From Orbicella franksi (taxonomy: Eukaryota): a stretch of DNA of 64,000 bases. Shown piece by piece: positions 1-64,000 of this stretch. Made by a program: the position numbers and the translations under genes. The stretch spans positions 24,304,001 to 24,368,000 of the forward strand of contig OZ116699.1 of NCBI GenBank assembly GCA_964199315.1, read 5' to 3'. Position 1 is the stretch's first letter, and each line of letters begins with the position of its first letter. Under the pieces are notes generated by a model. It ran no database searches, was not told the origin of the DNA, and was given only the letters and a program-made list of their open reading frames with translations.

Positions 1-12670: not shown

Positions 12671-12783
12671 GGATGGCGCAATTTGTTCTAAAAAAAATTA
12701 AAAAATTGTCCCATATCATAGGGACAGCCCCAATACTAGAAATGGTGCGCGTTTGCGGTCTCCGTCCCCGATTATGGCTCCTG
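12671..12783 (+). repeat. Interspersed repeat, direct copy of 8251-8349
   Basis: Near-identical blocks; see the 8251 feature. Confidence 0.85.
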
Positions 12784-13440
12784 CTAAACATCAATATATT
12801 TACTGAGTTTCCGTTTCTTTCATCCCAAGTTAAATCTGATTGTGTTTAGTTCTGTGAACAAGGGGGGTGGAGTCATAGGTGTAAAATGCTTAGTGGTCAT
12901 GAATTCGTAATATCCTAGCAACTGTTGGAGAATAAAGGAACAAGTGTAGTACAGTCTAGGGTTGGGATGGATTATCATTCTTAGCGATAAAATGAAAAGC
13001 AGATATTTGAGAAGGGCGAAGACAGAAACAACAATACCAATGTCCAACTTTCGTTTAAAAGAAAACTTTCCAAGACTTTGCGCTAGCCTTACGTGTTCCT
13101 GACTTTTTGGTAACATTTCTCACGTGTCTGAAGAGTGTGGTGCTTTTGCAATCATTTACTCCCCATCTCGGGTTTCCCACCTAACGTAATCAATAAGGAG
13201 ACATTTATCATGCCATGAAATGTCTTTGAAAATGTCGATGCAGTCCCCGTGCTCACGGAAGCTTGTACCGAGCGCGTGTGAACAGTTTTCCCGACCTGCT
13301 CACATTAACCCGTCCGATCCTACAAAAATGCCCGCTAATCTCCCTATATTGTTTTCTTTACATTTAGCACAGCGGTACGTTTTTAACGGTATTAAGAAAG
13401 ACCGCTGATCTTTGTTCTTTTTGTACCATTTTTTCTTTAG

Positions 13441-13835
13441 GAAACTATTCATTGTTTGCTGTGTTTGGAGCCGTGTTTACCAATTTAATTGAAAAGCTAA
13501 TGAAAAGACTGGTGTCCGGAATTCCAGACAAGATTAAATTTGTTGTGGGGAGCTCGATCCAAGTCAGTGTCCCAGAATATTCAGAGAGTCTCGTGGTGAT
13601 CGCTCGTGACGAATACAAGATCCTTGAATCTCAGATGCTGAATATTCTGAACAAGCGCTGGCAGACGCTGGACCTGATATCAATGATGGAAGAGTTAAAA
13701 AGGTGTGTGGATAAAGAGTTTAACGGGCCTGGGTATTGGGGCCTATGGTTCGATCTTCAAGAGCTATTAGTAAAAGACCGTTTGTCGTCTCGTCCAAGAT
13801 TTAAAAGGGAAGAGGATCTCATTGACAGTGCGTAA
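13441..13835 (+). CDS. Orphan terminal exon encoding the C-terminal half of a degenerate caspase-like domain
   Basis: Strong acceptor ttttttctttag|GA AAC TAT TCA TTG (phase 1), open to TAA at 13835. SLFAVFG, KIKFVVGSS, ESLVVIA and TLDLISMMEELKRCV line up by eye with caspase LSHG, FFIQACRG, DFL-AYS and DL-DILT-VN elements, without the catalytic His and Cys. No upstream plus-strand exon was found. Confidence 0.5.
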
Positions 13836-14475
13836 GTTAATTGTCTTGATAGTTCTATATCTCACACTGTTCCAAGTGATCTTATGAGTGGAAATTCCTG
13901 GTTTTCAAAAAACCAAACAAAGAACCAAATAAAATATCGTAGATAGCTTAGATTATTGAATTCTTAAACCATTCGCACTCAGATAAATAGCCTTATAAGG
14001 TATGATACATCATGTACAGTAAAAGGTGTGGATAGTTAACATTCTTAACTCTTCCGCCTGACCGAGAGACACCTTGTCGGTCTAACTCTTAGTTATAACA
14101 ACTCGATGCCAAAAGTCTGAACATTACATTCACACTCTCCCTCATGCTTTGGGCACCTGAGTCCGCCATTGAGTACTTGGTTCTGACATGAAGCTCGAAA
14201 CATTTAGCTTTTGTGAAATTATAGTTGATATTAACTGTAAAGACTTAGCTCATGATAGACTGTCACACAGAAGAAAAAAGGCTCAGAATCATTTTCTTGT
14301 ATCCAGGATTTTGAAAAGTTTTATAAGATGATGTAATTTACTAGCTCTTCAGTAGTGTATTTATTGGTGTAAAGTCTCGAAGTGGCCAATGATACCTTAG
14401 GCGGTGTAGGAGGGGATGAGTGGAGTCACGGAAAACCTGATAGCTGAGAATTGGCCAGAAAATGTCTGTACTTAA

Positions 14476-14767
14476 GGCCCCGTTCACACTTCTTCGGAGA
14501 AATTTAAAAACGCAACAATCACCGGTTATTTTATATTTGTGTTTGAGGAAAACTCGACCAGGGAAATCACATGACTATCTTGTCGTCATCGCGTGTTCAT
14601 AATGTTTTACTTCCACACTAAAACGCAAACCTTGATTTTCATATTCCTCCGGTTTGAAGAACGTTTTGAAAAGCTCTCTTTGGGTGACGGATTAGTGTGG
14701 ACTGTAGGGCTAACTGTAGAAGTAAAGTTGCGTTTTCAAACATCTCCGGCGTAGTGTGGACGAGACC
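14476..14767 (+). mobile_element. Complete PIF/Harbinger-type MITE with TAA target-site duplication
   Basis: TIRs ggccccgttcacact / agtgtggacgagacc, flanked by TAA at 14473-14475 and 14768-14770. Confidence 0.88.
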
Positions 14768-16071
14768 TAATATAATGCACGGCATATTGTATTGTTTTCT
14801 TGTGCGGCAACAGACTGGTGATGTGTTTGATATGACTTACAACACGCTTTTGAAATGACATTGTCCCGGATGATCGTGTTTTATATGTACTGCTGTGAGT
14901 TTGCTAATATTATCTTGCAAAATAAAGAAGAAAACGCCAAGGATGATGAAACGAAAACAAACACAAACAAACCAACCAAAACGAAATTTTCCACCAGCCT
15001 GTCAATTTTGATCTCTGGCAATCCTGTCACAAAATCAAAATGATGAACTGTTATCCACTTCCATACTTGAGATGCTGCACTTCTTTCCTCAAAAGCTGGT
15101 TCTTTTCAATTTTACTGTGTAGGATCTCTTTATCCAATTTATTTGTAACATTGGTAGCATTTGGCAATGTGATATCGATATTAAAAAAGGCCAACTTTCG
15201 ATAATCATGAGGGACACTGTGCCTTTAATTGTCAATTTTAGGTCCAGTATCGCAAAATTTAGTTAGTTAGTTATTTCTTCTATTTCATTTAGTTAGTTAT
15301 TTGCTATTAGGCGCATGGAGTTGAGAAAAGTGCCCTTTAAAAATGTAAATTATTATTATTACAGTACTATTAAAATAATACTTCGTTCACTTGAAGCGAT
15401 TGACAAAACGTAAGCTTCGTTCTCTAAAATATCACTTAATTAATCAAGTATGCTAGAGGAATACACTTAGAGATGAAAGATAAGAAACTTAAGATAATTT
15501 CTCTTTGAATAAAATCTCCGTTTTATCTATTTGTGCAGTTATTACTAAAAAGTGACCTCCCGGAGGAAAACAAAACAGACAAAAAAAAAAAGCACGGATC
15601 ACAAGTTTAGGTTATATTGCCCCCGCCGGCCACCACTAACAAGAAACGAAACACTGTCGTCACTTGCAGTGCTCAATGATTCCTTAGCTCTTCAATGTGA
15701 CTTCTTTAACATTTCTCGTCTGGTTTGCTACTTTGGTAATCACTGACGTATTTAGAACTTACTGGAGCGAGTGTTATCTACAATCCAAACCAGTAAATTT
15801 GAATAGCTGTAATAGGAACCTTCACAAAATAAAGTTTAATTTAATTTTGTACCGTAAACCTCGTCTAACTACGACCAAATTATCGAAAACTCAGGTGTTT
15901 TTGTTTTGTTTTTACAACTGAATAAACAGAAAAATAATTGATCACACCTGCGATAGGTTCTCATGGCAGACTCTGAACAAGCTGCGAGTTCATTTCCTAT
16001 CTGTTTCTAAAGCTTGAAAATGAACGCCTTTTCTTATGTAAAAACAACATCATAAAAGTGTCCATCAAGAT

Positions 16072-16997
16072 TTATAGCATCCATGTATTCATGTCATCTT
16101 GAAGGGTTAAATGTTCCCGAAAACACGTCAGAGCTAGGTCGTCAACAATAATAGTGCGTTCAATTTCTTCACAAATAGCCATTCTTCGCTCGGGGTGAGT
16201 GTTGCGATAGCAGTGATAAAAATGGTGGTCTAACGCCTCGTAAAAACTCCCTCGAACACGCACATCTGTCTCTTCGACAGGGCCTGTTTTTTCCCTGGAA
16301 GCGCGTTTATTACCATTTGCTTTCCTTTGAACTTCAAACGTGGCGATGTAAGACGTTATGTCAGTGTTTCCAGTCTTTTTAGGATCGATTTTTTCCCCAT
16401 TAATATCTCTCAGGTCCATCATTTTCTCTCTTTCCGTGAACGTGCGCAACTGATCCAGGCGTTGTTCGAAGGAAAGCAGCTCTTCATAGGATATTTGACC
16501 ATCACCGTGTAGATACTCCTTACACGGTTTCAGCCGTCTGCGAAGTAACTGCACAGGTCGTCGGAGCATCTTGGCGGCAATGGGTTTATCTTTAGTAATC
16601 GCGTTCTTAGGCGAATCACCTTCGCGGCATATTGACCCGATTCTGTGCATGCCGGAATAAACGTGTGTTTCTTCCTGACTTTGTGCGTCCTCATTCCATC
16701 TTTCAAGAGAGAGCAAGTTCCTTGCTTTGTAGCGACTTGTAATGGTGGAAAATTCTTGTCGATTGCTACGCAACATTTGTAGGACTCGTTTTTCTGTTCT
16801 GTCTCTTGAAGAGATGAAGGCGTTTGACTTATCATATTTGGACGCCTTTCAAGACGAAGAAGCTTTAAAAACCTCAGCGGGGAATTGTCATCTTCAGTGT
16901 TCGGGTCTTGAGCAATGTTGCATCCCGGTATTCTTCGAATCGGCGGTAATGTCATCTGGTTCGAAAGCTCCGCATTTGGCCTATTATTATGTGCCAT
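16072..16997 (-). CDS. Orphan family copy 2, one frameshift near 16705 (young pseudogene or sequence error)
   Basis: N-terminal frame MAHNNRPNAELSNQMTLPPIRR...KQGTCSL (in ORF 16530-17042) and C-terminal frame ERWNED...LQDDMNTWML (ORF 16072-16776) overlap. There are 2 extra bases relative to copy 1 (tctctcTTgaaag vs tctctcgaaag). An acceptor atatactag lies just upstream of the ATG. Confidence 0.7.
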
Positions 16998-19037
16998 TCC
17001 TTTGTGCAATTCCTTTCTCAAGGAGCCTAGTATATATATCAACGGGATTGTGCTTCTCTAGTGAACTGTCCGTTCGCTGTTTTTCATAACATAAGAGCGT
17101 ACTGTAGTGTGCCGCTCGCTGAAGCGAACACTGAACAAAACATGATAACAGCCTTTTTTCCTGGGAAAAAATGGAAATTAATGGTGATTTTGACAAAACC
17201 TTAAAAACACGTGTTTTGCCCAAAGCAAGAGGCTGTTCACCTGCTATTCCGAGTGTCTCACACTTTCCTCGAACCTTGGGCAAAACTTCATGAAATCCCC
17301 GAAGTGTAAGTTAACTGGTAGAGTTTCGCGCACGAAGTACGTTTCACAGTCTACAGTTCGCATCGTATCAAGAAAACCGGCTCAACATTGATAACAATAG
17401 GTATTGTTATAAGACCTAAAATTGGTCTTATATGGTCATTTTGATGTAGACGTCTTATACATAGCTCTTTCGCTCTCCGTTTATTGACTTCTAAGAAGAA
17501 GAAACGGAAGCTATGAATGGTGAATGAATCATGGGAAAGTGCGTCCTCATATGAAAAGCAGACTGCAGATACATGGAGGGACACTACATTGGCTAAGTTC
17601 AATATATGTAGCTGTTGCTGCAGTTCTTATTATTATTCTTGTTATTATTGCAAGTCTGCGGTTATATATTTTTCTTTTTTTTTAAAGGCTTGCGAACGAG
17701 GCGATAGGGTCAATACAAAGCAGATTGGAGCCTTTCGCCTCGTTTGTATGTCAAACCACTGATAAGTGCAATAACAGCAATTGTTCTTACTTTCACGTTT
17801 CATTTCGAGGATATACAAGTAAGGAATTGATTAATTTTGTTTTGCCTTCAACCCGGTCAACAATTGACATTTGACTGTCCAAGTTCTAAGATCATGGGAG
17901 ATATAACGTGCGATGTGATTGGCCGATCTACATATTTTTATTGTGTCACTTTGAGACACGGCTAGCGGAAGCAAGCTTCGATTGTTTTTTTCTTTAAACT
18001 GTTAAACACGAGCTTGGTCTCCCAGGGTTTGTGAGCCGTAAAGACAGCGATCACAAGAGCTACAACTCTAATTTGCGCCAAGAAGTTAAAAACATTTCAA
18101 GAAGATTACTTCTACTGACTGGTTGACTTAAGCTTATTTGGCTCTTCGCGTAAAGTCAGAAAAACATTTGCTCGCATACATTCATAGGTACATTATGTAC
18201 CTAGTTTATACTGTTTCTTTTCTATCTCCGTCAGAAAAACACTGTTTTAGAACTTCTCTCACTTTTTATCGAACGTGCATCGTAAAATTTCTAAAAATCA
18301 TAAATGGGGGATAAAAAGGAGGCTGATTAAAAGTAATTTCTCTATCTTGCGCGTGCAAATTAAAACTACAAAATTTGGAAATCCCGTCTCATTCAAGAAA
18401 GTTAGTGAATTAAATTTACTGTCCATTTTAGTAAACTCGGTCTCCTAAGGAACAAAGGGAAACCTGTCCAAAAAAAAAATTACGTGGAGTTCTGTTGTTT
18501 CTGTGATGCCAATATTGTTTTCAAATTACAACATTAGCTAAGGTAAAGCTGTTTTATTTTTTGAAGCGTTAAAAAACCTCAATAGCACGAATACTCGAGC
18601 GCTGAGCGTAAGAAAAGCATGGACGTTTACAGTAATTGCCCAGTTACTCAATTTGTTTTTGTTAAGTTTGACGTATCTTTATAAATAAAAGCACTTAAAA
18701 GAGTGTCTCTGATATTCATTTGCCCAGAAACTGACAATAAGTGGCGAGATCACTTTTCAACAAGAAAACATTGAAAGCAAGCGGAAATGCAAAGCTGGAA
18801 TCAATAGTCTGCTAATGACATTGTGAGTTGATACCGAAAGCGTTTGTTGCGGAGAAAACACGTTTTTCTGAAAGAGTCGTGGATAATTTCCATTTTTATT
18901 GCTTCGAGGCAAATGACAAAAATAGCGGCTCTGATATTTTTTTTATCATTTGTTTATCCTGTGGGGCGCAACAGTGTAGTTTCAGCGTCGTATTACATTC
19001 TTGTTAAATAACAATTGATAGCACAGAGGGCAGCGTT

Positions 19038-20006
19038 ATGGCGAATAGATATTTGACAAACGGAGCACAAACGGGTCAAGCAAGATTGCCACCGATTAGA
19101 AGAAAGTACGGCTCCATTAACAATCCGATATTTCAGGATTTTAGACGTGACAGTTTGCCGTCAAGTCTTCCAAGACTCCCTCAAGTGGAGAACCGACGGC
19201 TTCTTGCAGCGAAGACGTCTTCGTTCCTCCCTCAAGAGAGAAAAATCAGTTCTTTCTTCACAGATGACAAGAAGCTTCCTCCATTGAGACGCGTCGCTAC
19301 AGAGCCCAGAAATGCGTTGAAAAGGTCGACTGAGTCAAGAGGGCTGAATGGAGAGCAGAAAGCTATTGCCGGTTCTGGCTTACGTTCGGTGGATGATATA
19401 TATCTCGATGACGATCAGGCTAAGAACGGGACATTTAAAGATGAAGCCTTTGCTGAGAACACCGGGCCATTTCGAAGGCCCGCGCAGTTACTGCGAAGAC
19501 GGCTAAGACCCAGCAGAGCGTACATGTGCCAACACAGTGATGGCCAAATTTCCCATGGAGAACTGCTTAGGCTCGATCAAAACATGGATCAACTGTGTGC
19601 TATTGCGGAAAGGGACCAAGTCATAGAAGTTAGAGATATTAACGGAGAGAAGATCGAGCCTAGGAAGACTGAAAACTGCGATATCACATCTTACATGGGG
19701 ATGTTTGCAGTTGAAAGCAAAGCGGATAGTAGTAGCAGCGAGGACGGCAAGTGCGCTTCAACGGTCAAAACAGATCATAACACTGGCCTGCCTCGAGTAA
19801 GTGAAGAAACAAAGAAGCGTGTGAGAGGTCGTTTTTATGAGGCCCTAGATCTCCATTTTTATCATAACTATCGTAACGCGCATCCCGAGCGTAGAATGGC
19901 TATTTGTGAAGAAATCGAACGCAATATCGTTGTCGATAACATTACGCTGTCGTGGTTCAGAGAAAATTTGCGACTTCAAGACGTTTTGAATATTTGGATG
20001 CTATGA
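19038..20006 (+). CDS. Orphan family copy 3, intact 322-aa protein of unknown function
   Basis: Uninterrupted single-exon ORF. Conserved blocks shared with copies 1 and 2: LPPIRR, RRPAQLLRRRL, DGQIS-ELL, DINGEKI, RVRG-FYEALD-HFYH-YRN-HPERRMAICEEIER, WML*. A 5' UTR acceptor (attgatag) precedes the ATG. Confidence 0.85.
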   Translation: MANRYLTNGAQTGQARLPPIRRKYGSINNPIFQDFRRDSLPSSLPRLPQVENRRLLAAKTSSFLPQERKISSFFTDDKKLPPLRRVATEPRNALKRSTESRGLNGEQKAIAGSGLRSVDDIYLDDDQAKNGTFKDEAFAENTGPFRRPAQLLRRRLRPSRAYMCQHSDGQISHGELLRLDQNMDQLCAIAERDQVIEVRDINGEKIEPRKTENCDITSYMGMFAVESKADSSSSEDGKCASTVKTDHNTGLPRVSEETKKRVRGRFYEALDLHFYHNYRNAHPERRMAICEEIERNIVVDNITLSWFRENLRLQDVLNIWML

Positions 20007-21959
20007 AGTTTAAGAAAATATTACGCCAGTTTGTTTCCGCAAGGGGATTTCTAGTAAAACTAAATGAAGCGGACTTGCATGAGAAGATGGCAGCTGCAGA
20101 CACTGACTTGTTTTCAGCATGGTATTCACCTGCGCCCGATATGATAAACACAAATTTTTACTTTAGTTTAAGTCAGTTTCATTGATCAAAATTAAAAAAT
20201 GTAAATAAATCCCTTGGTAAAAGTGCGCGTAGAAATTTCTCATTGCTTGTTAACGAAAAATTGAGATAAGAAGAAGTCCTTTTGCTGAAATGATAAAGAA
20301 CAAATCAAAAAACGTGATCAGTTGCTTGAATCACGCGTTGACTCGGAGAACAGTCAAAAATCACGTTCTTGATGATTTATTTTTAGCAATTTCATTTAAG
20401 TGTTTTCCAAGTCAGCCGCTCATCCTCTCAGCCGCTTTACTCCCGCTTCCGTTGCTTTAGGCGTCAGTGAAAAATTACCTAAGCTCCCTCTTGCCTGGAT
20501 TGGACACTTGATTTCCCAAGACAATGATGCAAAGTTCCAGGATTCCATAAGATAAACAAAGTCGCAAAAGATGCACCATCTCTTTTACAAAATCAAAAAA
20601 AATAAATCAAAAGGAAAATCAAACCCCGCTTGAAACAGTTCACTGTTGACTAAAATCCCCTGAAATTACGACTCACAGAAATACTTATTAATTTGTTTCT
20701 ACTCCCACCCAGCCACTTCCCGTCACGTGATTAAGTGCTACCCAGGGGAAATTTCTCGCTACTTCTAAGCGTCGTCGCTTTAAAATCGTCTAATCTTGAT
20801 GGCGCTTAGTTTCGGGAATTTTAGTCGGGAATTTTAGACCAATTAACTCAAACATTACAGATCCACTTTAAATTTGGTATTTTAAGTCAAAACCAAGTCA
20901 ACTCATTTTGTAATCAGCCTGAGCACTTTTAAGACCAAACTTATGGGTATAACTTCAGCTGTTCAGCATTAAATGGGGAAACATACAGTCATGCAAAATA
21001 AATTTGCGTGGTACATGATAATTGTTCAATAAAATCAATTGTTTTCGGTTAGAGTTTATTTGAATATGAGTGAGCTTTACAGAGGTCTGTAAGTTACCGT
21101 GTGGGTTGTCTACAACAAAAGTTCAATGCCGAGAGGAGAGAGAGAGAGGAAACTAAACACGCTAAACTGATGCACACAACTTAATTTTCCTCGAAAACCG
21201 GGACATGTTTAAAAAAAAAAACATCTTTACCCGTATTTTGATGTTTTCTTCAGTGAAAAGTTCTGTTTTACCATTTTCACATTTCAATTTTGTTTTGAAA
21301 TATTACATAGTTAGTGTAGCCTTCTAAGTCCATTTTGGTATCATCAACTCTCATTTTTTACACTTCTGATCATGAGGCAACCATGGTAACCGTGGTCGTT
21401 GTATGTATTTGAGACACAGGACCTTAAAGATATCTATTGTTTGATCTCTAACTTAAACCATTCGCTTATAGCAATGACAGGCCTTAATAGATTTAAACAA
21501 CGAATTTAAAACAGAATTAAAATTCGACCGGAATTGGCTCTCACATGTTTCGTTGCGGAAGACGTCAATGATAAACATTCATTCTTTTTTAACTTCCGAA
21601 AAAATAAATTATAAAGTAAAAGTTTTCACTTTCTAACGGTCTTTCAGTGCTGTGATCGAACAGTATTAGTTCTATATCGACCAGTGATATCTTTGCGAAG
21701 GAAACCAACGCATAATTAGTGAAAAATCTTAGTCCAAGAATCTAGCCAATCAAAATTTCTTTCTTTCTTTTACCAGAGCCACCTTTTTCTCTTGCCAAGG
21801 CTCCGCCGGTAAAGAGGGACAGGTGGCCCTCCAGGGCGAAAATGATCTTGCAACGTTTTCGCTGAAACAATCATTGCACGAAGTAGAATCAAGTGTACTT
21901 TTCCGGCGCAACGATTACTGCAACGAAAGCGTTTCCGAGACATATTCCTTTTACTTGTT

Positions 21960-21974
21960 GTTACATAAGGCAAC
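21960..21974. promoter_or_regulatory. X-box (RFX)-like element upstream of the ZU5 gene
   Basis: GTTACATAAGGCAAC is an imperfect match to GTNRCC(N0-3)RGYAAC. It is followed by CGCCATTTT and a possible non-coding-exon donor (atg|gtaaaa) near 22039. Confidence 0.3.
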
Positions 21975-22924
21975 GTCTCGCTGATTCACCTCTCTTTTAT
22001 TTCGTAGTAGTTTCTCTTTGGAGTCGCCATTTTAAATGGTAAAACTGTACAGAGGTGCGTCGTAATTTAGTATCCAAGTCTGAACATCATTACTGGCAAT
22101 ATTCTATCAACGATGTAAAAACAATCACCTAAACAATGCTAAAAGAATTAATATCATATCCCGAATTAATTCATTTGCAACGTATTAAAATGAAAAGTTG
22201 AATTGTTTTCATCTGCTGTTGATTCTATAATTGCCTGAAAATAAGTTTGTTGTTGATCTCGAAGATAAGCCGACAAGTAACCGAACAACCAAAGTTGGAA
22301 TATTTGCATTTCAGCCAATAACAAAGCAAAAACTTAAAAACTTCAAATTGTTTGCCGACAGTACTTTGGCAAAGTACCATTAGACAATGGCCTTTTATTA
22401 CAGTTATTCAACAAACGCTTACGAAAATCCATTTTGAAGGAGTTGAGTGTGATAATTCGGCTTTGGTGGCATTTCCAACTGGCAAACCAAAGAAAAAGTG
22501 CTCCTAGTGTATTTGATTCCGCAATTTCTTCTTCGTTTCGCATCCTATTTCTTCGAAGATCCGTCTGTTTTGTTTGGTTACCATGAAGTTTCATTACTTT
22601 GACAGAAAGCACTGAATGTTTTGCCAAACAAAGGTATCCTTGCGTAAACAATAAAGCAATAACTTTTCCATATATTAACGATCTGTTTACTAATGCCTGC
22701 TGAACAATGCAGGTTATTCCCAGCGGTCATTTCACCTAAGTTAGATTCACAATTTCGAAGCTGACTTTGATGAATCACCTCTCCCACTAATTGCACTCAA
22801 TTAGCACTTCGAGAAGCGAAAACCTTTTGCAAACAACGCCTTGATTGATGTCGTTGTTATGGAGTGGAAAACCAACTCAAAACAATCATTTAGTAAATTG
22901 ATATTGGAAGAAGAAGAGGGAGCA

Positions 22925-25900
22925 ATGAAGCCCACGGTTAGGTAAATACGTCATTTGCAAGACTTAATTCAGACTTTTGAAAAGTTTGTTTGTTATTTGT
23001 ACTTCATACAGAAACATCACTCTTATTTTTCCAAAGCAACGTTCGACAATCTATTCGTTACACCACGTGAATGACATACAATTCCAGTCAATAAGGGGTT
23101 TATCGAATGCTTGGCGGTCGATTATTTCCTTTATAGGCCGTAAATTCGTTGTCAAGATACAATGTTTAGAATGCAAAGTTGGTCCTTGTACCTCTTCGAA
23201 TTGTGAACATTATTATCACATAGAAGTGGAAAAAATAGTTGTTCGGATCAATACAAAGGTTTCGGAAAACATTTAATCAACAGAAGCTGATAAAAGGAAT
23301 GTTTTCCGATGAGAGGGTTTTAATGAGCCCGTTTTTTCTATTGTCATTTGGAGGCTTAGAAGTGCGTGGGTCCTCGTCGCGTCCGCGTTTCAGTCGATTT
23401 CAAAACAGATAACGTTTTGTCGTCGCTGGCTTTTTTAACAATTTAAATTAATCGCATATCATCTTTGCTTTGCCTAAGATCTACACCTTAATGGCTGTGT
23501 GTGAGGGTGACAGCATACAGGCAACAAGGAAATGATCTACCATATATACCTGTTAAAATAACGCAAAACGATAACGCAGTAGTCTTTTCATTATAATATC
23601 TTATTAAAATTTCAAAGATCCAAAACTAAATTTTTGTTTTCTTTCTTGAGCTCGTTCTTTGAATTGAAGCAGGCTTGTACGGAATATAAGCTTGGAAATC
23701 AATTTTAAATTGGGGATGATGTGTCGTCTTTATTTCGCGGAAGAAAAAAACAATTCGCTATGAAGTCCATCATTTGTGGTAGCACTCCTAGAAACATAAG
23801 CACGGTAGCTTTACCATTTGTAACTCGATTAAAAAGTCAGCATGGTTGGAAAGGAAACCTTAACAAGCAATTGTCACGAAGTTATTTTCCGACGGGAACT
23901 TAATGAAGCAACTCAGCCACATCGAAGCGCGGCTGAAATTTAAGGCGGCTGATTCGGCATTGAAGCCAAAATTTGGGGAATACAATATACATTATGCGAT
24001 GATAATGATCATTTTTGAAAACGTCATACGTATTAACGCGACAGGTGCCACATAAAATTAACTAAAATTTGAATATATTTTGCTAACACTGAAATATCAT
24101 GGCAACAAAACCCCATTTTTTGTTGATATTTTTGGGTGAAAATACAAACCTCATAAGACAAATTAACATGGCAGAAAAAACTAATGTCATAAATGAGTTA
24201 AAGACGAAATATTTTTTGGGATGTTAGATACAACCGTTTTCAGTCCCGCCAGCAACACAAATAAACATTTTGAGTAAACTAATGTTTCCTGTGCTGTTTT
24301 ATTAAAGAGGAAAAGATGACGTCGTTATTGCTGTCTGTGCTTTTCTTGAGGCGTCCCTGAATATAAATTTTCGCGAGGTAGGGGAGAAAAAAAAATTACT
24401 AAAAGTTCTAATTGGCTGTTTTAGGACCATTTTGCGGACCTCACGCGAAATAGAAAAAGAAAAAAAGAATCCAAACAAACAATAGCTGGGAAGCTACAAA
24501 TTTGCAATACAAACCCTGTTAACAGATATAATGGAATATCAGTGGACATCATAAAAAAAACCATGAAACAAAAAAATATCTTAATAGTCTTCACTAAATT
24601 TTTTTTTCCCTTTCAGCACAATTTCGAGTGTCTGGATTCGATCAGGGAGCGAATTTCACGGATTTTTTGAGGCATCTAATGAATTTCTCGGTATAAGACT
24701 TAAAGCGTCAGCCATTTGTGTAGAAAACTCGAAGTCATCGAGTATCAGATTCAGAATCCTCAACAAACTTCAATATGAACCATTTTTAGAAGAAAACGAG
24801 AGGAGAGTGTCGGACATAATACAAATTTATCCAAAAGAATTTGTTTTCGAGCCGTCTGCCGAGCTCGTGTTAAAGCTACCGAGCTGCGTGGCACCGAAAT
24901 CTTGTGGCCAGACGGTTTGCCTCTACTGCAGTAATGTTTGGCTGAGGAATGGTGTGAAACACCTTAAATGGAAGCCACTCGATTCGTTCTGTTTTCACGT
25001 GAATGAAGCGAGGACTGAAGCGAGAATCTGTTGTAAAAAAAGCGGACTTTATACGATTAAAATTACCCAGCATCCCCAGGTTACAAAAAATCTGTATCCC
25101 TACACAGACTGCGAGGTGGAGCTGGCGGAATATCCCGGAATTCAAATCAAGTTTCCTGTTGGTTGCGTTACTCGCAAAACGCCGGTAACATTAGAAACAA
25201 TTTCCAATGAGGACTTGTACAATCTGCAAGCACCGGCCCCAGTCTCCCCAAGATCATTGAGTTCGTGGCTTCCACCTCAGAGCTGCGATCCAGAGGATCT
25301 GGGTACTAACAACATGGTGGACATCACATCCAGTCCTGTTGTCCTCATACGTCCGTCGAAGTTTCGTTTCACGAAGCCTATTAAACTCACCCTACCTTTG
25401 ATGGGAGATGGATTTGAAGATTTCTTTTCTAGGGAGAGCACCAGGGTAACAGTGTTACAGAGTAAAATGTTGGACGAGGACACAATCTTATGGAAACACC
25501 ATTACAGCACACCAAAGGTAAGGTTCTCATTGTGTTTTGTATGGGCGTTCTTTTTTTCTTTTAACGAGGGCATGGTTGAAATGTGCCGTGTAAAGTATAT
25601 AGATTAGTAATGCAATGGTTTCGAGTCATATACCATGGAATATCCCACTTTTCATTTTTTCGGTGGAAAGTTTGAGTGCAATACCGTCGAGTATACCACG
25701 GCTTTCCTGTTTTCCGATTGGCTGCTTGTTATGCCATGTAACATTCTCAATACTTGCGATGATGGTACATTTTGTAGTGTGGTTTTAGTAGACAGGGGTT
25801 ACTATGGGAAACAGAACTGGTTCCTTCCTTACTTTGTGTTGGTGACTTGTTATCTACACAAGGCGTTTACGTTTTTCTTTTAACAACGTAAGTCATCGGA

Positions 25901-28301
25901 GATATATTATCCATAACACAGTCACTGCAAGCAACGATAAAAGCAGCAGTAAAAAATTATTAGCATGAATAATTGAAATCTTCCCCACAATTTTTTAGTG
26001 ATAAAAAATACTTAATCAGTCTGGGATTAAGGCACTATAAAGTACGATTTACAACCTTTGTGAAAGAGATTATTTATGTATCTGCAAAATTAAAAGACTG
26101 ATAACCTGACCAGCTTAGTTGTAACAACAGTGTGGAGGTTTTTTAAAGAAAACTGGTTTTCTTTAAGAGAGTTTTTGCTCATTACTTTGGTGTTGTAATT
26201 TTCAGATTGAGACCATGGAAAACGGGTCCAAAGTTGGTTCTTTCTTGATCACAAGAGGAGGGTTATACAAACTTGTTCGGCGGATGACAAACAACAACAT
26301 GCGTTATATTGAACAAATACCTGGTTGCATTTCAAGGGAACTCCTTTTCCCTACCAGCAACGACACTAAAAACAGCAACTTCGTTACCACGTCCCTTCGA
26401 GGGCTCATGACCAAGATCGTAGAGCCTGGTAAACAGTTTGTGTTAAGAGTTGCTCTATTTGACAATTCACAACTTAAGAATCCTAACAAATGCTTTATTT
26501 CTGAAGTTTGCTCCCAGCCGCTGTCTCTACCCTTAGGCAAAACTCGATTCCTTGTGCGTGGTAGCTTTGAATCCGACAGGGATGCCGCTGACCATACCGA
26601 GGAGCGTACAGTTATGTTCACAGGCAAGACCACGTTTGTTGATTTCTATCTGCAGTTTAGGCTCAGTGATCCGACAAAGCTTCCTGATGTGATTGGCAAG
26701 ATATCGGTGCATGGAGAAGGAGATGTACAGTTCTACATCAATCTTCACAAACCAACACAGGTATTAAGAGTCTTTCTTAATATGGAATTTAACACTGTAT
26801 ATCTCATTGAGAATTTTAGTCTTAAACTAATTACGATTTACATGGATGGGACTGTCGGTAATACTGCACTATTTTGGCGTCTAGTTCAGAAAAATGATCT
26901 TCCGTCTTAAGCGGAGTCGCTTAACGAGTCCAATGTCATTTGAAGGCTTCATGTATGTCTTCTCCAAGCCAATGGATTTCAAAAAAAGTTACCTTGTATC
27001 GCTATTCAACCATAAGTGTGGAGAACTAAAGGACCTGAAAACAACAGTATGCCGAGTGAGGTAAAACAAGCGTTTGTGTGAGATAGCAACTCCTCGAATA
27101 CGTTTTTTGTTTCTACTTTTGTTGTGCTTTGAAGGAACCCTTTAGTCAAAGTGTTTTTGGATCTTTTTCATTTCCAAAGTTTATTCTGAGACGTAGTCTA
27201 TTGTTAATAAGTATAAATCTACTGGCGTTCAATCACGAATGCCGTTCTCTGATTGGCTACGCTACTCACTATCTATTCTGTGATAGATAGTGAGTAACGT
27301 AGCAGTGTGCCCTTGTTAACTAAATGACGGCCGCACCTTGGCATTTTAGAAGTTTCTGCGAAGAGGATTTAAATAAAGTTCTGAACGAATAGCAGATTTA
27401 TACTAGAACACCGATTAAATTATTCGCTCTCGATTTCTATGCGTGATAGTTGACGAGGGTTGCGCCCTCGTCAACTATCACGCGATAGAAATCTCGAGCT
27501 CATAATCTAATTGCTTAGTATTGCTTGCGTATTATTATCATTTTCACTTTCAGATAGAGGACTTAAATAATTTAGATCATGACAAGTCAAGAATACGCGT
27601 CAAAAGGAAAAAACCAAAACCGCTACTAAAGCGTCAAACTGTTGCGGAGTTCAGATCTTTAAGAGAGGACGCTATCCTCGGTGAGTAAAACTATCAACAG
27701 CTAAAAAGACACAACCCTAATTTAAACGACAATGTGTAATGCCTAATAAGCATTAGTAATCGTATAAATACAAGTGATATTTGAAAGTTCTCTCAAAATT
27801 GCAATTACCTTGCCTTGCCTTTACCTATGAGCCATTAGGCCAGTGCAATTCGCAAGAAATTTAAATATCACAAGTAGAGTAAATCCTTATTTGCTCGAGC
27901 TTTCATCTGACTACTCATTTATAAAGCGACTGAGAAAATTAGGAGCCCATGCGCATTAATTTGCACTGCAGTGCTATGAATTAGAATTAACGATAAATTG
28001 GCCTGTTCTCAGGCAGTCACCAGTGATGTTTCCCAGTCATATGATTAATTGATTATAATCTGTTTATTTTGCAGAGGAGACTGAAGTTTCGTCTTCTCCC
28101 GACACAGGTCAAACATTCCGACACTTATTTCCGTTTCTTTCCGAACCAGGTATGAATCTTTCCGAGGCGCGCGCGTCGTCTTCGAAACTAGCGCAGAGTT
28201 TCGAAAATCTGCCGGAAATTTCAAGTCATTCAAGCAAACCTTGCCGCACCAGTTCCTTTCAAACAGACGAGTCAGAGGAGGACTTGGAAGAACTCAGATG
28301 A
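22925..28301 (+). CDS. ZU5-ZU5-UPA protein (DTHD1/ankyrin/PIDD-like module), about 608 aa, no death domain; exons 22925-22941, 24617-25517, 26206-26760, 27554-27680, 28075-28301
   Basis: All junctions are GT-AG with consistent phases (2,0,0,1); total 1827 nt. ZU5 hallmarks are VSDIIQIYPKEFVF...ELVLKLP and GIQIKFPVGCV...SSPVVLIRPSKFRFTKPIKLTLPL. A beta-rich UPA-like region follows, then an acidic/Ser-rich tail. The 17-nt first exon is inferred from the phase match. Confidence 0.8.
27222..27505. repeat. Intronic palindromic/hairpin repeat (MITE-like)
   Basis: Two long hairpins: ctacgctactcactatctat-tctgtg-atagatagtgagtaacgtag (about 27259-27302) and gatttctatgcgtgatagttgacgaggg-ttgcg-ccctcgtcaactatcacgcgatagaaatc (about 27432-27494). 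Confidence 0.7.
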
Positions 28302-29800
28302 AGCTATGCACGTGCAAGATAAGAGGAAAAGGAGCGATACTGGTTACTATTAAGCTACAGCAAGTACAGAGAGGAGACGGATCAATGAAGACGTTCAAAC
28401 CGGTCATGTTTCGTCCTTGTTATTTTGGGTCTCGGGTAGAGTTTGATCCACCAGTCAGTGAAACGACATACTATTTCTCTTGGCATTGAACGCCACAAGG
28501 TTAAATATAAACAATGACTACACCTAGGAGCATACTATGTCACGTTACTTGACGCCCCTTTCTTGTAATGTAAAACCGGGTCTTTATTGCATCTCCTCCG
28601 GAATCAAACATGAAAGATCGACCGAGAAATTAGCTTGGAATTAGAGTAATTGAAAAAGAATAATTTTGCACGAAGACTGCTTCGAACTGGTAAATGACTA
28701 AATTACTTGTGCGCTCGCAGGACTTGCTGAGTGTAAGTATATCGTATCAGACTTTTAAGTGTGTACTATCGCTAACTGTAAAATAACTGAGATGCTACGC
28801 GCGCTCTCATTGGTCGATAGGTGTGCTTAGATGAGAAATTTCATGTCCCAGAAAATTGCCCAAACCCTCCTCTAAACGATAATGGTCTGTCCCTGAAGGA
28901 AATTCCGCGAGATACTTGTACTAGCCTCGCGCGTTTCGCACTCGTTTCGCTGGGTTGAGTTTCTGAGTAAATGATAGTAGCAGACACTCGGCGTAAATTT
29001 TCAGTGGGAATCTGATTGCTCCCCCATTGTTTTCTATTGGCCTACAGAACACATCGTGCGCGTGTTATTCTTGAAAAGAGAAATTTTCAAATATGCACCG
29101 CAATTAAAAGCTTTGGACTGCAATCCTTTAGAGTGTCGACTACGCAGCTTTCGTTTCGTCTGAGCGATAATTCGCGAGCTGCACATCGTTAACTGTTTGC
29201 TCTCAAAAAATGTCGGATTCGTAATCTTATCATTTAATGAATACAATTCGCACTCGTGCAGAAAGAATGAACAGTGAGCTTAGAGGATCTTGTTCGCTTA
29301 ATTAAGCTGATGAAGCTTGAAATAGTTCCATTAAAAGAACCCCAAGGCCAAACTTAATGTGCGCGTTCGAAAACCAGAATCACCGCATTACACAGAAGCA
29401 ACCCTGATTGCCCTAAAAAAAGTTAACCTCCTACTGATCACTGACCGATTTTTTTCCTCTAACTGTTAACTGCACATACGCATCGCGCAATTTATTCGTG
29501 AAAAATAAAATTCATTTGTGCGACACTTAGTCGCGCCCGTCCCTTAAATAGCAGACTGAAAACGTGCAAGACTTACTTTAGACTTACAGTCTCCGTCCAC
29601 GGTTTTGGCTCTTGATTCTTAAATCTACGCGCGCTCCGCGGTTTGTTGCGTCCTCTCCCCGCTCAGTATGCACTAGCCCAGTTTATTTGGCGCGCGCGCA
29701 TAACTGGTACTGTGACGTAGGCTGAGCTTGCGAAGTTTGCTATCAAATAACGGTTTACATAGAAAAAAAAAAGAAAGAAGAATAAAAGTGCATCAAGAAA

Positions 29801-32800
29801 ATGGCTTGTTGCTCAACACTCACAGCCGAAGATAAACTCGAGCCTTATCAATTACGCGCGCTTTATATAAGACAGATTTCCAAATTTGCTCAAACGGGAA
29901 TATTTGGACAAGCTCTGAATGTGTTTAAAGAGGTAAGCTTATGTTTAATAGTCATTAAAAGCTCATTAGTTCGTGGGGAGTTAACACAAGAAAGAAAACT
30001 ACCTTACTTCCACGAAGTTATTAAACGACTTCTATTGGTTGCAATGCAATATGCTATTTCGGAGTCCTTCAAAATTCAAATGGAGTTCTCTGCTCGTTTC
30101 ATTATTTACACGGCTACACGTTTCCGAAAGATTTACATGAACATAAGTGATTCAGTTTCTAATGGAACTACAAAAAAAGTCTATAACTGAGTTTGATCCC
30201 GATGTAGTGAATACTTTTTGTCCGACGCTGTGCTCTGCTCTGCTTTGCTCTGCTTTGCTTTGCTTTGCACACAGAAATTGGTTCCCATGTTGTCTTGTTG
30301 CAAAATGTGGTTTTATGGATAAACAACTTGTTTAAATGAGCCAGGTTAGTCTTTGAATATCCAATGTCGCTCTCAGGGTGCTTAGATTGAAACTCTGACG
30401 TATGTTAGTTCAGATTCTCAAAACCATACCCTTTGCTAGAAATAATGACTGAATGAATTTCAACAGGGGAAGAATCCTTGTTTCAAAAGAGGTGAAGTTT
30501 GGGGAAGCTATTTTTAAAATGGCCCCCTTATTTTTACGGGCAAGAACTGTGCAACATAATGTTTTGTGTGATGATGAACTTGTTTTCTTTGATTTTTGAA
30601 TTTCAGTATCCGGTTTCCAGATTCCTGAATCCTGGTTACCGTATTCCTGTTTTTTCGATTCCATATTTCCAGCCATGACCAAATGCTTTGTCTTTCAAAG
30701 CGTTTTGACAAATGTTTGTAGCTGTAGTAGAAAATGAATTTTGCTACAGCTGCGTTTTCTAAAATTCGTTAAGACGTAGTTTAAACATCTCTACAGGCTG
30801 TACAACGATTTCCGATGATTTTGATCGAGCTGATTAACATAACACGAGGTCGAGCCATCATCACCATGAATTCTTGTTTCCGAGATCCACGTGAGTCAAA
30901 CGCATCTGTTTACATCACTAAACTCAAAGGGATTTGATAATTTACGTGGTACATAGTTTAAAAATTGAATTGCATTAAAGATGATTTCCAGTCCCCATTA
31001 CGCACTCTCGAGAGTTCTATTGGTTACGTTTTTTGTTTTGCCTCATGTAAGACGTCACGAGGTGTAAACATTTTGCAACCACTTACATGAAGAAAATTCC
31101 GGCAAAGTTTCATGTCAACCGCCATTATGGATGCGAAGCTTTATGCTTCGTTCTTTCTCTTATCATTGGACGAAACAGCTTCGCAGCCATAAAATCAATA
31201 AAGCTGTTGGAAAAAGAATTTGAAAGCCCTCAAAGATAAAGTATGTGGTTCGTAACGACACTGAATGTCAAAAAGAGAATGTCTATAAACGTTCGGGTGC
31301 CGAGACTGCGCAGTACGGAATGGAAATCATCTTTAACCCTTGTAGGTTTCTTGCTGGCCTAGACGTCTGCATGATAGACTCCGACCACTGCAAAAAACAC
31401 CAAAGCCATCACGGGATTCGACAAAACACCGACATCCAGACAACTGACCCCCTACTAACCCCCCCCCCCCCCCCAAATCAACGAGAAAAAGATAATTTAA
31501 AAAAGCCCAAAACAATCACTGGAACTGCTTCTAATTCACAAATAAATTTAGCTCACCTGAAATTTCCAAGATGGCGGACGAGTTCCAGATTTTCGACCCT
31601 CCTCTACGTAAAATCGAGCACAGAATAAGTGGGAATATCATCGAGTATCATGGTATTCGTACCCATTAGAAAATTGAACATTGAAAGTAACAAAGAAATG
31701 CTCGCCAAGTAAATACGTTTGTGAGTAACAATGGGCGACACACACACACAGACGATACATCAACAGAGGTCACACAAGTGATGAGAGTGTTGTTGCGCAA
31801 CCATTCTCGTCCCCAGAAGCCGCGCTCCTTTTGGTCAGCACAAAGAATCGCGACCTCTAGGCTTGTCCAACACCGGAAGTCCGCGATTCAAAGACCTGTC
31901 AAATCTGATTGGCTGAGAATACGAAACAAATACTCTGCCCATGCTCAGAAAATCGGGTCCGGCCAGAGGTCGCGATTCTTGGTGCTGACCAAAAGGAGCG
32001 CGGCCTCGGGGGACGAGAATGTTTCGCAACGAAAAAATCGCTAATGTCACCACCCCCTCCCCCCCTATAGAATTACCCGTAAGGTGATAAGTTGCTTTGA
32101 GCATTGGGAAGATTTTCTCGTCCTCAATGAAGCTCAATGCTCTGTTAGATAGTTGTAGATGGTTGTGTTGTTCAGCATTACAAGGCCATTATTTTCATGT
32201 GCGAAGCTCTTTAAGAAAGTGTCTATTAAACGAGATTGAGTTACTTGAGAATCCGTGGTCTTTTTGACGTCCACATGCGTCAAGGAGAAAATTATCCAAA
32301 ACCATTTTAAAATTTGCATTCTGGCCTTGGGGAAACTTGGCGAAATACCTAAAACTACCAGGGAAAATCGTCTTCAGGTTGATGGTAACGTTCCCCTGTT
32401 CGTGTTATAACCCCGGTCAATCGCCAGCGTATTCATACAGCCAACGTTTCTTCGTCACTTTCATTACTTAATTTCCTAATGGGTGCGAATACCATACTTG
32501 ATGATATTCCAACGTAATTCCTTGCTCGATTTTTCGTAAACAAACCCTGCACTTACAATCAAAGGAGAAGAGAATCGGAAGTCTGCAACTAGTCCGCCAC
32601 CCCGGAGCTACAGAATACAGGCCACTTTTAATCATCCACCAAAAGGGCCGGCTCGTCTGGCTCGTTTGGCGCGTTTGCTCCTTTGACTAAATATATAGAT
32701 CTAGGACTTAACACATATGTAGAGTATTCCTCGTTCTTTCATCCACTGCCGAGCCAAACAAGCCGCTAAATATATAGACCTAGGGCAACGCATATATAGA

Positions 32801-35355
32801 TTATTCCTCGTTCTTTTATGCACTGCCGAGCCAAACGAGCCACAAATTAAATATGCACCTTCAAAAGTGGCCCTGTATTGTGTAGCTGCTCCATTTTAGA
32901 TAAGCTAAATTTATGTATGAACTTGAAGGGGTCCCACTGATAGTTCTGGGCTTTTTTAAGTTTTATTTTCCTGTTGACTTTACAGTGGGTCAGTAGGGGG
33001 GTCATTAGGGAGGGGGGGGGAAGCTGAACGGGGGTCAGTATTTTGTCGAAACCTTGTTTGATTACTGAAGAAAGGTACGCAGCGTTTTGACCAAAATTGT
33101 CCAGAATCACTTTATTAAGCTGTATTCTTCATCTGCGCACAGATCTCAAACAACCTCGGTGTAAATGCATCGACGAAGAGGTTGAGTAACCTGGCTGTCT
33201 CTGATCTTCTTGCTGGGGATGAATTCCTGGTTGATCGTGATGCATATCGATATTTACAAAGGTAAGCATACAAAAAGGTTTCTTATACAGTAACAGTATG
33301 TGTCTGTATCTTTGCACCTTACAAGATGTCCGTTGGTGTAGTCATGAAAATGCCGCAAGTGTTCATCACTAACTGTCTTATTTATCGCGAAGTATTTGTA
33401 CAGTTTCGAAACGAAGGCTTACAATCGAATGGTCGGTTACGTTAACCTCTACAATATTCGCGGGGATTTTGACGGTTTTGAAGGCGTCCACTTGAACAGC
33501 TTAAACTCAAGTGGTCTGAAAGTGACCTTATACCCCGGGAATTACAGTACTACCTAAAATATTCAGGTTCAACTTCACACTCTTTTGTTAACAATTGCCA
33601 CTATAAACACCATCACAACTTCAACAACAACCACAACCAAAATCATACGATCTTTTGAATCCTTACGAAATGTTTAAGTATGATGTTTTTCCACGAATCC
33701 AAACAATGATGATGACAATTGTTAAACGTCCAATCTTCCAATGATATATGGTGAAATGCAAATGTTTATGATCATTCATAATTTCCTCAGTCTTTGTTTA
33801 CTTTGTGGCCTAACCGTGAACCAACGCGTGCTTCCCGCCTGCAGACTACGACTGTTCGTCAAGTCTGTTAGACGTACCGTTAACATATCTAAATTAAAGG
33901 GAAAGTGTCTCCTAAATTAAAGAGTATGCTGTGAACTCACCCTATTACCTTGAAATAAAAAAGAAAAATAAAACGTCAAAATTGGTGAAAGCAAAGAAAT
34001 ATGAAGTAAAAAGAAAAATCACTAATCTACCAGGATGGCAATTTTGATTTCTCTACATCCTGTCACAACATCAAATTTCAATTCGTACCTGTAATCCATT
34101 CCTATCCCTGTAATGGTGTACGTCTTACCTAAAATACATGTTCTAGTAAGCTGCGTAGAATATCTTTCGAGTGTCTCTGTATATTTGGTGGCATTTACCC
34201 AAAAAATTATATGGAAATTAGTATAAGACAGACAACTTTCGACAACCAGAAGGGACACTGTTACCACGGTAACATTCTTTTCTTTTTTTTTTTTTTTTTT
34301 TTTGTTTCTATTTTTAGACTCCACGGAGCACTGAGTCATAGAAATGAACGGCAAATTAGCCACATTTGCAAATTGCTGATCAAGCATTTTGATTTTGATC
34401 CCACAAATGACATCAAAAGGGACTTAGAAAAGGCCAACAAAGAGACATTATTAAAATCCGACTTGTCAGTCATCTGCATGTATGGTTTGGACCTGTCAAG
34501 AAAGAAAAACTTGAAGAAGCTGCTCGCCCTCTTGTCTAGGTGCCCTAAAGTCAAGAAGATTGAATTAATGTTTTGTACACTAAACCACGAAATTGTTTTG
34601 AAGTTTTTTGAAGCAACAATGAAACTGGAAACCCTTTACTTTTTGGGTAAGTAACTTGAGTCTCACAAGATCAGGAAAATTATTTCTTTCAGGGACCATG
34701 AAACATTTTGGACCAGATTTGTAAAGAAATCAACCGCAGCGGGCCACTGCATTGAACATAGCATATTGTGTGCGCCGGTGTTACCAAACGAACTGTACGG
34801 TTCTTTTGATATTGAGACGAGTTTCTCACAGACGGCAAAACATTTCTATGTCACCTGGGTGTTGTCCTTTTATTCCCGTCCAAATCGTTGCTTGGACTGC
34901 TATACATGATAAATGCGAGTCATAAATGTCGAAAAAATTCCCTTAGTAGGGTATGTAGGTTACAAACGACTGAAGAGAAACCACAATTTTGATTGACACA
35001 GTTGTGTAAGCTTAACAAACGAAAATCTTGCAAGATTATTCTGAATACAGTATGTACACCAGGTAATTAATAGAAAGCTGCAAACTGGTTTTGTGTCTTA
35101 TTCTTTACAGGTTTACGTGGTAATAGTCTTAATGTGAAATCTGTTCACAAGCTCCACCGCTTGTTAGAAGAACCACAAAACTTTCCCGCATTAATGTGGG
35201 TGGACCTTCGAAACAACTATAGAATTAATACCATTCCTGGCCAGTTTGTTCAGCTCCTAATGGAGCGGAGAAAAACACATCGTCCTTTAACAAAGACAGC
35301 AGACGAAAACGCGTCTATCAGTGTTCAAGATGCCATTAATGGGAAAGTAGTTTAA
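29801..35355 (+). CDS. LRRC75: LRRC75 (FAM211)-like leucine-rich repeat protein, 274 aa; exons 29801-29932, 33143-33261, 34318-34646, 35111-35355
   Basis: GT-AG junctions with consistent phases (0,2,1); total 825 nt. KIELMFCTLNHEIVLKFF...LGLRGNSL...LLEEPQNFPALMWVDLRNNYRINTIPGQFVQLL matches my recollection of the vertebrate LRRC75A C-terminal block (ELGFTGL...LALNGNRL...DPSKFPNVTWIDLGNN). Confidence 0.8.
30598..30678. repeat. Degenerate short-period (GGAATC/GATTCC-type) repeat
   Basis: tatccggtttccagattcctgaatcctggttaccgtattcctg...gattccatatttccag shows roughly 7-bp periodicity. Confidence 0.45.
31802..32021. mobile_element. MITE with about 60-bp terminal inverted repeats (intron 1 of the LRRC75-like gene)
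   Basis: cattctcgtccccagaagccgcgctccttttggtcagcacaaagaatcgcgacctct ... agaggtcgcgattcttggtgctgaccaaaaggagcgcggcctcgggggacgagaatg. Confidence 0.85.
32648..32843. repeat. Local tandem duplication of an about 80-bp unit
   Basis: ctaaatatataga.ctagg...tattcctcgttcttt.at.cactgccgagccaaac occurs twice. Confidence 0.75.
34260..34273. promoter_or_regulatory. Palindromic X-box (RFX)-like element
   Basis: GTTACCACGGTAAC fits the X-box consensus. It lies in intron 2 of the LRRC75-like gene, downstream of the LRRC74-like gene. Function is untested. Confidence 0.35.
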
Positions 35356-36178
35356 GAAATTCAAAATCATCGTTGATCTTCATATCTCACATGATTGTAA
35401 TGGGCACGTGCCATCGTTAGACTATAAATTGGTCTGTAATGCGTACATATATATTTGAACTGCTATTATATCTCAGTGGCCCAACAAGACAGCACGACTC
35501 TAATGAAATCGTATTTCAGAGTTGTTTCCTGTTTTTACGGCACCATTTGAACTGGAGGAGTTCGTGATTATAATTTCTGAAACTGTAAAAAAAACATGTT
35601 GGTGTTTCTTTCGGTATAATGTTCTTGAAAACGTTCCAAAGGTCAACAGTGCAAAATGCTACTTTTTACATTATTTGCATTCAATGGTCAAATTCACGAA
35701 AGCAGGTGATGTTTGACACAGATTAAACAACCCTATGATTTTCTTCCCTACAACATAATGTAAAATAATTCTGAAAACTGTCGTTTCAAGAGATTTTGCA
35801 TGTTTACACTGATAGAAGCAACCACAGTAAAATACACAACAACAACCGACTTCTACAAGAACCAAAAATATTATGACCGTATTCTTATTCATAAACCCTT
35901 TAATGTAAACTACAAGGGGAGAAAACAAAGGGTTTTCTGTACAAGTACTTTATAACATTACGTCGTAGCCTTATGAATAAAACTAAACCCTAGAATACCA
36001 CAGAATAGCCACGCCTCTTAATGCCTGGCTAGGAGAAGTAGTCAAATTAAATACCTCATTAACGCCGCTAACAAAAATATGAAGAGTTTTGGTCCGCAAC
36101 CAAACTTTCAAACATTACATCTCTACTGAAGCTTACTGAAATATCAACGTGTTCGATAAAGCTTAGTAAGTGCATTTA

Positions 36179-37645
36179 TTAATACATTTTAACAAATTCA
36201 CTATAGTCAATCTCTCCATCTCCATCCACGTCAAGCATTTCAACTAGTTTGTCAAGGTAAAAGTTACTCATTACTTTCAACCGTTTCATTCCGTCAACGA
36301 ATTCCACCCGAGACAAACTGTCCCGGAATTGGCATTCGGGATCTAAACGTTTAAACAAATCTGAGGCGTGAATCTTGTTTTTGTCCAAATATATTTTAAG
36401 GAAATCAAACGGATCTGCCTCCTTTTTCTTGGTAACAAACAAGTCTGTCTTTTTGCATCCATGATGGACAACAAGACCTGTTCTTTTTTTCAGAACTTTT
36501 TCAAGATGAACTTCACAATCGTGATCCAACTTAATGTCTAAAATCTTCAAGACTTTCAATGCTGGAGCACCGCTCTTAAGCAACATCTCTAGTATCTTGT
36601 TGACGCCTTGACAAGCATTGAAAATCAAATTGTGGTTTAGATTCAGCACTTCCAATTTTTCGCTACCCTCGAGCCCCTTTGCGATGTTTTTAAGTCCTTC
36701 GTCCGAGAGTCGATTGTTGCTAAGATTGAGCTCTTTGATCGTTGAATTTCGTTTCAAAGACTCCCCCAACTCTGTAGTACCAATGTAATCAAATCCGTTC
36801 CAAGAAAGATCCAACTTTTCCAGCGAGTCATTATACCGCAGGCTCTTAGCAATGGCCTCAGCTCCTTTCCTTCTTATATGGTTCCAGCTGAAATTCAGTT
36901 CGAGAAGCGAATTGTTGTAAGTAAGAGCAGTTCCGAAAGAAACTCCTGAGGCTTCAGAAAATTTGTTGTTACTCAAGTTCAACCAATCCAAAGAGCTATT
37001 GTTCTCGACGCCCTCGGCCAATAGCACCGCGTCTTTGTCTCCTAGTCCGTTTCCGGACAGATCTAACCTTCTAATCACTGTGTTATTTGGCAGCGCTTCT
37101 GCTATGGCGATGATACCTTCCCTTTTGATATTGTTATTTGCCAAGTTCAGCTCAGTAAGAGCTCTGTTCTTTGACAGCACTTGTCCAATGTAAATTCCTC
37201 CCTTGGTATTGAGCTCGTTAAACGCCACGTGCAACTTTGACGTCGTCTTGTTTCTGAGGAGAACGGAGGCAATCGCTTTAGTTCCCGCTTCCTTGAGAAA
37301 ACGATGGTTAATCTTGATCTCTTCCTGACCAATCTCGTTCCCAAATCGAGACACTGGGGTGACTCCTACTGTGTCACAAATCTTAAGGTAGGTTTCTTTT
37401 TCTGAATGGGCCTCGTCATCATCATTGTTATCATCATCGGAATAGTCATCGTCTTCAAGGTCTGTATCCCAATGAGAGCTGGTAAAGGACTGCGTTTCCT
37501 CTTCCTCTTTGACCCTCTTTTCAGTTTTAAGAAGAGCAAGGGTGGAATCTACTTGCTTTATTGTGCTCGAGGCACTGGAACAGGCTGAGCGTAAGTTCTG
37601 TGTTTGATTGTTAGAATGATTATCGGTAGAATGTCGTCGTGGCAT
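36179..37645 (-). CDS. LRRC74: LRRC74-like protein (RNI-type LRR array plus C-terminal EF-hand pair), 488 aa, single coding exon
   Basis: Uninterrupted ORF with an acidic N-terminal patch and about nine 28-residue LRRs (LTELNLANNNI, IRRLDLSGNGL, LDWLNLSNNKF, LLELNFSWNHI, LEKLDLSWNGF, IKELNLSNNRL). EF-hand loop DVDGDGEIDYSE near the C-terminus. A 5' UTR acceptor (ttactttcag) lies 9 nt before the ATG. A versus B paralog cannot be resolved. Confidence 0.85.
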   Translation of the reverse strand: MPRRHSTDNHSNNQTQNLRSACSSASSTIKQVDSTLALLKTEKRVKEEEETQSFTSSHWDTDLEDDDYSDDDNNDDDEAHSEKETYLKICDTVGVTPVSRFGNEIGQEEIKINHRFLKEAGTKAIASVLLRNKTTSKLHVAFNELNTKGGIYIGQVLSKNRALTELNLANNNIKREGIIAIAEALPNNTVIRRLDLSGNGLGDKDAVLLAEGVENNSSLDWLNLSNNKFSEASGVSFGTALTYNNSLLELNFSWNHIRRKGAEAIAKSLRYNDSLEKLDLSWNGFDYIGTTELGESLKRNSTIKELNLSNNRLSDEGLKNIAKGLEGSEKLEVLNLNHNLIFNACQGVNKILEMLLKSGAPALKVLKILDIKLDHDCEVHLEKVLKKRTGLVVHHGCKKTDLFVTKKKEADPFDFLKIYLDKNKIHASDLFKRLDPECQFRDSLSRVEFVDGMKRLKVMSNFYLDKLVEMLDVDGDGEIDYSEFVKMY

Positions 37646-40052
37646 GTGTACAATCTGAAAGTAAATGCGTTTGACTAATGATTACCAAATTGAACTCATA
37701 TACATTTATATATATGAACTGCCAAACAAAATTGTGAAGTGTTCATATCATCCTCGAAGTTGTGATTTCAAAATTCTGGGTTTCGGCGAAAATTGTATGT
37801 TTATCATGTACGTTTAAACAGATTTGGGGCATTTTTTGTAAACGATGCTCTGATATATAAACGTTCGTCTCTTTGATGCTGAGTGCAGTTTAGAAAATAG
37901 TGTAAGTAGACTTGCGACGACTCGGGAAGTTTTGACAAGATAAACTGACCGATTGAGACGCTTCGCTTCCTTTCAATATAGTAAACTAATAAATTTTCAT
38001 CTCGTGGTTTTGAGGAATAATTTAATAGTCTTCATTAATGGACAAATTCCTGAAACTTGTCTTGAAAACTTAAAAGGTCTCTATCACTCTCTGCTTCAGG
38101 TATGAAATAATGAATAAATTATAATCAAAATTACTTAACATAAGAGAGAGAATGGTCTTCGATTACCAGTGAGAAATGTATACAATGCATTTCTCTCACC
38201 TCGGTCATTTCACTCAGACTTCACTTAAAACTGGAAAGTGTCGATATTGTTTAATGAGAAATCATTTGAGTGCCTTGGCTTTGTTTATTAAACATGTACA
38301 CTCGGCTGCAAACATCAATGTAAACAAAACGCTTCCTCCAGGTGTCACCGCGTGCCAGAGTATTTGAATGTAAACGTAACACAGTTAAAACACTGCTCGA
38401 AAGAGTACTTGAAAGAAACAAGTAAAGTTACCAGAAAGAGATGCAATGTCTCTTGTTCGAAAACTGTTGGCTTTAGAGATATCGAGTGGAATGCATTTGA
38501 CTTGAAGAAGGTCTTTTGTCAAACTCGCAGGGTTTTTTTTTCGCGGAGGGGCTGATCACGAAAATTCAACAAACTGAGCAACCATTTCAGGAAGAGAAAT
38601 CAAGCTAAAAAGGCCTGCTGAACTTACCACATAGCTAAGGTTTTTCCTCAAGTCTAGACGATCTTAAAGATCGCAGTGGCAAGCTCTCGGTCTTGACCGT
38701 TGCACGGTGTATTCGGCTGACATGATAAGCGCGCAGTTGCTAGGCTGATTTTTGGCTCGGTTAATTACCTTGTATAAATCTCGACTCATTGTAAGTAATA
38801 ACATTGGGATTAGTGTCTTTTGTAAGGACGTCTCCGGAGAGAGAAAAGTGTAATTAATTCTGTAGTCTATCTGAGCTTAGCTTCAAGTCTCTTAAACGAA
38901 TGCAACACGTTTTGTCTTTTACTCTGGAAATTATATTAATAACAGTTGTACCTAGTGAGGTAAATTAATACGTATGAAATAGACCATTTTCGGATTCCAA
39001 TTCATCAGTTATCACCATGATGATAGATGTATCTCATAGAATTTGCCATCACCCCCTTTTGTCATTGCCACTTAAAGAGTGTATATCTAAAAAGTGCCGA
39101 ATTCTTTAGTAATTTACATCAATGAGCCAGTAAAGCAATTAATAACAATTCAGTATCTATGCTACTCTATGCAACGAAAAGGAGTCAACACGAGATCAGC
39201 TCGATAAGTTCTTTAATGAAAGGCGATATTATTTCTGTTTATTTGGCTATTTGCAGTTATCGAAAGGACCTAAAAGTGAATCAATTCGGACGCGTTTCCG
39301 TGACCATAAATAATCATACATGAAGTCGGTTCGTAAGAAACCATCTTAATATTAATATTGAGGAACTGACAGACTCTCAGTCTGAAATTTACATGCTAAA
39401 CCGGCTTAAAAATGATCTCATGACTATCCTAGCTACTCGGTTTAAGTTTTGCTGCTGATAATCATGCAGATACATGTTTATTGTTATTTCCATACGACAT
39501 GGTGTTTGGGTTACAAACACATATAACTTAATCATTAGAATATATTAGTGTGTACCTCAACGAGTCCTTCGATAATGACGGCCAAAATATTTGCAAACCG
39601 GCGCGCACGTACAATAACTGGGCACAACCTGTTTTCCATCAGACATTGTCGTTGTATCAACAGTAAAGAAATGTGGCCGGTGCGACTCAGTGGCACATTT
39701 TGATCATGCCTTCCAGGATGAAAAACGCAAACTAAAGTAAAGTATATACATATACTTTGTAGCATAACAACGTAAATTGCCGTAATCTTTATTTACACAT
39801 TGCATCTTGAACGACAAGTAGAAATTAATCTGATCGTGGCAAACACGAATTTTTTCTGTAAACTAAGGGAATTCCTAGCTATTGTTTAGAGAGAAGATTG
39901 GATACCGCTGATGTTTCGAGTGACGGTTCCCTTAAAGTTTTCCCTTAATCGTTTTAACGAATGATTTTACTTGACCAACGACTCAGTGGAAGCGCCATCT
40001 CATGTAACCAACTGAAGTCGCGACATTCCGAGTCAGGGTGGCACAACACTTC

Positions 40053-43000
40053 TTAAGTTAACGTATTTTCTTTTTGCTTTCTTCTGTGTTTCCTTGCAGT
40101 TGGTTTGTCAATACGATATCTCTTATCTTCTCCAGTGGCTTGCGCTGCCCTTGCCCCTTCCGCAGTCTTGGCCTCAACGGTGATTGGTCCGAACCCTACG
40201 GGTGAGTTAATAAGCGTCTGTCCGTCAGAGCTAGGAACTTCCTCTGTGGAGTACGATCCTTCCTGGGTAATTCCTTCGTGTCCTATAACTTCTGGATGAA
40301 TTCCGTCGAGGTCTTCATCCTCTCTGAAGTTGTGTAACCGCCTTCGGTATTGAGGTCTGTGAAGAATACGCCTTGTGTAGGTCGGGTAACCAAGTCTGAG
40401 AGGATGGCGAAAAAGAGATCTGTCTTGAAGTAAACCCGGGGATGAAAAGCTTGCAAATGAGTTCAAATCATTTCCTGGACGAGAAAACGCGTTTGAAACC
40501 AGTGGCGAGATAAAACTTGAAGGAGCTAAAGATGATGACATCATAGATGATGCCAGTGGTGATGTCATCCGCTGCGATACCGCCGGCGATGACCTTTCGG
40601 CCAAGTTGGTACCCAGGTTAGCCATGGGTGTCACCAGAGATGACGTCATATAGCGGAGTGGTGTTGAGTCCAAGGAGAGAATATTTCCCAGTGACTGAGG
40701 TCCTGCCATGCTTACCTGCTGTTGTACGCCTGACGGCTGCATGCCCACCTGTTGCTCCATGCCTACAGGCTGCATCCCTAATGACTGACGTGTAAACGGC
40801 TGCTCCTGTAATAGTTGCTGCTGAAGTTGTAGCTGACGTAACTGCAACGGTTGTGGCGGTAAGACTTGCTGAGTGAACGTTGTTTGTAATGGCTGTAGTT
40901 GCTGTAGCGATTCCAGGGTTGGTGTCAGCACCAGCTGTCGTTTGTAATTTTGAGACACGTCGTCTTGTAATAAGTCGTCCACACTGTTTGAATCTTCAGC
41001 GGCTAGAATTGGCTCAACTAGAGTTTGTCGCTTGACTTTCCTTTTGTCTTTAAAGTGCTCTTGCTGGTGTTGTTTCTTGGCTTTCTTTTCTGAGGATCCA
41101 GGGACCTTGGATCTGCTCACCACTGGAGACCGTCGCATTAACGAGGAAAGGTCGACATACCGCGCCAAGGGTTGTTGACCAATCAACGACCCCCCTGTAG
41201 AAAAGAATTATATATTACTTTTATAAGGAAATGTACTGAGATATTCATAATCGCCCAATGGTTTATTTACTGACATAAAGAACTGTGCTCAATGCCCGTA
41301 TCTCGTTTTCTTTAACGAACAATGGGCTTAAAATTGAATTGATATGCGGAAATTGTTGATTCTTTCAATCATTTAGCTGATTCTTTCAATGTTACTAGAG
41401 GAGGGATGTAAATTTTATACTCGCTTTCTCTCTCAACCCCATAACGTTTTCCTATTTCATAGTCCTCCTCGCCCTGAGTTTAATTTCATCTTCGCTTCCA
41501 CTAGCGGCTTTCGGCTTTCTATAAAGAAAACCACGGTGCTGATTGACTATCGAAGCGTATCAGCCGATCACTCATAGCTTCGCAATGTTTCCATATAGTT
41601 ATCTTGAGGAAATCTAACGTAGCCATCACTTGTTGGCAATAAATGTTCTCATAGAATATATTAGGTAATTTTGATTCCCGTCATTCGGGTCACGTGATGA
41701 ACACTTAGTAGATAATTCTCGCGCGACGATCCCTTTTGTGCACCAGTGATGACACGGTAGTCACGTGTTCCACAACAATGAAAATGTTGAAAAGCTTATC
41801 CAACCACACAACGAATGAATGGAATTGAAGGCGTTATGTTTGAGGTCAAGGTTACAGGTAAGTCTCACTCGTTTTAAGGAAAATGATAAACGCATGAGAG
41901 ACATCAACAATTAATACTGACTGGATTTACAATTTATCAAAAAATGGGGTTCTTTCCAGGAGCTATGAATTGCTTATATTTCATTTTGTAAGCTCTGACA
42001 ATATTTACATGAGTCAAAATTCAACAAAAGCTGCACTGTATATAAGTTCAGTTTCTGGCAAACATACCAAGTAATCCATTGGTAAGGGGAAGAGAACTCT
42101 GTGCGCTGTATGGCTGAGCCAATGGCGAAGGGATGTACGTTCTTCCATAACCCATCATAGCACCTCCATACTGTGTTGCTCCTAGGTAAGATGGTACCAA
42201 ACCCAGAGCACTCCCTTCTGCATTCACACCTGGTGTGCCTAACGCATTACCATAATCCAAGTCTCGCAATGAATTCAAATTTCTTTGTCTTAAGAGCGAG
42301 TTATATAGAGATGTTAGGCCATTCAACTCACTGTAGAGCCTCTGATAGCCTCGTAAGATATCAGAATTATCTCGGTGTCTTGAGGAACCTTGTGAAGGTA
42401 AAATACTTCTTGACAGACCTGACTCTTGTAGACTTTGTTGGGGGGTGAGCTGTGAGGGTAGTGCAAATAACCCTGCTGTTTGAGGACTTTGTCGGGCACC
42501 GTAAGCTCCAAGTCCTGAACCAAACAGAGCATACTGAGGTAAGGCACCATATCCGTAACTTCCGTAAGCATTTAGGCCTCCTGGAGAAGACAGCAACGAC
42601 GGTTGTACAAACTTAGGAACCGCAGAGATAAATTGACGCTTCCGAGATTTGGAGCCCCTCTTGTGATCACTTGTACGCGGAATATCCGACTTGTGTGTTC
42701 TGACTCCGGTTTCATCTTTGCTCGGTCTGGGAAACCTTTGTCGCTTTACCCCGTTGTAAAACCAGTCGTGACCGAACGGACCGAACGGTAAGTGGTATCC
42801 ACTATGGTAAAACATAGCTGGATGATGATGAATGACCGGAGGAGGAGCATAGTGCTGCGCGAGGTGAATTGCTGGGTGAAATATTGGAATCGCTGGGGTG
42901 CCAGGCTTTGCCACAACTTGAAGAGACGCTGGTTTGGCGTTGACTTTCACTCCAGCAGGGTTGGCATTCACTTCAATCTCTGCGGCTTTGTCGTCGACTT

Positions 43001-43142
43001 GAAAATGCGACGGTTCACCAGATTGAGTCACTGTTCCACCATCTTCAGGAAAAGGTCTTGGTCTAACGCGTCCATTAAAAGCGAACAAACAAAGAATACA
43101 CACTGTTACCCGAAATCCATCGCCAAAACAAAACCATATCAT
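40053..43142 (-). CDS. Secreted low-complexity polyprotein A, about 738 aa; exons 42068-43142 and 40053-41194
   Basis: Donor CTT G|gtatgt at 42068 and acceptor ttttctacag|GG GGG TCG at 41194 are both phase 1. There is a hydrophobic N-terminal segment (FRVTVCILCLFAF) and four KR|Q sites (KRQRF, KRQFI, KRQTL, KRQLV). His/Pro-, Gly/Tyr-, Gln- and Ser/Met-rich blocks follow. No Cys after the N-terminus. Confidence 0.8.
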
Positions 43143-46100
43143 GCTTGTACGTTGGTAATAAATATTGACGCCCGTTATTTTGGTTTAGAAAAGAAAAACA
43201 TGTCTATTCTTCAATAAAATGAAACCAAAACCGAAACCTTGTGGTTCACAGATACTTTGCGGTGAGATCATGAAAATGGTAAATAATAAATAACTTTAAC
43301 CACTATATCAACAAGTGGCTCAATTCTTTCGAATCATTTTCTATCATTGTTGCTATAAACGCCATATTACTAAAGCGATGGGCGTTTCTCTGCCTTAATA
43401 GTCGATAAGGTAGGTAAGACTTTGGTCGAAAATAACAATTTGATGCGAGATCAACAAGAAAGAGGAGTTAAAAACGTCGATAATACTACAAATCAAATAT
43501 GGAAAACAACAAATTCGAGTGTTTGTCTTAAATTATTCTAATTTTGTTGGACCTAACTTTAATTGAGTTCCCATGTCTTTGGGTTTGATAACAAAAAATA
43601 GGAACAGAGAAACTAGCGAAGCCGGGTGGTTTCTGTCACCCATTGGCTAAGGTTGTCGTCATGGCAATTTATTTTCTTGAGACAGATCGATAAAGGCGGA
43701 GCGCCCAATGGGGGGAAGGAAAAAGCCGACTTTCGAACGCGTAACAAAAATGAGAAAAGCGTCTGCACGGAAGGTGGAATTCTTCGACCAGACCGAAGAT
43801 TAAACCCTATTTTCTAGTGGTCTGTTTATTTCAATTATCATTTCTTCGTTAAAACGCACTTAACGTGAGCTTAACATTGACTCTAAACCGCTGATTCAGA
43901 ACGGCTGAGTTTCTTTTGAAAGCACAGCCCGTGTAATGTAAATTACTTGCAAGATTGATACCTCACTAGTAATCAATCATTTGCATCCCTACGCACCAGT
44001 CCGAGTAGTGGGTTAACTTCGGATAAAGCTGAAGCTTCAGATTCGAAACATTTTTAGTTTAATAACTCGTTTCATTTCTCGTTTGAGCCTAAATGCCTTA
44101 AATATCCCCAAACCTACGTTACTCGCGTCTATTTACATTTGAGCAGGATACCCTGCCTTAAAGCCAAGTCCACTTTAGTTTACTAGCAAAAACTGTCCGG
44201 CACGGTCATCATTCAAGCCGAATTAAGCATGTTCGGCCGACGCTGACATTGTGATATGCGATTCTTCCCGATGTGTTTCAGTTATTAGCCTAGGCGATTT
44301 ATATCTCTCTTAGTCCTTTTCATCCCGAGTGAAACATAAGGCGTCAACGATCTGCTACCAACTTCGCAGCATGTTGTGCCTGGCCCCATGGCAAACACAA
44401 GTCAGGCGCTTAATATGATCATTTCTAACCGTCTCCTCTCGTATCGCCGACGAGTTGTTTCGGAATGGGGAATCCGTGGAATTTCTCCAAGCAAACTCTT
44501 TACTGTGGGAAAGAATGAACCCTATAAAGCTAGAATATTACTACATGTCGGCTGACCTGGCCAATTGTGCCCAAGATTAATAGCAAGTGAATTGTCAAAG
44601 GTTTAAACGCCTTGTTATTCCGAAACATGTCTTACTGACCCTTCCTAAGAGCTAATAAACAGACTTAAACATTTCAAAGGTTTTTTCTTTTTTTTTTCGT
44701 GAACGCGGAAAGCAGAATCGGTTCTAGCGTACAGCACCATACTGGCAAACTGGCAGAAACTAAGGATTAAATGTCAAATATATCTTTTAGGGAAATGTTA
44801 ATCTCTAGATCGCTTTAAATGGACGTTCTTCGCGGTGAAGTAGCAAAGAGTAACGATCCCGATTCCCCAAAACTACAAAACAATTAATTTTCAAACGTGC
44901 AGTTTTTCTTACAGGGGAGGGGGCGGGGGTGGGTGGCACCATAAACAAGAAACCACGTAAATTAAGGTTATTCCTTTAATAAATTCCCCATCATGGAGGG
45001 AGTAATCAACGGAATATAGACACGGGTAAACCCCTCAAAATGTTTCATAAAGGAGAAAATTCACTGAACAAACCAGCTGGGAGCAATTATTTTCACAAAT
45101 CGTTAGTTTTATTTTGACAATTGCTTAAAACAAAATGAGTAACTTTTTTTTTTCTTCGGATAAAAATCATTTGTGAGGTAACCGTCCTTGAAGCCCATTT
45201 TCGGCTCTGGTGCAGTCTCCGACACAATAAAGCAATAAGGTGTACTACACACGTGACACATTAACGTGGGCGTCTGTCTTGTTTCATTCAAAATGTCAAC
45301 ATGTCAATCTCCGCAGGGATTTACAAAATCCCTTTCGAGTCTTTGGAATCGCGTAAAAATCATTCCATTGATAGTAGAGCATCTCTAAATATGGGGACCA
45401 CTGCTTGGCACTTTGAAGGACCCCATTCTGAAAACAAAAACAAAATACTATTGCTGGTCATACAAATTACAACAAGTCTGTACAAACATCAATCTCAGTG
45501 AACAATGGTCAGAAGTTAAAGGACCGTTTCGTAAGAGAGATGAATGTCAAAGCGTAAGTTTGTGGGGTCCTGTAACAGTTAATTAAAGTAGCATTTTTCA
45601 GTAGTTCTCGTCAAAAAACATATTCCCGTCCCACTGAAAAATGTTGTTTACAATGTTAATGTTGAAGTGGTATCCGAGATAGAATGATGGCACGTGTTCT
45701 ACTACACTTTTGGTCTCTTTCAAATGCAATACGTTTTGTTGACGCAATTTACGAACAAAACACAACATTCTCGATAACTGTCCTATACCGTTCCAATTCG
45801 CCTTTCAAAATCTCCGATAGCATTTCATTCTTTTGATATCCCCACTAAATGAAATTCAAATTTTCCATTATATGAACTGGGTAAATTGTATGGAATTTTC
45901 GTACTGTTTTTCAGCTTTTCGGTGGTTCACTGTTTGGTTTCTACTAAAATAAAGTCAAGAATAGATATTTCTGACAGGAAAACGATACGCAGCACAGAAG
46001 CACAAAGAGAAGCGATTCATTACTAATCAACCTGCACACTTCTAAACTAGACCAAAGCCACTGAAGCGATAGATTGACCTGTTCCATAAAATAACATCCA

Positions 46101-46525
46101 CGTATTTTAGAGAGAGAGAGAGAGAGAAAAAAAAAAAACAGTTTTCCGTTGAAAATAAAACAAAACAAAACAAACAAACAAACTTGAAATGAACCATTTC
46201 AAGAATAGATTATTTTCATATAGACGTTTTTAGAAAAAAATATCGACAAGGGCTGCATGAGGGACGAAAAAATCCCTCATACCTCGACCGTAAAGAGCCC
46301 GTGAATAAGTTTCAAAGCAAAATGCCGTTACTGAGCAAAGTAAATGTAACTATTGCTAGTGAATTTATTGTGATTTATGGATAACAAACGCCCGTCCTGC
46401 AATGTCGGCTTCATTTGCTACATGTACTGATTACTTATAACTATACAAAGTAGAAATATTCACATCCAAGTCTTTTTGTCGTTGCATAAAATTGTTTACC
46501 TACCAATTCGATACAGCATCGAATT

Positions 46526-48526
46526 TTATTGTCCTGGTCGCGGAATCTCTGTTTTCTTGACAATGGCTGCATTTCTTCCACTGTCAAGGGGATTTCTTGT
46601 GAGGTAGCCTCTGGTTATCTTTCTAAGCCGTCCAGGGATGAAAGAACGGGGAACAGTCGACCTAGCCTCTTCTCCACCGAGACCGCCCGCCATTGGTGAA
46701 CCCATCGATCCACCAAGACCCGCAAGACCACCAGGAAGCTCCTCAGGAGCCGGCTGTCCACCAAGACCACCTAGACCTCCAGCGTCAGAAAAGCTGTTGG
46801 CCCCCATGGGGGAACCTTCGTTCCCACCAAGGCCTGCTGCACCTCCGAGACTTGCTCCCGCAAGGCCAGCAAGGCTATCAGCACCAGGACCCATTTCTCC
46901 TCCTTGTCCGCCTTCTGAGAACGAGCTTGGGTTGAATCCCTCCCCGAAGGCTTTCGCAGAAAGATCGCCGAAAGCTTCACCTGGATTACCACCTTCCAAA
47001 GGGCTGCCATGACCAGCAGCCAAATCGCCTAATCCTGCAGGACTTGCCCCTCCGTGTTCGTTTGGATGAACAAATATTACTGAGTCACCATTGGGTCCAG
47101 AGTTAGCGTTGGAGAACATTTGACGCCTTAGCCTTGTGGAAGCTTCCTCAATGGATCTTGTACTGACTTGCTTATCTTCCTCTGCTTTTGGCGTCTCACC
47201 ACTATCTTCTTGTGAATCTCCACTTGATTCCTCTGTCGCTGTTTGCCCTGCTTCTGTATTTGCAGTAGGTTGCGTTACATCTGTTGCCTCTTTTTGCGGC
47301 TTTTCGTCCTCGTACTCTGCTTCTTTATCTCCACTACTCTGCTCAGCTTCATCCTTGACAGTCTCCGCGGAGCTCTCTTTTTTAGAGTCCACAGCCTTAG
47401 CTATCTTTGATCGCTTCTTCCATCCACCATAAGGGTGCACAATATGAGGCTGGTGAATGACAATTGGAGGACGATGATAGATTGTAGGTGGAGAGGTGAC
47501 ATGCACAGCTGGGAAGTGATTTCCAGCGTTTATGATAGGCACAGGAGGCCCAAGATGGACAGCGGGAACATGGGGACGTACATGAATGGCTGGGACATGA
47601 GATGGGACATTTATAACTGGAACATGTGGACCAATATGGACTGCAGGTACGTGAGGCCCAATATGAACCGGAGGATAATGTGGACCAACGTGAATGGGTG
47701 GAGTGTGAGGTCCTACATTCACTGTGTGGGGAAATGGATGCCAACCAAACCACTGACGTTTGACTTTCTGTGCTACGATTTCGCGTTTTGATTTCCCTTT
47801 ATGCTTATGAGATTCACTCTCGTCTCTTTCAGAATCATCATCACTATCATCATCGTCCTCTTCTGCATTTTCAGGTATTGTGGAGCGTCCAAAGTAACCG
47901 GGTCCCCCAGCAAACCCACCAAAGCCTCCATAGCCTCCATAGCCTCCATAGCCTCCAAACCCACCATATCCGCCAAAGCCTGCGGGATATTGAAAGTGTG
48001 GTTGATGGAAAACAATTGGTGGTTGATGATATACTGTCGATGGCGACATAACGTGCACCGGCGGACCGGTGAGCGCATTAACGGCGTGAACGGGCGGCGT
48101 CATATGAACAAAAGGCACATGTGGCCTGACGTGTAGAAGGGGTGCGTTTGTTCCATAGTGAAGACTTGGAACTCGAGGACTAAGATGAACAGCGGGCACA
48201 TGTGGTCCAATGTGAACCGGAGGTGCGTTTGGTCCAATATTCACGGGCGGACTATGCGGGCCCAACACTGCCGTGTGCTCGTATGGATGAAAACCTTGTA
48301 AATGAGGGTAAGCAATAACTTGAAGCTTTGAAGGTTTGGCTTGAACTTTTACTCCTTCGGGATCAGCATTCACAACCAACTCCGGCGGTTTTTCATGAAC
48401 AGTGTAACGAACGGCATTTTTCCTTGGGCTTCGTTTACTTTTTGCACCTTTCGTTAAAACGCCGGTTGAAAAACATAACAATACTACCCCTAGCAGACAT
48501 AGCCATAATCCCCGAAAGGCCGCCAT
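46526..48526 (-). CDS. Secreted His/Pro/Val- and Gly-rich polyprotein B, 666 aa, single coding exon
   Basis: ATG at 48526 gives MAAFRGLWLCLLGVVLLCFSTGVLT, a classical signal peptide. It has two GPHVPAVHI-type nonapeptide arrays, a GGY/GGF tract, acidic spacers and a Gly/Ala/Leu-rich block. Sites KR|QWFG and RR|QMFS. Confidence 0.88.
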   Translation of the reverse strand: MAAFRGLWLCLLGVVLLCFSTGVLTKGAKSKRSPRKNAVRYTVHEKPPELVVNADPEGVKVQAKPSKLQVIAYPHLQGFHPYEHTAVLGPHSPPVNIGPNAPPVHIGPHVPAVHLSPRVPSLHYGTNAPLLHVRPHVPFVHMTPPVHAVNALTGPPVHVMSPSTVYHQPPIVFHQPHFQYPAGFGGYGGFGGYGGYGGYGGFGGFAGGPGYFGRSTIPENAEEDDDDSDDDSERDESESHKHKGKSKREIVAQKVKRQWFGWHPFPHTVNVGPHTPPIHVGPHYPPVHIGPHVPAVHIGPHVPVINVPSHVPAIHVRPHVPAVHLGPPVPIINAGNHFPAVHVTSPPTIYHRPPIVIHQPHIVHPYGGWKKRSKIAKAVDSKKESSAETVKDEAEQSSGDKEAEYEDEKPQKEATDVTQPTANTEAGQTATEESSGDSQEDSGETPKAEEDKQVSTRSIEEASTRLRRQMFSNANSGPNGDSVIFVHPNEHGGASPAGLGDLAAGHGSPLEGGNPGEAFGDLSAKAFGEGFNPSSFSEGGQGGEMGPGADSLAGLAGASLGGAAGLGGNEGSPMGANSFSDAGGLGGLGGQPAPEELPGGLAGLGGSMGSPMAGGLGGEEARSTVPRSFIPGRLRKITRGYLTRNPLDSGRNAAIVKKTEIPRPGQ

Positions 48527-50001
48527 ATCGGGGAAAAGTAAACTTGTAAACAAATACGGCCTTGCAGATTCTGTTTAAGCGCAATAAGTCAAAACACAAG
48601 AGATCTGTCGATGGTCTTAGTGGTCAAACCGAGATTACTTCACTCCCAGGGAATTTTTTGCTATGATTTAATCTTTTATCATCTCATCGCACGTGGCAAT
48701 TAGTTTTCACGGATCAATAGCAGTTTATGGCAGCGTCACATCATACAATAAAACCACCGGCGGTTATTTTCAAATAGCAGGTTTATTTAGGAATATGCTA
48801 TTCTTACTGGAAGAATGGTGTTCACGCTAATCAACGAACAAAAAATAGATTAATAAATTTTTCACAGGACGTTTTCCCAGATTGACTTCCGTGTAACTAC
48901 GAGTGTAAAAACCAGGTTAATTACACCAAAAACATAGAATGTTCACGCTTTTTATCTGGCCAGTAGTAAATTGGTTAACATCCTGGCAAGTGATAACTTT
49001 CATTAAAGACGACAGTGACAGATTTATAGATCTCTTCCACTCTCCGCGATGTGCGTTAAAATAATTAAAAGTTGTCCAACCTTATCTCCTAATACGTCTC
49101 AAACAAAATCTGCTGATAAAACTCTGTGCTCGTGCAAGTTAACCTAGACATTGAACTAACATCAATAGCTTCTTGCATGGTTCATTATCCACAAACAATT
49201 GAAGACCAAACAATTCAATTTCGTGTTGATGTTTTTCTTTTCCGAGTTGTTGTGACTACTGAAGCGAATTTCTGTGGAGAATAGCAAAACTGGAAACGAT
49301 ATCGTTCATTACAAATAGAAAATACGTCCACACTTTTAAACGAACAAAGTTAACAACCAAGGTCACCTTGTATTTCGTTCCGAGCACGAAATAACGGCAA
49401 ACACCGAGTAATAATATTAAAAAAAAAAAAAACACAAGAAAAACGAATTAAAAAAGGCAAAGTTGTCACCACAAAATTTATGTACCAAACATTAGAGCTA
49501 AAATCAACGAAATTGCTTCTCTTAGAAACATAATGCAGGAATATCTTAACAGTAATTGGTCTTCTAATTTCCAGATTACAAAACAAAGAAATAACACAAG
49601 GATAGGCACAGTCGCTTGTGAAACATACCTGTCGCTTCAAAACGATTTCACAAAATGACCGTTTTAAATACATTTCTTAAATCAGCAAACATCACATAAA
49701 GGCAAATTATCATAATTGTTTTTTTATTGGTTTTCTGTGAAAGTTTAGACGAATCGCGATAAATACAAGACATAAAGGGACAAACAATAATACACAGGTA
49801 CCAACAACCATTAAATTTTAAATCTTCTATTGCGAGAAACAAAGTTCTTCCCGGTGAATTGCTTTAGTAAGGGGAACACAATTGAAAGGATTAAGTGTCC
49901 AAACTGTTTGTTTTTAAAAGAAGAAAACATTGAACTGTAGAACCCGATTGAACAGAAGACAATCATCTTGGAGACAGTTAGCTACTGCCCCCTACTCTTG
50001 A

Positions 50002-50312
50002 GGCCCTGTCCACGCTACGCCGGAGAAATTTAAAAACGCAACAATCACCGGTCGCTTTGGATTTGTGTTTGCGGAAAACTCGGTCAGGAAAATCACACGA
50101 TTATCGTGACAATATCGTTTTGGAAAAGCTCCGTTTTCAAAATGAGTTCCGTCTACGCGAAAACGAAAAGCTGGGCATGGCGTTTTCAAACCTCCGGTTT
50201 GAAGAGCGTTTTCGAAAAGCTCCGTTTTCGTGACGGATTGTGTGGACGGTAGGCCTAACCGAAGAAAGAAAGCCGCGTTTTCAAATTCCTCCGGCGTGGT
50301 ATGGACGCTGCC
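50002..50312 (+). mobile_element. PIF/Harbinger-type MITE (family of 14476-14767)
   Basis: Termini ggccctgtccacgctacgccggagaaattt ... ccggcgtggtatggacgctgcc with flanks TGA/TTA. The interior is colinear with the 14.5 kb copy. Confidence 0.85.
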
Positions 50313-51055
50313 TTAGATTTTGAACTGGCGTTCTTGATAACCATGTATCTTGTATAGGTAAGCACTACAGTTTTACGACACAAATTTACTTTCGCGCATT
50401 TGACCAGTGTTTTACCTATACAAATGCATTAAAGTACAACTCGTCTTGCTAGTACCTATGTTCTAGGAAGTTTCTTCTCGCCGTTTCGTTATTGTCGTTA
50501 CCTGCGCGCTACCAATTACATCGTTATTTTAAGGAGAAATTAGATGCCGATCACTATCACTTGTGTGTTAAGTGTTAAGTTGCGCTGGTGACCGTATAAT
50601 TAATCAAAAGGCCTGTTTGTATATGTTGGTCCTATCATATTGTAAATCATTAGTCAGTGAGAGTAGGTCACTCAAAGTACTCGATTAAGTTCGAGGAAGG
50701 AAAAACGTCTTATCAGTCATGTCGTAATAGTTTCATATATAGGGCCATAAGGGAGACTACAGTCTTGACGGTAATTATGCACCCTATTGAAATAAAGTGT
50801 TATCATCATTATCGTTTTCATGAGCTGATAGAACTGACAATTTTACGATGATAAAGCTGCTCCAAGTCCATGATCCCGAGAGCATTTTCTTTCGTTAACT
50901 AATTACCTGCTACCTCAATGTTGACAGAACTGTTTTACACGGGCCTTGTACGAGTAGAATATTACGCACACTGTGCAAGCTTTCTGTTCAGCTGGAAAAA
51001 GTGGAAAGAAATGATCGTTTGTTGCTATTCTAGCCAGATAGTATCATTTTCCGCC

Positions 51056-51078
51056 AATAGACCATATTCGTATTCTCT

Positions 51079-51111
<33 letters not shown>

Positions 51112-51237
51112 CGTGGCGGGGAATATCATTAAAAAGGGATAAATGCTATTTGCATTTGAAACGATTCCCCGCATTAATATTAGCCTCAGTTGCAAGCTAG
51201 TTCCAGTCCAATACCGAGAACACTGATATGGTCTATT
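51056..51237. mobile_element. MITE with about 40-bp terminal inverted repeats
   Basis: aatagaccatattcgtattctctgtattggactggaactagcttgcaa ... ttgcaagctagttccagtccaataccgagaacactgatatggtctatt. Confidence 0.8.
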
Positions 51238-51457
51238 ATGAAACGTTAAAACTGCTGAAGCTGAATCTCATTTTCTGCCACCTTCAAGCTTTCAAAGCAA
51301 CGAGTACAAACTTTCAGCTTCTCCTCGGCTTGGGTTAAACATGTTGGATGTATATAAAACTGCATTCTACTTATTTAATCATAATCTCATAGCTCGTTCC
51401 TCTTACTCTTAGGAGAGAACATCAGATTCTGGTAAAAATTTGTTTTTACACTTCCTC

Positions 51458-51528
51458 GACGGAACAGAACCGTCACATAGATGGGTTAATTTTCTTGACG
51501 GAACAGAACCGTCACATAGATGGGTTAA
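51458..51528. repeat. Tandem duplication, 39-bp period
   Basis: gacggaacagaaccgtcacatagatgggttaa occurs twice. Confidence 0.9.
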
Positions 51529-52313
51529 CTGTCTAGTTAAATTCTTTTTAGTTACAAATACCCGGCTACAAAAAAAAAGGTCAAAGGGAGGGTGGTCGGA
51601 GGGAGGGACTTTCTGAATCCTCATTCTAGAGAGGGTGGGGGCTATATACATGTATGTGTTTTGCCATCTGATAACTCCGGGTAAGAACCACTCTAATCAA
51701 TTGATTTTATTTTACAGCACTTACCAAGAGTGCAAAGTGTACATCTTAATCAAAGGCAACGATATCGGAATCTACCACAGAAACAGCTCCGGTATTTATA
51801 TAAAAAAATCATTTGTAATTTTGTAATTTTTTAAATTAATTTTATTGGGTTATTGGGTTAACCATCGGGTTATCGGTCACCATGCAGTGAGAAAGCAAGC
51901 TGGAACTCGGATCTGGCAGACAAAGGTTTGAGCCCCTGGTGCGTGCTCGCGATGTATCCTATCCTTTGGCAAGGTACTATACTCCACCTGTGTAAAGGGA
52001 CACTGGCAATTTGGACATGTATTCCATTGCTGGACAATTCCCATCCTTGACAAGGAGAAACGCAACCAGCCACTGGTTAATGCGCAGTAAGAAATGAAAC
52101 CTCAGGTATTGTTAAGGATCAAAAAGCCAAGTTTTAAACATACCGGAAGACAACATATTGTATCATGATCGTGGCTTAAACATTACAGAAAGAAAATTGT
52201 ATTTCACACACGTGTACGGAAGGTTTCAAGGGCAATCAACCTAACAAATGTTATAAACTAGGAAAACTCGTGGTCAAGCCTTTTGTGACAAACAGTATTA
52301 CAACAGAAAGAGA

Positions 52314-52393
52314 ATGATGATGATGATGATGATGATGATGGTGATGGTGATGGTGATGATGATGATGATGATGATGATCATAATAATAATAAT
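52314..52393. repeat. Compound (ATG/GTG)n-(ATA)n microsatellite
   Basis: Read directly from the sequence. Confidence 0.95.
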
Positions 52394-52809
52394 ATATAGA
52401 TATATTTCTATTTCTAGAATGTTAAGATAGATTTGACAACATTGTAAACACTCCTAATCTAAATAGTATTATAATAACGTAAATAATTCTGGAAAGAAAA
52501 TTAAATCAACAAAGAAAACTGTAAAAAATATATTTTTACCAATATAAAATTGTCAATTTCACACTTCGTAATAAGCTCTAAAAGTCTTGGGTAAACAATT
52601 GACTCACTCAACTGTATTCAGTAGTAAATCTGGAAAAGGCTGATATATACCCTACAAAGGTTTTTAGGGGCTACCTTTGGAGCATCTTACTGGCATCCGA
52701 ATTGTACACTTTGACTTGACTAAATGTGAGAACTTAACTTTATAACAACAGCACTGTCACCAGCTTTGTACATAAACAAAGTTATGGCATTAACTGGCTC
52801 ATAATGGAA

Positions 52810-52813
<4 letters not shown>

Positions 52814-52858
<45 letters not shown>
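52814..52858. repeat. (TA)n microsatellite
   Basis: Read directly from the sequence. Confidence 0.95.
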
Positions 52859-52862
<4 letters not shown>

Positions 52863-53154
52863 TTTCAACTTCATCTCCACACTAACAGACCGAAAAAGAA
52901 AAAAACAAAAAAAAAAACAAAAAAAAAACCACACTGTATACAATGAAAAATACTTACAATACAATGCTACAGTACAACATTTATCTACTACTTACTTGGT
53001 TATAGTTACAGTACTTACATTCCAGAAAACTTTTTCCCCTCCCCCTATTGTATGTATATGATATTATTTAGGCATGATTAACCCCTTTTACAGTTTTTAC
53101 AATAACCTCTTGGATTTCTACCTTGCTTAAAAGAAAAAAAAAAACCGCTGATAA

Positions 53155-53398
53155 TTTCACATTACTTATATTTCTACCAAAAAAAAATGCTATTTATTAC
53201 AATATTTTTTCCTTTTTTTTCCTTTACTAGTTACCACACGCTGTTACATAATGCTGGTGCACACTTTCATGTAATTCTTAACGACTTAATGATTCACATT
53301 ACTTATATTTCTACCAAAAAAAAAATAATGCTATTTATTACAATTTTTTTTTTTAAGTGGTTACCACACGCTGTTACATAATGTTGGTGCACACTTTT
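53155..53398. repeat. Tandem duplication of an about 140-bp AT-rich unit
   Basis: ttcacattacttatatttctaccaaaaaaaaa...atgctatttattacaat...gttaccacacgctgttacataatg.tggtgcacacttt occurs twice. Confidence 0.85.
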
Positions 53399-55727
53399 TA
53401 ATGACTGAATGATTTTGTTTCTAGTTGATCTGAAATATTGTGTCTAGATTTGGGGAAGCATGCTCATTATAAAAAGCGTGTACAAGATAAGAAACAACAG
53501 AGAAAAGGGAAAAGGAACAAGGACACATAAGAACTCAAACTGCTAAGGAGGCCGCAAGTCCAGGTGTAAGGTTTTGGAAAAGTAAAGAGTAAAATTGGAA
53601 AGAGAATTGAATGGCAAAAGGGGAGCTGCTAAAAGAAAGAAGTGGATTAAAGTCACTAAAGTCATTAAAGTTAATAATAAAGTGAAGGAATTGAAATATG
53701 TTCTGTGGACTGTGGTTTTCCTTGAAATGATCCCCACTCAGGTCAACTGACCCTTTCATGGCCCCAAAACTAATCTCCTCTAAAATTTGCTATATTTACA
53801 GCAAAAAGCACATGTATGATGACTATGTGTAGCCAGACTGACAAAATTGTTTAAAAGACAAAATTATATATGTAAGCATGGCAAAGCAAAGCTTTTTGCT
53901 TTCATTACCCAGTAGTGCATTTCTTTGATTAAGTGGCAATTATTTCAAATTTCAGGTTTACAATATCTCTTGTGGGTCTTCGTCAGTCTGTCCACAGACC
54001 CTCAAGGAAAGTATTACCTGCAGGCGATTTGAAAGCTAGGAGGTGGCAGGGCTGGGGAAAGACAAAAATAAAGGGTCTGTGAACTTCTTTTGAGAAACTG
54101 AATTCCCTGTTTCTCTAGAAACAGAAAATTCCCTTTGGCTCAAAGGCAATCAACATGTCATGACTGTGTCAATGATCATGGCGTGTTATTTGAAGCAGTT
54201 GTTGTCACCTCATACAGGGTAGCTTGCCACCAAATTTATATCATGTGACCGTAATGTTACACTGTCTATCTTGACACAAAACTGTGTAAATGAAAGGTAG
54301 CCCACCTCTTCGGTGGAATCTTTGGATTTCAAACTGTAATATCCCTAGTCGTGTTATTCAATCATGAAATGTTTTCCAAACTCTACTTGAGTATTTCATG
54401 CTCTGTTCTGTAAGCAATAAACGTAAGATCGCATGGGCAGTCTGTTACTTCTTGTGGCCTCCCTACTGCAAAAACGAGAAGTGTTGATGGATAAGGCCCT
54501 TTCCCAAACTGATAGAAAATATGGCTTTGTAGCCTACTAAAGTAAGATGGTTTGATTTCCCCCCTCATTTACTTTTTTATGGAGTTGAAATAGTTCTTTG
54601 ATGACATACTCCAACATACTGTATGTACATGTGTAATAATGTATGGATGTTGTTTTGCATATTTTTATCTTTTCAGATGTTGCTCAATTTAACTTAGGAA
54701 GTGAGGGCAGACTGAGGTGATTAAATGAAAAGTAGCTAGATGACATGGAGGAGAGGAAATAAAGAGCAGGAGCTACATAGTGTCTTCTGACTTGTACTTC
54801 ATTCTAACTGCTTTCAAGGATTAAGTAATGATTTAATGTTTGTATTAAAAATTTAATAATTTAGTGAAAGTGGAGACACTGAGGATGATCAAGCAAAAAC
54901 CGTGGCATTCACTAACATTAATGATGACCCCAGAAATACACTCCTAATGGTTTCTTTTGTGTAGTTGCCTCAGAAACATTACTGTGAATGTTTTAAAAAT
55001 CGCTTTAGAAATCTTATCATTTACAGTGCTTTTCATTGAATACAATAAATGATAACACTCTAACATCTTGAAAGCAATAAAATTGCACGATGCGATAAAA
55101 AACATGCTTGCGTGAGCACCACTGAAAGCGATGTGGGAATTTACTAGCAAGGAAAGGACTTTAACTGAATTACCAGCGATTCTTATAGGAAGCTGCTAAG
55201 TAGAAACCTAAGATAGGGGGAGTGTAAACTATAAAGATCTATCACTAAAACAAGATGAAATAAAAACTTTGAAAACTGGGGCTCTGCCACGTGTTGGACT
55301 TAGTATAATAGGCTGTTGTATAAAAAACCGAGACTAAAGGTACTTAAGGTTAAAAAACGTCAACACTTGAAACTTATACTAAAAAACAAGCATAGGATAT
55401 AGTTTGTACTTACACATCGGTTCCCGCTCGCATTCTAAATAGGCAAGGGTAACTTAAAACTTAATTTACTTAAAAACACGTACTGTGCAGGATAACTGAA
55501 ACCTGAAATACTGGCGGAAATATGCCGCTAACACTATCTATATACGTCCACGTGTAAAACTAATGACGTCATTGCTAAGCAACAAATTGGCGAATCAGAA
55601 AGGATTAAGATTACTCACTTAATTAGAGAAGCCTCTATATAGTGTTCATTACAGTAATAATGGTGTCTAGCAGCTGTTTATCGGTGGTCATGTGTGGAGA
55701 TGATTCACCCGTAGGGTCAGAATTTGT

Positions 55728-56339
55728 TCACTTAAGAAACGGTGAAAATAGATGAAGTCTCGCACAAGAAAACCACCAGGCCAGTTGGTCGATGTTAACG
55801 TGTATGTCGGGTATCGACCAATTACAAAAGAAAAGACAAAACAAATCCATTACGATCGCAACAGTTTCATACTCACATACAATATGTAAATTGCAGGCCG
55901 TCTTAGTGTAGTTGAGGCACTCTGTAGTAAATATGAGGGCCATTAAATTCATTTCCATTAAGAACACTCGATATTCATAACAAATAATGCCAGGCGCATT
56001 CGCGATGACCGAAAGACCCTGGACTAGCTATTGCTCTGTCATTGTTCGATCGAGAAAATGCAAAATACAGGGCTTGCTTCTCATCATCCGCATTGCATGC
56101 GAAGTCCGACATCGTGGAGAAAGCCTTGAGCTAGAGGATGTTCTGATGGTGTTCATAAACAAGTGGCAAAAAGGGTGACGATTACACAATGCGTAACATG
56201 CCAAAAGACTGTCACCGTCGACCCACCATTGAAACCTACCGAAACGAAACGAACCGCAGTCAAGGAAAATAAGTATCACACTGTCGCCCCTCGCCGATAT
56301 TCCATATCCTGGAAGGTAGGTAAATTTTTCTTTACGCAT
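55728..56339 (-). pseudogene. Unidentified decayed reading frame (204 codons, one internal stop)
   Basis: ORFs 56028-56339 and 55728-55967 are in the same frame, separated by one TAG. An acceptor-like ccttccag lies near 56311. It has hydrophobic segments but no secure homology. Confidence 0.2.
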
Positions 56340-56945
56340 TTACAGCAATAGAGAAGCTTAATGTACATGAAGATATCCTTCGCACTCAGATATAACCTGT
56401 CACTTTAGTGCGTGACGCACTAACGTGACACGACTGACGAGTAAAAGTACGCAGACGCTCTTTGGGATCGTCACAGAATCTTTGTGTGACGAGCCCAAAG
56501 AGCGTTTGCGTACATGCGTAAGAGGCTAGGTGAAAAGCGATTTATTTATTTTCAAGAAGGCACGGTAACGAATCCTGTCATCTGATTGGTTCTTAGCGCG
56601 GTCAGGATTTTCCTATCTCTGACCACGGTCACGGTAACGCTTTCACAGCGGATGAAATTGTTGTGTTGATCCATTTTCGTGAGTGAACAAGCGGTAATCG
56701 TCAACCGGTGCCCTCTTTACACTTCCATCGACGATTAATCTACACAGTGTTTTTCTTTATTCAGTTTCAAAAAAAGTAAAATGGCAAGGAAAGTCTATGT
56801 AAGTTACCTCAAACAAGTGTATTATTTGTGAGAGTTGCTTGGTTGTTTATAGCTTGGCGCTGTTTCGGCGCGTAATTCGACGTCATAATGGGAGGGGTGG
56901 CGGTGGGGGGGGGGGGGGAGGGGGGTGGAGAATTGCCTCGAAGCT

Positions 56946-57003
56946 GATTCCCGTCCCCGGGGGCCGCGCTCCTTTTGGTCAGCACCAAGAATCGCGACCT
57001 CTG
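56946..57003. mobile_element. Solo terminal-repeat fragment of the 31802-32021 MITE family
   Basis: attcccgtccccgggggccgcgctccttttggtcagcaccaagaatcgcgacctctgg matches one TIR. Confidence 0.8.
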
Positions 57004-59249
57004 GGTAGGTCCAGTGAGATTCCGGTTCTAATTGGCTTTGGAAACAATAGAATGAGACTGGAACCAATTGGTTGATATATAGTTAATATGCTTAGAGATC
57101 ATGGCCTGTTCTAGGCATTCGGTTAGTATTAAGGACCGCTCATCTTTTTCTGTAGCGATCGTAGTGATCATGTGGAAACATGGAACAGGCTTATCCTCTG
57201 AGGGAGAGAAGAAAAAAAAGACGTAAGCAGCAAAAGAACTTTAGATGATTGAGAAGATCGGCGGTGGTAGCGATCAGTGATTAGAGGGAAACAGGTAGGC
57301 GTAAGGGTCGCTCAATGCTTTTTATAGAGATCTTAGCGATCATATGAAAACCGGCCTTTCCGCCCTTTAAGGAGCGACCAGTTGGTACGCAAAAACAGCG
57401 TATTGATCAGACGTCAAACATGCATGGCAAATACTCATATCCATCATCACTACATGTAACCATAAAGACATTAAACCCCAACACTCAATCCATTTTCAGC
57501 TATTGTAAGAACAGAACGAGACCAACTAAGAAAACAAAACTGGGTTTTCATTTTCCATGCAGTTACTTCGATGCTTAACTCGATGAAGTTCCTTCATCAA
57601 GTTAAACATCGAAAAGGAGGAAATCAGGACAGTAAGCAAAGCTTCTAAGCAAAGCTTCTAAGTCTCAAACAGACTGATATGGAGCACGGCTGAAAAATCT
57701 GTAAGAGGTCACACAAGCAGATAAGCTAGCGGTACAAAATAATTAAAATTCAATTTTTATTGTCACAATTGTCTCTAAAATGGCTCAAAACTTCATCAAA
57801 GTGTTTTATTCATAGAAAATGTTTTTGATGTTTCATATCGCGTTTATCATATACGTTATCGTTCTGTGGACTTAGGAGCCAGTAAAAACTCAAAGAGATC
57901 TCACTCATGCAAATTTGACGCAACTCCAGGTAACGTTCTGTCTAACCTTGGATAACAAACTGGATATAAACAATTATTTTAGCTCCTAGATAGCAGCAAT
58001 CTTTGAGATATATTCACTTATATTATAAAAGCCAATTTGCATGGGACAATGCCGTTTGCTTTTGTTGCAGGACACAAGCCCATTAAGGAAAAACATGTAT
58101 GATGTTAGCCTGATGATTGTAACAATAATTGAAATCGCTGTATATCCGTAGACGAGACATGGCTAAAAACAAAATCAGACCGTGCTTTTCCCTTGGGTTT
58201 GTTCCAGGGAATTAATGGATTGTTTTATGCAAATTGGCTCTTAAAGAAAAATTCCTGTGTCCACTGATTCGTATTCAGTGGGCAGTTATAATACTAATCC
58301 TAGAAACTGATTTCGCTTCAATATCTATCCGCTTTCTTAGAAAGAATAACTTGCACTACCATTGAAATAGATCCGTTTTGTTCACTGTTCGGTAGTATGA
58401 TCGACAGAAACACGAATACCCCATGTCGATTGGGCCATGGTCATCATTTCGTGGTTCATAAGAAGATGGATAAGTTTGAATCATTCGTTCAATTTAATGT
58501 ATTTAAGGTCAAGCCATGTTCTGCTACACGCAACGCTGCTTCAGCTAATTTTAGCCACTTTCAGACGAAAAGAGAATATATTTTGCAACGGGCGTTGAAT
58601 CATCACGAGGGTGTTGCAAGTATCTACAAAATTCCATGCCTAAGTAGGCTTCACAACCCCATTCCGTTTTGTTCTTTTACTCCTCTCGATAACGTATGTT
58701 GTGCAAAACCACATCAGGCCCTAAAGTGAAGAAGCAAAGAGATTTCCTGTTAAATTACGGAGGAACAACGTTCCCAAATAGAACATAATGACAATTAATT
58801 ATAACCGTTTAGTAAGCCCTGTTGTCTGACTAACCCCGCCCTTGTATATCGATTCAATCGAGGTTTATTTTACTTGCTTTGAGCAATCTCTTGATTAATC
58901 AACCTTAACTATACTAATATCTGAAGATAGAGGGAAATATTACTTACATCTTCAGATCGATACCAATTAATTACTTTCCTTATAGTACTTTTAAAATTCT
59001 TTTTTTTTCCATTACGATACACGTTTAAACGAAGTAGTTGCCGCGCAACTACTTAATCGTTTTATTGATTAGTTAATTAATTTGATATATGCACTTGCGT
59101 GTGATTAATGTATTATTCCGTTTATTGTTACTCTTTACTAATCACCACCTCAGTTATTCTAAACGTGAACGTCCAGTCAGTACACTAGTAATGCTAGAGA
59201 CAATCGTTGAACATGTCATCATACCTCGAGCACTATTTTCACTCCCGGC

Positions 59250-62200
59250 CTAGCCACGATTGGCTGAGCCATTCGCGTGCTGCGTGGAGTGGTGTTCCCT
59301 TACAGGAACGTTGGACCTTGACGTTTCCACATTAACATGCACCGATGGTTTATCCTCTTCTGGTTCAGGAAACAAGCTGGGTTGGGCTGGAATCGGTGCG
59401 ATATTAGGAACCGGTGCGATATTAGGAACTGGCATAGGAATAACTGGTGGAAGCATGGGTGCTAACGGTGGTGGGGCCTGTTGCGGCTCTGGTGTGGGTT
59501 CTTGCAGTGCTGGAGGTTCTACCACGGGTGGAACTGCCATAGGGGGTGCGAAAGGAAGTATTGGAAACATTCGTGGAGCTAAAAGAAGTGGGTTCCCCTG
59601 AGGAAGCGGTGCAGCGGGCAAAGGTAAATTTCTCAAAAAGGCCCTATTGATTGCAGGCAGAGGTAGAATAGCTGGTCCAGTTGAAGGTAGGTCTGATAGT
59701 GGGATATTGGTTGCACCCTCTCGTTCTAGTGTATCCAGTTGTGGTCCAGCTATACCACTAGGTGGACGAAATAAAGGCTCACTGGTCACTCCAGGTTCCT
59801 GTGCCAACGGGGGAGCTGTCTCTGCTGGACTGTCTTGAAGTATAGCTTGTGCACCTAAATCTGAAGGAAGCGTGCCTTCTAAGGGGTTGGCGGCTCCTTT
59901 AAGCGGCAGAGCTCCAACTCCAGTAGGACTGTCAAGTCGTATTCCTCCGAGCTTTGGTCTCTTTCTTCCAGCAGCTCCACCTGCAACTAGGTTTGAAATC
60001 GGATCTGTGAAGACTTCAACGGGCTTGTTAAGGTTGTTACCCAAACCAAACAAGTTCTCCTCGCGTGGTTTTTTTAAGGGTTCTGGGACGAACTTTGGAC
60101 CTCGTCTTCTTTCAATAACGCCGCCTCCAAGAAGATCAAACTGCCTTTTAAATTTCTTTGTTTCGTGATTTTTTCCAGTTGCCAGATGAGATCTTGGCAT
60201 GTTAGTTTCAAGTTCATGACTGTGAAACTTTCTTTCTGGGTTTGGCACGAGTGATTTAGCCGTTTGTACATTTATGCTCACGTGAGGACGTTGAAATGTA
60301 TTAATTGGGCTAACAGAGGATTCTTGAGGTTGAGTGGTTAACACCGAACCTTGCTGATTTTCCTCAGTTTGGGCCAGGTATGGTTGAGAAGCCTCTTGGT
60401 CGTTTGTTTGCGTCAAGGAGGCTTGCGGAAGGTTCATTTGTGTTAGCTGTGCACCGGCATCCTGTTGAAAGGCTTGAATGGGCTGTATTGAAGCCTGTTC
60501 TTGTTGAGGTTCACTGATACTTTGCAAAGACTGTGTGGGCAGAATTTGTTGTTCCTGTTGACCTCCTAGATAATTATATAGCTGACGTTTCCAAGTACGC
60601 TTGTCTTTTCTACCCGCTTGAATGCGATTTTCTTTTATGATTTTCCCTTTTGTGGACTGTGGAACAGTTGATCTTCCATTTTCCTTACTAACGCTACCAG
60701 TCACAGCTGTCTGCCCTAGTGAACTAAGAAGAGGAACGGTTCCAAACAATTGGCGTCTCGATTTTCGCTCTGGTGTCTGTTCCTTATGATGGCCAAAGCT
60801 CTTTCCACGATCATTATTTGTAGATATCAGAGATTTCGCTGTCTGAACACTAATGCTCACTTTCGGTTGTGTTTTGTGTTCTAGAGGTAGCGTAAGTGTT
60901 TGAAACGGTTGAATTTGCTGCTGTTGCATAGGTTGTACAAATGCAAGTGGCTGCTCCTGTTGCGGTTGCGGTTGCTCTTGCTCTTGCTCTTGCTCTTGTT
61001 GTTGTTCAAGCGATTCAGATTGAGGTTGTGGTAGCATGGAAACCTGCTGGACACCTTGTTCGTTTTCTTCTTGGTTTTCACCCGTCAGGAATTGAGTATT
61101 TTGAATAGGATTGCCTTGAATTGTATTTGATCCTTCGTTAAATGGAACCGTAAACTGCCTTTTTACTGTAGTTCTAATCTTTTTCTTAGACGTAGTGCCT
61201 GAAATATCATGTTTCTTTCTGGCTACATCGACCTTAACAGATACGCGAGGTCTTTGGTCTCCGAGCAGAGTACCTGTGTTGGCGACAGTTTCTGGTTCAT
61301 TCACATCGGGCTCATAGTCTTCAGGTTCTTGCTCAAGTTGGTGAAGTTGCGGCATGCTGCGTTTCAAAGAATTAGTTTTGATAGTGCCAGCTTTCCGTTT
61401 ATCATTTGATCTTTTAGATGCTTCCACTTGAACGGAAACATGTGGGCGTTCATAATCAATCTGGCTTACACCTGCCTGAGAGGGCACTGCATCTGAAGGT
61501 AGTTCTTGTGCCTGTTGCTGTTGAAGTGTTGCAGGATTTGAATTAATAGCTGCCGTTGATAACTGATCTAGTTGAGGTTCCTCTTGAACGTGGATAGGAG
61601 ACTGTGAGAAACTACCTTGTGCTGGTTCATCGGATTGTAGTGGTTCTTGATCGTTGATCGTTGCAATGGGTTCCTGAGCCTGTTCGAAAGGCTGTGCAGG
61701 AGGTGCCTGTACACCGAATACTTGACGTTTACTGATCAAATCATGCGAGCCTTCTTCATCCGAGCGCTTAGACGCCTCAACATTGACAGAAACGCGGGGA
61801 GTGTGCACTGAGCTAGGCAAATATTCAAGGGCCTGACCTTGATTGATTGCCGGGAAAGGTAACCCTTCATGCGGTAGTTCCGACAGGCCGTAAATTTGTC
61901 TCCTTTCCTTTTTGATCGGTTCGTTTTGGCTCATTAGTTTATTCTTCTTTTTGGCAGTTTCTACGTGGACTGACACACGGGGTCGCTCATTTTTTGAAGG
62001 GACCTGTGAAAGTAGAGGTGGACTGACAACTGGAAGGGGAATCATGTGCGGAAGCTGTTCCATTCCATATACTTGTCTTTTTGATTTCGAGTTCTCCTTT
62101 GCTTCAAGTTTTTCAACAAAGCTGGGCAACCTCCGCTTTACGCTTGTAGACGATAAAGGTCCGTGACGTTTTCTTCCTGGGAATGCAGACTTTCTCTTGC

Positions 62201-64000
62201 TTACATCCACATTTACTGAAACTCGGGGTCTTTGATTGACAGCTGGTTGAAGAGCCAATGGATACGGCTGAACGGCCAACGGTGATTGCGGTACTGCGTA
62301 GAATTGGCGTTTCTTTGCATTTTCCTTTTGTTTCATTTCTGAGGATTGGCCGAGTTTGCTTCTTAGACCAGTCTGCCTCTTGTCACCCATTTTTGGAATT
62401 TTGTATTTTCTTTGTCGCTGTAGCTCTTCTAATAACATGCCATTAGCCTTGATTCTATGATTTACAGGTAAGGTGTTGAACGCTGGCATCAAAATGCCAT
62501 TCTGCTTGAAAGTCTGCGGGAGAACTTGCATAGCTGGAAATCGTGTTAACAGTGAGATGCTTTGGCGCTTGTTGTGGTCTTTTTCCACCGCTGATTTTTT
62601 TGTAGTTTGCACGTTGATAGATACACGGGGATTGTTGTTGCTTGGCATCGGGGCAGCTCCGTTGTAAGGAATAGGAATTCCATAGGCGGGGATTAAACCT
62701 TGTGTTGAAGCGACAAACTGTCGTTTATGGAGTGTGTTTTTTACCTTTTTAGAATGTTTCTTTGGCACCGTTGATTTTGCCGCGACATTGACATTAATGG
62801 TAGTATGTTTTGGTTGTTCCTCTTCAGTTTGTATTGCTTGCTGGGGAACTGATTGCTCAGACACTGGGAGAACTGAAGCTCCCGGAAGGCCACTAGAGAT
62901 CATACCTTGAAAAGGAACTGCAACTTGTGGTTGGAAAGGTGCCTGCAAAGGTGCCTGCATAGGTGCCTGCAAGGGTGCCTGCAAAGGTGCCTGCAAAGGT
63001 TGTTGTATTGGTGCTCGCAATGGTACATTACCTCCACGAAAAGCAAGTTGCTGTGCTTGAGCCGGTATCATCATTGGTTGGCCTTGAGATGGTGATATTT
63101 GCTGAACTGAATTTTGTTGTAGCTCCTGCCTTTGACCAACCATTTCCGGATACTGTTGCTGCTGGGCAGCCTCGTTCTGACCTTGGAGCTGCTCGTTATC
63201 GTTTGACGCAGCTCCCTCCTCACGTGGTGCTTCTTCGCTTGTAGCAACAAATTGATTCTCTGGTGCATTTGAAAAATCGGGGTTAACTTGGTTTTGGTTA
63301 ATTTCCTGACCATTCTCTCCACCTCCTATAAGTTCGTCCCTTTTATCACCAGTTTTATGCTCCTCAAGATGCTTAGTATAACCTACTTTTGGAGACCTCC
63401 TTTCTTTTGTCATTGAAGGTATCCCATTCTTCTTTGCTGTCTCTACGTTAATGTTGATTCGAGGAGAGTTCCGATGGAAAGGGAACCCTTGTACACCATA
63501 ATTTAAAGCTGTGGGCAAGGTATAGTGACTTGTTAGTGCTGAATGCGGTAAGTAATTATATATTTGTCGTTTGAAAATACGTGGTCGGGAAAGAACATCT
63601 TGCTTGTTCTCCATTTTAGTGGCTTTGGGTATATGTGATTTTGATGCTTGTACGTCTACGTGGACTTTAGGTTTGTGATCGCTGTGATAAAGAGGATATC
63701 CAAGGAAGTTACGATAAAGTGCACTTAAGTAAGACGCCCATGGGTTAAGCGTCGGTGACTCACTGCCATCGTCTTCTGGTAATGTGCTAAATAGGTTGTG
63801 GATGGGTTGTGTAGGGAGATGAAATAAGGGAAGCGCTTCAGGGTAACTTGCATCGTCGGGTTCAGTTTCCTGAGGATGTGGCAAAGGTGGAAAGAAAAAA
63901 CGTGGCAGAGGTGAGTAAGGCGAGTACGGAAGAAAGTTATTCATTATCCTTGCTCCTTCTAATCCATGTAATCCCAGGGGAATGCCAGCAGAAATAGGTG
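59250..64000 (-). CDS. Giant low-complexity polyprotein C, more than 1580 aa, open at the window edge (N-terminus outside the window)
   Basis: The 1564-codon ORF continues without a stop to base 64000 (...PISAGIPLGLHGLEGARI-MNNF). It has 12 [KR]R|Q sites, 12 copies of a P-x-V-x-[VI]-x-V-[EQD]-x-x-[KR]-type motif, and Pro/Gln-rich module bodies. No Cys seen. Confidence 0.9.
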   Translation of the reverse strand, partial: PISAGIPLGLHGLEGARIMNNFLPYSPYSPLPRFFFPPLPHPQETEPDDASYPEALPLFHLPTQPIHNLFSTLPEDDGSESPTLNPWASYLSALYRNFLGYPLYHSDHKPKVHVDVQASKSHIPKATKMENKQDVLSRPRIFKRQIYNYLPHSALTSHYTLPTALNYGVQGFPFHRNSPRININVETAKKNGIPSMTKERRSPKVGYTKHLEEHKTGDKRDELIGGGENGQEINQNQVNPDFSNAPENQFVATSEEAPREEGAASNDNEQLQGQNEAAQQQQYPEMVGQRQELQQNSVQQISPSQGQPMMIPAQAQQLAFRGGNVPLRAPIQQPLQAPLQAPLQAPMQAPLQAPFQPQVAVPFQGMISSGLPGASVLPVSEQSVPQQAIQTEEEQPKHTTINVNVAAKSTVPKKHSKKVKNTLHKRQFVASTQGLIPAYGIPIPYNGAAPMPSNNNPRVSINVQTTKKSAVEKDHNKRQSISLLTRFPAMQVLPQTFKQNGILMPAFNTLPVNHRIKANGMLLEELQRQRKYKIPKMGDKRQTGLRSKLGQSSEMKQKENAKKRQFYAVPQSPLAVQPYPLALQPAVNQRPRVSVNVDVSKRKSAFPGRKRHGPLSSTSVKRRLPSFVEKLEAKENSKSKRQVYGMEQLPHMIPLPVVSPPLLSQVPSKNERPRVSVHVETAKKKNKLMSQNEPIKKERRQIYGLSELPHEGLPFPAINQGQALEYLPSSVHTPRVSVNVEASKRSDEEGSHDLISKRQVFGVQAPPAQPFEQAQEPIATINDQEPLQSDEPAQGSFSQSPIHVQEEPQLDQLSTAAINSNPATLQQQQAQELPSDAVPSQAGVSQIDYERPHVSVQVEASKRSNDKRKAGTIKTNSLKRSMPQLHQLEQEPEDYEPDVNEPETVANTGTLLGDQRPRVSVKVDVARKKHDISGTTSKKKIRTTVKRQFTVPFNEGSNTIQGNPIQNTQFLTGENQEENEQGVQQVSMLPQPQSESLEQQQEQEQEQEQPQPQQEQPLAFVQPMQQQQIQPFQTLTLPLEHKTQPKVSISVQTAKSLISTNNDRGKSFGHHKEQTPERKSRRQLFGTVPLLSSLGQTAVTGSVSKENGRSTVPQSTKGKIIKENRIQAGRKDKRTWKRQLYNYLGGQQEQQILPTQSLQSISEPQQEQASIQPIQAFQQDAGAQLTQMNLPQASLTQTNDQEASQPYLAQTEENQQGSVLTTQPQESSVSPINTFQRPHVSINVQTAKSLVPNPERKFHSHELETNMPRSHLATGKNHETKKFKRQFDLLGGGVIERRRGPKFVPEPLKKPREENLFGLGNNLNKPVEVFTDPISNLVAGGAAGRKRPKLGGIRLDSPTGVGALPLKGAANPLEGTLPSDLGAQAILQDSPAETAPPLAQEPGVTSEPLFRPPSGIAGPQLDTLEREGATNIPLSDLPSTGPAILPLPAINRAFLRNLPLPAAPLPQGNPLLLAPRMFPILPFAPPMAVPPVVEPPALQEPTPEPQQAPPPLAPMLPPVIPMPVPNIAPVPNIAPIPAQPSLFPEPEEDKPSVHVNVETSRSNVPVREHHSTQHANGSANRG

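Follow-up and report, generated by a model that had tools for sequence, protein, structure and literature searches.

Several secreted or stored precursors, among them profilaggrin, the diatom silaffin Sil1p, the nematode polyprotein allergens and pearl-oyster Pif177, give rise to pieces that serve as material, not as hormones. Convertases of the PC/Kex2 family cleave after dibasic pairs, and glutaminyl cyclase cyclises a Gln that is exposed at an N-terminus. A dibasic pair followed by Gln is typical of cnidarian peptide precursors, and conversion of N-terminal Gln to pyroglutamate is common among cnidarian peptides. Other described proteins are rich in His: Hydra spinalin has a Gly/His-rich N-terminal part and an acidic C-terminal part, squid suckerins contain His-rich modules, and the Nereis jaw protein is a further example. 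The make-up of several hexacoral secretory structures is still largely uncharacterised, including spirocysts, the shafts and barbs of nematocysts, cuticles, and adhesives.

Here we analysed a 64,000-nt stretch of DNA (the window) from a stony coral. Three genes, A, B, and C, lie on its minus strand (Table 1), which bears out the first-pass annotation of this DNA. The evidence supports A, B, and C as real, transcribed, related genes with secreted, Cys-free, low-complexity products, and they probably form one undescribed family restricted to hexacorals. Our preferred reading is that the family consists of largely disordered, matrix-type precursors that are secreted without Cys and cut by convertases, with C coming from a giant gene; we put the probability of this reading at roughly 55%. 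New here are the giant gene, the depth of conservation, and a second sequence motif.

Table 1. Features of genes A, B, and C, in window positions; KR/Q and RR/Q denote dibasic pairs followed by Gln, with the slash at the predicted cut.
Feature	Position	Strand	Description
Gene C	59250..64000	-	1582 codons plus stop (59250); frame still open at 63998, the window edge
Gene B coding sequence	46526..48526	-	666 aa counted from ATG; one coding exon
B N-terminal cassette, residues 41-74	48305..48406	-	Paralogue of the cassettes in A and the giant protein
B core, residues 258-367	47426..47755	-	KR/Q-W-F-G-W site at its start; spans array 2; nearly invariant in 9 orthologs
B intron	about 45428-46503	-	GT..AG; begins about 22 nt past the stop codon; links coding and 3'-UTR exons
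B 3'-UTR exon	45090..45427	-	Non-coding; poly(A) site near 45090
Gene A exon 1	42068..43142	-	Leader, cassette (42900-43007), short His/Pro stretch, 2 KR/Q sites
Gene A intron	41195..42067	-	873 nt, GT..AG; junction in contigs of 3 RNA runs; splice sites and frame checked
Gene A exon 2	40053..41194	-	2 KR/Q sites, Gln/Leu-rich and Ser-rich regions, basic tail, stop codon

Transcripts of all three genes are present in RNA data. RNA contigs from three runs join the two exons of A into a product of exactly 738 aa, and RNA-seq contigs define a poly(A)-tailed B mRNA of ∼2.4 kb. Sampled words of B are present at 0.97 to 0.99 in RNA-seq contigs from many runs, several of them labelled coral metagenome, and those of C at 0.89 to 0.98 in polyA RNA contigs. 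In four runs, contig depth, which is a poor measure of expression, was 28 to 94 over the B 3'-UTR exon versus mostly 3 to 14 over A, and in two of the four runs parts of A exon 1 were not covered at all. Transcription, splicing, and conservation together rule out a pseudogene, a transposable element, or a chance open reading frame. A tblastn search found no further family members between 48.5 and 59 kb or in the rest of the window.

The first half of B runs from a signal peptide through a 3x9 cassette, a first His/Pro/Val array, and a Gly/aromatic loop to an acidic spacer; the second half comprises a KR/Q site, a second array, another acidic spacer, an RR/Q site, and a Gly/Leu/Ala-rich tail. 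The C of the window has a C-terminal region rich in Pro and carries 12 KR/Q sites and 11 amphipathic strand motifs. C had been taken for a stand-alone gene, the third of three polyproteins, and this view did not hold, because in orthologs C is the tail of a gene encoding ∼5,000 to 5,800 aa. A profile of the last 1163 residues of C, searched against 1.84 billion cluster representatives, matched 17 proteins, 13 of them at E <1e-10. Three of the 17, from Nematostella and two other species, are Cys-poor giants, of 5811 aa, 5617 aa, and, for Nematostella LOC116618347, 4832 to 5088 aa depending on the isoform, and the window C aligns to their C-terminal ∼1400 to 1500 aa. The giants begin with a signal-peptide-like leader, followed by an acidic Ser/Thr-rich stretch, a cassette (HFQVDDK...VKV...LQVV) that they have in common with A and B, and 15 to 20 His/Pro/Val modules. 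These modules are built from repeats of the P-x-x-[IV]-Y-H type, and each closes with a Gly/aromatic loop, an F-G-K-S-x-V motif, and a Lys-rich linker. One further assembly carries the His/Pro/Val part and the C part as neighbouring open reading frames on one strand. Because the reading frame of C is still open at the window edge, and because a strand motif also runs on upstream in the contig of the closest relative, a giant gene most likely contains the window C as its 3' third. This comparison makes it very likely that C belongs, as the 3' part, to a much larger gene and is not a gene of its own.

Hydrophobic h-regions are the basis on which we assigned signal peptides. B had been credited with a clear signal peptide and A with a probable one; both have N-terminal leaders, hydrophobic in B (residues 2 to 25 form a helix in the AF2 model), and their Actinostola orthologs carry classical ones. 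The window covers no N-terminus of C, but the three giant orthologs have a homologous N-terminal leader in common, which ends in ...A-x-A-K-P-Y. The hydrophobic N-terminus of the open reading frame P0030 was rejected as a signal peptide of C, its GTG start having been picked by the ORF caller; the "M" start of P0010 is likewise an ORF-caller GTG, located inside a strand motif. The only Cys residues of A (positions 5, 15, and 18) and B (positions 10 and 18) sit in the leaders, so mature A and B are Cys-free. The 1582 translated codons of C contain no Cys, and neither do the 5019 aa of the Nematostella giant protein. The earlier claim that these proteins lack Cys is thus correct once the leaders are removed.

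The most distinctive feature of the three proteins is a dibasic pair followed by Gln. The first-pass annotation listed 18 such [KR]RQ sites, most followed by a hydrophobic and then an aromatic residue, and our count agrees: A has 4, B has 2, and C has 12, compared to about 1.4 expected in all (0.46, 0.06, and 0.85, respectively, from shuffled sequences). None of 3000 shuffles reached the 12 sites of C. The P2' residue is hydrophobic at 14/18 sites and the P3' residue aromatic at 10/18. P4 is Arg at just one of the 18, which makes these dibasic KR sites of the Kex2/PC1-2 type, not furin consensus sites. The sites lie at module boundaries, straight after basic linkers, and ortholog maps repeat the alternation of strand motif, basic linker, and KR/Q. 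C also has 14 further [KR]R pairs without a following Gln.

Conservation of these sites in orthologs had been named in advance as a point on which the proposal could fail, and the sites proved to be strongly conserved. In an alignment of nine orthologous sequences, both KR/Q sites of B are invariant. Across the five most distant orthologs in the nine-sequence alignment of the C-type region, identity reaches 71% for the Arg and Gln of the C sites, against a background in the same orthologs of 22% over all residues, 22% for Gln elsewhere, and 23% for Arg elsewhere. Of the 12 C sites, eight are retained in five or more of the eight orthologs, and one, at residue 540 (QTGLR), is lineage-specific. 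Judged from these alignments, strong purifying selection acts on the dibasic-Gln sites. A convertase-processed polyprotein is recognised by several conserved dibasic sites at the boundaries between its modules, and such sites are what we find here. The idea of a shared processing grammar stands for A, B, and the C-type region, where the sites are concentrated, but not for the His/Pro/Val modules of the giant. Those 15 to 20 modules are almost devoid of KRQ, which confines the grammar to part of the family and means that the family as a whole cannot be organised around processing.

Conservation could also have a non-proteolytic cause, and this is the main rival to the convertase-cut precursors, although we consider it unlikely. 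KRQ might serve as a transglutaminase-type cross-link, with Gln as donor and Lys as acceptor, or as a short basic docking motif for chitin, glycosaminoglycan, or poly-gamma-glutamate, in which case the chains would remain uncut, long, disordered, and cross-linked. It is consistent with this that Gln is conserved as much as Arg at the sites, that Lys and Gln are abundant in the proteins, which, having no Cys, would need a cross-link other than a disulfide, and that uncut giant matrix proteins are commonplace. The family also has at least one non-proteolytic short linear motif, since the conserved [KR]S.[IV]P is no convertase site. Against this, convertases canonically act on secreted proteins at [KR]R pairs whose next residue is not acidic, and the position of KRQ at module boundaries after basic linkers is that of polyprotein precursors.

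The second motif, [KR]S.[IV]P, occurs in 2, 3, and 5 copies in A, B, and C, compared to 0.06, 0.05, and 0.16 expected. It is present in all orthologs, often directly behind the strand motif or a Gly/aromatic loop. The strand motif of C has the consensus RP[RHK]V[SN][VI]xV[EQ][TA][AS]K, with 11 V-x-[VI]-x-V copies, and for 8/11 of these the next KR/Q follows 21 to 50 residues on. Together with the basic linkers that precede KR/Q, this matches the V-x-V-type strands and charged linkers previously noted in the modules. A, C, and the giants are basic (pI 9.35 to 9.9); B has a pI of 6.5 and contains 14% Gly and 6% His. AF2 predicts both B and C to be disordered. The mean pLDDT is 41 for B (nine-sequence alignment), with a hairpin at residues 50 to 63 inside the cassette and the B core left unmodelled, mostly below 50, and it is 33 for C residues 420 to 1582 (six sequences).

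Orthologs of B were found in Actinostola sp. (QZH41_003850), Nematostella vectensis (LOC5512467), and other assemblies, and all are uncharacterised and without a Pfam domain. Between the coral and Actinostola, 105/110 residues of the B core are identical, and 59 of the corresponding codons differ synonymously, which indicates that the core is under very strong purifying selection. The A cassette is paralogous to that of B and is 78% identical to residues 272 to 307 of the Nematostella giant, which connects the three genes. The Actinostola orthologs of B and A share a strand and keep the coral order, and the C ortholog (QZH41_014181) is on a contig of identical size to the one that carries B and A. 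The Nematostella B and giant orthologs are each reported on a 13.7 Mb contig. The C-B-A order is at least partly syntenic in Actinostola. All named members are from hexacorals, i.e., the stony coral, Actinostola, and Nematostella.

No characterised family matched these proteins in Pfam or profile searches, in line with the first-pass annotation, which had proposed a candidate undescribed system. Pfam gave no match at E<=1 for A, B, or C, and none above threshold for the N-terminal parts and His/Pro/Val modules of the giant orthologs. The best sub-threshold match was to Cuticle_3 (PF11018), with 19.6 bits and E = 0.0012 compared to a gathering cut-off of 27.1, and it involved only the His/Pro/Val-module open reading frame of one locus (L002); an insect Cuticle_3 protein was therefore rejected. 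Enamelin/SCPP was rejected as well, since Pfam PF15362 did not match A, B, or C. The ESM Atlas neighbours were enamelin (0.73), MEPE, kappa-casein, prisilkin, and cuticle proteins, all with scores of 0.6 to 0.77, below the reliable range. We found no paper on LOC5512467, LOC116618347, or six family peptides, and nothing that could be mapped to the family in the literature on the matrisome, spirocytes, minicollagens, spatial coral expression, and the Lophelia cnidome. A Nematostella "spinalin-like/fibroin-like" barb gene has been described (v1g243188; PMC9205923), and we could not link B to this gene: peptides back-translated from its primers are absent in the orthologs, which gives the identity no support.

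The misfit to neuropeptides and to minicollagen/CRD proteins, which had been proposed at the outset, was confirmed. A neuropeptide precursor is out: A, B, and C contain no G[KR]R amidation sites, and the predicted pieces between cuts are 23 to 297 aa long and non-identical. So is a cnidocyst protein of the minicollagen/NOWA/CRD type, because mature A, B, and C have no Cys, and neither A nor C has a Gly-X-Y run of five or more triplets; the one regex match in B falls within its Gly-rich sequence.

A broader form of the peptide idea is that the precursors give rise to diffusible peptides with antimicrobial, signalling, or settlement-cue activity instead of structural material. Several predicted pieces are short, conserved, and basic, such as those of 63 aa (QSISLL...) and 56 aa (QLFGTVPL...), with a pI of 11, and a dibasic site that would leave an N-terminal Gln is what cnidarian peptide precursors typically have. 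However, most of the pieces are 50 to 300 aa long, differ from one another, and come from proteins in which amidation signals are absent. The family also includes proteins of 5,000 to 5,800 aa dominated by His/Pro/Val repeats, and its composition is matrix-like, as are its language-model neighbours enamelin, MEPE, kappa-casein, and cuticle proteins, although all fall below a reliable score. We regard diffusible peptides as improbable. Skeletal organic-matrix proteins from calicoblasts are a very improbable reading: the DNA is from a stony coral, there are weak enamelin/SCPP-like features, and proteolysis of matrix precursors is known in biomineralisation, but A, C, and the giants are basic and not acidic, there is no Pfam Enamelin match, and near-identical orthologs in the skeleton-less sea anemones Nematostella and Actinostola make the skeleton-specific role considered earlier unlikely.

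How might convertase-cut, matrix-type precursors work? From what is established for convertases and glutaminyl cyclase, we infer cleavage followed by pyroglutamate formation. A, B, and the giant would enter the secretory pathway through their signal peptides. Late in this pathway, a Kex2/PC1-2-type convertase would most likely cut after the conserved Lys/Arg-Arg pairs, and the basic residues would then be trimmed. Each piece would then start with a Gln that could be capped as pyroglutamate, with a hydrophobic residue next and in many cases an aromatic one after it, and most C pieces would close with an amphipathic beta strand plus basic tail. Outside the cell or inside an organelle, these pieces and the highly conserved His/Pro/Val arrays of B and the giant would build up a matrix. 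Strand pairing and His-based cross-linking as the means of assembly are speculative, and because AF2 gives no confident fold for B or C, the assembly model has no structural support.

Granule storage and the sites of action suggested so far (cnidocyst, adhesive, mucus, and skeleton) are likewise speculative, with a cnidocyst component as our leading but weakly supported guess. Spirocysts are confined to Hexacorallia (bioRxiv 10.64898/2026.04.17.719276). As the named family members are all from hexacorals, a cnidocyst role, particularly in the spirocyst, itself a type of cnidocyst, is an attractive idea. It is tempting to go further and propose that, collagen aside, this family is what a secretory structure specific to hexacorals is mainly built from, with the spirocyst as the best candidate. 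The Cys-free giant of 5,000 to 5,800 aa would make up this material with A and B as helpers; KR/Q-cut, pyroglutamate-capped pieces would be joined head to tail by their terminal strands, and the invariant His/Pro/Val arrays would harden the structure by metal or pH-dependent His chemistry, not disulfides. We consider this full scheme a long shot.

The family matters independently of this scheme. It is deeply conserved and present in polyA RNA-seq of many coral samples, with a B core that is 95% identical between coral and anemone even though most third codon positions have changed. One of its members is among the largest proteins that Nematostella secretes, and still we found no domain, no name, and no paper for the family. 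Two Nematostella gene IDs, an invariant epitope, and the predicted pGlu N-termini offer handles that would allow us to ask which structure the family builds and to test a disulfide-free, protease-triggered route of assembly. For protein materials science, a repeat that is nearly invariant yet unmodelled by AF2 is of interest too.

Among described systems, the family resembles those precursors whose pieces serve as material. As in profilaggrin, silaffin Sil1p, the nematode polyprotein allergens, and Pif177, tandem modules are split by basic sites. In contrast to those precursors, the modules here are non-identical and unrelated to them in sequence, the site is strictly dibasic plus Gln, cleavage is predicted, and the His/Pro/Val modules are without sites. 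Cnidarian neuropeptide precursors, and the cnidocyst and toxin propeptides that end in Lys-Arg, have in common with this family a signal peptide followed by dibasic sites; the coral proteins differ in having no amidation signals, long non-identical pieces, and neither Cys-rich domains nor collagen repeats. In B and the giant, His-rich, strand-like arrays alternate with Gly/aromatic loops, which recalls the modules of suckerins and the Gly/His richness of spinalin, a likeness in composition only. The SCPP proteins (enamelin, MEPE, and kappa-casein) and Cuticle_3 proteins are, like the proteins here, large, secreted, Pro/Gln-rich, disordered, and Cys-poor, and this too is a matter of composition, not ancestry. 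The family is undescribed, yet it appears to represent a kind of system already known, in which a structural precursor enters secretion and is processed at dibasic sites.

Alongside the [KR]RQ sites, another short linear motif, [KR]-S-x-[IV]-P, shows ∼30-50-fold enrichment in the window proteins A, B, and C and in the ortholog proteins P0038 and P0040, and it is also present in every ortholog. The motif (e.g., GRSTIPE, KSHIPK, or RSNVPV) usually follows the strand motif or the Gly/aromatic loop, and within the modules of the giant orthologs it takes the form F-G-K-S-K-V-P/E. Immediately upstream of the C-type region, orthologs (locus L002 and proteins P0038, P0039, and P0040) carry 11 to 20 tandem modules of ∼160 to 180 amino acids. 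Every module has His/Pro/Val repeats of the form P-x-x-[IV]-Y-H-x-P, together with a Gly/Trp/Tyr loop and a linker rich in Lys. A poly-His run is present in L002 and P0039, and the Nematostella giant protein (5019 amino acids) contains no Cys at all.

Coordinates of features in the window and in ortholog locus L002
Feature	Location	Strand	Remark
ORF of divergent pair	window 16072-16776	-	C-terminal region common to ORF 19038-20006
ORF of divergent pair	window 19038-20006	+	C-terminal region common to ORF 16072-16776
LRR/EF-hand ORF, 488 aa	window 36179-37645	-	LRR_6, E = 7e-26
Gene B 3'-UTR intron and terminal exon	window 45090-46504	-	canonical GT..AG intron ends
Start of invariant B core, residues 258-261	window 47744-47755	-	W-x-x-W pattern
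Tandem His/Pro/Val modules	L002:2561-8728	+	also in P0038, P0039, P0040

Elsewhere in the window, the two ORFs of the divergently oriented pair look like paralogs; neither has a Pfam match, and the conserved C-terminal region that they have in common reads ...RVRG.FYEALD.HFYH.YRN.HPERRMAICEEIER... The LRR/EF-hand ORF, in which leucine-rich repeats of the ribonuclease-inhibitor type precede a C-terminal EF-hand, is unrelated to the A/B/C cluster.

In gene B, the 3'-UTR intron begins ∼22 nt past the stop codon, and the 338-nt terminal exon downstream of it contains the poly(A) site. The B-like proteins P0006 and P0007 (loci L003 and L004), which are more divergent orthologs (42 to 50% identity), have long insertions containing Gly, His, and Cys between the cassette and array 1, and despite these insertions both retain array 2 and the two KR|Q sites. 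After the KR site, the B core opens with the invariant Q-W-[FY]-G-W-H-P-F-P. This start contains the pattern W-x-x-W, the C-mannosylation consensus of secreted proteins, and is a candidate site for that modification.

Follow-up and report, generated by a model that had tools for sequence, protein, structure and literature searches.

A near-invariant His/Pro/Val nonapeptide domain in a putative secreted precursor protein of Orbicella franksi

Low-complexity Pro/His-rich repeat proteins normally drift fast. Protein B, encoded in the 64,000-nucleotide stretch of the Orbicella franksi genome analysed here (the window), contrasts with this rule, as its 110-residue repeat domain stands without a single change between two lineages at synonymous saturation. 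What kind of protein would keep such a repeat fixed, and what would the repeat do? A sequence-only reading of this locus had proposed a beta-solenoid or beta-arc repeat with an outward ladder of His, switched by pH or metal, and with acidic linkers that neutralise the protonated His and are cut away on maturation.

Gene and parts of protein B

Protein B is encoded on the minus strand by a single-exon CDS of 666 codons plus a TAA stop, which lies in an ORF at 46526-48553 (-) with the first ATG at 48526 (Table 1). The start and the end of the CDS match those of the full-length ortholog P0002. The gene is transcribed: RNA contigs from 4 runs and at least 4 studies, the runs carrying the label coral, cover 46504-48650 unbroken. 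These contigs start at 46504, and those of X10, X2, X3, and X7 reach 48650, 48574, 48560, and 48539, respectively. An intron begins 22 nt past the stop codon (donor TTG/GTAGGT, acceptor TTTTCAG/, slashes marking the splice points), and the transcript resumes beyond it in an exon at 45427 and below. The span 47410-48330, to which the sequence-only reading referred, corresponds to residues 66-373.

Table 1. Features of the protein B gene, in positions of the window
Feature	Position	Strand	Description
First mRNA exon	46504..48650	-	5'UTR, whole CDS, first 22 nt of 3'UTR; RNA runs X10, X2, X3, X7
3'UTR intron	45428..46503	-	GT..AG; joint 45427/46504 in 4/4 RNA runs
Complete CDS	46526..48526	-	From ORF list; no intron; same ends as P0002
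Signal peptide (predicted, ~residues 1-22)	48461..48526	-	Hydrophobic N-terminus in all full-length orthologs; judged from sequence
N-terminal strand cassette, residues 41-74	48305..48406	-	YTVHEKPPELVVNA..GVKVQAKP..LQVIAYP; V43-V59 columns invariant
His/Pro/Val domain 1, residues 79-181	47984..48292	-	9-residue units; ends YHQPPIVFHQPH
Gly/Tyr/Phe block, residues 182-214	47885..47983	-	Ends aromatic-Gly-Arg before Ser215
Spacer 1, residues 215-257	47756..47884	-	STIP start, KVKR end; includes EEDDDDSDDDSE
Module 2, residues 258-369	47420..47755	-	Gln258, WFGW, His/Pro/Val domain 2; ends YHRPPIVIHQPHIVHPYGGW
Spacer 2, residues 370-468	47123..47419	-	KKR start, Glu/Asp/Ser/Thr-rich, RLRR end
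Module 3, residues 469-666	46529..47122	-	Gln469, invariant GDSVIFVHP strand, Gly/Leu/Ser-rich acidic region

As judged from its sequence, protein B is a modular precursor that is secreted and lacks cysteine. No Cys occurs beyond residue 18, which falls within the presumed signal peptide. A short basic piece ending K31-R32 comes after the predicted signal peptide, and RR or KR stands a few residues ahead of a conserved YTVHE in the full-length orthologs. The strand cassette, common to protein B and its neighbour protein A (BLASTP, E 1e-4), contains four short strands in a low-confidence AlphaFold2 model. The Gly/Tyr/Phe block is kept in all orthologs at lengths varying from 14 to 68 residues, and its DNA includes a 9/18/27-nt array at 47911-47981 (Tandem Repeats Finder, TRF). 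In module 3, R468, Q469, and G480-P488 are invariant among orthologs, the tail bears RSTVP/RSFIP/IPRP motifs, and the net charge is negative in 8/8 orthologs (-5 to -21).

Conserved dibasic sites bound the conserved modules and the variable spacers of this protein, which also has a predicted signal peptide. R257-Q258 and R468-Q469 are invariant in 8/8 orthologs, and R214-S215 and, likewise, I217 are invariant. With invariant basic sites at their borders, the spacers could plausibly be excised on maturation. P0006 and P0007, the robust-coral-like orthologs, have no basic site directly after domain 2.

The nine-residue repeat and its conservation

The two His/Pro/Val arrays with a 9-residue period that had been reported for this locus are present, with all of the quoted peptides, in one minus-strand ORF; array 1 begins at residue 89 (48262) and array 2 at residue 272 (47713). 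Their shared ending, YH.PPIV.HQPH, was recovered too, as were the (GGY/GGF)n block and then EEDDDDSDDDSE after array 1, and the Glu/Asp/Ser/Thr-rich stretch after array 2. The 9-residue period far exceeds chance: residue autocorrelation at lags 9, 18, and 27 gave z = 5.7, 3.9, and 5.2 for array 1 and z = 7.0, 6.2, and 7.7 for array 2 (2000 shuffles), with no other lag prominent in either. At the DNA level, TRF detects just a 2.5-copy 27-nt remnant inside the arrays. Therefore, the repeat is old and maintained at the protein level rather than a product of recent slippage.

The duplication seen by the sequence-only reading is real, the arrays being collinear copies of one domain of ~103 aa that are 58% identical with one gap (E 8e-36). 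Each domain consists of about eleven non-equivalent 9-residue units, whose order is collinear between the two domains (permutation P = 5e-5). The unit consensus is G-P-H-V-P-[A/P]-[V/I]-[H/N]-[V/I], with His or Asn at position 8 apart from one Asp among the 128 cells at that position. Pro makes up 22-24% of the domain, two per unit, and among residue types Pro (75%) and His (68%) are retained best across this ancient pair of paralogous domains. The domain is absent elsewhere in the 497-Mb genome; L007 on contig C9, a weak genomic match considered as a paralog, is a satellite-like repeat and was rejected.

About a dozen relatives were found among 1.84 billion representatives, and the low-scoring matches P0036, P0039, and P0042-P0044 of that search are unrelated simple repeats. 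A further search restricted to short homologs (61-194 aa) gave no match. On the sequences recovered, protein B occurs only in hexacorallian-type cnidarians, namely sea anemones and, here, coral-labelled RNA. Its Nematostella ortholog is LOC5512467 (XP_048578595), P0008. Domain 1 may be dispensable because the NCBI Nematostella isoform X2 is without it. Among the neighbouring genes, A has the strand cassette and C and D a strand motif in common with B. Complete His/Pro/Val domains are found only in B; in A, about two units survive as a remnant. B and C show enrichment of both the [KR]S.[IV]P and the [KR]RQ+hydrophobic motif (P<0.001 each), and A (P ~0.02) and D (P 0.04-0.07) have one copy of each. 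All four proteins are without Cys outside the N-terminal signal region. The gene order B-A-D is conserved in Actinostola and C-B in L003, and the cluster C-B-A-D includes very large low-complexity secreted proteins.

Domain 2 is identical to its L003 ortholog in 110/110 aa despite saturated synonymous sites (pS 0.70), and it shares 95.5% identity with that of the sea anemone Actinostola (5/110 differ; pS 0.74, pN 0.028). Domain 1 is 87-90% identical in orthologs. The spacers and tail reach pN 0.37-0.41 against Actinostola and spacer 1 pN 0.31-0.40 against orthologs, and spacer 2 shows 18-43% aa identity at lengths of 34-123. Spacer identity is only about 43%, spanning 18-54% among orthologs, whereas that of domain 2 is 88-100%. 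These substitution rates indicate near-absolute purifying selection on the domain, with spacers evolving about ten times faster. Constraint at the DNA level was excluded as the cause because synonymous sites are saturated. The His positions, on whose conservation the proposed pH or metal response depended, are kept as well: over 7 orthologous domain-2 rows, the window's own included, the 19 His of domain 2 average 98% conservation.

Charge, predicted structure, and likeness to known proteins

In all orthologs, the titratable residues of the repeat region are mainly or exclusively His. Domain 2 has 19 His, no Asp or Glu, and 2 Arg, and domain 1 has 15 His, 1 Glu, and 2 Arg. The domains are nearly without fixed charge, and their calculated net charge falls from about +16 to +20 at pH 5 to about +1 to +2 at pH 8.1, a drop that holds in 8/8 orthologs. 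By analogy with squid HBPs and Nvjp-1, this calculated drop would be the physical basis of a pH switch. The net charge of spacer 1 is -6 in Orbicella franksi alone and lies between +1 and +10 in the remaining 7 orthologs, and that of spacer 2 ranges from -16 to +9 among orthologs. As spacer acidity is not conserved, neutralisation of protonated His by acidic linkers cannot be a conserved mechanism, and that part of the sequence-only reading was not borne out.

Neither was the beta-solenoid. AlphaFold2, given residues 36-375 (14 rows) or domain 2 (16 rows including the paralogous domain), yielded no confident fold from these alignments of 14-16 rows, whose shallowness limits the test; the mean pLDDT was 35.2 and 37.7, the arrays were without strands, and the domain-only run had no secondary structure. 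Prediction of a three-copy complex of domain 2 returned a score of 0.00 and no model, and carries no weight either way. Pfam-A contained 0 families for the whole 666-aa protein (gathering threshold or E<=1), an ESM Atlas feature search with domain 2 gave no usable match, and a PDB profile search gave just a chance-level match to the disordered C-terminal nonapeptide repeats of Spt5 (E 0.14). The family is not described in the literature searched on the motif, Nematostella nematocyst and matrisome proteomes, sea-anemone adhesion, spirocysts, and coral His/Pro-rich proteins, or in that searched for LOC5512467/XP_048578595. The missing AlphaFold2 structure neither favours nor rules out order induced by assembly.

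Several known proteins offer comparisons. Squid beak HBPs and the Nereis jaw protein Nvjp-1 are secreted repeat proteins that stay soluble and extended in acid and self-associate when the pH is near neutral or that of seawater. In the HBPs, His is the sole charged residue in the repeats and its deprotonation triggers self-association; Nvjp-1 is a coil at pH 5, becomes rich in beta-structure at the pH of seawater, and forms fibrils with Zn (PMC9999432). Like them, protein B has His as nearly the only titratable residue of its domains, its calculated charge behaves alike, and a Gly/aromatic block adjoins domain 1. Unlike their Gly/His/Ala/Tyr pentapeptides or GGH-type motifs, its repeat is Pro/His/Val with period 9, fixed in length and almost invariant; Gly/aromatic-rich short motifs (GHGxY, GGH) are missing from it, and Gly/Tyr/Phe occurs only in the separate block of variable length. 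Pfam and homolog searches detected no homology to HBPs or Nvjp-1. Maize gamma-zein, a storage protein of the plant ER, uses Cys to polymerise. Its N-terminal (PPPVHL)8 repeat is, like that of protein B, made of Pro, Val, His, and aliphatic residues, and several protein B units read PPVHI/PPIHV, but the protein B repeat is a nonapeptide rather than a hexapeptide and has no Cys. A gamma-zein (VHLPPP)8 peptide forms an amphipathic, self-interacting structure (PMC4097401). This likeness is to be taken as analogy, not homology.

Sandcastle-worm cement combines the His/Gly/Tyr-rich basic proteins Pc-1/2/4/5 with Ser/Asp-rich acidic partners (Pc-3), all kept in granules until they are released and harden (PMC9999432). 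Protein B likewise has basic, Gly/Tyr, and acidic parts, but in one precursor; in addition, its acidic parts are unconserved, the sequences are unrelated, and evidence of phosphoserine or Dopa is lacking. Hydra spinalin is His-rich with an acidic part and is located in nematocyst spines and the operculum (PMC4195985). Protein B resembles it as a cnidarian, presumably secreted, His-rich protein with an acidic part. Unlike spinalin, which is Gly/His-rich, reported as Hydra-restricted, and compared here by description only, protein B has a Pro/His/Val-rich domain.

Possible roles of protein B

We tentatively favour, as quite possible though short of probable, a reading in which protein B is cut by a convertase to yield a pH-switched matrix material that self-associates and is co-made with A, C, and D. 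A proprotein convertase of the regulated secretory pathway would cut at KR/RR, releasing module 1 (strand cassette, domain 1, and Gly/Tyr/Phe block, with an amidation-type aromatic-Gly-Arg end), module 2 (Gln258...Trp369, whose N-terminal Gln could cyclise), and the acidic, Gly-rich module 3 (Gln469...), and the variable spacers would be thrown away after cutting. In acidic vesicles the domains would be polycationic and soluble (calculated ~+20 at pH 5); at seawater pH they would be almost uncharged, Val/Ile/Pro-rich, and self-associating. As every nine residues include two Pro and no fold is predicted, the domain chain is probably extended (polyproline-II-like or in short beta-arcs), and would become ordered only upon assembly. 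Zn or Cu bridging His between chains possibly aids this assembly, with further contacts from the Gly/Tyr/Phe block and the strand cassette. A, C, and D, which have the same motif grammar, would be likely co-components of the material.

Biomaterial proteins switched by pH typically evolve fast, and it is their composition, not their sequence, that is kept. Near-invariance over 110 residues is a better match for a precise fold, a lattice, or a specific partner than for a loose condensate. A bolder and rather unlikely proposal is that the domain is a new assembly unit, which takes on a defined, possibly metal-templated order (beta-roll-like or a polyproline-II lattice) only in a hexacorallian-specific hard or adhesive polymer, such as spirocyst tubules or nematocyst barbs, where it would have spinalin's role. 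An architecture existing only in the polymer would explain histone-like conservation in a low-complexity-looking sequence.

The favoured reading becomes more specific, with its location fixed, if protein B is a structural component of the cnidocyst (nematocyst barbs or shaft, or the hexacorallian-specific spirocyst) and the anthozoan counterpart of Hydra spinalin. Relatives only among hexacorallian-type sequences, a predicted signal peptide followed by a short piece ending KR/RR, and the His-rich and Gly/Tyr-rich parts are consistent with such a component. Spinalin is reported to have no ortholog outside Hydra, with none identified in Nematostella (PMC4195985; PMC9205923), so its role stands vacant. 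However, mature protein B is Cys-free, whereas capsule-wall proteins polymerise via Cys-rich domains (PMC4863159), and the literature searched gave no expression or proteomic link. In a weak test, the one 'spinalin-like' Nematostella barb gene described, v1g243188, shows no sign of being the protein B gene, as its published primers (PMC9205923) translate to nothing in P0008; the primers may sit in a UTR or in the part missing from isoform X2. We consider the cnidocyst location unlikely. The RTX unit consists of a six-residue turn and a three-residue strand. The strict period of 9 in protein B can be split in the same way (G-P-H-V-P-A turn, V-H-I strand), and the His/Asn-only alternation at position 8, the non-equivalent units, and the fixed domain length are what a fold would have, which would suit a true beta-solenoid or beta-roll with two units per turn, as in RTX, and metal-binding His/Asn ladders. 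Such a fold is improbable: the models (pLDDT 35-38) have no strands in the arrays and no confident beta-roll, two Pro per unit remove many backbone hydrogen-bond donors, the GGxGxDxUx consensus with its Asp ligands and Gly-rich turn is missing, and profile search of the PDB gave only the Spt5 match.

Release of soluble effectors from a polyprotein, whether antimicrobial or metal-sequestering peptides (histatin- or arminin-like) or signalling ligands, has equally poor prospects. The processing grammar resembles that of neuropeptide or host-defence precursors (KR then Gln, aromatic-Gly-Arg), the modules are cationic at low pH, and the pro-pieces are sometimes acidic. Yet dN is ~0 here, whereas host-defence peptides usually evolve fast, the modules exceed 100 residues and are hydrophobic and uncharged at seawater pH, and the conserved cluster around the gene also encodes very large low-complexity secreted proteins. 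On these grounds the antimicrobial-peptide reading was rejected. Less credible still, and likewise rejected, is a protein of the coral skeletal organic matrix, whose acidic runs would bind calcium carbonate; the Asp/Ser run EEDDDDSDDDSE of Orbicella franksi and the coral label of the RNA runs would suit it, but that run is specific to this species, long acidic regions are unconserved, and near-identical domains occur in the skeleton-less sea anemones Actinostola and Nematostella.

The His/Pro/Val domain has no predicted fold and no description in the databases or literature searched. Should it prove to be an assembly unit switched by pH or metal, protein-based materials would gain a new module defined by its sequence. 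The domain would also give a handle on the uncharacterised conserved cluster C-B-A-D, which probably makes a major secreted material of anthozoans, and might reveal the counterpart of Hydra spinalin that is missing in anthozoans. These readings can be tested directly with the Nematostella ortholog LOC5512467.

Gene B and its transcript

Gene B is real and expressed. Its ORF occupies 46526-48553 on the minus strand, with the first ATG at 48526, 666 codons and a TAA at 46526-46528. The gene B stretch is matched at 0.97-1.00 of sampled words in 20 public runs from 10 studies; 11 of the 20 are RNA on record, and several runs are labelled 'coral metagenome'. RNA contigs of four runs, which attest presence and not expression level, cover 46504-48650 without a break and cross a canonical GT..AG intron (46503..45428) that starts 22 nt past the B stop. 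Therefore, the whole B CDS is one exon and the 3'UTR is spliced. On the minus strand, a TATA-like GATAAAAG precedes the furthest RNA contig end (48650) by ~30 nt, and a CACGTG E-box (48690-48695) sits immediately upstream of this TATA-like element; the two span 48673-48695 and together form a plausible core promoter of gene B.

At 47314 the window has A, whereas all four RNA runs have G. On the minus (coding) strand this changes codon 405, in spacer 2, from TAC (Tyr) to CAC (His), and P0001, an 89%-identical relative, also has His at this position. An allele of the assembled individual or an error in the assembly probably explains the difference, which is no evidence of editing. Elsewhere in the window, a single minus-strand ORF (36179-37645, 488 aa) appears to encode a leucine-rich-repeat protein with an EF-hand-like C-terminal end, and two long plus-strand ORFs (24807-25607 and 26215-26910) may resemble ZU5/UPA-type death-domain-adaptor sequences.

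Modules of protein B and positions of the clustered genes (all on the minus strand)
Feature	Place in protein B	Window position	Strand
Presumed signal peptide	N-terminus		minus
Short basic piece ending in KR	after signal peptide		minus
Strand cassette, YTVHEKPPELVVNA..GVKVQAKP..LQVIAYP	after basic piece		minus
His/Pro/Val domain 1	residues 79-181		minus
Gly/Tyr/Phe block, ends aromatic-Gly-Arg	after domain 1		minus
Spacer 1, ends KR	residues 215-257		minus
Module 2, first residue Gln258, contains domain 2	after spacer 1		minus
Spacer 2, ends RR	residues 370-468		minus
Module 3, first residue Gln469	after spacer 2		minus
Gene B		46529-48526	minus
Gene A, same strand as B		42051-43142	minus
Gene C, same strand as B		59253-63944	minus
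Gene D, same strand as B		40056-41186	minus

A duplicated domain of fixed length

The sequence-only reading had described duplicated nonapeptide arrays at 47410-48330, which corresponds to residues 66-373, and every peptide it quoted is present in the B ORF on the minus strand. Arrays 1 and 2 start at residues 89 (48262) and 272 (47713), respectively, and both are closed by YH.PPIV.HQPH. The Gly/Tyr/Phe block and then an Asp/Ser/Glu run follow array 1; a Glu/Asp/Ser/Thr-rich stretch follows array 2. Residue autocorrelation strongly bears out the proposed 9-residue period: compared with shuffled sequences, z is 5.7/3.9/5.2 (array 1) and 7.0/6.2/7.7 (array 2) at lags 9/18/27. In the DNA itself no more than a 2.5-copy 27-nt trace is left, so the repeat is ancient and maintained as protein. 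Domains 1 and 2 align end to end (58% identity, one gap, E 8e-36), and unit k of array 1 matches unit k of array 2 far better than shuffled orders (P = 5e-5). The duplication is thus borne out, independent expansion of the two arrays is ruled out, and the evolving unit is a fixed-length domain of ~eleven non-equivalent nonapeptides with the consensus G-P-H-V-P-[A/P]-[V/I]-[H/N]-[V/I].

Between the window and L003, an ortholog locus in another species, domain 2 is identical at 110/110 residues with saturated pS (0.70) and pN 0, against 42-54% amino acid identity in the spacer segments (pS 0.86-0.92, pN 0.31-0.37). Against the sea anemone Actinostola, identity is 95.5% in domain 2 (pS 0.74, pN 0.028), 90% in domain 1 (pS 0.81, pN 0.065) and 43-48% in the spacers and tail (pS 0.84-0.95, pN 0.37-0.41). 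Conservation acts at the protein level and reaches an extreme degree for a Pro/His-rich repeat. Domain-2 orthologs keep every residue type, including the His positions on which the sequence-only reading had staked its proposal; between the old paralogous domains 1 and 2, Pro (75%) and His (68%) are kept best.

Relatives and the gene cluster

Searching 5.8 billion clustered proteins gave nine matches, and a second homolog search seeded from domain 2 only gave eight. HMMER, run exhaustively over 1.84 billion representatives, returned 35 hits at E<=1e-3, about a dozen of them true relatives with the architecture of B and the rest unrelated simple repeats. The only named relatives are those of two sea anemones, Actinostola sp. 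and Nematostella vectensis ('uncharacterized protein LOC5512467'); others come from coral-associated metagenome assemblies. In the whole 497-Mb window genome the domain is found only twice, both times in gene B. Nematostella isoform X2 (XP_048578595, P0008) joins the strand cassette directly to the end of domain 1 and lacks domain 1, and the predicted proteins P0029/P0030 of another species are split where the Gly/Tyr block meets spacer 1. These cases suggest an intron or alternative splicing there in some lineages, in contrast to the single exon in the window. The deposited Actinostola gene model QZH41_003850 (962 aa; P0003) is a fusion of segments from three distinct genes, B, A and D. In the underlying DNA (L008 20882-28316), B forms one complete ORF (20882-22543) that has a signal peptide of its own, and A (25347-26433) and D (27300-28316) come after it in that order.

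B's strand cassette or strand motif recurs in the neighbouring genes A, C and D, and beyond the N-terminal signal region all four proteins lack Cys. B and C carry far more [KR]S.[IV]P and [KR]RQ+hydrophobic motifs than expected (P<0.001), whereas A (P about 0.02, a modest excess) and D (P 0.04-0.07, borderline) contain a single copy of each motif; [KR]S.[IV]P may serve the whole cluster as a site of processing or attachment. B-A-D order is collinear in Actinostola, and C-B order is kept at L003. The shared features and kept gene order suggest one conserved cluster for components of one material. In protein A (residues about 83-120), roughly two His/Pro/Val units are left after the strand cassette (PAIPIFHPAIHL..PPPVIHHHP), followed by VKRQ, as if a copy of the end of B's domain had decayed or been truncated.

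Processing, charge and possible role

R214-S215, R257-Q258 and R468-Q469 are invariant in the ortholog alignment, making it plausible that the linkers are cut away on maturation, as the sequence-only reading had proposed. By what is established about secretory processing, we assign the site grammar of B (KR then Gln; aromatic-Gly-(Lys)-Arg) to cleavage by convertase, pyroglutamate formation and amidation. In module 3 an invariant strand, GDSVIFVHP, is accompanied by a region rich in Gly whose net charge is acidic in 8/8 orthologs; its tail bears RSTVP/RSFIP/IPRP motifs. The His/Pro/Val domains contain 15-19 His, 0-1 acidic and 2 basic residues, and their calculated charge falls from about +16 to +20 at pH 5 to +1 to +2 at pH 8.1 in every ortholog, which gives the proposed pH switch its charge basis. 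The acidic linkers had been assigned the task of neutralizing His, but their acidity is not conserved: spacer 1 has a net charge of -6 in the window species only, against +1 to +10 in seven other sequences, and spacer 2 ranges from -16 to +9 across orthologs. The charge behaviour of the domains, calculated for B, is shared with squid beak HBPs, where it drives self-association, and with Nereis Nvjp-1, where it drives a coil-to-beta transition and Zn-induced fibrillation (PMC9999432).

Our preferred reading, which we hold tentatively, is that B is a convertase-processed precursor of pH-switched, self-associating, possibly metal-bridged building blocks, working with A, C and D. Convertase would cut the precursor and release His/Pro/Val modules, which would stay soluble as polycations while in acidic vesicles and, at seawater pH, turn into building blocks that self-associate and are possibly metal-bridged; A, C and D would act together with them in the same material. 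The fixed length, non-equivalent units and near-invariance point beyond a loose condensate to something more specific. A true beta-solenoid, the structure proposed by the sequence-only reading, is a rival that is unsupported so far: two AlphaFold2 runs with the shallow alignments available (14-16 rows; mean pLDDT 35.2 and 37.7) placed no strands in the arrays. Given two Pro in every nine residues, the chain seems likelier to be extended and polyproline-II-like, becoming ordered only once assembled.

Alternatively, the modules could be soluble antimicrobial, metal-binding or signalling peptides, or B could be a cnidocyst component (spirocyst or barb), an anthozoan stand-in for spinalin, which is missing outside Hydra according to the literature (PMC4195985, PMC9205923). 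A role in biomineralisation is disfavoured because near-identical domains occur in sea anemones and the acidic run is limited to the window species.

Pfam gave no match for protein B and the ESM Atlas none for domain 2, a PDB profile search gave a chance-level match only, and the literature searched held no description of the family. In Pfam, in the PDB and in the literature covered, the His/Pro/Val domain is thus absent. Repeat proteins switched by His are an established kind of biomaterial component, and we consider it unlikely that the domain represents a genuinely novel architecture of assembly. With an ortholog in Nematostella, decisive experiments on B should be straightforward.

Follow-up and report, generated by a model that had tools for sequence, protein, structure and literature searches.

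A constrained amphipathic motif array in the C-terminal part of a giant hexacoral protein

The locus and its transcript

The window, that is, the whole stretch of 64,000 nucleotides of Orbicella franksi DNA analysed here, ends inside a gene that is read on the minus strand. An open reading frame (ORF) of 1564 amino acids, spanning 59250 to 63944, holds an array of short motifs, and the original prediction had taken this ORF as a whole protein, ‘protein C’. That view had to be given up: the frame remains open upstream of the ATG to base 63998, which rules out a complete 1,564-residue protein starting at 63944, and RNA contigs run 0.9–7 kb (at most 6,956 nt) upstream, past base 64000. The region from 59250 to 64000 supplies the last ~1,580 residues of a giant protein, and what the ‘system’ is changes accordingly, because the ORF is only the tail of a protein that, judging by its orthologs, is His/Pro/Val-rich and about 5–6 thousand residues long. 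The gene appears to be well transcribed in adult coral, with contig word depths of 10–460 in RNA runs of 0.1–0.5 Gb. Its features in the window are as follows.

59250 to 64000, minus strand: last large coding exon of a giant secreted protein, truncated where the window stops, as judged from the open frame, the RNA contigs and ortholog length
63944, minus strand: ATG, internal and not the true start, the frame being open upstream
59250 to 59252, minus strand: stop codon
58720 to 59223, minus strand: intron of 504 nt (GT..AG) in the 3' UTR, starting 26 nt past the stop codon, with the same joint in contigs of four RNA runs
58001 to 58719 and beyond, minus strand: continuation of the 3' UTR

The motif array

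All twelve peptides on which the original prediction was built were found in the ORF. Eleven of them fit the pattern P-x-[VI]-x-[VI]-x-[VI]-x-x-x-[KR], and the twelfth is the degenerate TTINVNVAAK at 62775–62804. A chance repeat is ruled out by residue shuffling, in which one or more matches arose in 411 of 20,000 shuffles and never more than two, for a chance expectation of ~0.02 copies. The extended consensus covers about 16 residues, R-P-[RH]-V-[SN]-[VI]-N-V-[EQ]-T-[AS]-K-S-x-[IV]-P, in which Val/Ile is invariant on one face and conservation also extends to the polar face, which favors S/N, N and E/Q. Two further copies lie upstream in the nearest ortholog. The copies, together with their conservation in homologs, are listed below.

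63624 to 63671, minus strand: motif 1, PKVHVDVQASK followed by SHIPK; same position in every one of ten aligned homologs save the most distant, including Nematostella and Actinostola
63417 to 63464, minus strand: motif 2, PRININVETAK followed by KNGIP; kept among corals
62760 to 62804, minus strand: motif 3, the degenerate TTINVNVAAK followed by STVPK; kept in homologs P0001 and P0002
62583 to 62630, minus strand: motif 4, PRVSINVQTTK
62181 to 62228, minus strand: motif 5, PRVSVNVDVSK; kept to Nematostella and Actinostola
61935 to 61982, minus strand: motif 6, PRVSVHVETAK
61752 to 61799, minus strand: motif 7, PRVSVNVEASK; kept to Nematostella
61398 to 61445, minus strand: motif 8, PHVSVQVEASK
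61203 to 61250, minus strand: motif 9, PRVSVKVDVAR; among the homologs, its module occurs only in the closest relative
60819 to 60866, minus strand: motif 10, PKVSISVQTAK followed by SLIST; kept in all homologs, a modelled strand
60240 to 60287, minus strand: motif 11, PHVSINVQTAK followed by SLVPN; kept in all homologs, a modelled strand
59301 to 59348, minus strand: motif 12, PSVHVNVETSR followed by SNVPV; ~20 residues before the C-terminus, the best conserved copy

As a property of the sequence, the amphipathic beta pattern that had been claimed for these peptides holds, since the ten largest 180-degree hydrophobic moments of the ORF all belong to motifs and none of the 12 ranks below fifteenth. 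In AlphaFold models of two segments, everything is disordered except motif strands, with a mean pLDDT of ~40 and no folded domain in either segment. The only strands modelled are motif copies (2 of 6 and 2 of 3 motifs in the respective segments), and they are paired with one another, at a pLDDT of about 40 that lends the pairing little weight. The combination of strong beta propensity with an amphipathic, stacking-type pattern, which would be expected of a functional amyloid or cross-beta material, is seen here in the hydrophobic moments and in these low-pLDDT strands.

Modules and dibasic junctions

The tail of the protein is organized as a chain of ~13 modules, each of which begins with [KR]R-Gln-[LIFV]-[YF] and continues through a body and the ~16-residue element to a Lys/Arg-rich tail. 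The bodies, 26–265 residues long, are Pro/Gln/Glu-rich, disordered, and acidic or neutral, with a pI of 4.1–5.5 in most modules and up to 8.6 in two short ones. The linkers are cationic, 11–40 residues in length, and carry basic sites on both sides. The junctions between modules lie as follows.

60141 to 63572, minus strand: span of the twelve [KR][KR]-Gln junctions, whose first bases are 63572, 62726, 62570, 62381, 62312, 62081, 61904, 61730, 61163, 60758, 60590 and 60149

Gln follows dibasic runs in this ORF at 12 of 38 run-ends, against 11.6% expected (P about 1e-3), and the same enrichment is present in every ortholog tested (P 5e-5 to 9e-5 in four, ~0.01 in the fifth). About nine of the twelve junctions hold their position as far as sea anemones, with [LIFV][YF] after the Gln, and dibasic sites conserved in position at module boundaries are what a convertase-cut polyprotein would be expected to have. 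In cnidarian secretory precursors, [KR]-R followed by Gln, a hydrophobic and an aromatic residue typically marks the convertase sites from which pyroglutamate ends arise.

Cutting at KR|Q in silico yields 13 pieces of 23–297 residues that differ from one another. The proposal that every fragment carries one strand, followed by a basic linker that usually leads to the next KR|Q, survives in part: a basic tail with a charge of +2 to +10 follows the motif in 10 of 12 modules, but two motifs lead to KR|S or KR|D instead, and ‘one sticker per fragment’ is not strict, because three of the pieces are motif-free and two carry two motifs. A neuropeptide precursor was also considered. Cnidarian neuropeptide precursors contain many short, near-identical peptides with a Gly before the basic site for amidation, and this candidate is ruled out by pieces that are 23–297 residues long, dissimilar, and without Gly-dibasic ends.

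The junctions also bear on the possibility that the protein is never cut. It could be a giant disordered scaffold whose strands pair within or between chains, and whose K/R-Gln sites are used by transglutaminase for Lys/Gln cross-linking or act as blocks of charge in coacervation with polyanions. A chain that is rich in Gln and Lys and devoid of Cys would need a cross-link other than the disulfide, its acidic bodies alternate with basic tails, and AlphaFold pairs motifs within one chain, albeit at low pLDDT. Nevertheless, the junctions show the complete [KR]-R / Gln-hydrophobic-aromatic pattern and are conserved in position, and we know of no requirement of transglutaminase sites for a dibasic pair, so that an uncut scaffold is regarded as distinctly improbable.

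Constraint across species

By sequence comparison, the motif is the most strongly constrained of the three parts of a module. Its identity to a distant coral is 66%, while those of the bodies and the linkers are 32% and 25%; for a nearer coral the values are 81%, 52% and 45%, and the corresponding dN/dS ratios are 0.11, 0.27 and 0.45. Many motif copies align position by position across 10 homologs, out to sea anemones. Better conservation of the motif than of its flanks was the only one of the refuting tests of the original prediction that could be carried out by computation, and the prediction came through it. The description of the bodies as unalignable is too sweeping, given that conserved blocks outside the motifs exist at residues 461–517, 1065–1078, 1121–1128 and 1268–1338. 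Three regions of the tail apart from the motifs deserve mention.

62394 to 62564, minus strand: conserved non-motif block, QSISLLTRFPAMQVLPQ...KYKIP, opening at a KR|Q junction, with many invariant columns; in the AlphaFold model it has a slightly raised pLDDT (50–60) and one short helix
59931 to 60143, minus strand: conserved non-motif block, QFDLLGGGVIERRRGPKF ... RPKLGGIRLD, with invariant columns
59352 to 59624, minus strand: Pro-rich tail of ~90 residues upstream of the last motif; the equivalent part of homolog P0004 is ~25% Pro

The constraint, which extends to both faces of the strand and to the following K-S-x-[IV]-P, goes beyond the specificity that designed self-assembling peptides require, and raises the possibility that the motif serves for docking or recognition and is bound by beta-strand addition. 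The partner could be a processing protease, a chaperone, a sorting receptor of the secretory granule or cnidocyst vesicle, an enzyme modifying the invariant Lys, or a matrix component. The polar face (N at +3, E/Q at +5, T-[AS]-K-S-x-[IV]-P) suits a recognition site as well as a self-zipper, and the motif always stands directly upstream of a basic, presumably cleaved, tail. Against this, at least 12 copies per chain, each set apart by a long spacer, are typical of multivalent material proteins and not of a sorting signal, and an invariant hydrophobic face combined with Asn/Gln is the classic stacking pattern. Docking is accordingly held to be somewhat unlikely, though it has to be taken seriously.

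A family of giant proteins in hexacorals

Profile searches matched orthologs with E values down to 1e-184 and lower, and the family was seen solely in stony corals and sea anemones (Hexacorallia). Among the former are Stylophora PFX26305.1, Pocillopora RMX45029.1, Oculina XP_078359399.1 and Porites XP_073239155.1, and among the latter Nematostella vectensis LOC116618347 (XP_032237783.2) and Actinostola KAK3703960.1. The neighbouring paralog is recorded as LOC5512467. The orthologs are ~5,000–6,300 amino acids long, almost Cys-free, with a hydrophobic leader resembling a signal peptide and a pI of 9.4–9.9. Their first ~4,000 residues consist of His/Pro/Val repeats, and the motifs are confined to the last ~1,500. 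In the distant coral, a GT-AG phase-1 intron brings a 2,061-residue His/Pro/Val ORF and the motif ORF into one frame, and in Actinostola a His/Pro/Val ORF likewise adjoins the motif ORF.

In Nematostella LOC116618347 and the coral orthologs, the C-terminal array, its KR-Gln junctions and the conserved blocks all recur, and the last motif is PSVHVxVETS[KR]S. The array and this terminal motif, by which the hexacoral family of giant proteins is defined, are both present in the window ORF. These relatives carry in addition the giant His/Pro/Val N-terminal part, whereas the window ends before that region. Inspection by eye shows a [KR]-S-x-[VI] signature closing the His/Pro/Val super-repeats, both in the N-terminal part and in a neighbouring paralog; for the docking explanation above, this would suggest a boundary mark used throughout the family. 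No ortholog has an annotation beyond ‘uncharacterized’ or ‘hypothetical’, so that no function follows from them.

Searches beyond the family gave few leads. Pfam showed no family in the window ORF at E values up to 1, in 4,400 and 3,900 residues of two orthologs, or in neighbouring ORFs, with the exception of one unrelated neighbour that matches LRR/EF-hand. PDB sequence-profile searches with two alignments returned nothing below E 0.5. The nearest proteins in an ESM Atlas feature search were enamelin, MEPE and casein, at 0.55–0.66, far below the lead level of 0.9. Vertebrate enamelin, MEPE and the caseins share secretion, disorder and a wealth of Pro and Gln with the coral protein, and some of them undergo proteolytic processing, but no motif is common to them and the likeness is one of composition only; an SCPP/enamelin-like protein was rejected on the lack of a Pfam Enamelin match and on the feature score (0.66 vs 0.9). 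Literature searches with the gene and protein identifiers and the motif strings found no paper, and searches of the proteome literature on coral skeletal matrix, nematocysts and spirocysts turned up nothing that names the motif-array protein. The Stylophora identifiers are absent from the supplements of two coral skeleton proteome papers, which, together with the orthologs in non-calcifying anemones, argues against a role specific to biomineralization. The motif-array giant protein is a new family, for which we infer a function in the following section.

The size of the protein and the pattern of constraint also weigh on the proposal that antimicrobial or signaling activity resides in the short basic linkers, or in further pieces that are released, the strand being merely a spacer or a processing mark. 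Cationic pieces of 11–40 residues with basic sites at both ends would fit this proposal, and polyprotein layouts are common for such peptides. However, conservation and constraint are both at their lowest in the linkers (25% identity, dN/dS 0.45), the fragment sequences reveal no Gly-dibasic amidation signals at module ends, and a His/Pro/Val-rich carrier of 6,000 residues is unexpected for a peptide precursor, making this explanation very improbable.

Proposed mechanism and meaning

The explanation that we consider best, at a probability of about 0.45, is that amphipathic sticker strands and convertase-cut KR-Gln junctions together give rise to a cross-linked secreted or organelle material. 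In this mechanism, the ~16-residue element would adopt an amphipathic beta-strand with a Val/Ile face and a Ser/Asn/Gln-Glu face, and this strand would serve as an intermolecular ‘sticker’, zipping to others of its kind or to the His/Pro/Val part found in the same protein family. Such zipping would cross-link the floppy spacers into an insoluble or gel-like material, either secreted or housed in an organelle. The KR-Gln junctions would probably be cleaved by furin-type convertases of the secretory pathway, after which the new Gln N-termini could cyclise to pyroglutamate; cleavage would both split the chain into its modules and rid these of the basic tails that may keep the precursor soluble. 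The sticker-and-spacer idea is plausible, and the original prediction, taken as a whole, is partly supported.

Candidate materials include a part of the cnidocyst, such as that of spirocysts, or a gland-cell secretion. Spirocysts are specific to hexacorals and stain with acid dyes, although a literature check did not confirm the latter; the spirocyst may be the site of the protein on the strength of the hexacoral-restricted distribution and the acid-dye staining. The most detailed version of the mechanism envisages a hexacoral cross-beta copolymer licensed by convertase, in which a precursor of ~6,000 residues would be cut at KR-Gln into a dozen pyroglutamate-capped spacers, each ending in an Asn/Val ladder strand, that co-assemble once off their basic tails and, with the His/Pro/Val part, form a hexacoral-specific material, e.g. 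spirocyst thread or an adhesive secretion. So specific a version is rather unlikely to be right in full.

The motif-array protein is among the longest in coral and sea-anemone genomes and has been conserved since their split, with no name, no domain and no paper found. The array offers an experimental handle, in the form of a 16-residue peptide, predicted cut sites and, in Nematostella, an ortholog that is open to genetic work. If the sticker-and-spacer idea is true, the protein would represent a new protein-material system of reef builders, disulfide-free, His-rich and possibly triggered by pH or cleavage, and might reveal a building block of a hexacoral-specific structure; if it is false, the motif would still be a recognition site under strong constraint, within a major secretory product.

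Comparison with known systems

In squid suckerins and silks, short Pro-bounded beta-forming blocks alternate with long amorphous spacers rich in Gly, Pro and Gln. The coral protein resembles them in its Pro-bounded strands and amorphous spacers, and it is His-rich, with an assembly that would be disulfide-free. It differs in that there is no sequence kinship, its beta-sheet is only predicted, and its strands are single amphipathic units of 7–9 residues, 50–300 residues apart, that are followed by basic tails and dibasic sites.

With respect to processing, PMEL17 of melanosomes is a convertase-licensed functional amyloid, and profilaggrin and the nematode polyprotein antigens are polyproteins cut by convertases. 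As in these systems, the secretory precursor of corals would be cut at basic sites into assembling or active units, and the cut-then-assemble logic of PMEL17-type systems is that of the original prediction. None of these is homologous to the coral protein, whose cleavage is only predicted, and PMEL has folded domains and one amyloid core in place of a dozen dispersed strands.

A last resemblance concerns the N-terminal part. Pfam Chorion_3 matches the His/Pro/Val repeats of one ortholog with 29.2 bits, above its cut-off of 22 (E 8e-7, partial profile), and Cuticle_3 matches the same repeats weakly. The Chorion_3 match, which lies outside the window and the motif array and is absent in another ortholog, is probably compositional, and neither family scores above gathering in the window ORF. 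Chorion_3, to which the Drosophila eggshell proteins s36 and s38 belong, and Cuticle_3 are both secreted, low-complexity structural families, as is proposed for the coral protein, and eggshell proteins are hardened by cross-linking.

The motif array and its gene

The reading frame that carries the array and the intron beyond it lie in the window as follows.

59250..63944, minus strand: uninterrupted ORF, 1,564 aa counted from the first ATG
58720-59223, minus strand: GT..AG intron of 504 nt in the 3' UTR, starting 26 nt past the stop and spliced in all four RNA runs

All 12 beta-strand peptides quoted in the original prediction were located in this ORF, and 11 of them match P-x-[IV]-x-[IV]-x-[IV]-x-x-x-[KR], the remaining one being TTINVNVAAK. 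When the residues of the ORF were shuffled, one match or more occurred in 411 of 20,000 shuffles and more than two in none, so composition does not account for the array. The amphipathic beta pattern claimed for the peptides was confirmed as well, as the motifs account for the ten top 180-degree hydrophobic moments (7-residue windows) and all 12 fall inside the top fifteen.

The ORF is not a whole protein but a fragment of a far larger gene: the frame is open upstream of the ATG to the window limit, and four RNA runs with coral sample labels (0.1–0.5 Gb each) yielded contigs that cover it at ≥99% identity and reach 877 to 6,956 nt past base 64000. Contig word depth, a poor measure of expression, is 10–460 in these runs and suggests an abundant transcript. 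Because the closest relative (P0001/L002) carries two more motif copies upstream of the point matching the window end, the whole protein has about 14 copies, not 12.

A family of giant proteins in corals and sea anemones

A word-indexed search returned three relatives, at 86, 52 and 30% identity, and a profile run against 1.84 billion representative proteins matched 15 in all, three of them full-length (5,019–5,811 aa) with the ORF counterpart at the C-terminus. With one giant as the query, a second word-indexed search added 16 further proteins of 4,548–6,329 aa. The six orthologs named below are annotated as 'uncharacterized' or 'hypothetical' throughout.

Named orthologs
Nematostella vectensis (LOC116618347), XP_032237783.2: 5,019 aa
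Actinostola sp., KAK3703960.1: 1,226 aa
Porites lutea, XP_073239155.1: 3,405 aa
Stylophora pistillata, PFX26305.1: 6,136 aa
Pocillopora damicornis, RMX45029.1: 6,206 aa
Oculina patagonica, XP_078359399.1: 5,959 aa

This is a genuine and deeply conserved family that has yet to be studied. No match from the word-indexed and profile searches could be assigned beyond stony corals and sea anemones; this range, Hexacorallia, is as far as HMMER could see, with many matches coming from metagenome assemblies.

The full-length orthologs bear a secretory leader, hydrophobic and followed by KPYxKQ, after which come an acidic Ser/Thr-rich stretch, a triple 9-residue amphipathic cassette and a middle of ~3,500 residues made up of PPIIYHQPPVVVHRP-type His/Pro/Val/Ile repeats together with Gly/Tyr/Trp blocks and basic linkers. 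The motif array is confined to the last ~1,500 residues. Family proteins have 0–7 cysteines and a pI of 9.4–9.9. In a distant coral (L001), a 2,061-aa His/Pro/Val ORF is joined in frame to the motif ORF across a canonical GT-AG phase-1 intron, and the Actinostola gene for the motif part is preceded on its strand by one for a 3,686-aa product, which ends 543 bases upstream. The motif-part ORF of L001 is split into two overlapping frames (9051-10013 and 9899-15049), owing either to an indel of the long-read metagenome assembly or to a true frameshift, and its 305-aa piece holds an extra motif copy, PDVNVHVETTR.

Constraint and module grammar

Identity to a distant coral (P0003) and a nearer coral homolog (P0002), and dN/dS against the 86%-identical relative
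Motif: 66% and 81%; dN/dS 0.11
Module bodies: 32% and 52%; dN/dS 0.27
Basic linkers: 25% and 45%; dN/dS 0.45

Within the protein tail, constraint is strongest on the motif. That it should exceed its flanks in conservation was the one computable test in the original prediction, and it does (66 vs 32 and 25% identity, with dN/dS lowest in the motif). The linkers might themselves yield bioactive peptides, which we consider very improbable. In an 11-sequence alignment, copies 1, 5, 10, 11 and 12, numbered from the N-terminus, are position-conserved out to both sea anemones and copy 7 out to Nematostella only, as are ~9 of the 12 KR-Gln-hydrophobic junctions out to sea anemones. The extended consensus of 73 instances in 8 proteins is R-P-[RH]-V-[SN]-[VI]-N-V-[EQ]-T-[AS]-K-S-x-[IV]-P. 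As the search expression fixed just four positions, the bias at the others is real, and it follows that the polar face of the strand is constrained too and that the K-S-x-[IV]-P tail is part of the element. A related [KR]-S-x-[VI] signature was seen by eye at the ends of the His/Pro/Val super-repeats and in the neighbouring paralog. Constraint of this kind might be that of a docking or recognition element, a reading we hold to be rather doubtful.

The ORF contains 12 [KR][KR]-Gln sites; of its 38 dibasic run-ends, 12 precede a Gln (the expected share is 11.6%), after which [FLIV][YF] mostly comes next. Cut in silico at KR|Q, the ORF gives 13 pieces. In most of them a neutral or acidic body, of net charge 0 to -14 and usually of pI 4.1–5.5, leads to the motif, and a basic tail of 11–40 residues follows, whose charge is +2 to +10 in 10 of 12 cases. 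The predicted single C-terminal sticker per fragment describes these, and fails for three motif-free pieces, among them a well conserved 57-residue block (62394-62564), and for two pieces with two motifs. A second basic residue immediately follows the motif in seven of the 12 copies and could be an extra cut site that leaves the strand C-terminal on its fragment. The motif stands after disordered acidic bodies and ahead of basic tails, in modules bounded by conserved dibasic-Gln junctions; that these modules remain together as an uncleaved scaffold seems improbable.

AlphaFold2 models of ORF residues 434-960 and 1000-1564, built on alignments of 10 and 11 sequences, have a mean pLDDT of ~40 and a pTM of 0.15–0.17, which points to disorder in both segments. 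The strands in the two models are four motif copies and nothing else, and one short helix falls in the 57-residue block. Motif-only strands agree with a sticker-and-spacer picture, of which such low-confidence models are no proof.

Interpretation and rejected identities

To one joint reading we give a probability of roughly 0.45: a convertase would cleave the precursor at KR-Gln junctions, the new Gln ends would be capped as pyroglutamate, the motif strands would zip by beta-sheet into a material, and the basic tails would act as solubilisers. Cleavage and capping are suggested by how secretory precursors of cnidarians usually appear. The sticker-and-spacer interpretation originally proposed is supported in part, through motif conservation, and we would class the protein with modular sticker-and-spacer structural or secretory polyproteins. 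From the hexacoral-only range, it is a tempting guess that the material is a spirocyst component; a paper on spirocysts did not confirm that they stain with acid dyes.

Pfam families were found neither in the window ORF nor in 8,300 residues of two orthologs, and PDB sequence-profile searches gave no match. In P0063, a giant ortholog, His/Pro/Val repeats at residues 2344-2471, which lie beyond the window, exceed the cut-off for Chorion_3, the Pfam family of Drosophila eggshell s36/s38 (29.2 bits vs 22), and match Cuticle_3 weakly. Another ortholog has no match, so the resemblance to eggshell and cuticle proteins of insects is probably compositional. The ESM Atlas neighbours enamelin, MEPE and casein (scores 0.55–0.66) reflect composition only. 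A skeleton-specific role is unlikely, since the protein occurs in non-calcifying anemones and the supplements of two coral skeleton-proteome papers lack the Stylophora identifiers. A neuropeptide precursor was rejected, the KR|Q pieces being long, mutually different and without Gly-dibasic ends.

Neighbouring loci

46526-48553, minus strand: neighbour gene with a signal-like leader and two His/Pro/Val nonapeptide arrays of the GPHVPAVHI type
42048-43142 and 40053-41186, minus strand: two ORFs with KR-Gln sites
36179-37645, minus strand: single-exon ORF, 488 aa, with leucine-rich repeats (LRR_6, E 7e-26) and a C-terminal EF-hand
16072-16776, minus strand, and 19038-20006, plus strand: divergent ORF pair with similar C-terminal ~170 residues

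For the first gene neither a Pfam family nor a paper was found. Its ~110-residue array after a KRQW junction is near-identical in the coral, Actinostola (KAK... QZH41_003850) and Nematostella (LOC5512467), a conservation far above that of the motif protein. The two ORFs that come next are probably one gene and have the cassette HFQVDDK..EIEVNANPAGVKVNAKPASLQVV in common with residues 395-432 of the giant orthologs (54% identity over 65 aa); an Actinostola gene model fuses their counterparts with that of the first gene in one product. The leucine-rich-repeat ORF appears unrelated to the polyprotein cluster. No Pfam match was found in the 19038-20006 ORF, the one of the divergent pair scanned, and from their similar region (RRP.QLLRRRL ... 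RMAICEEIER ... WML) the two look like paralogs.
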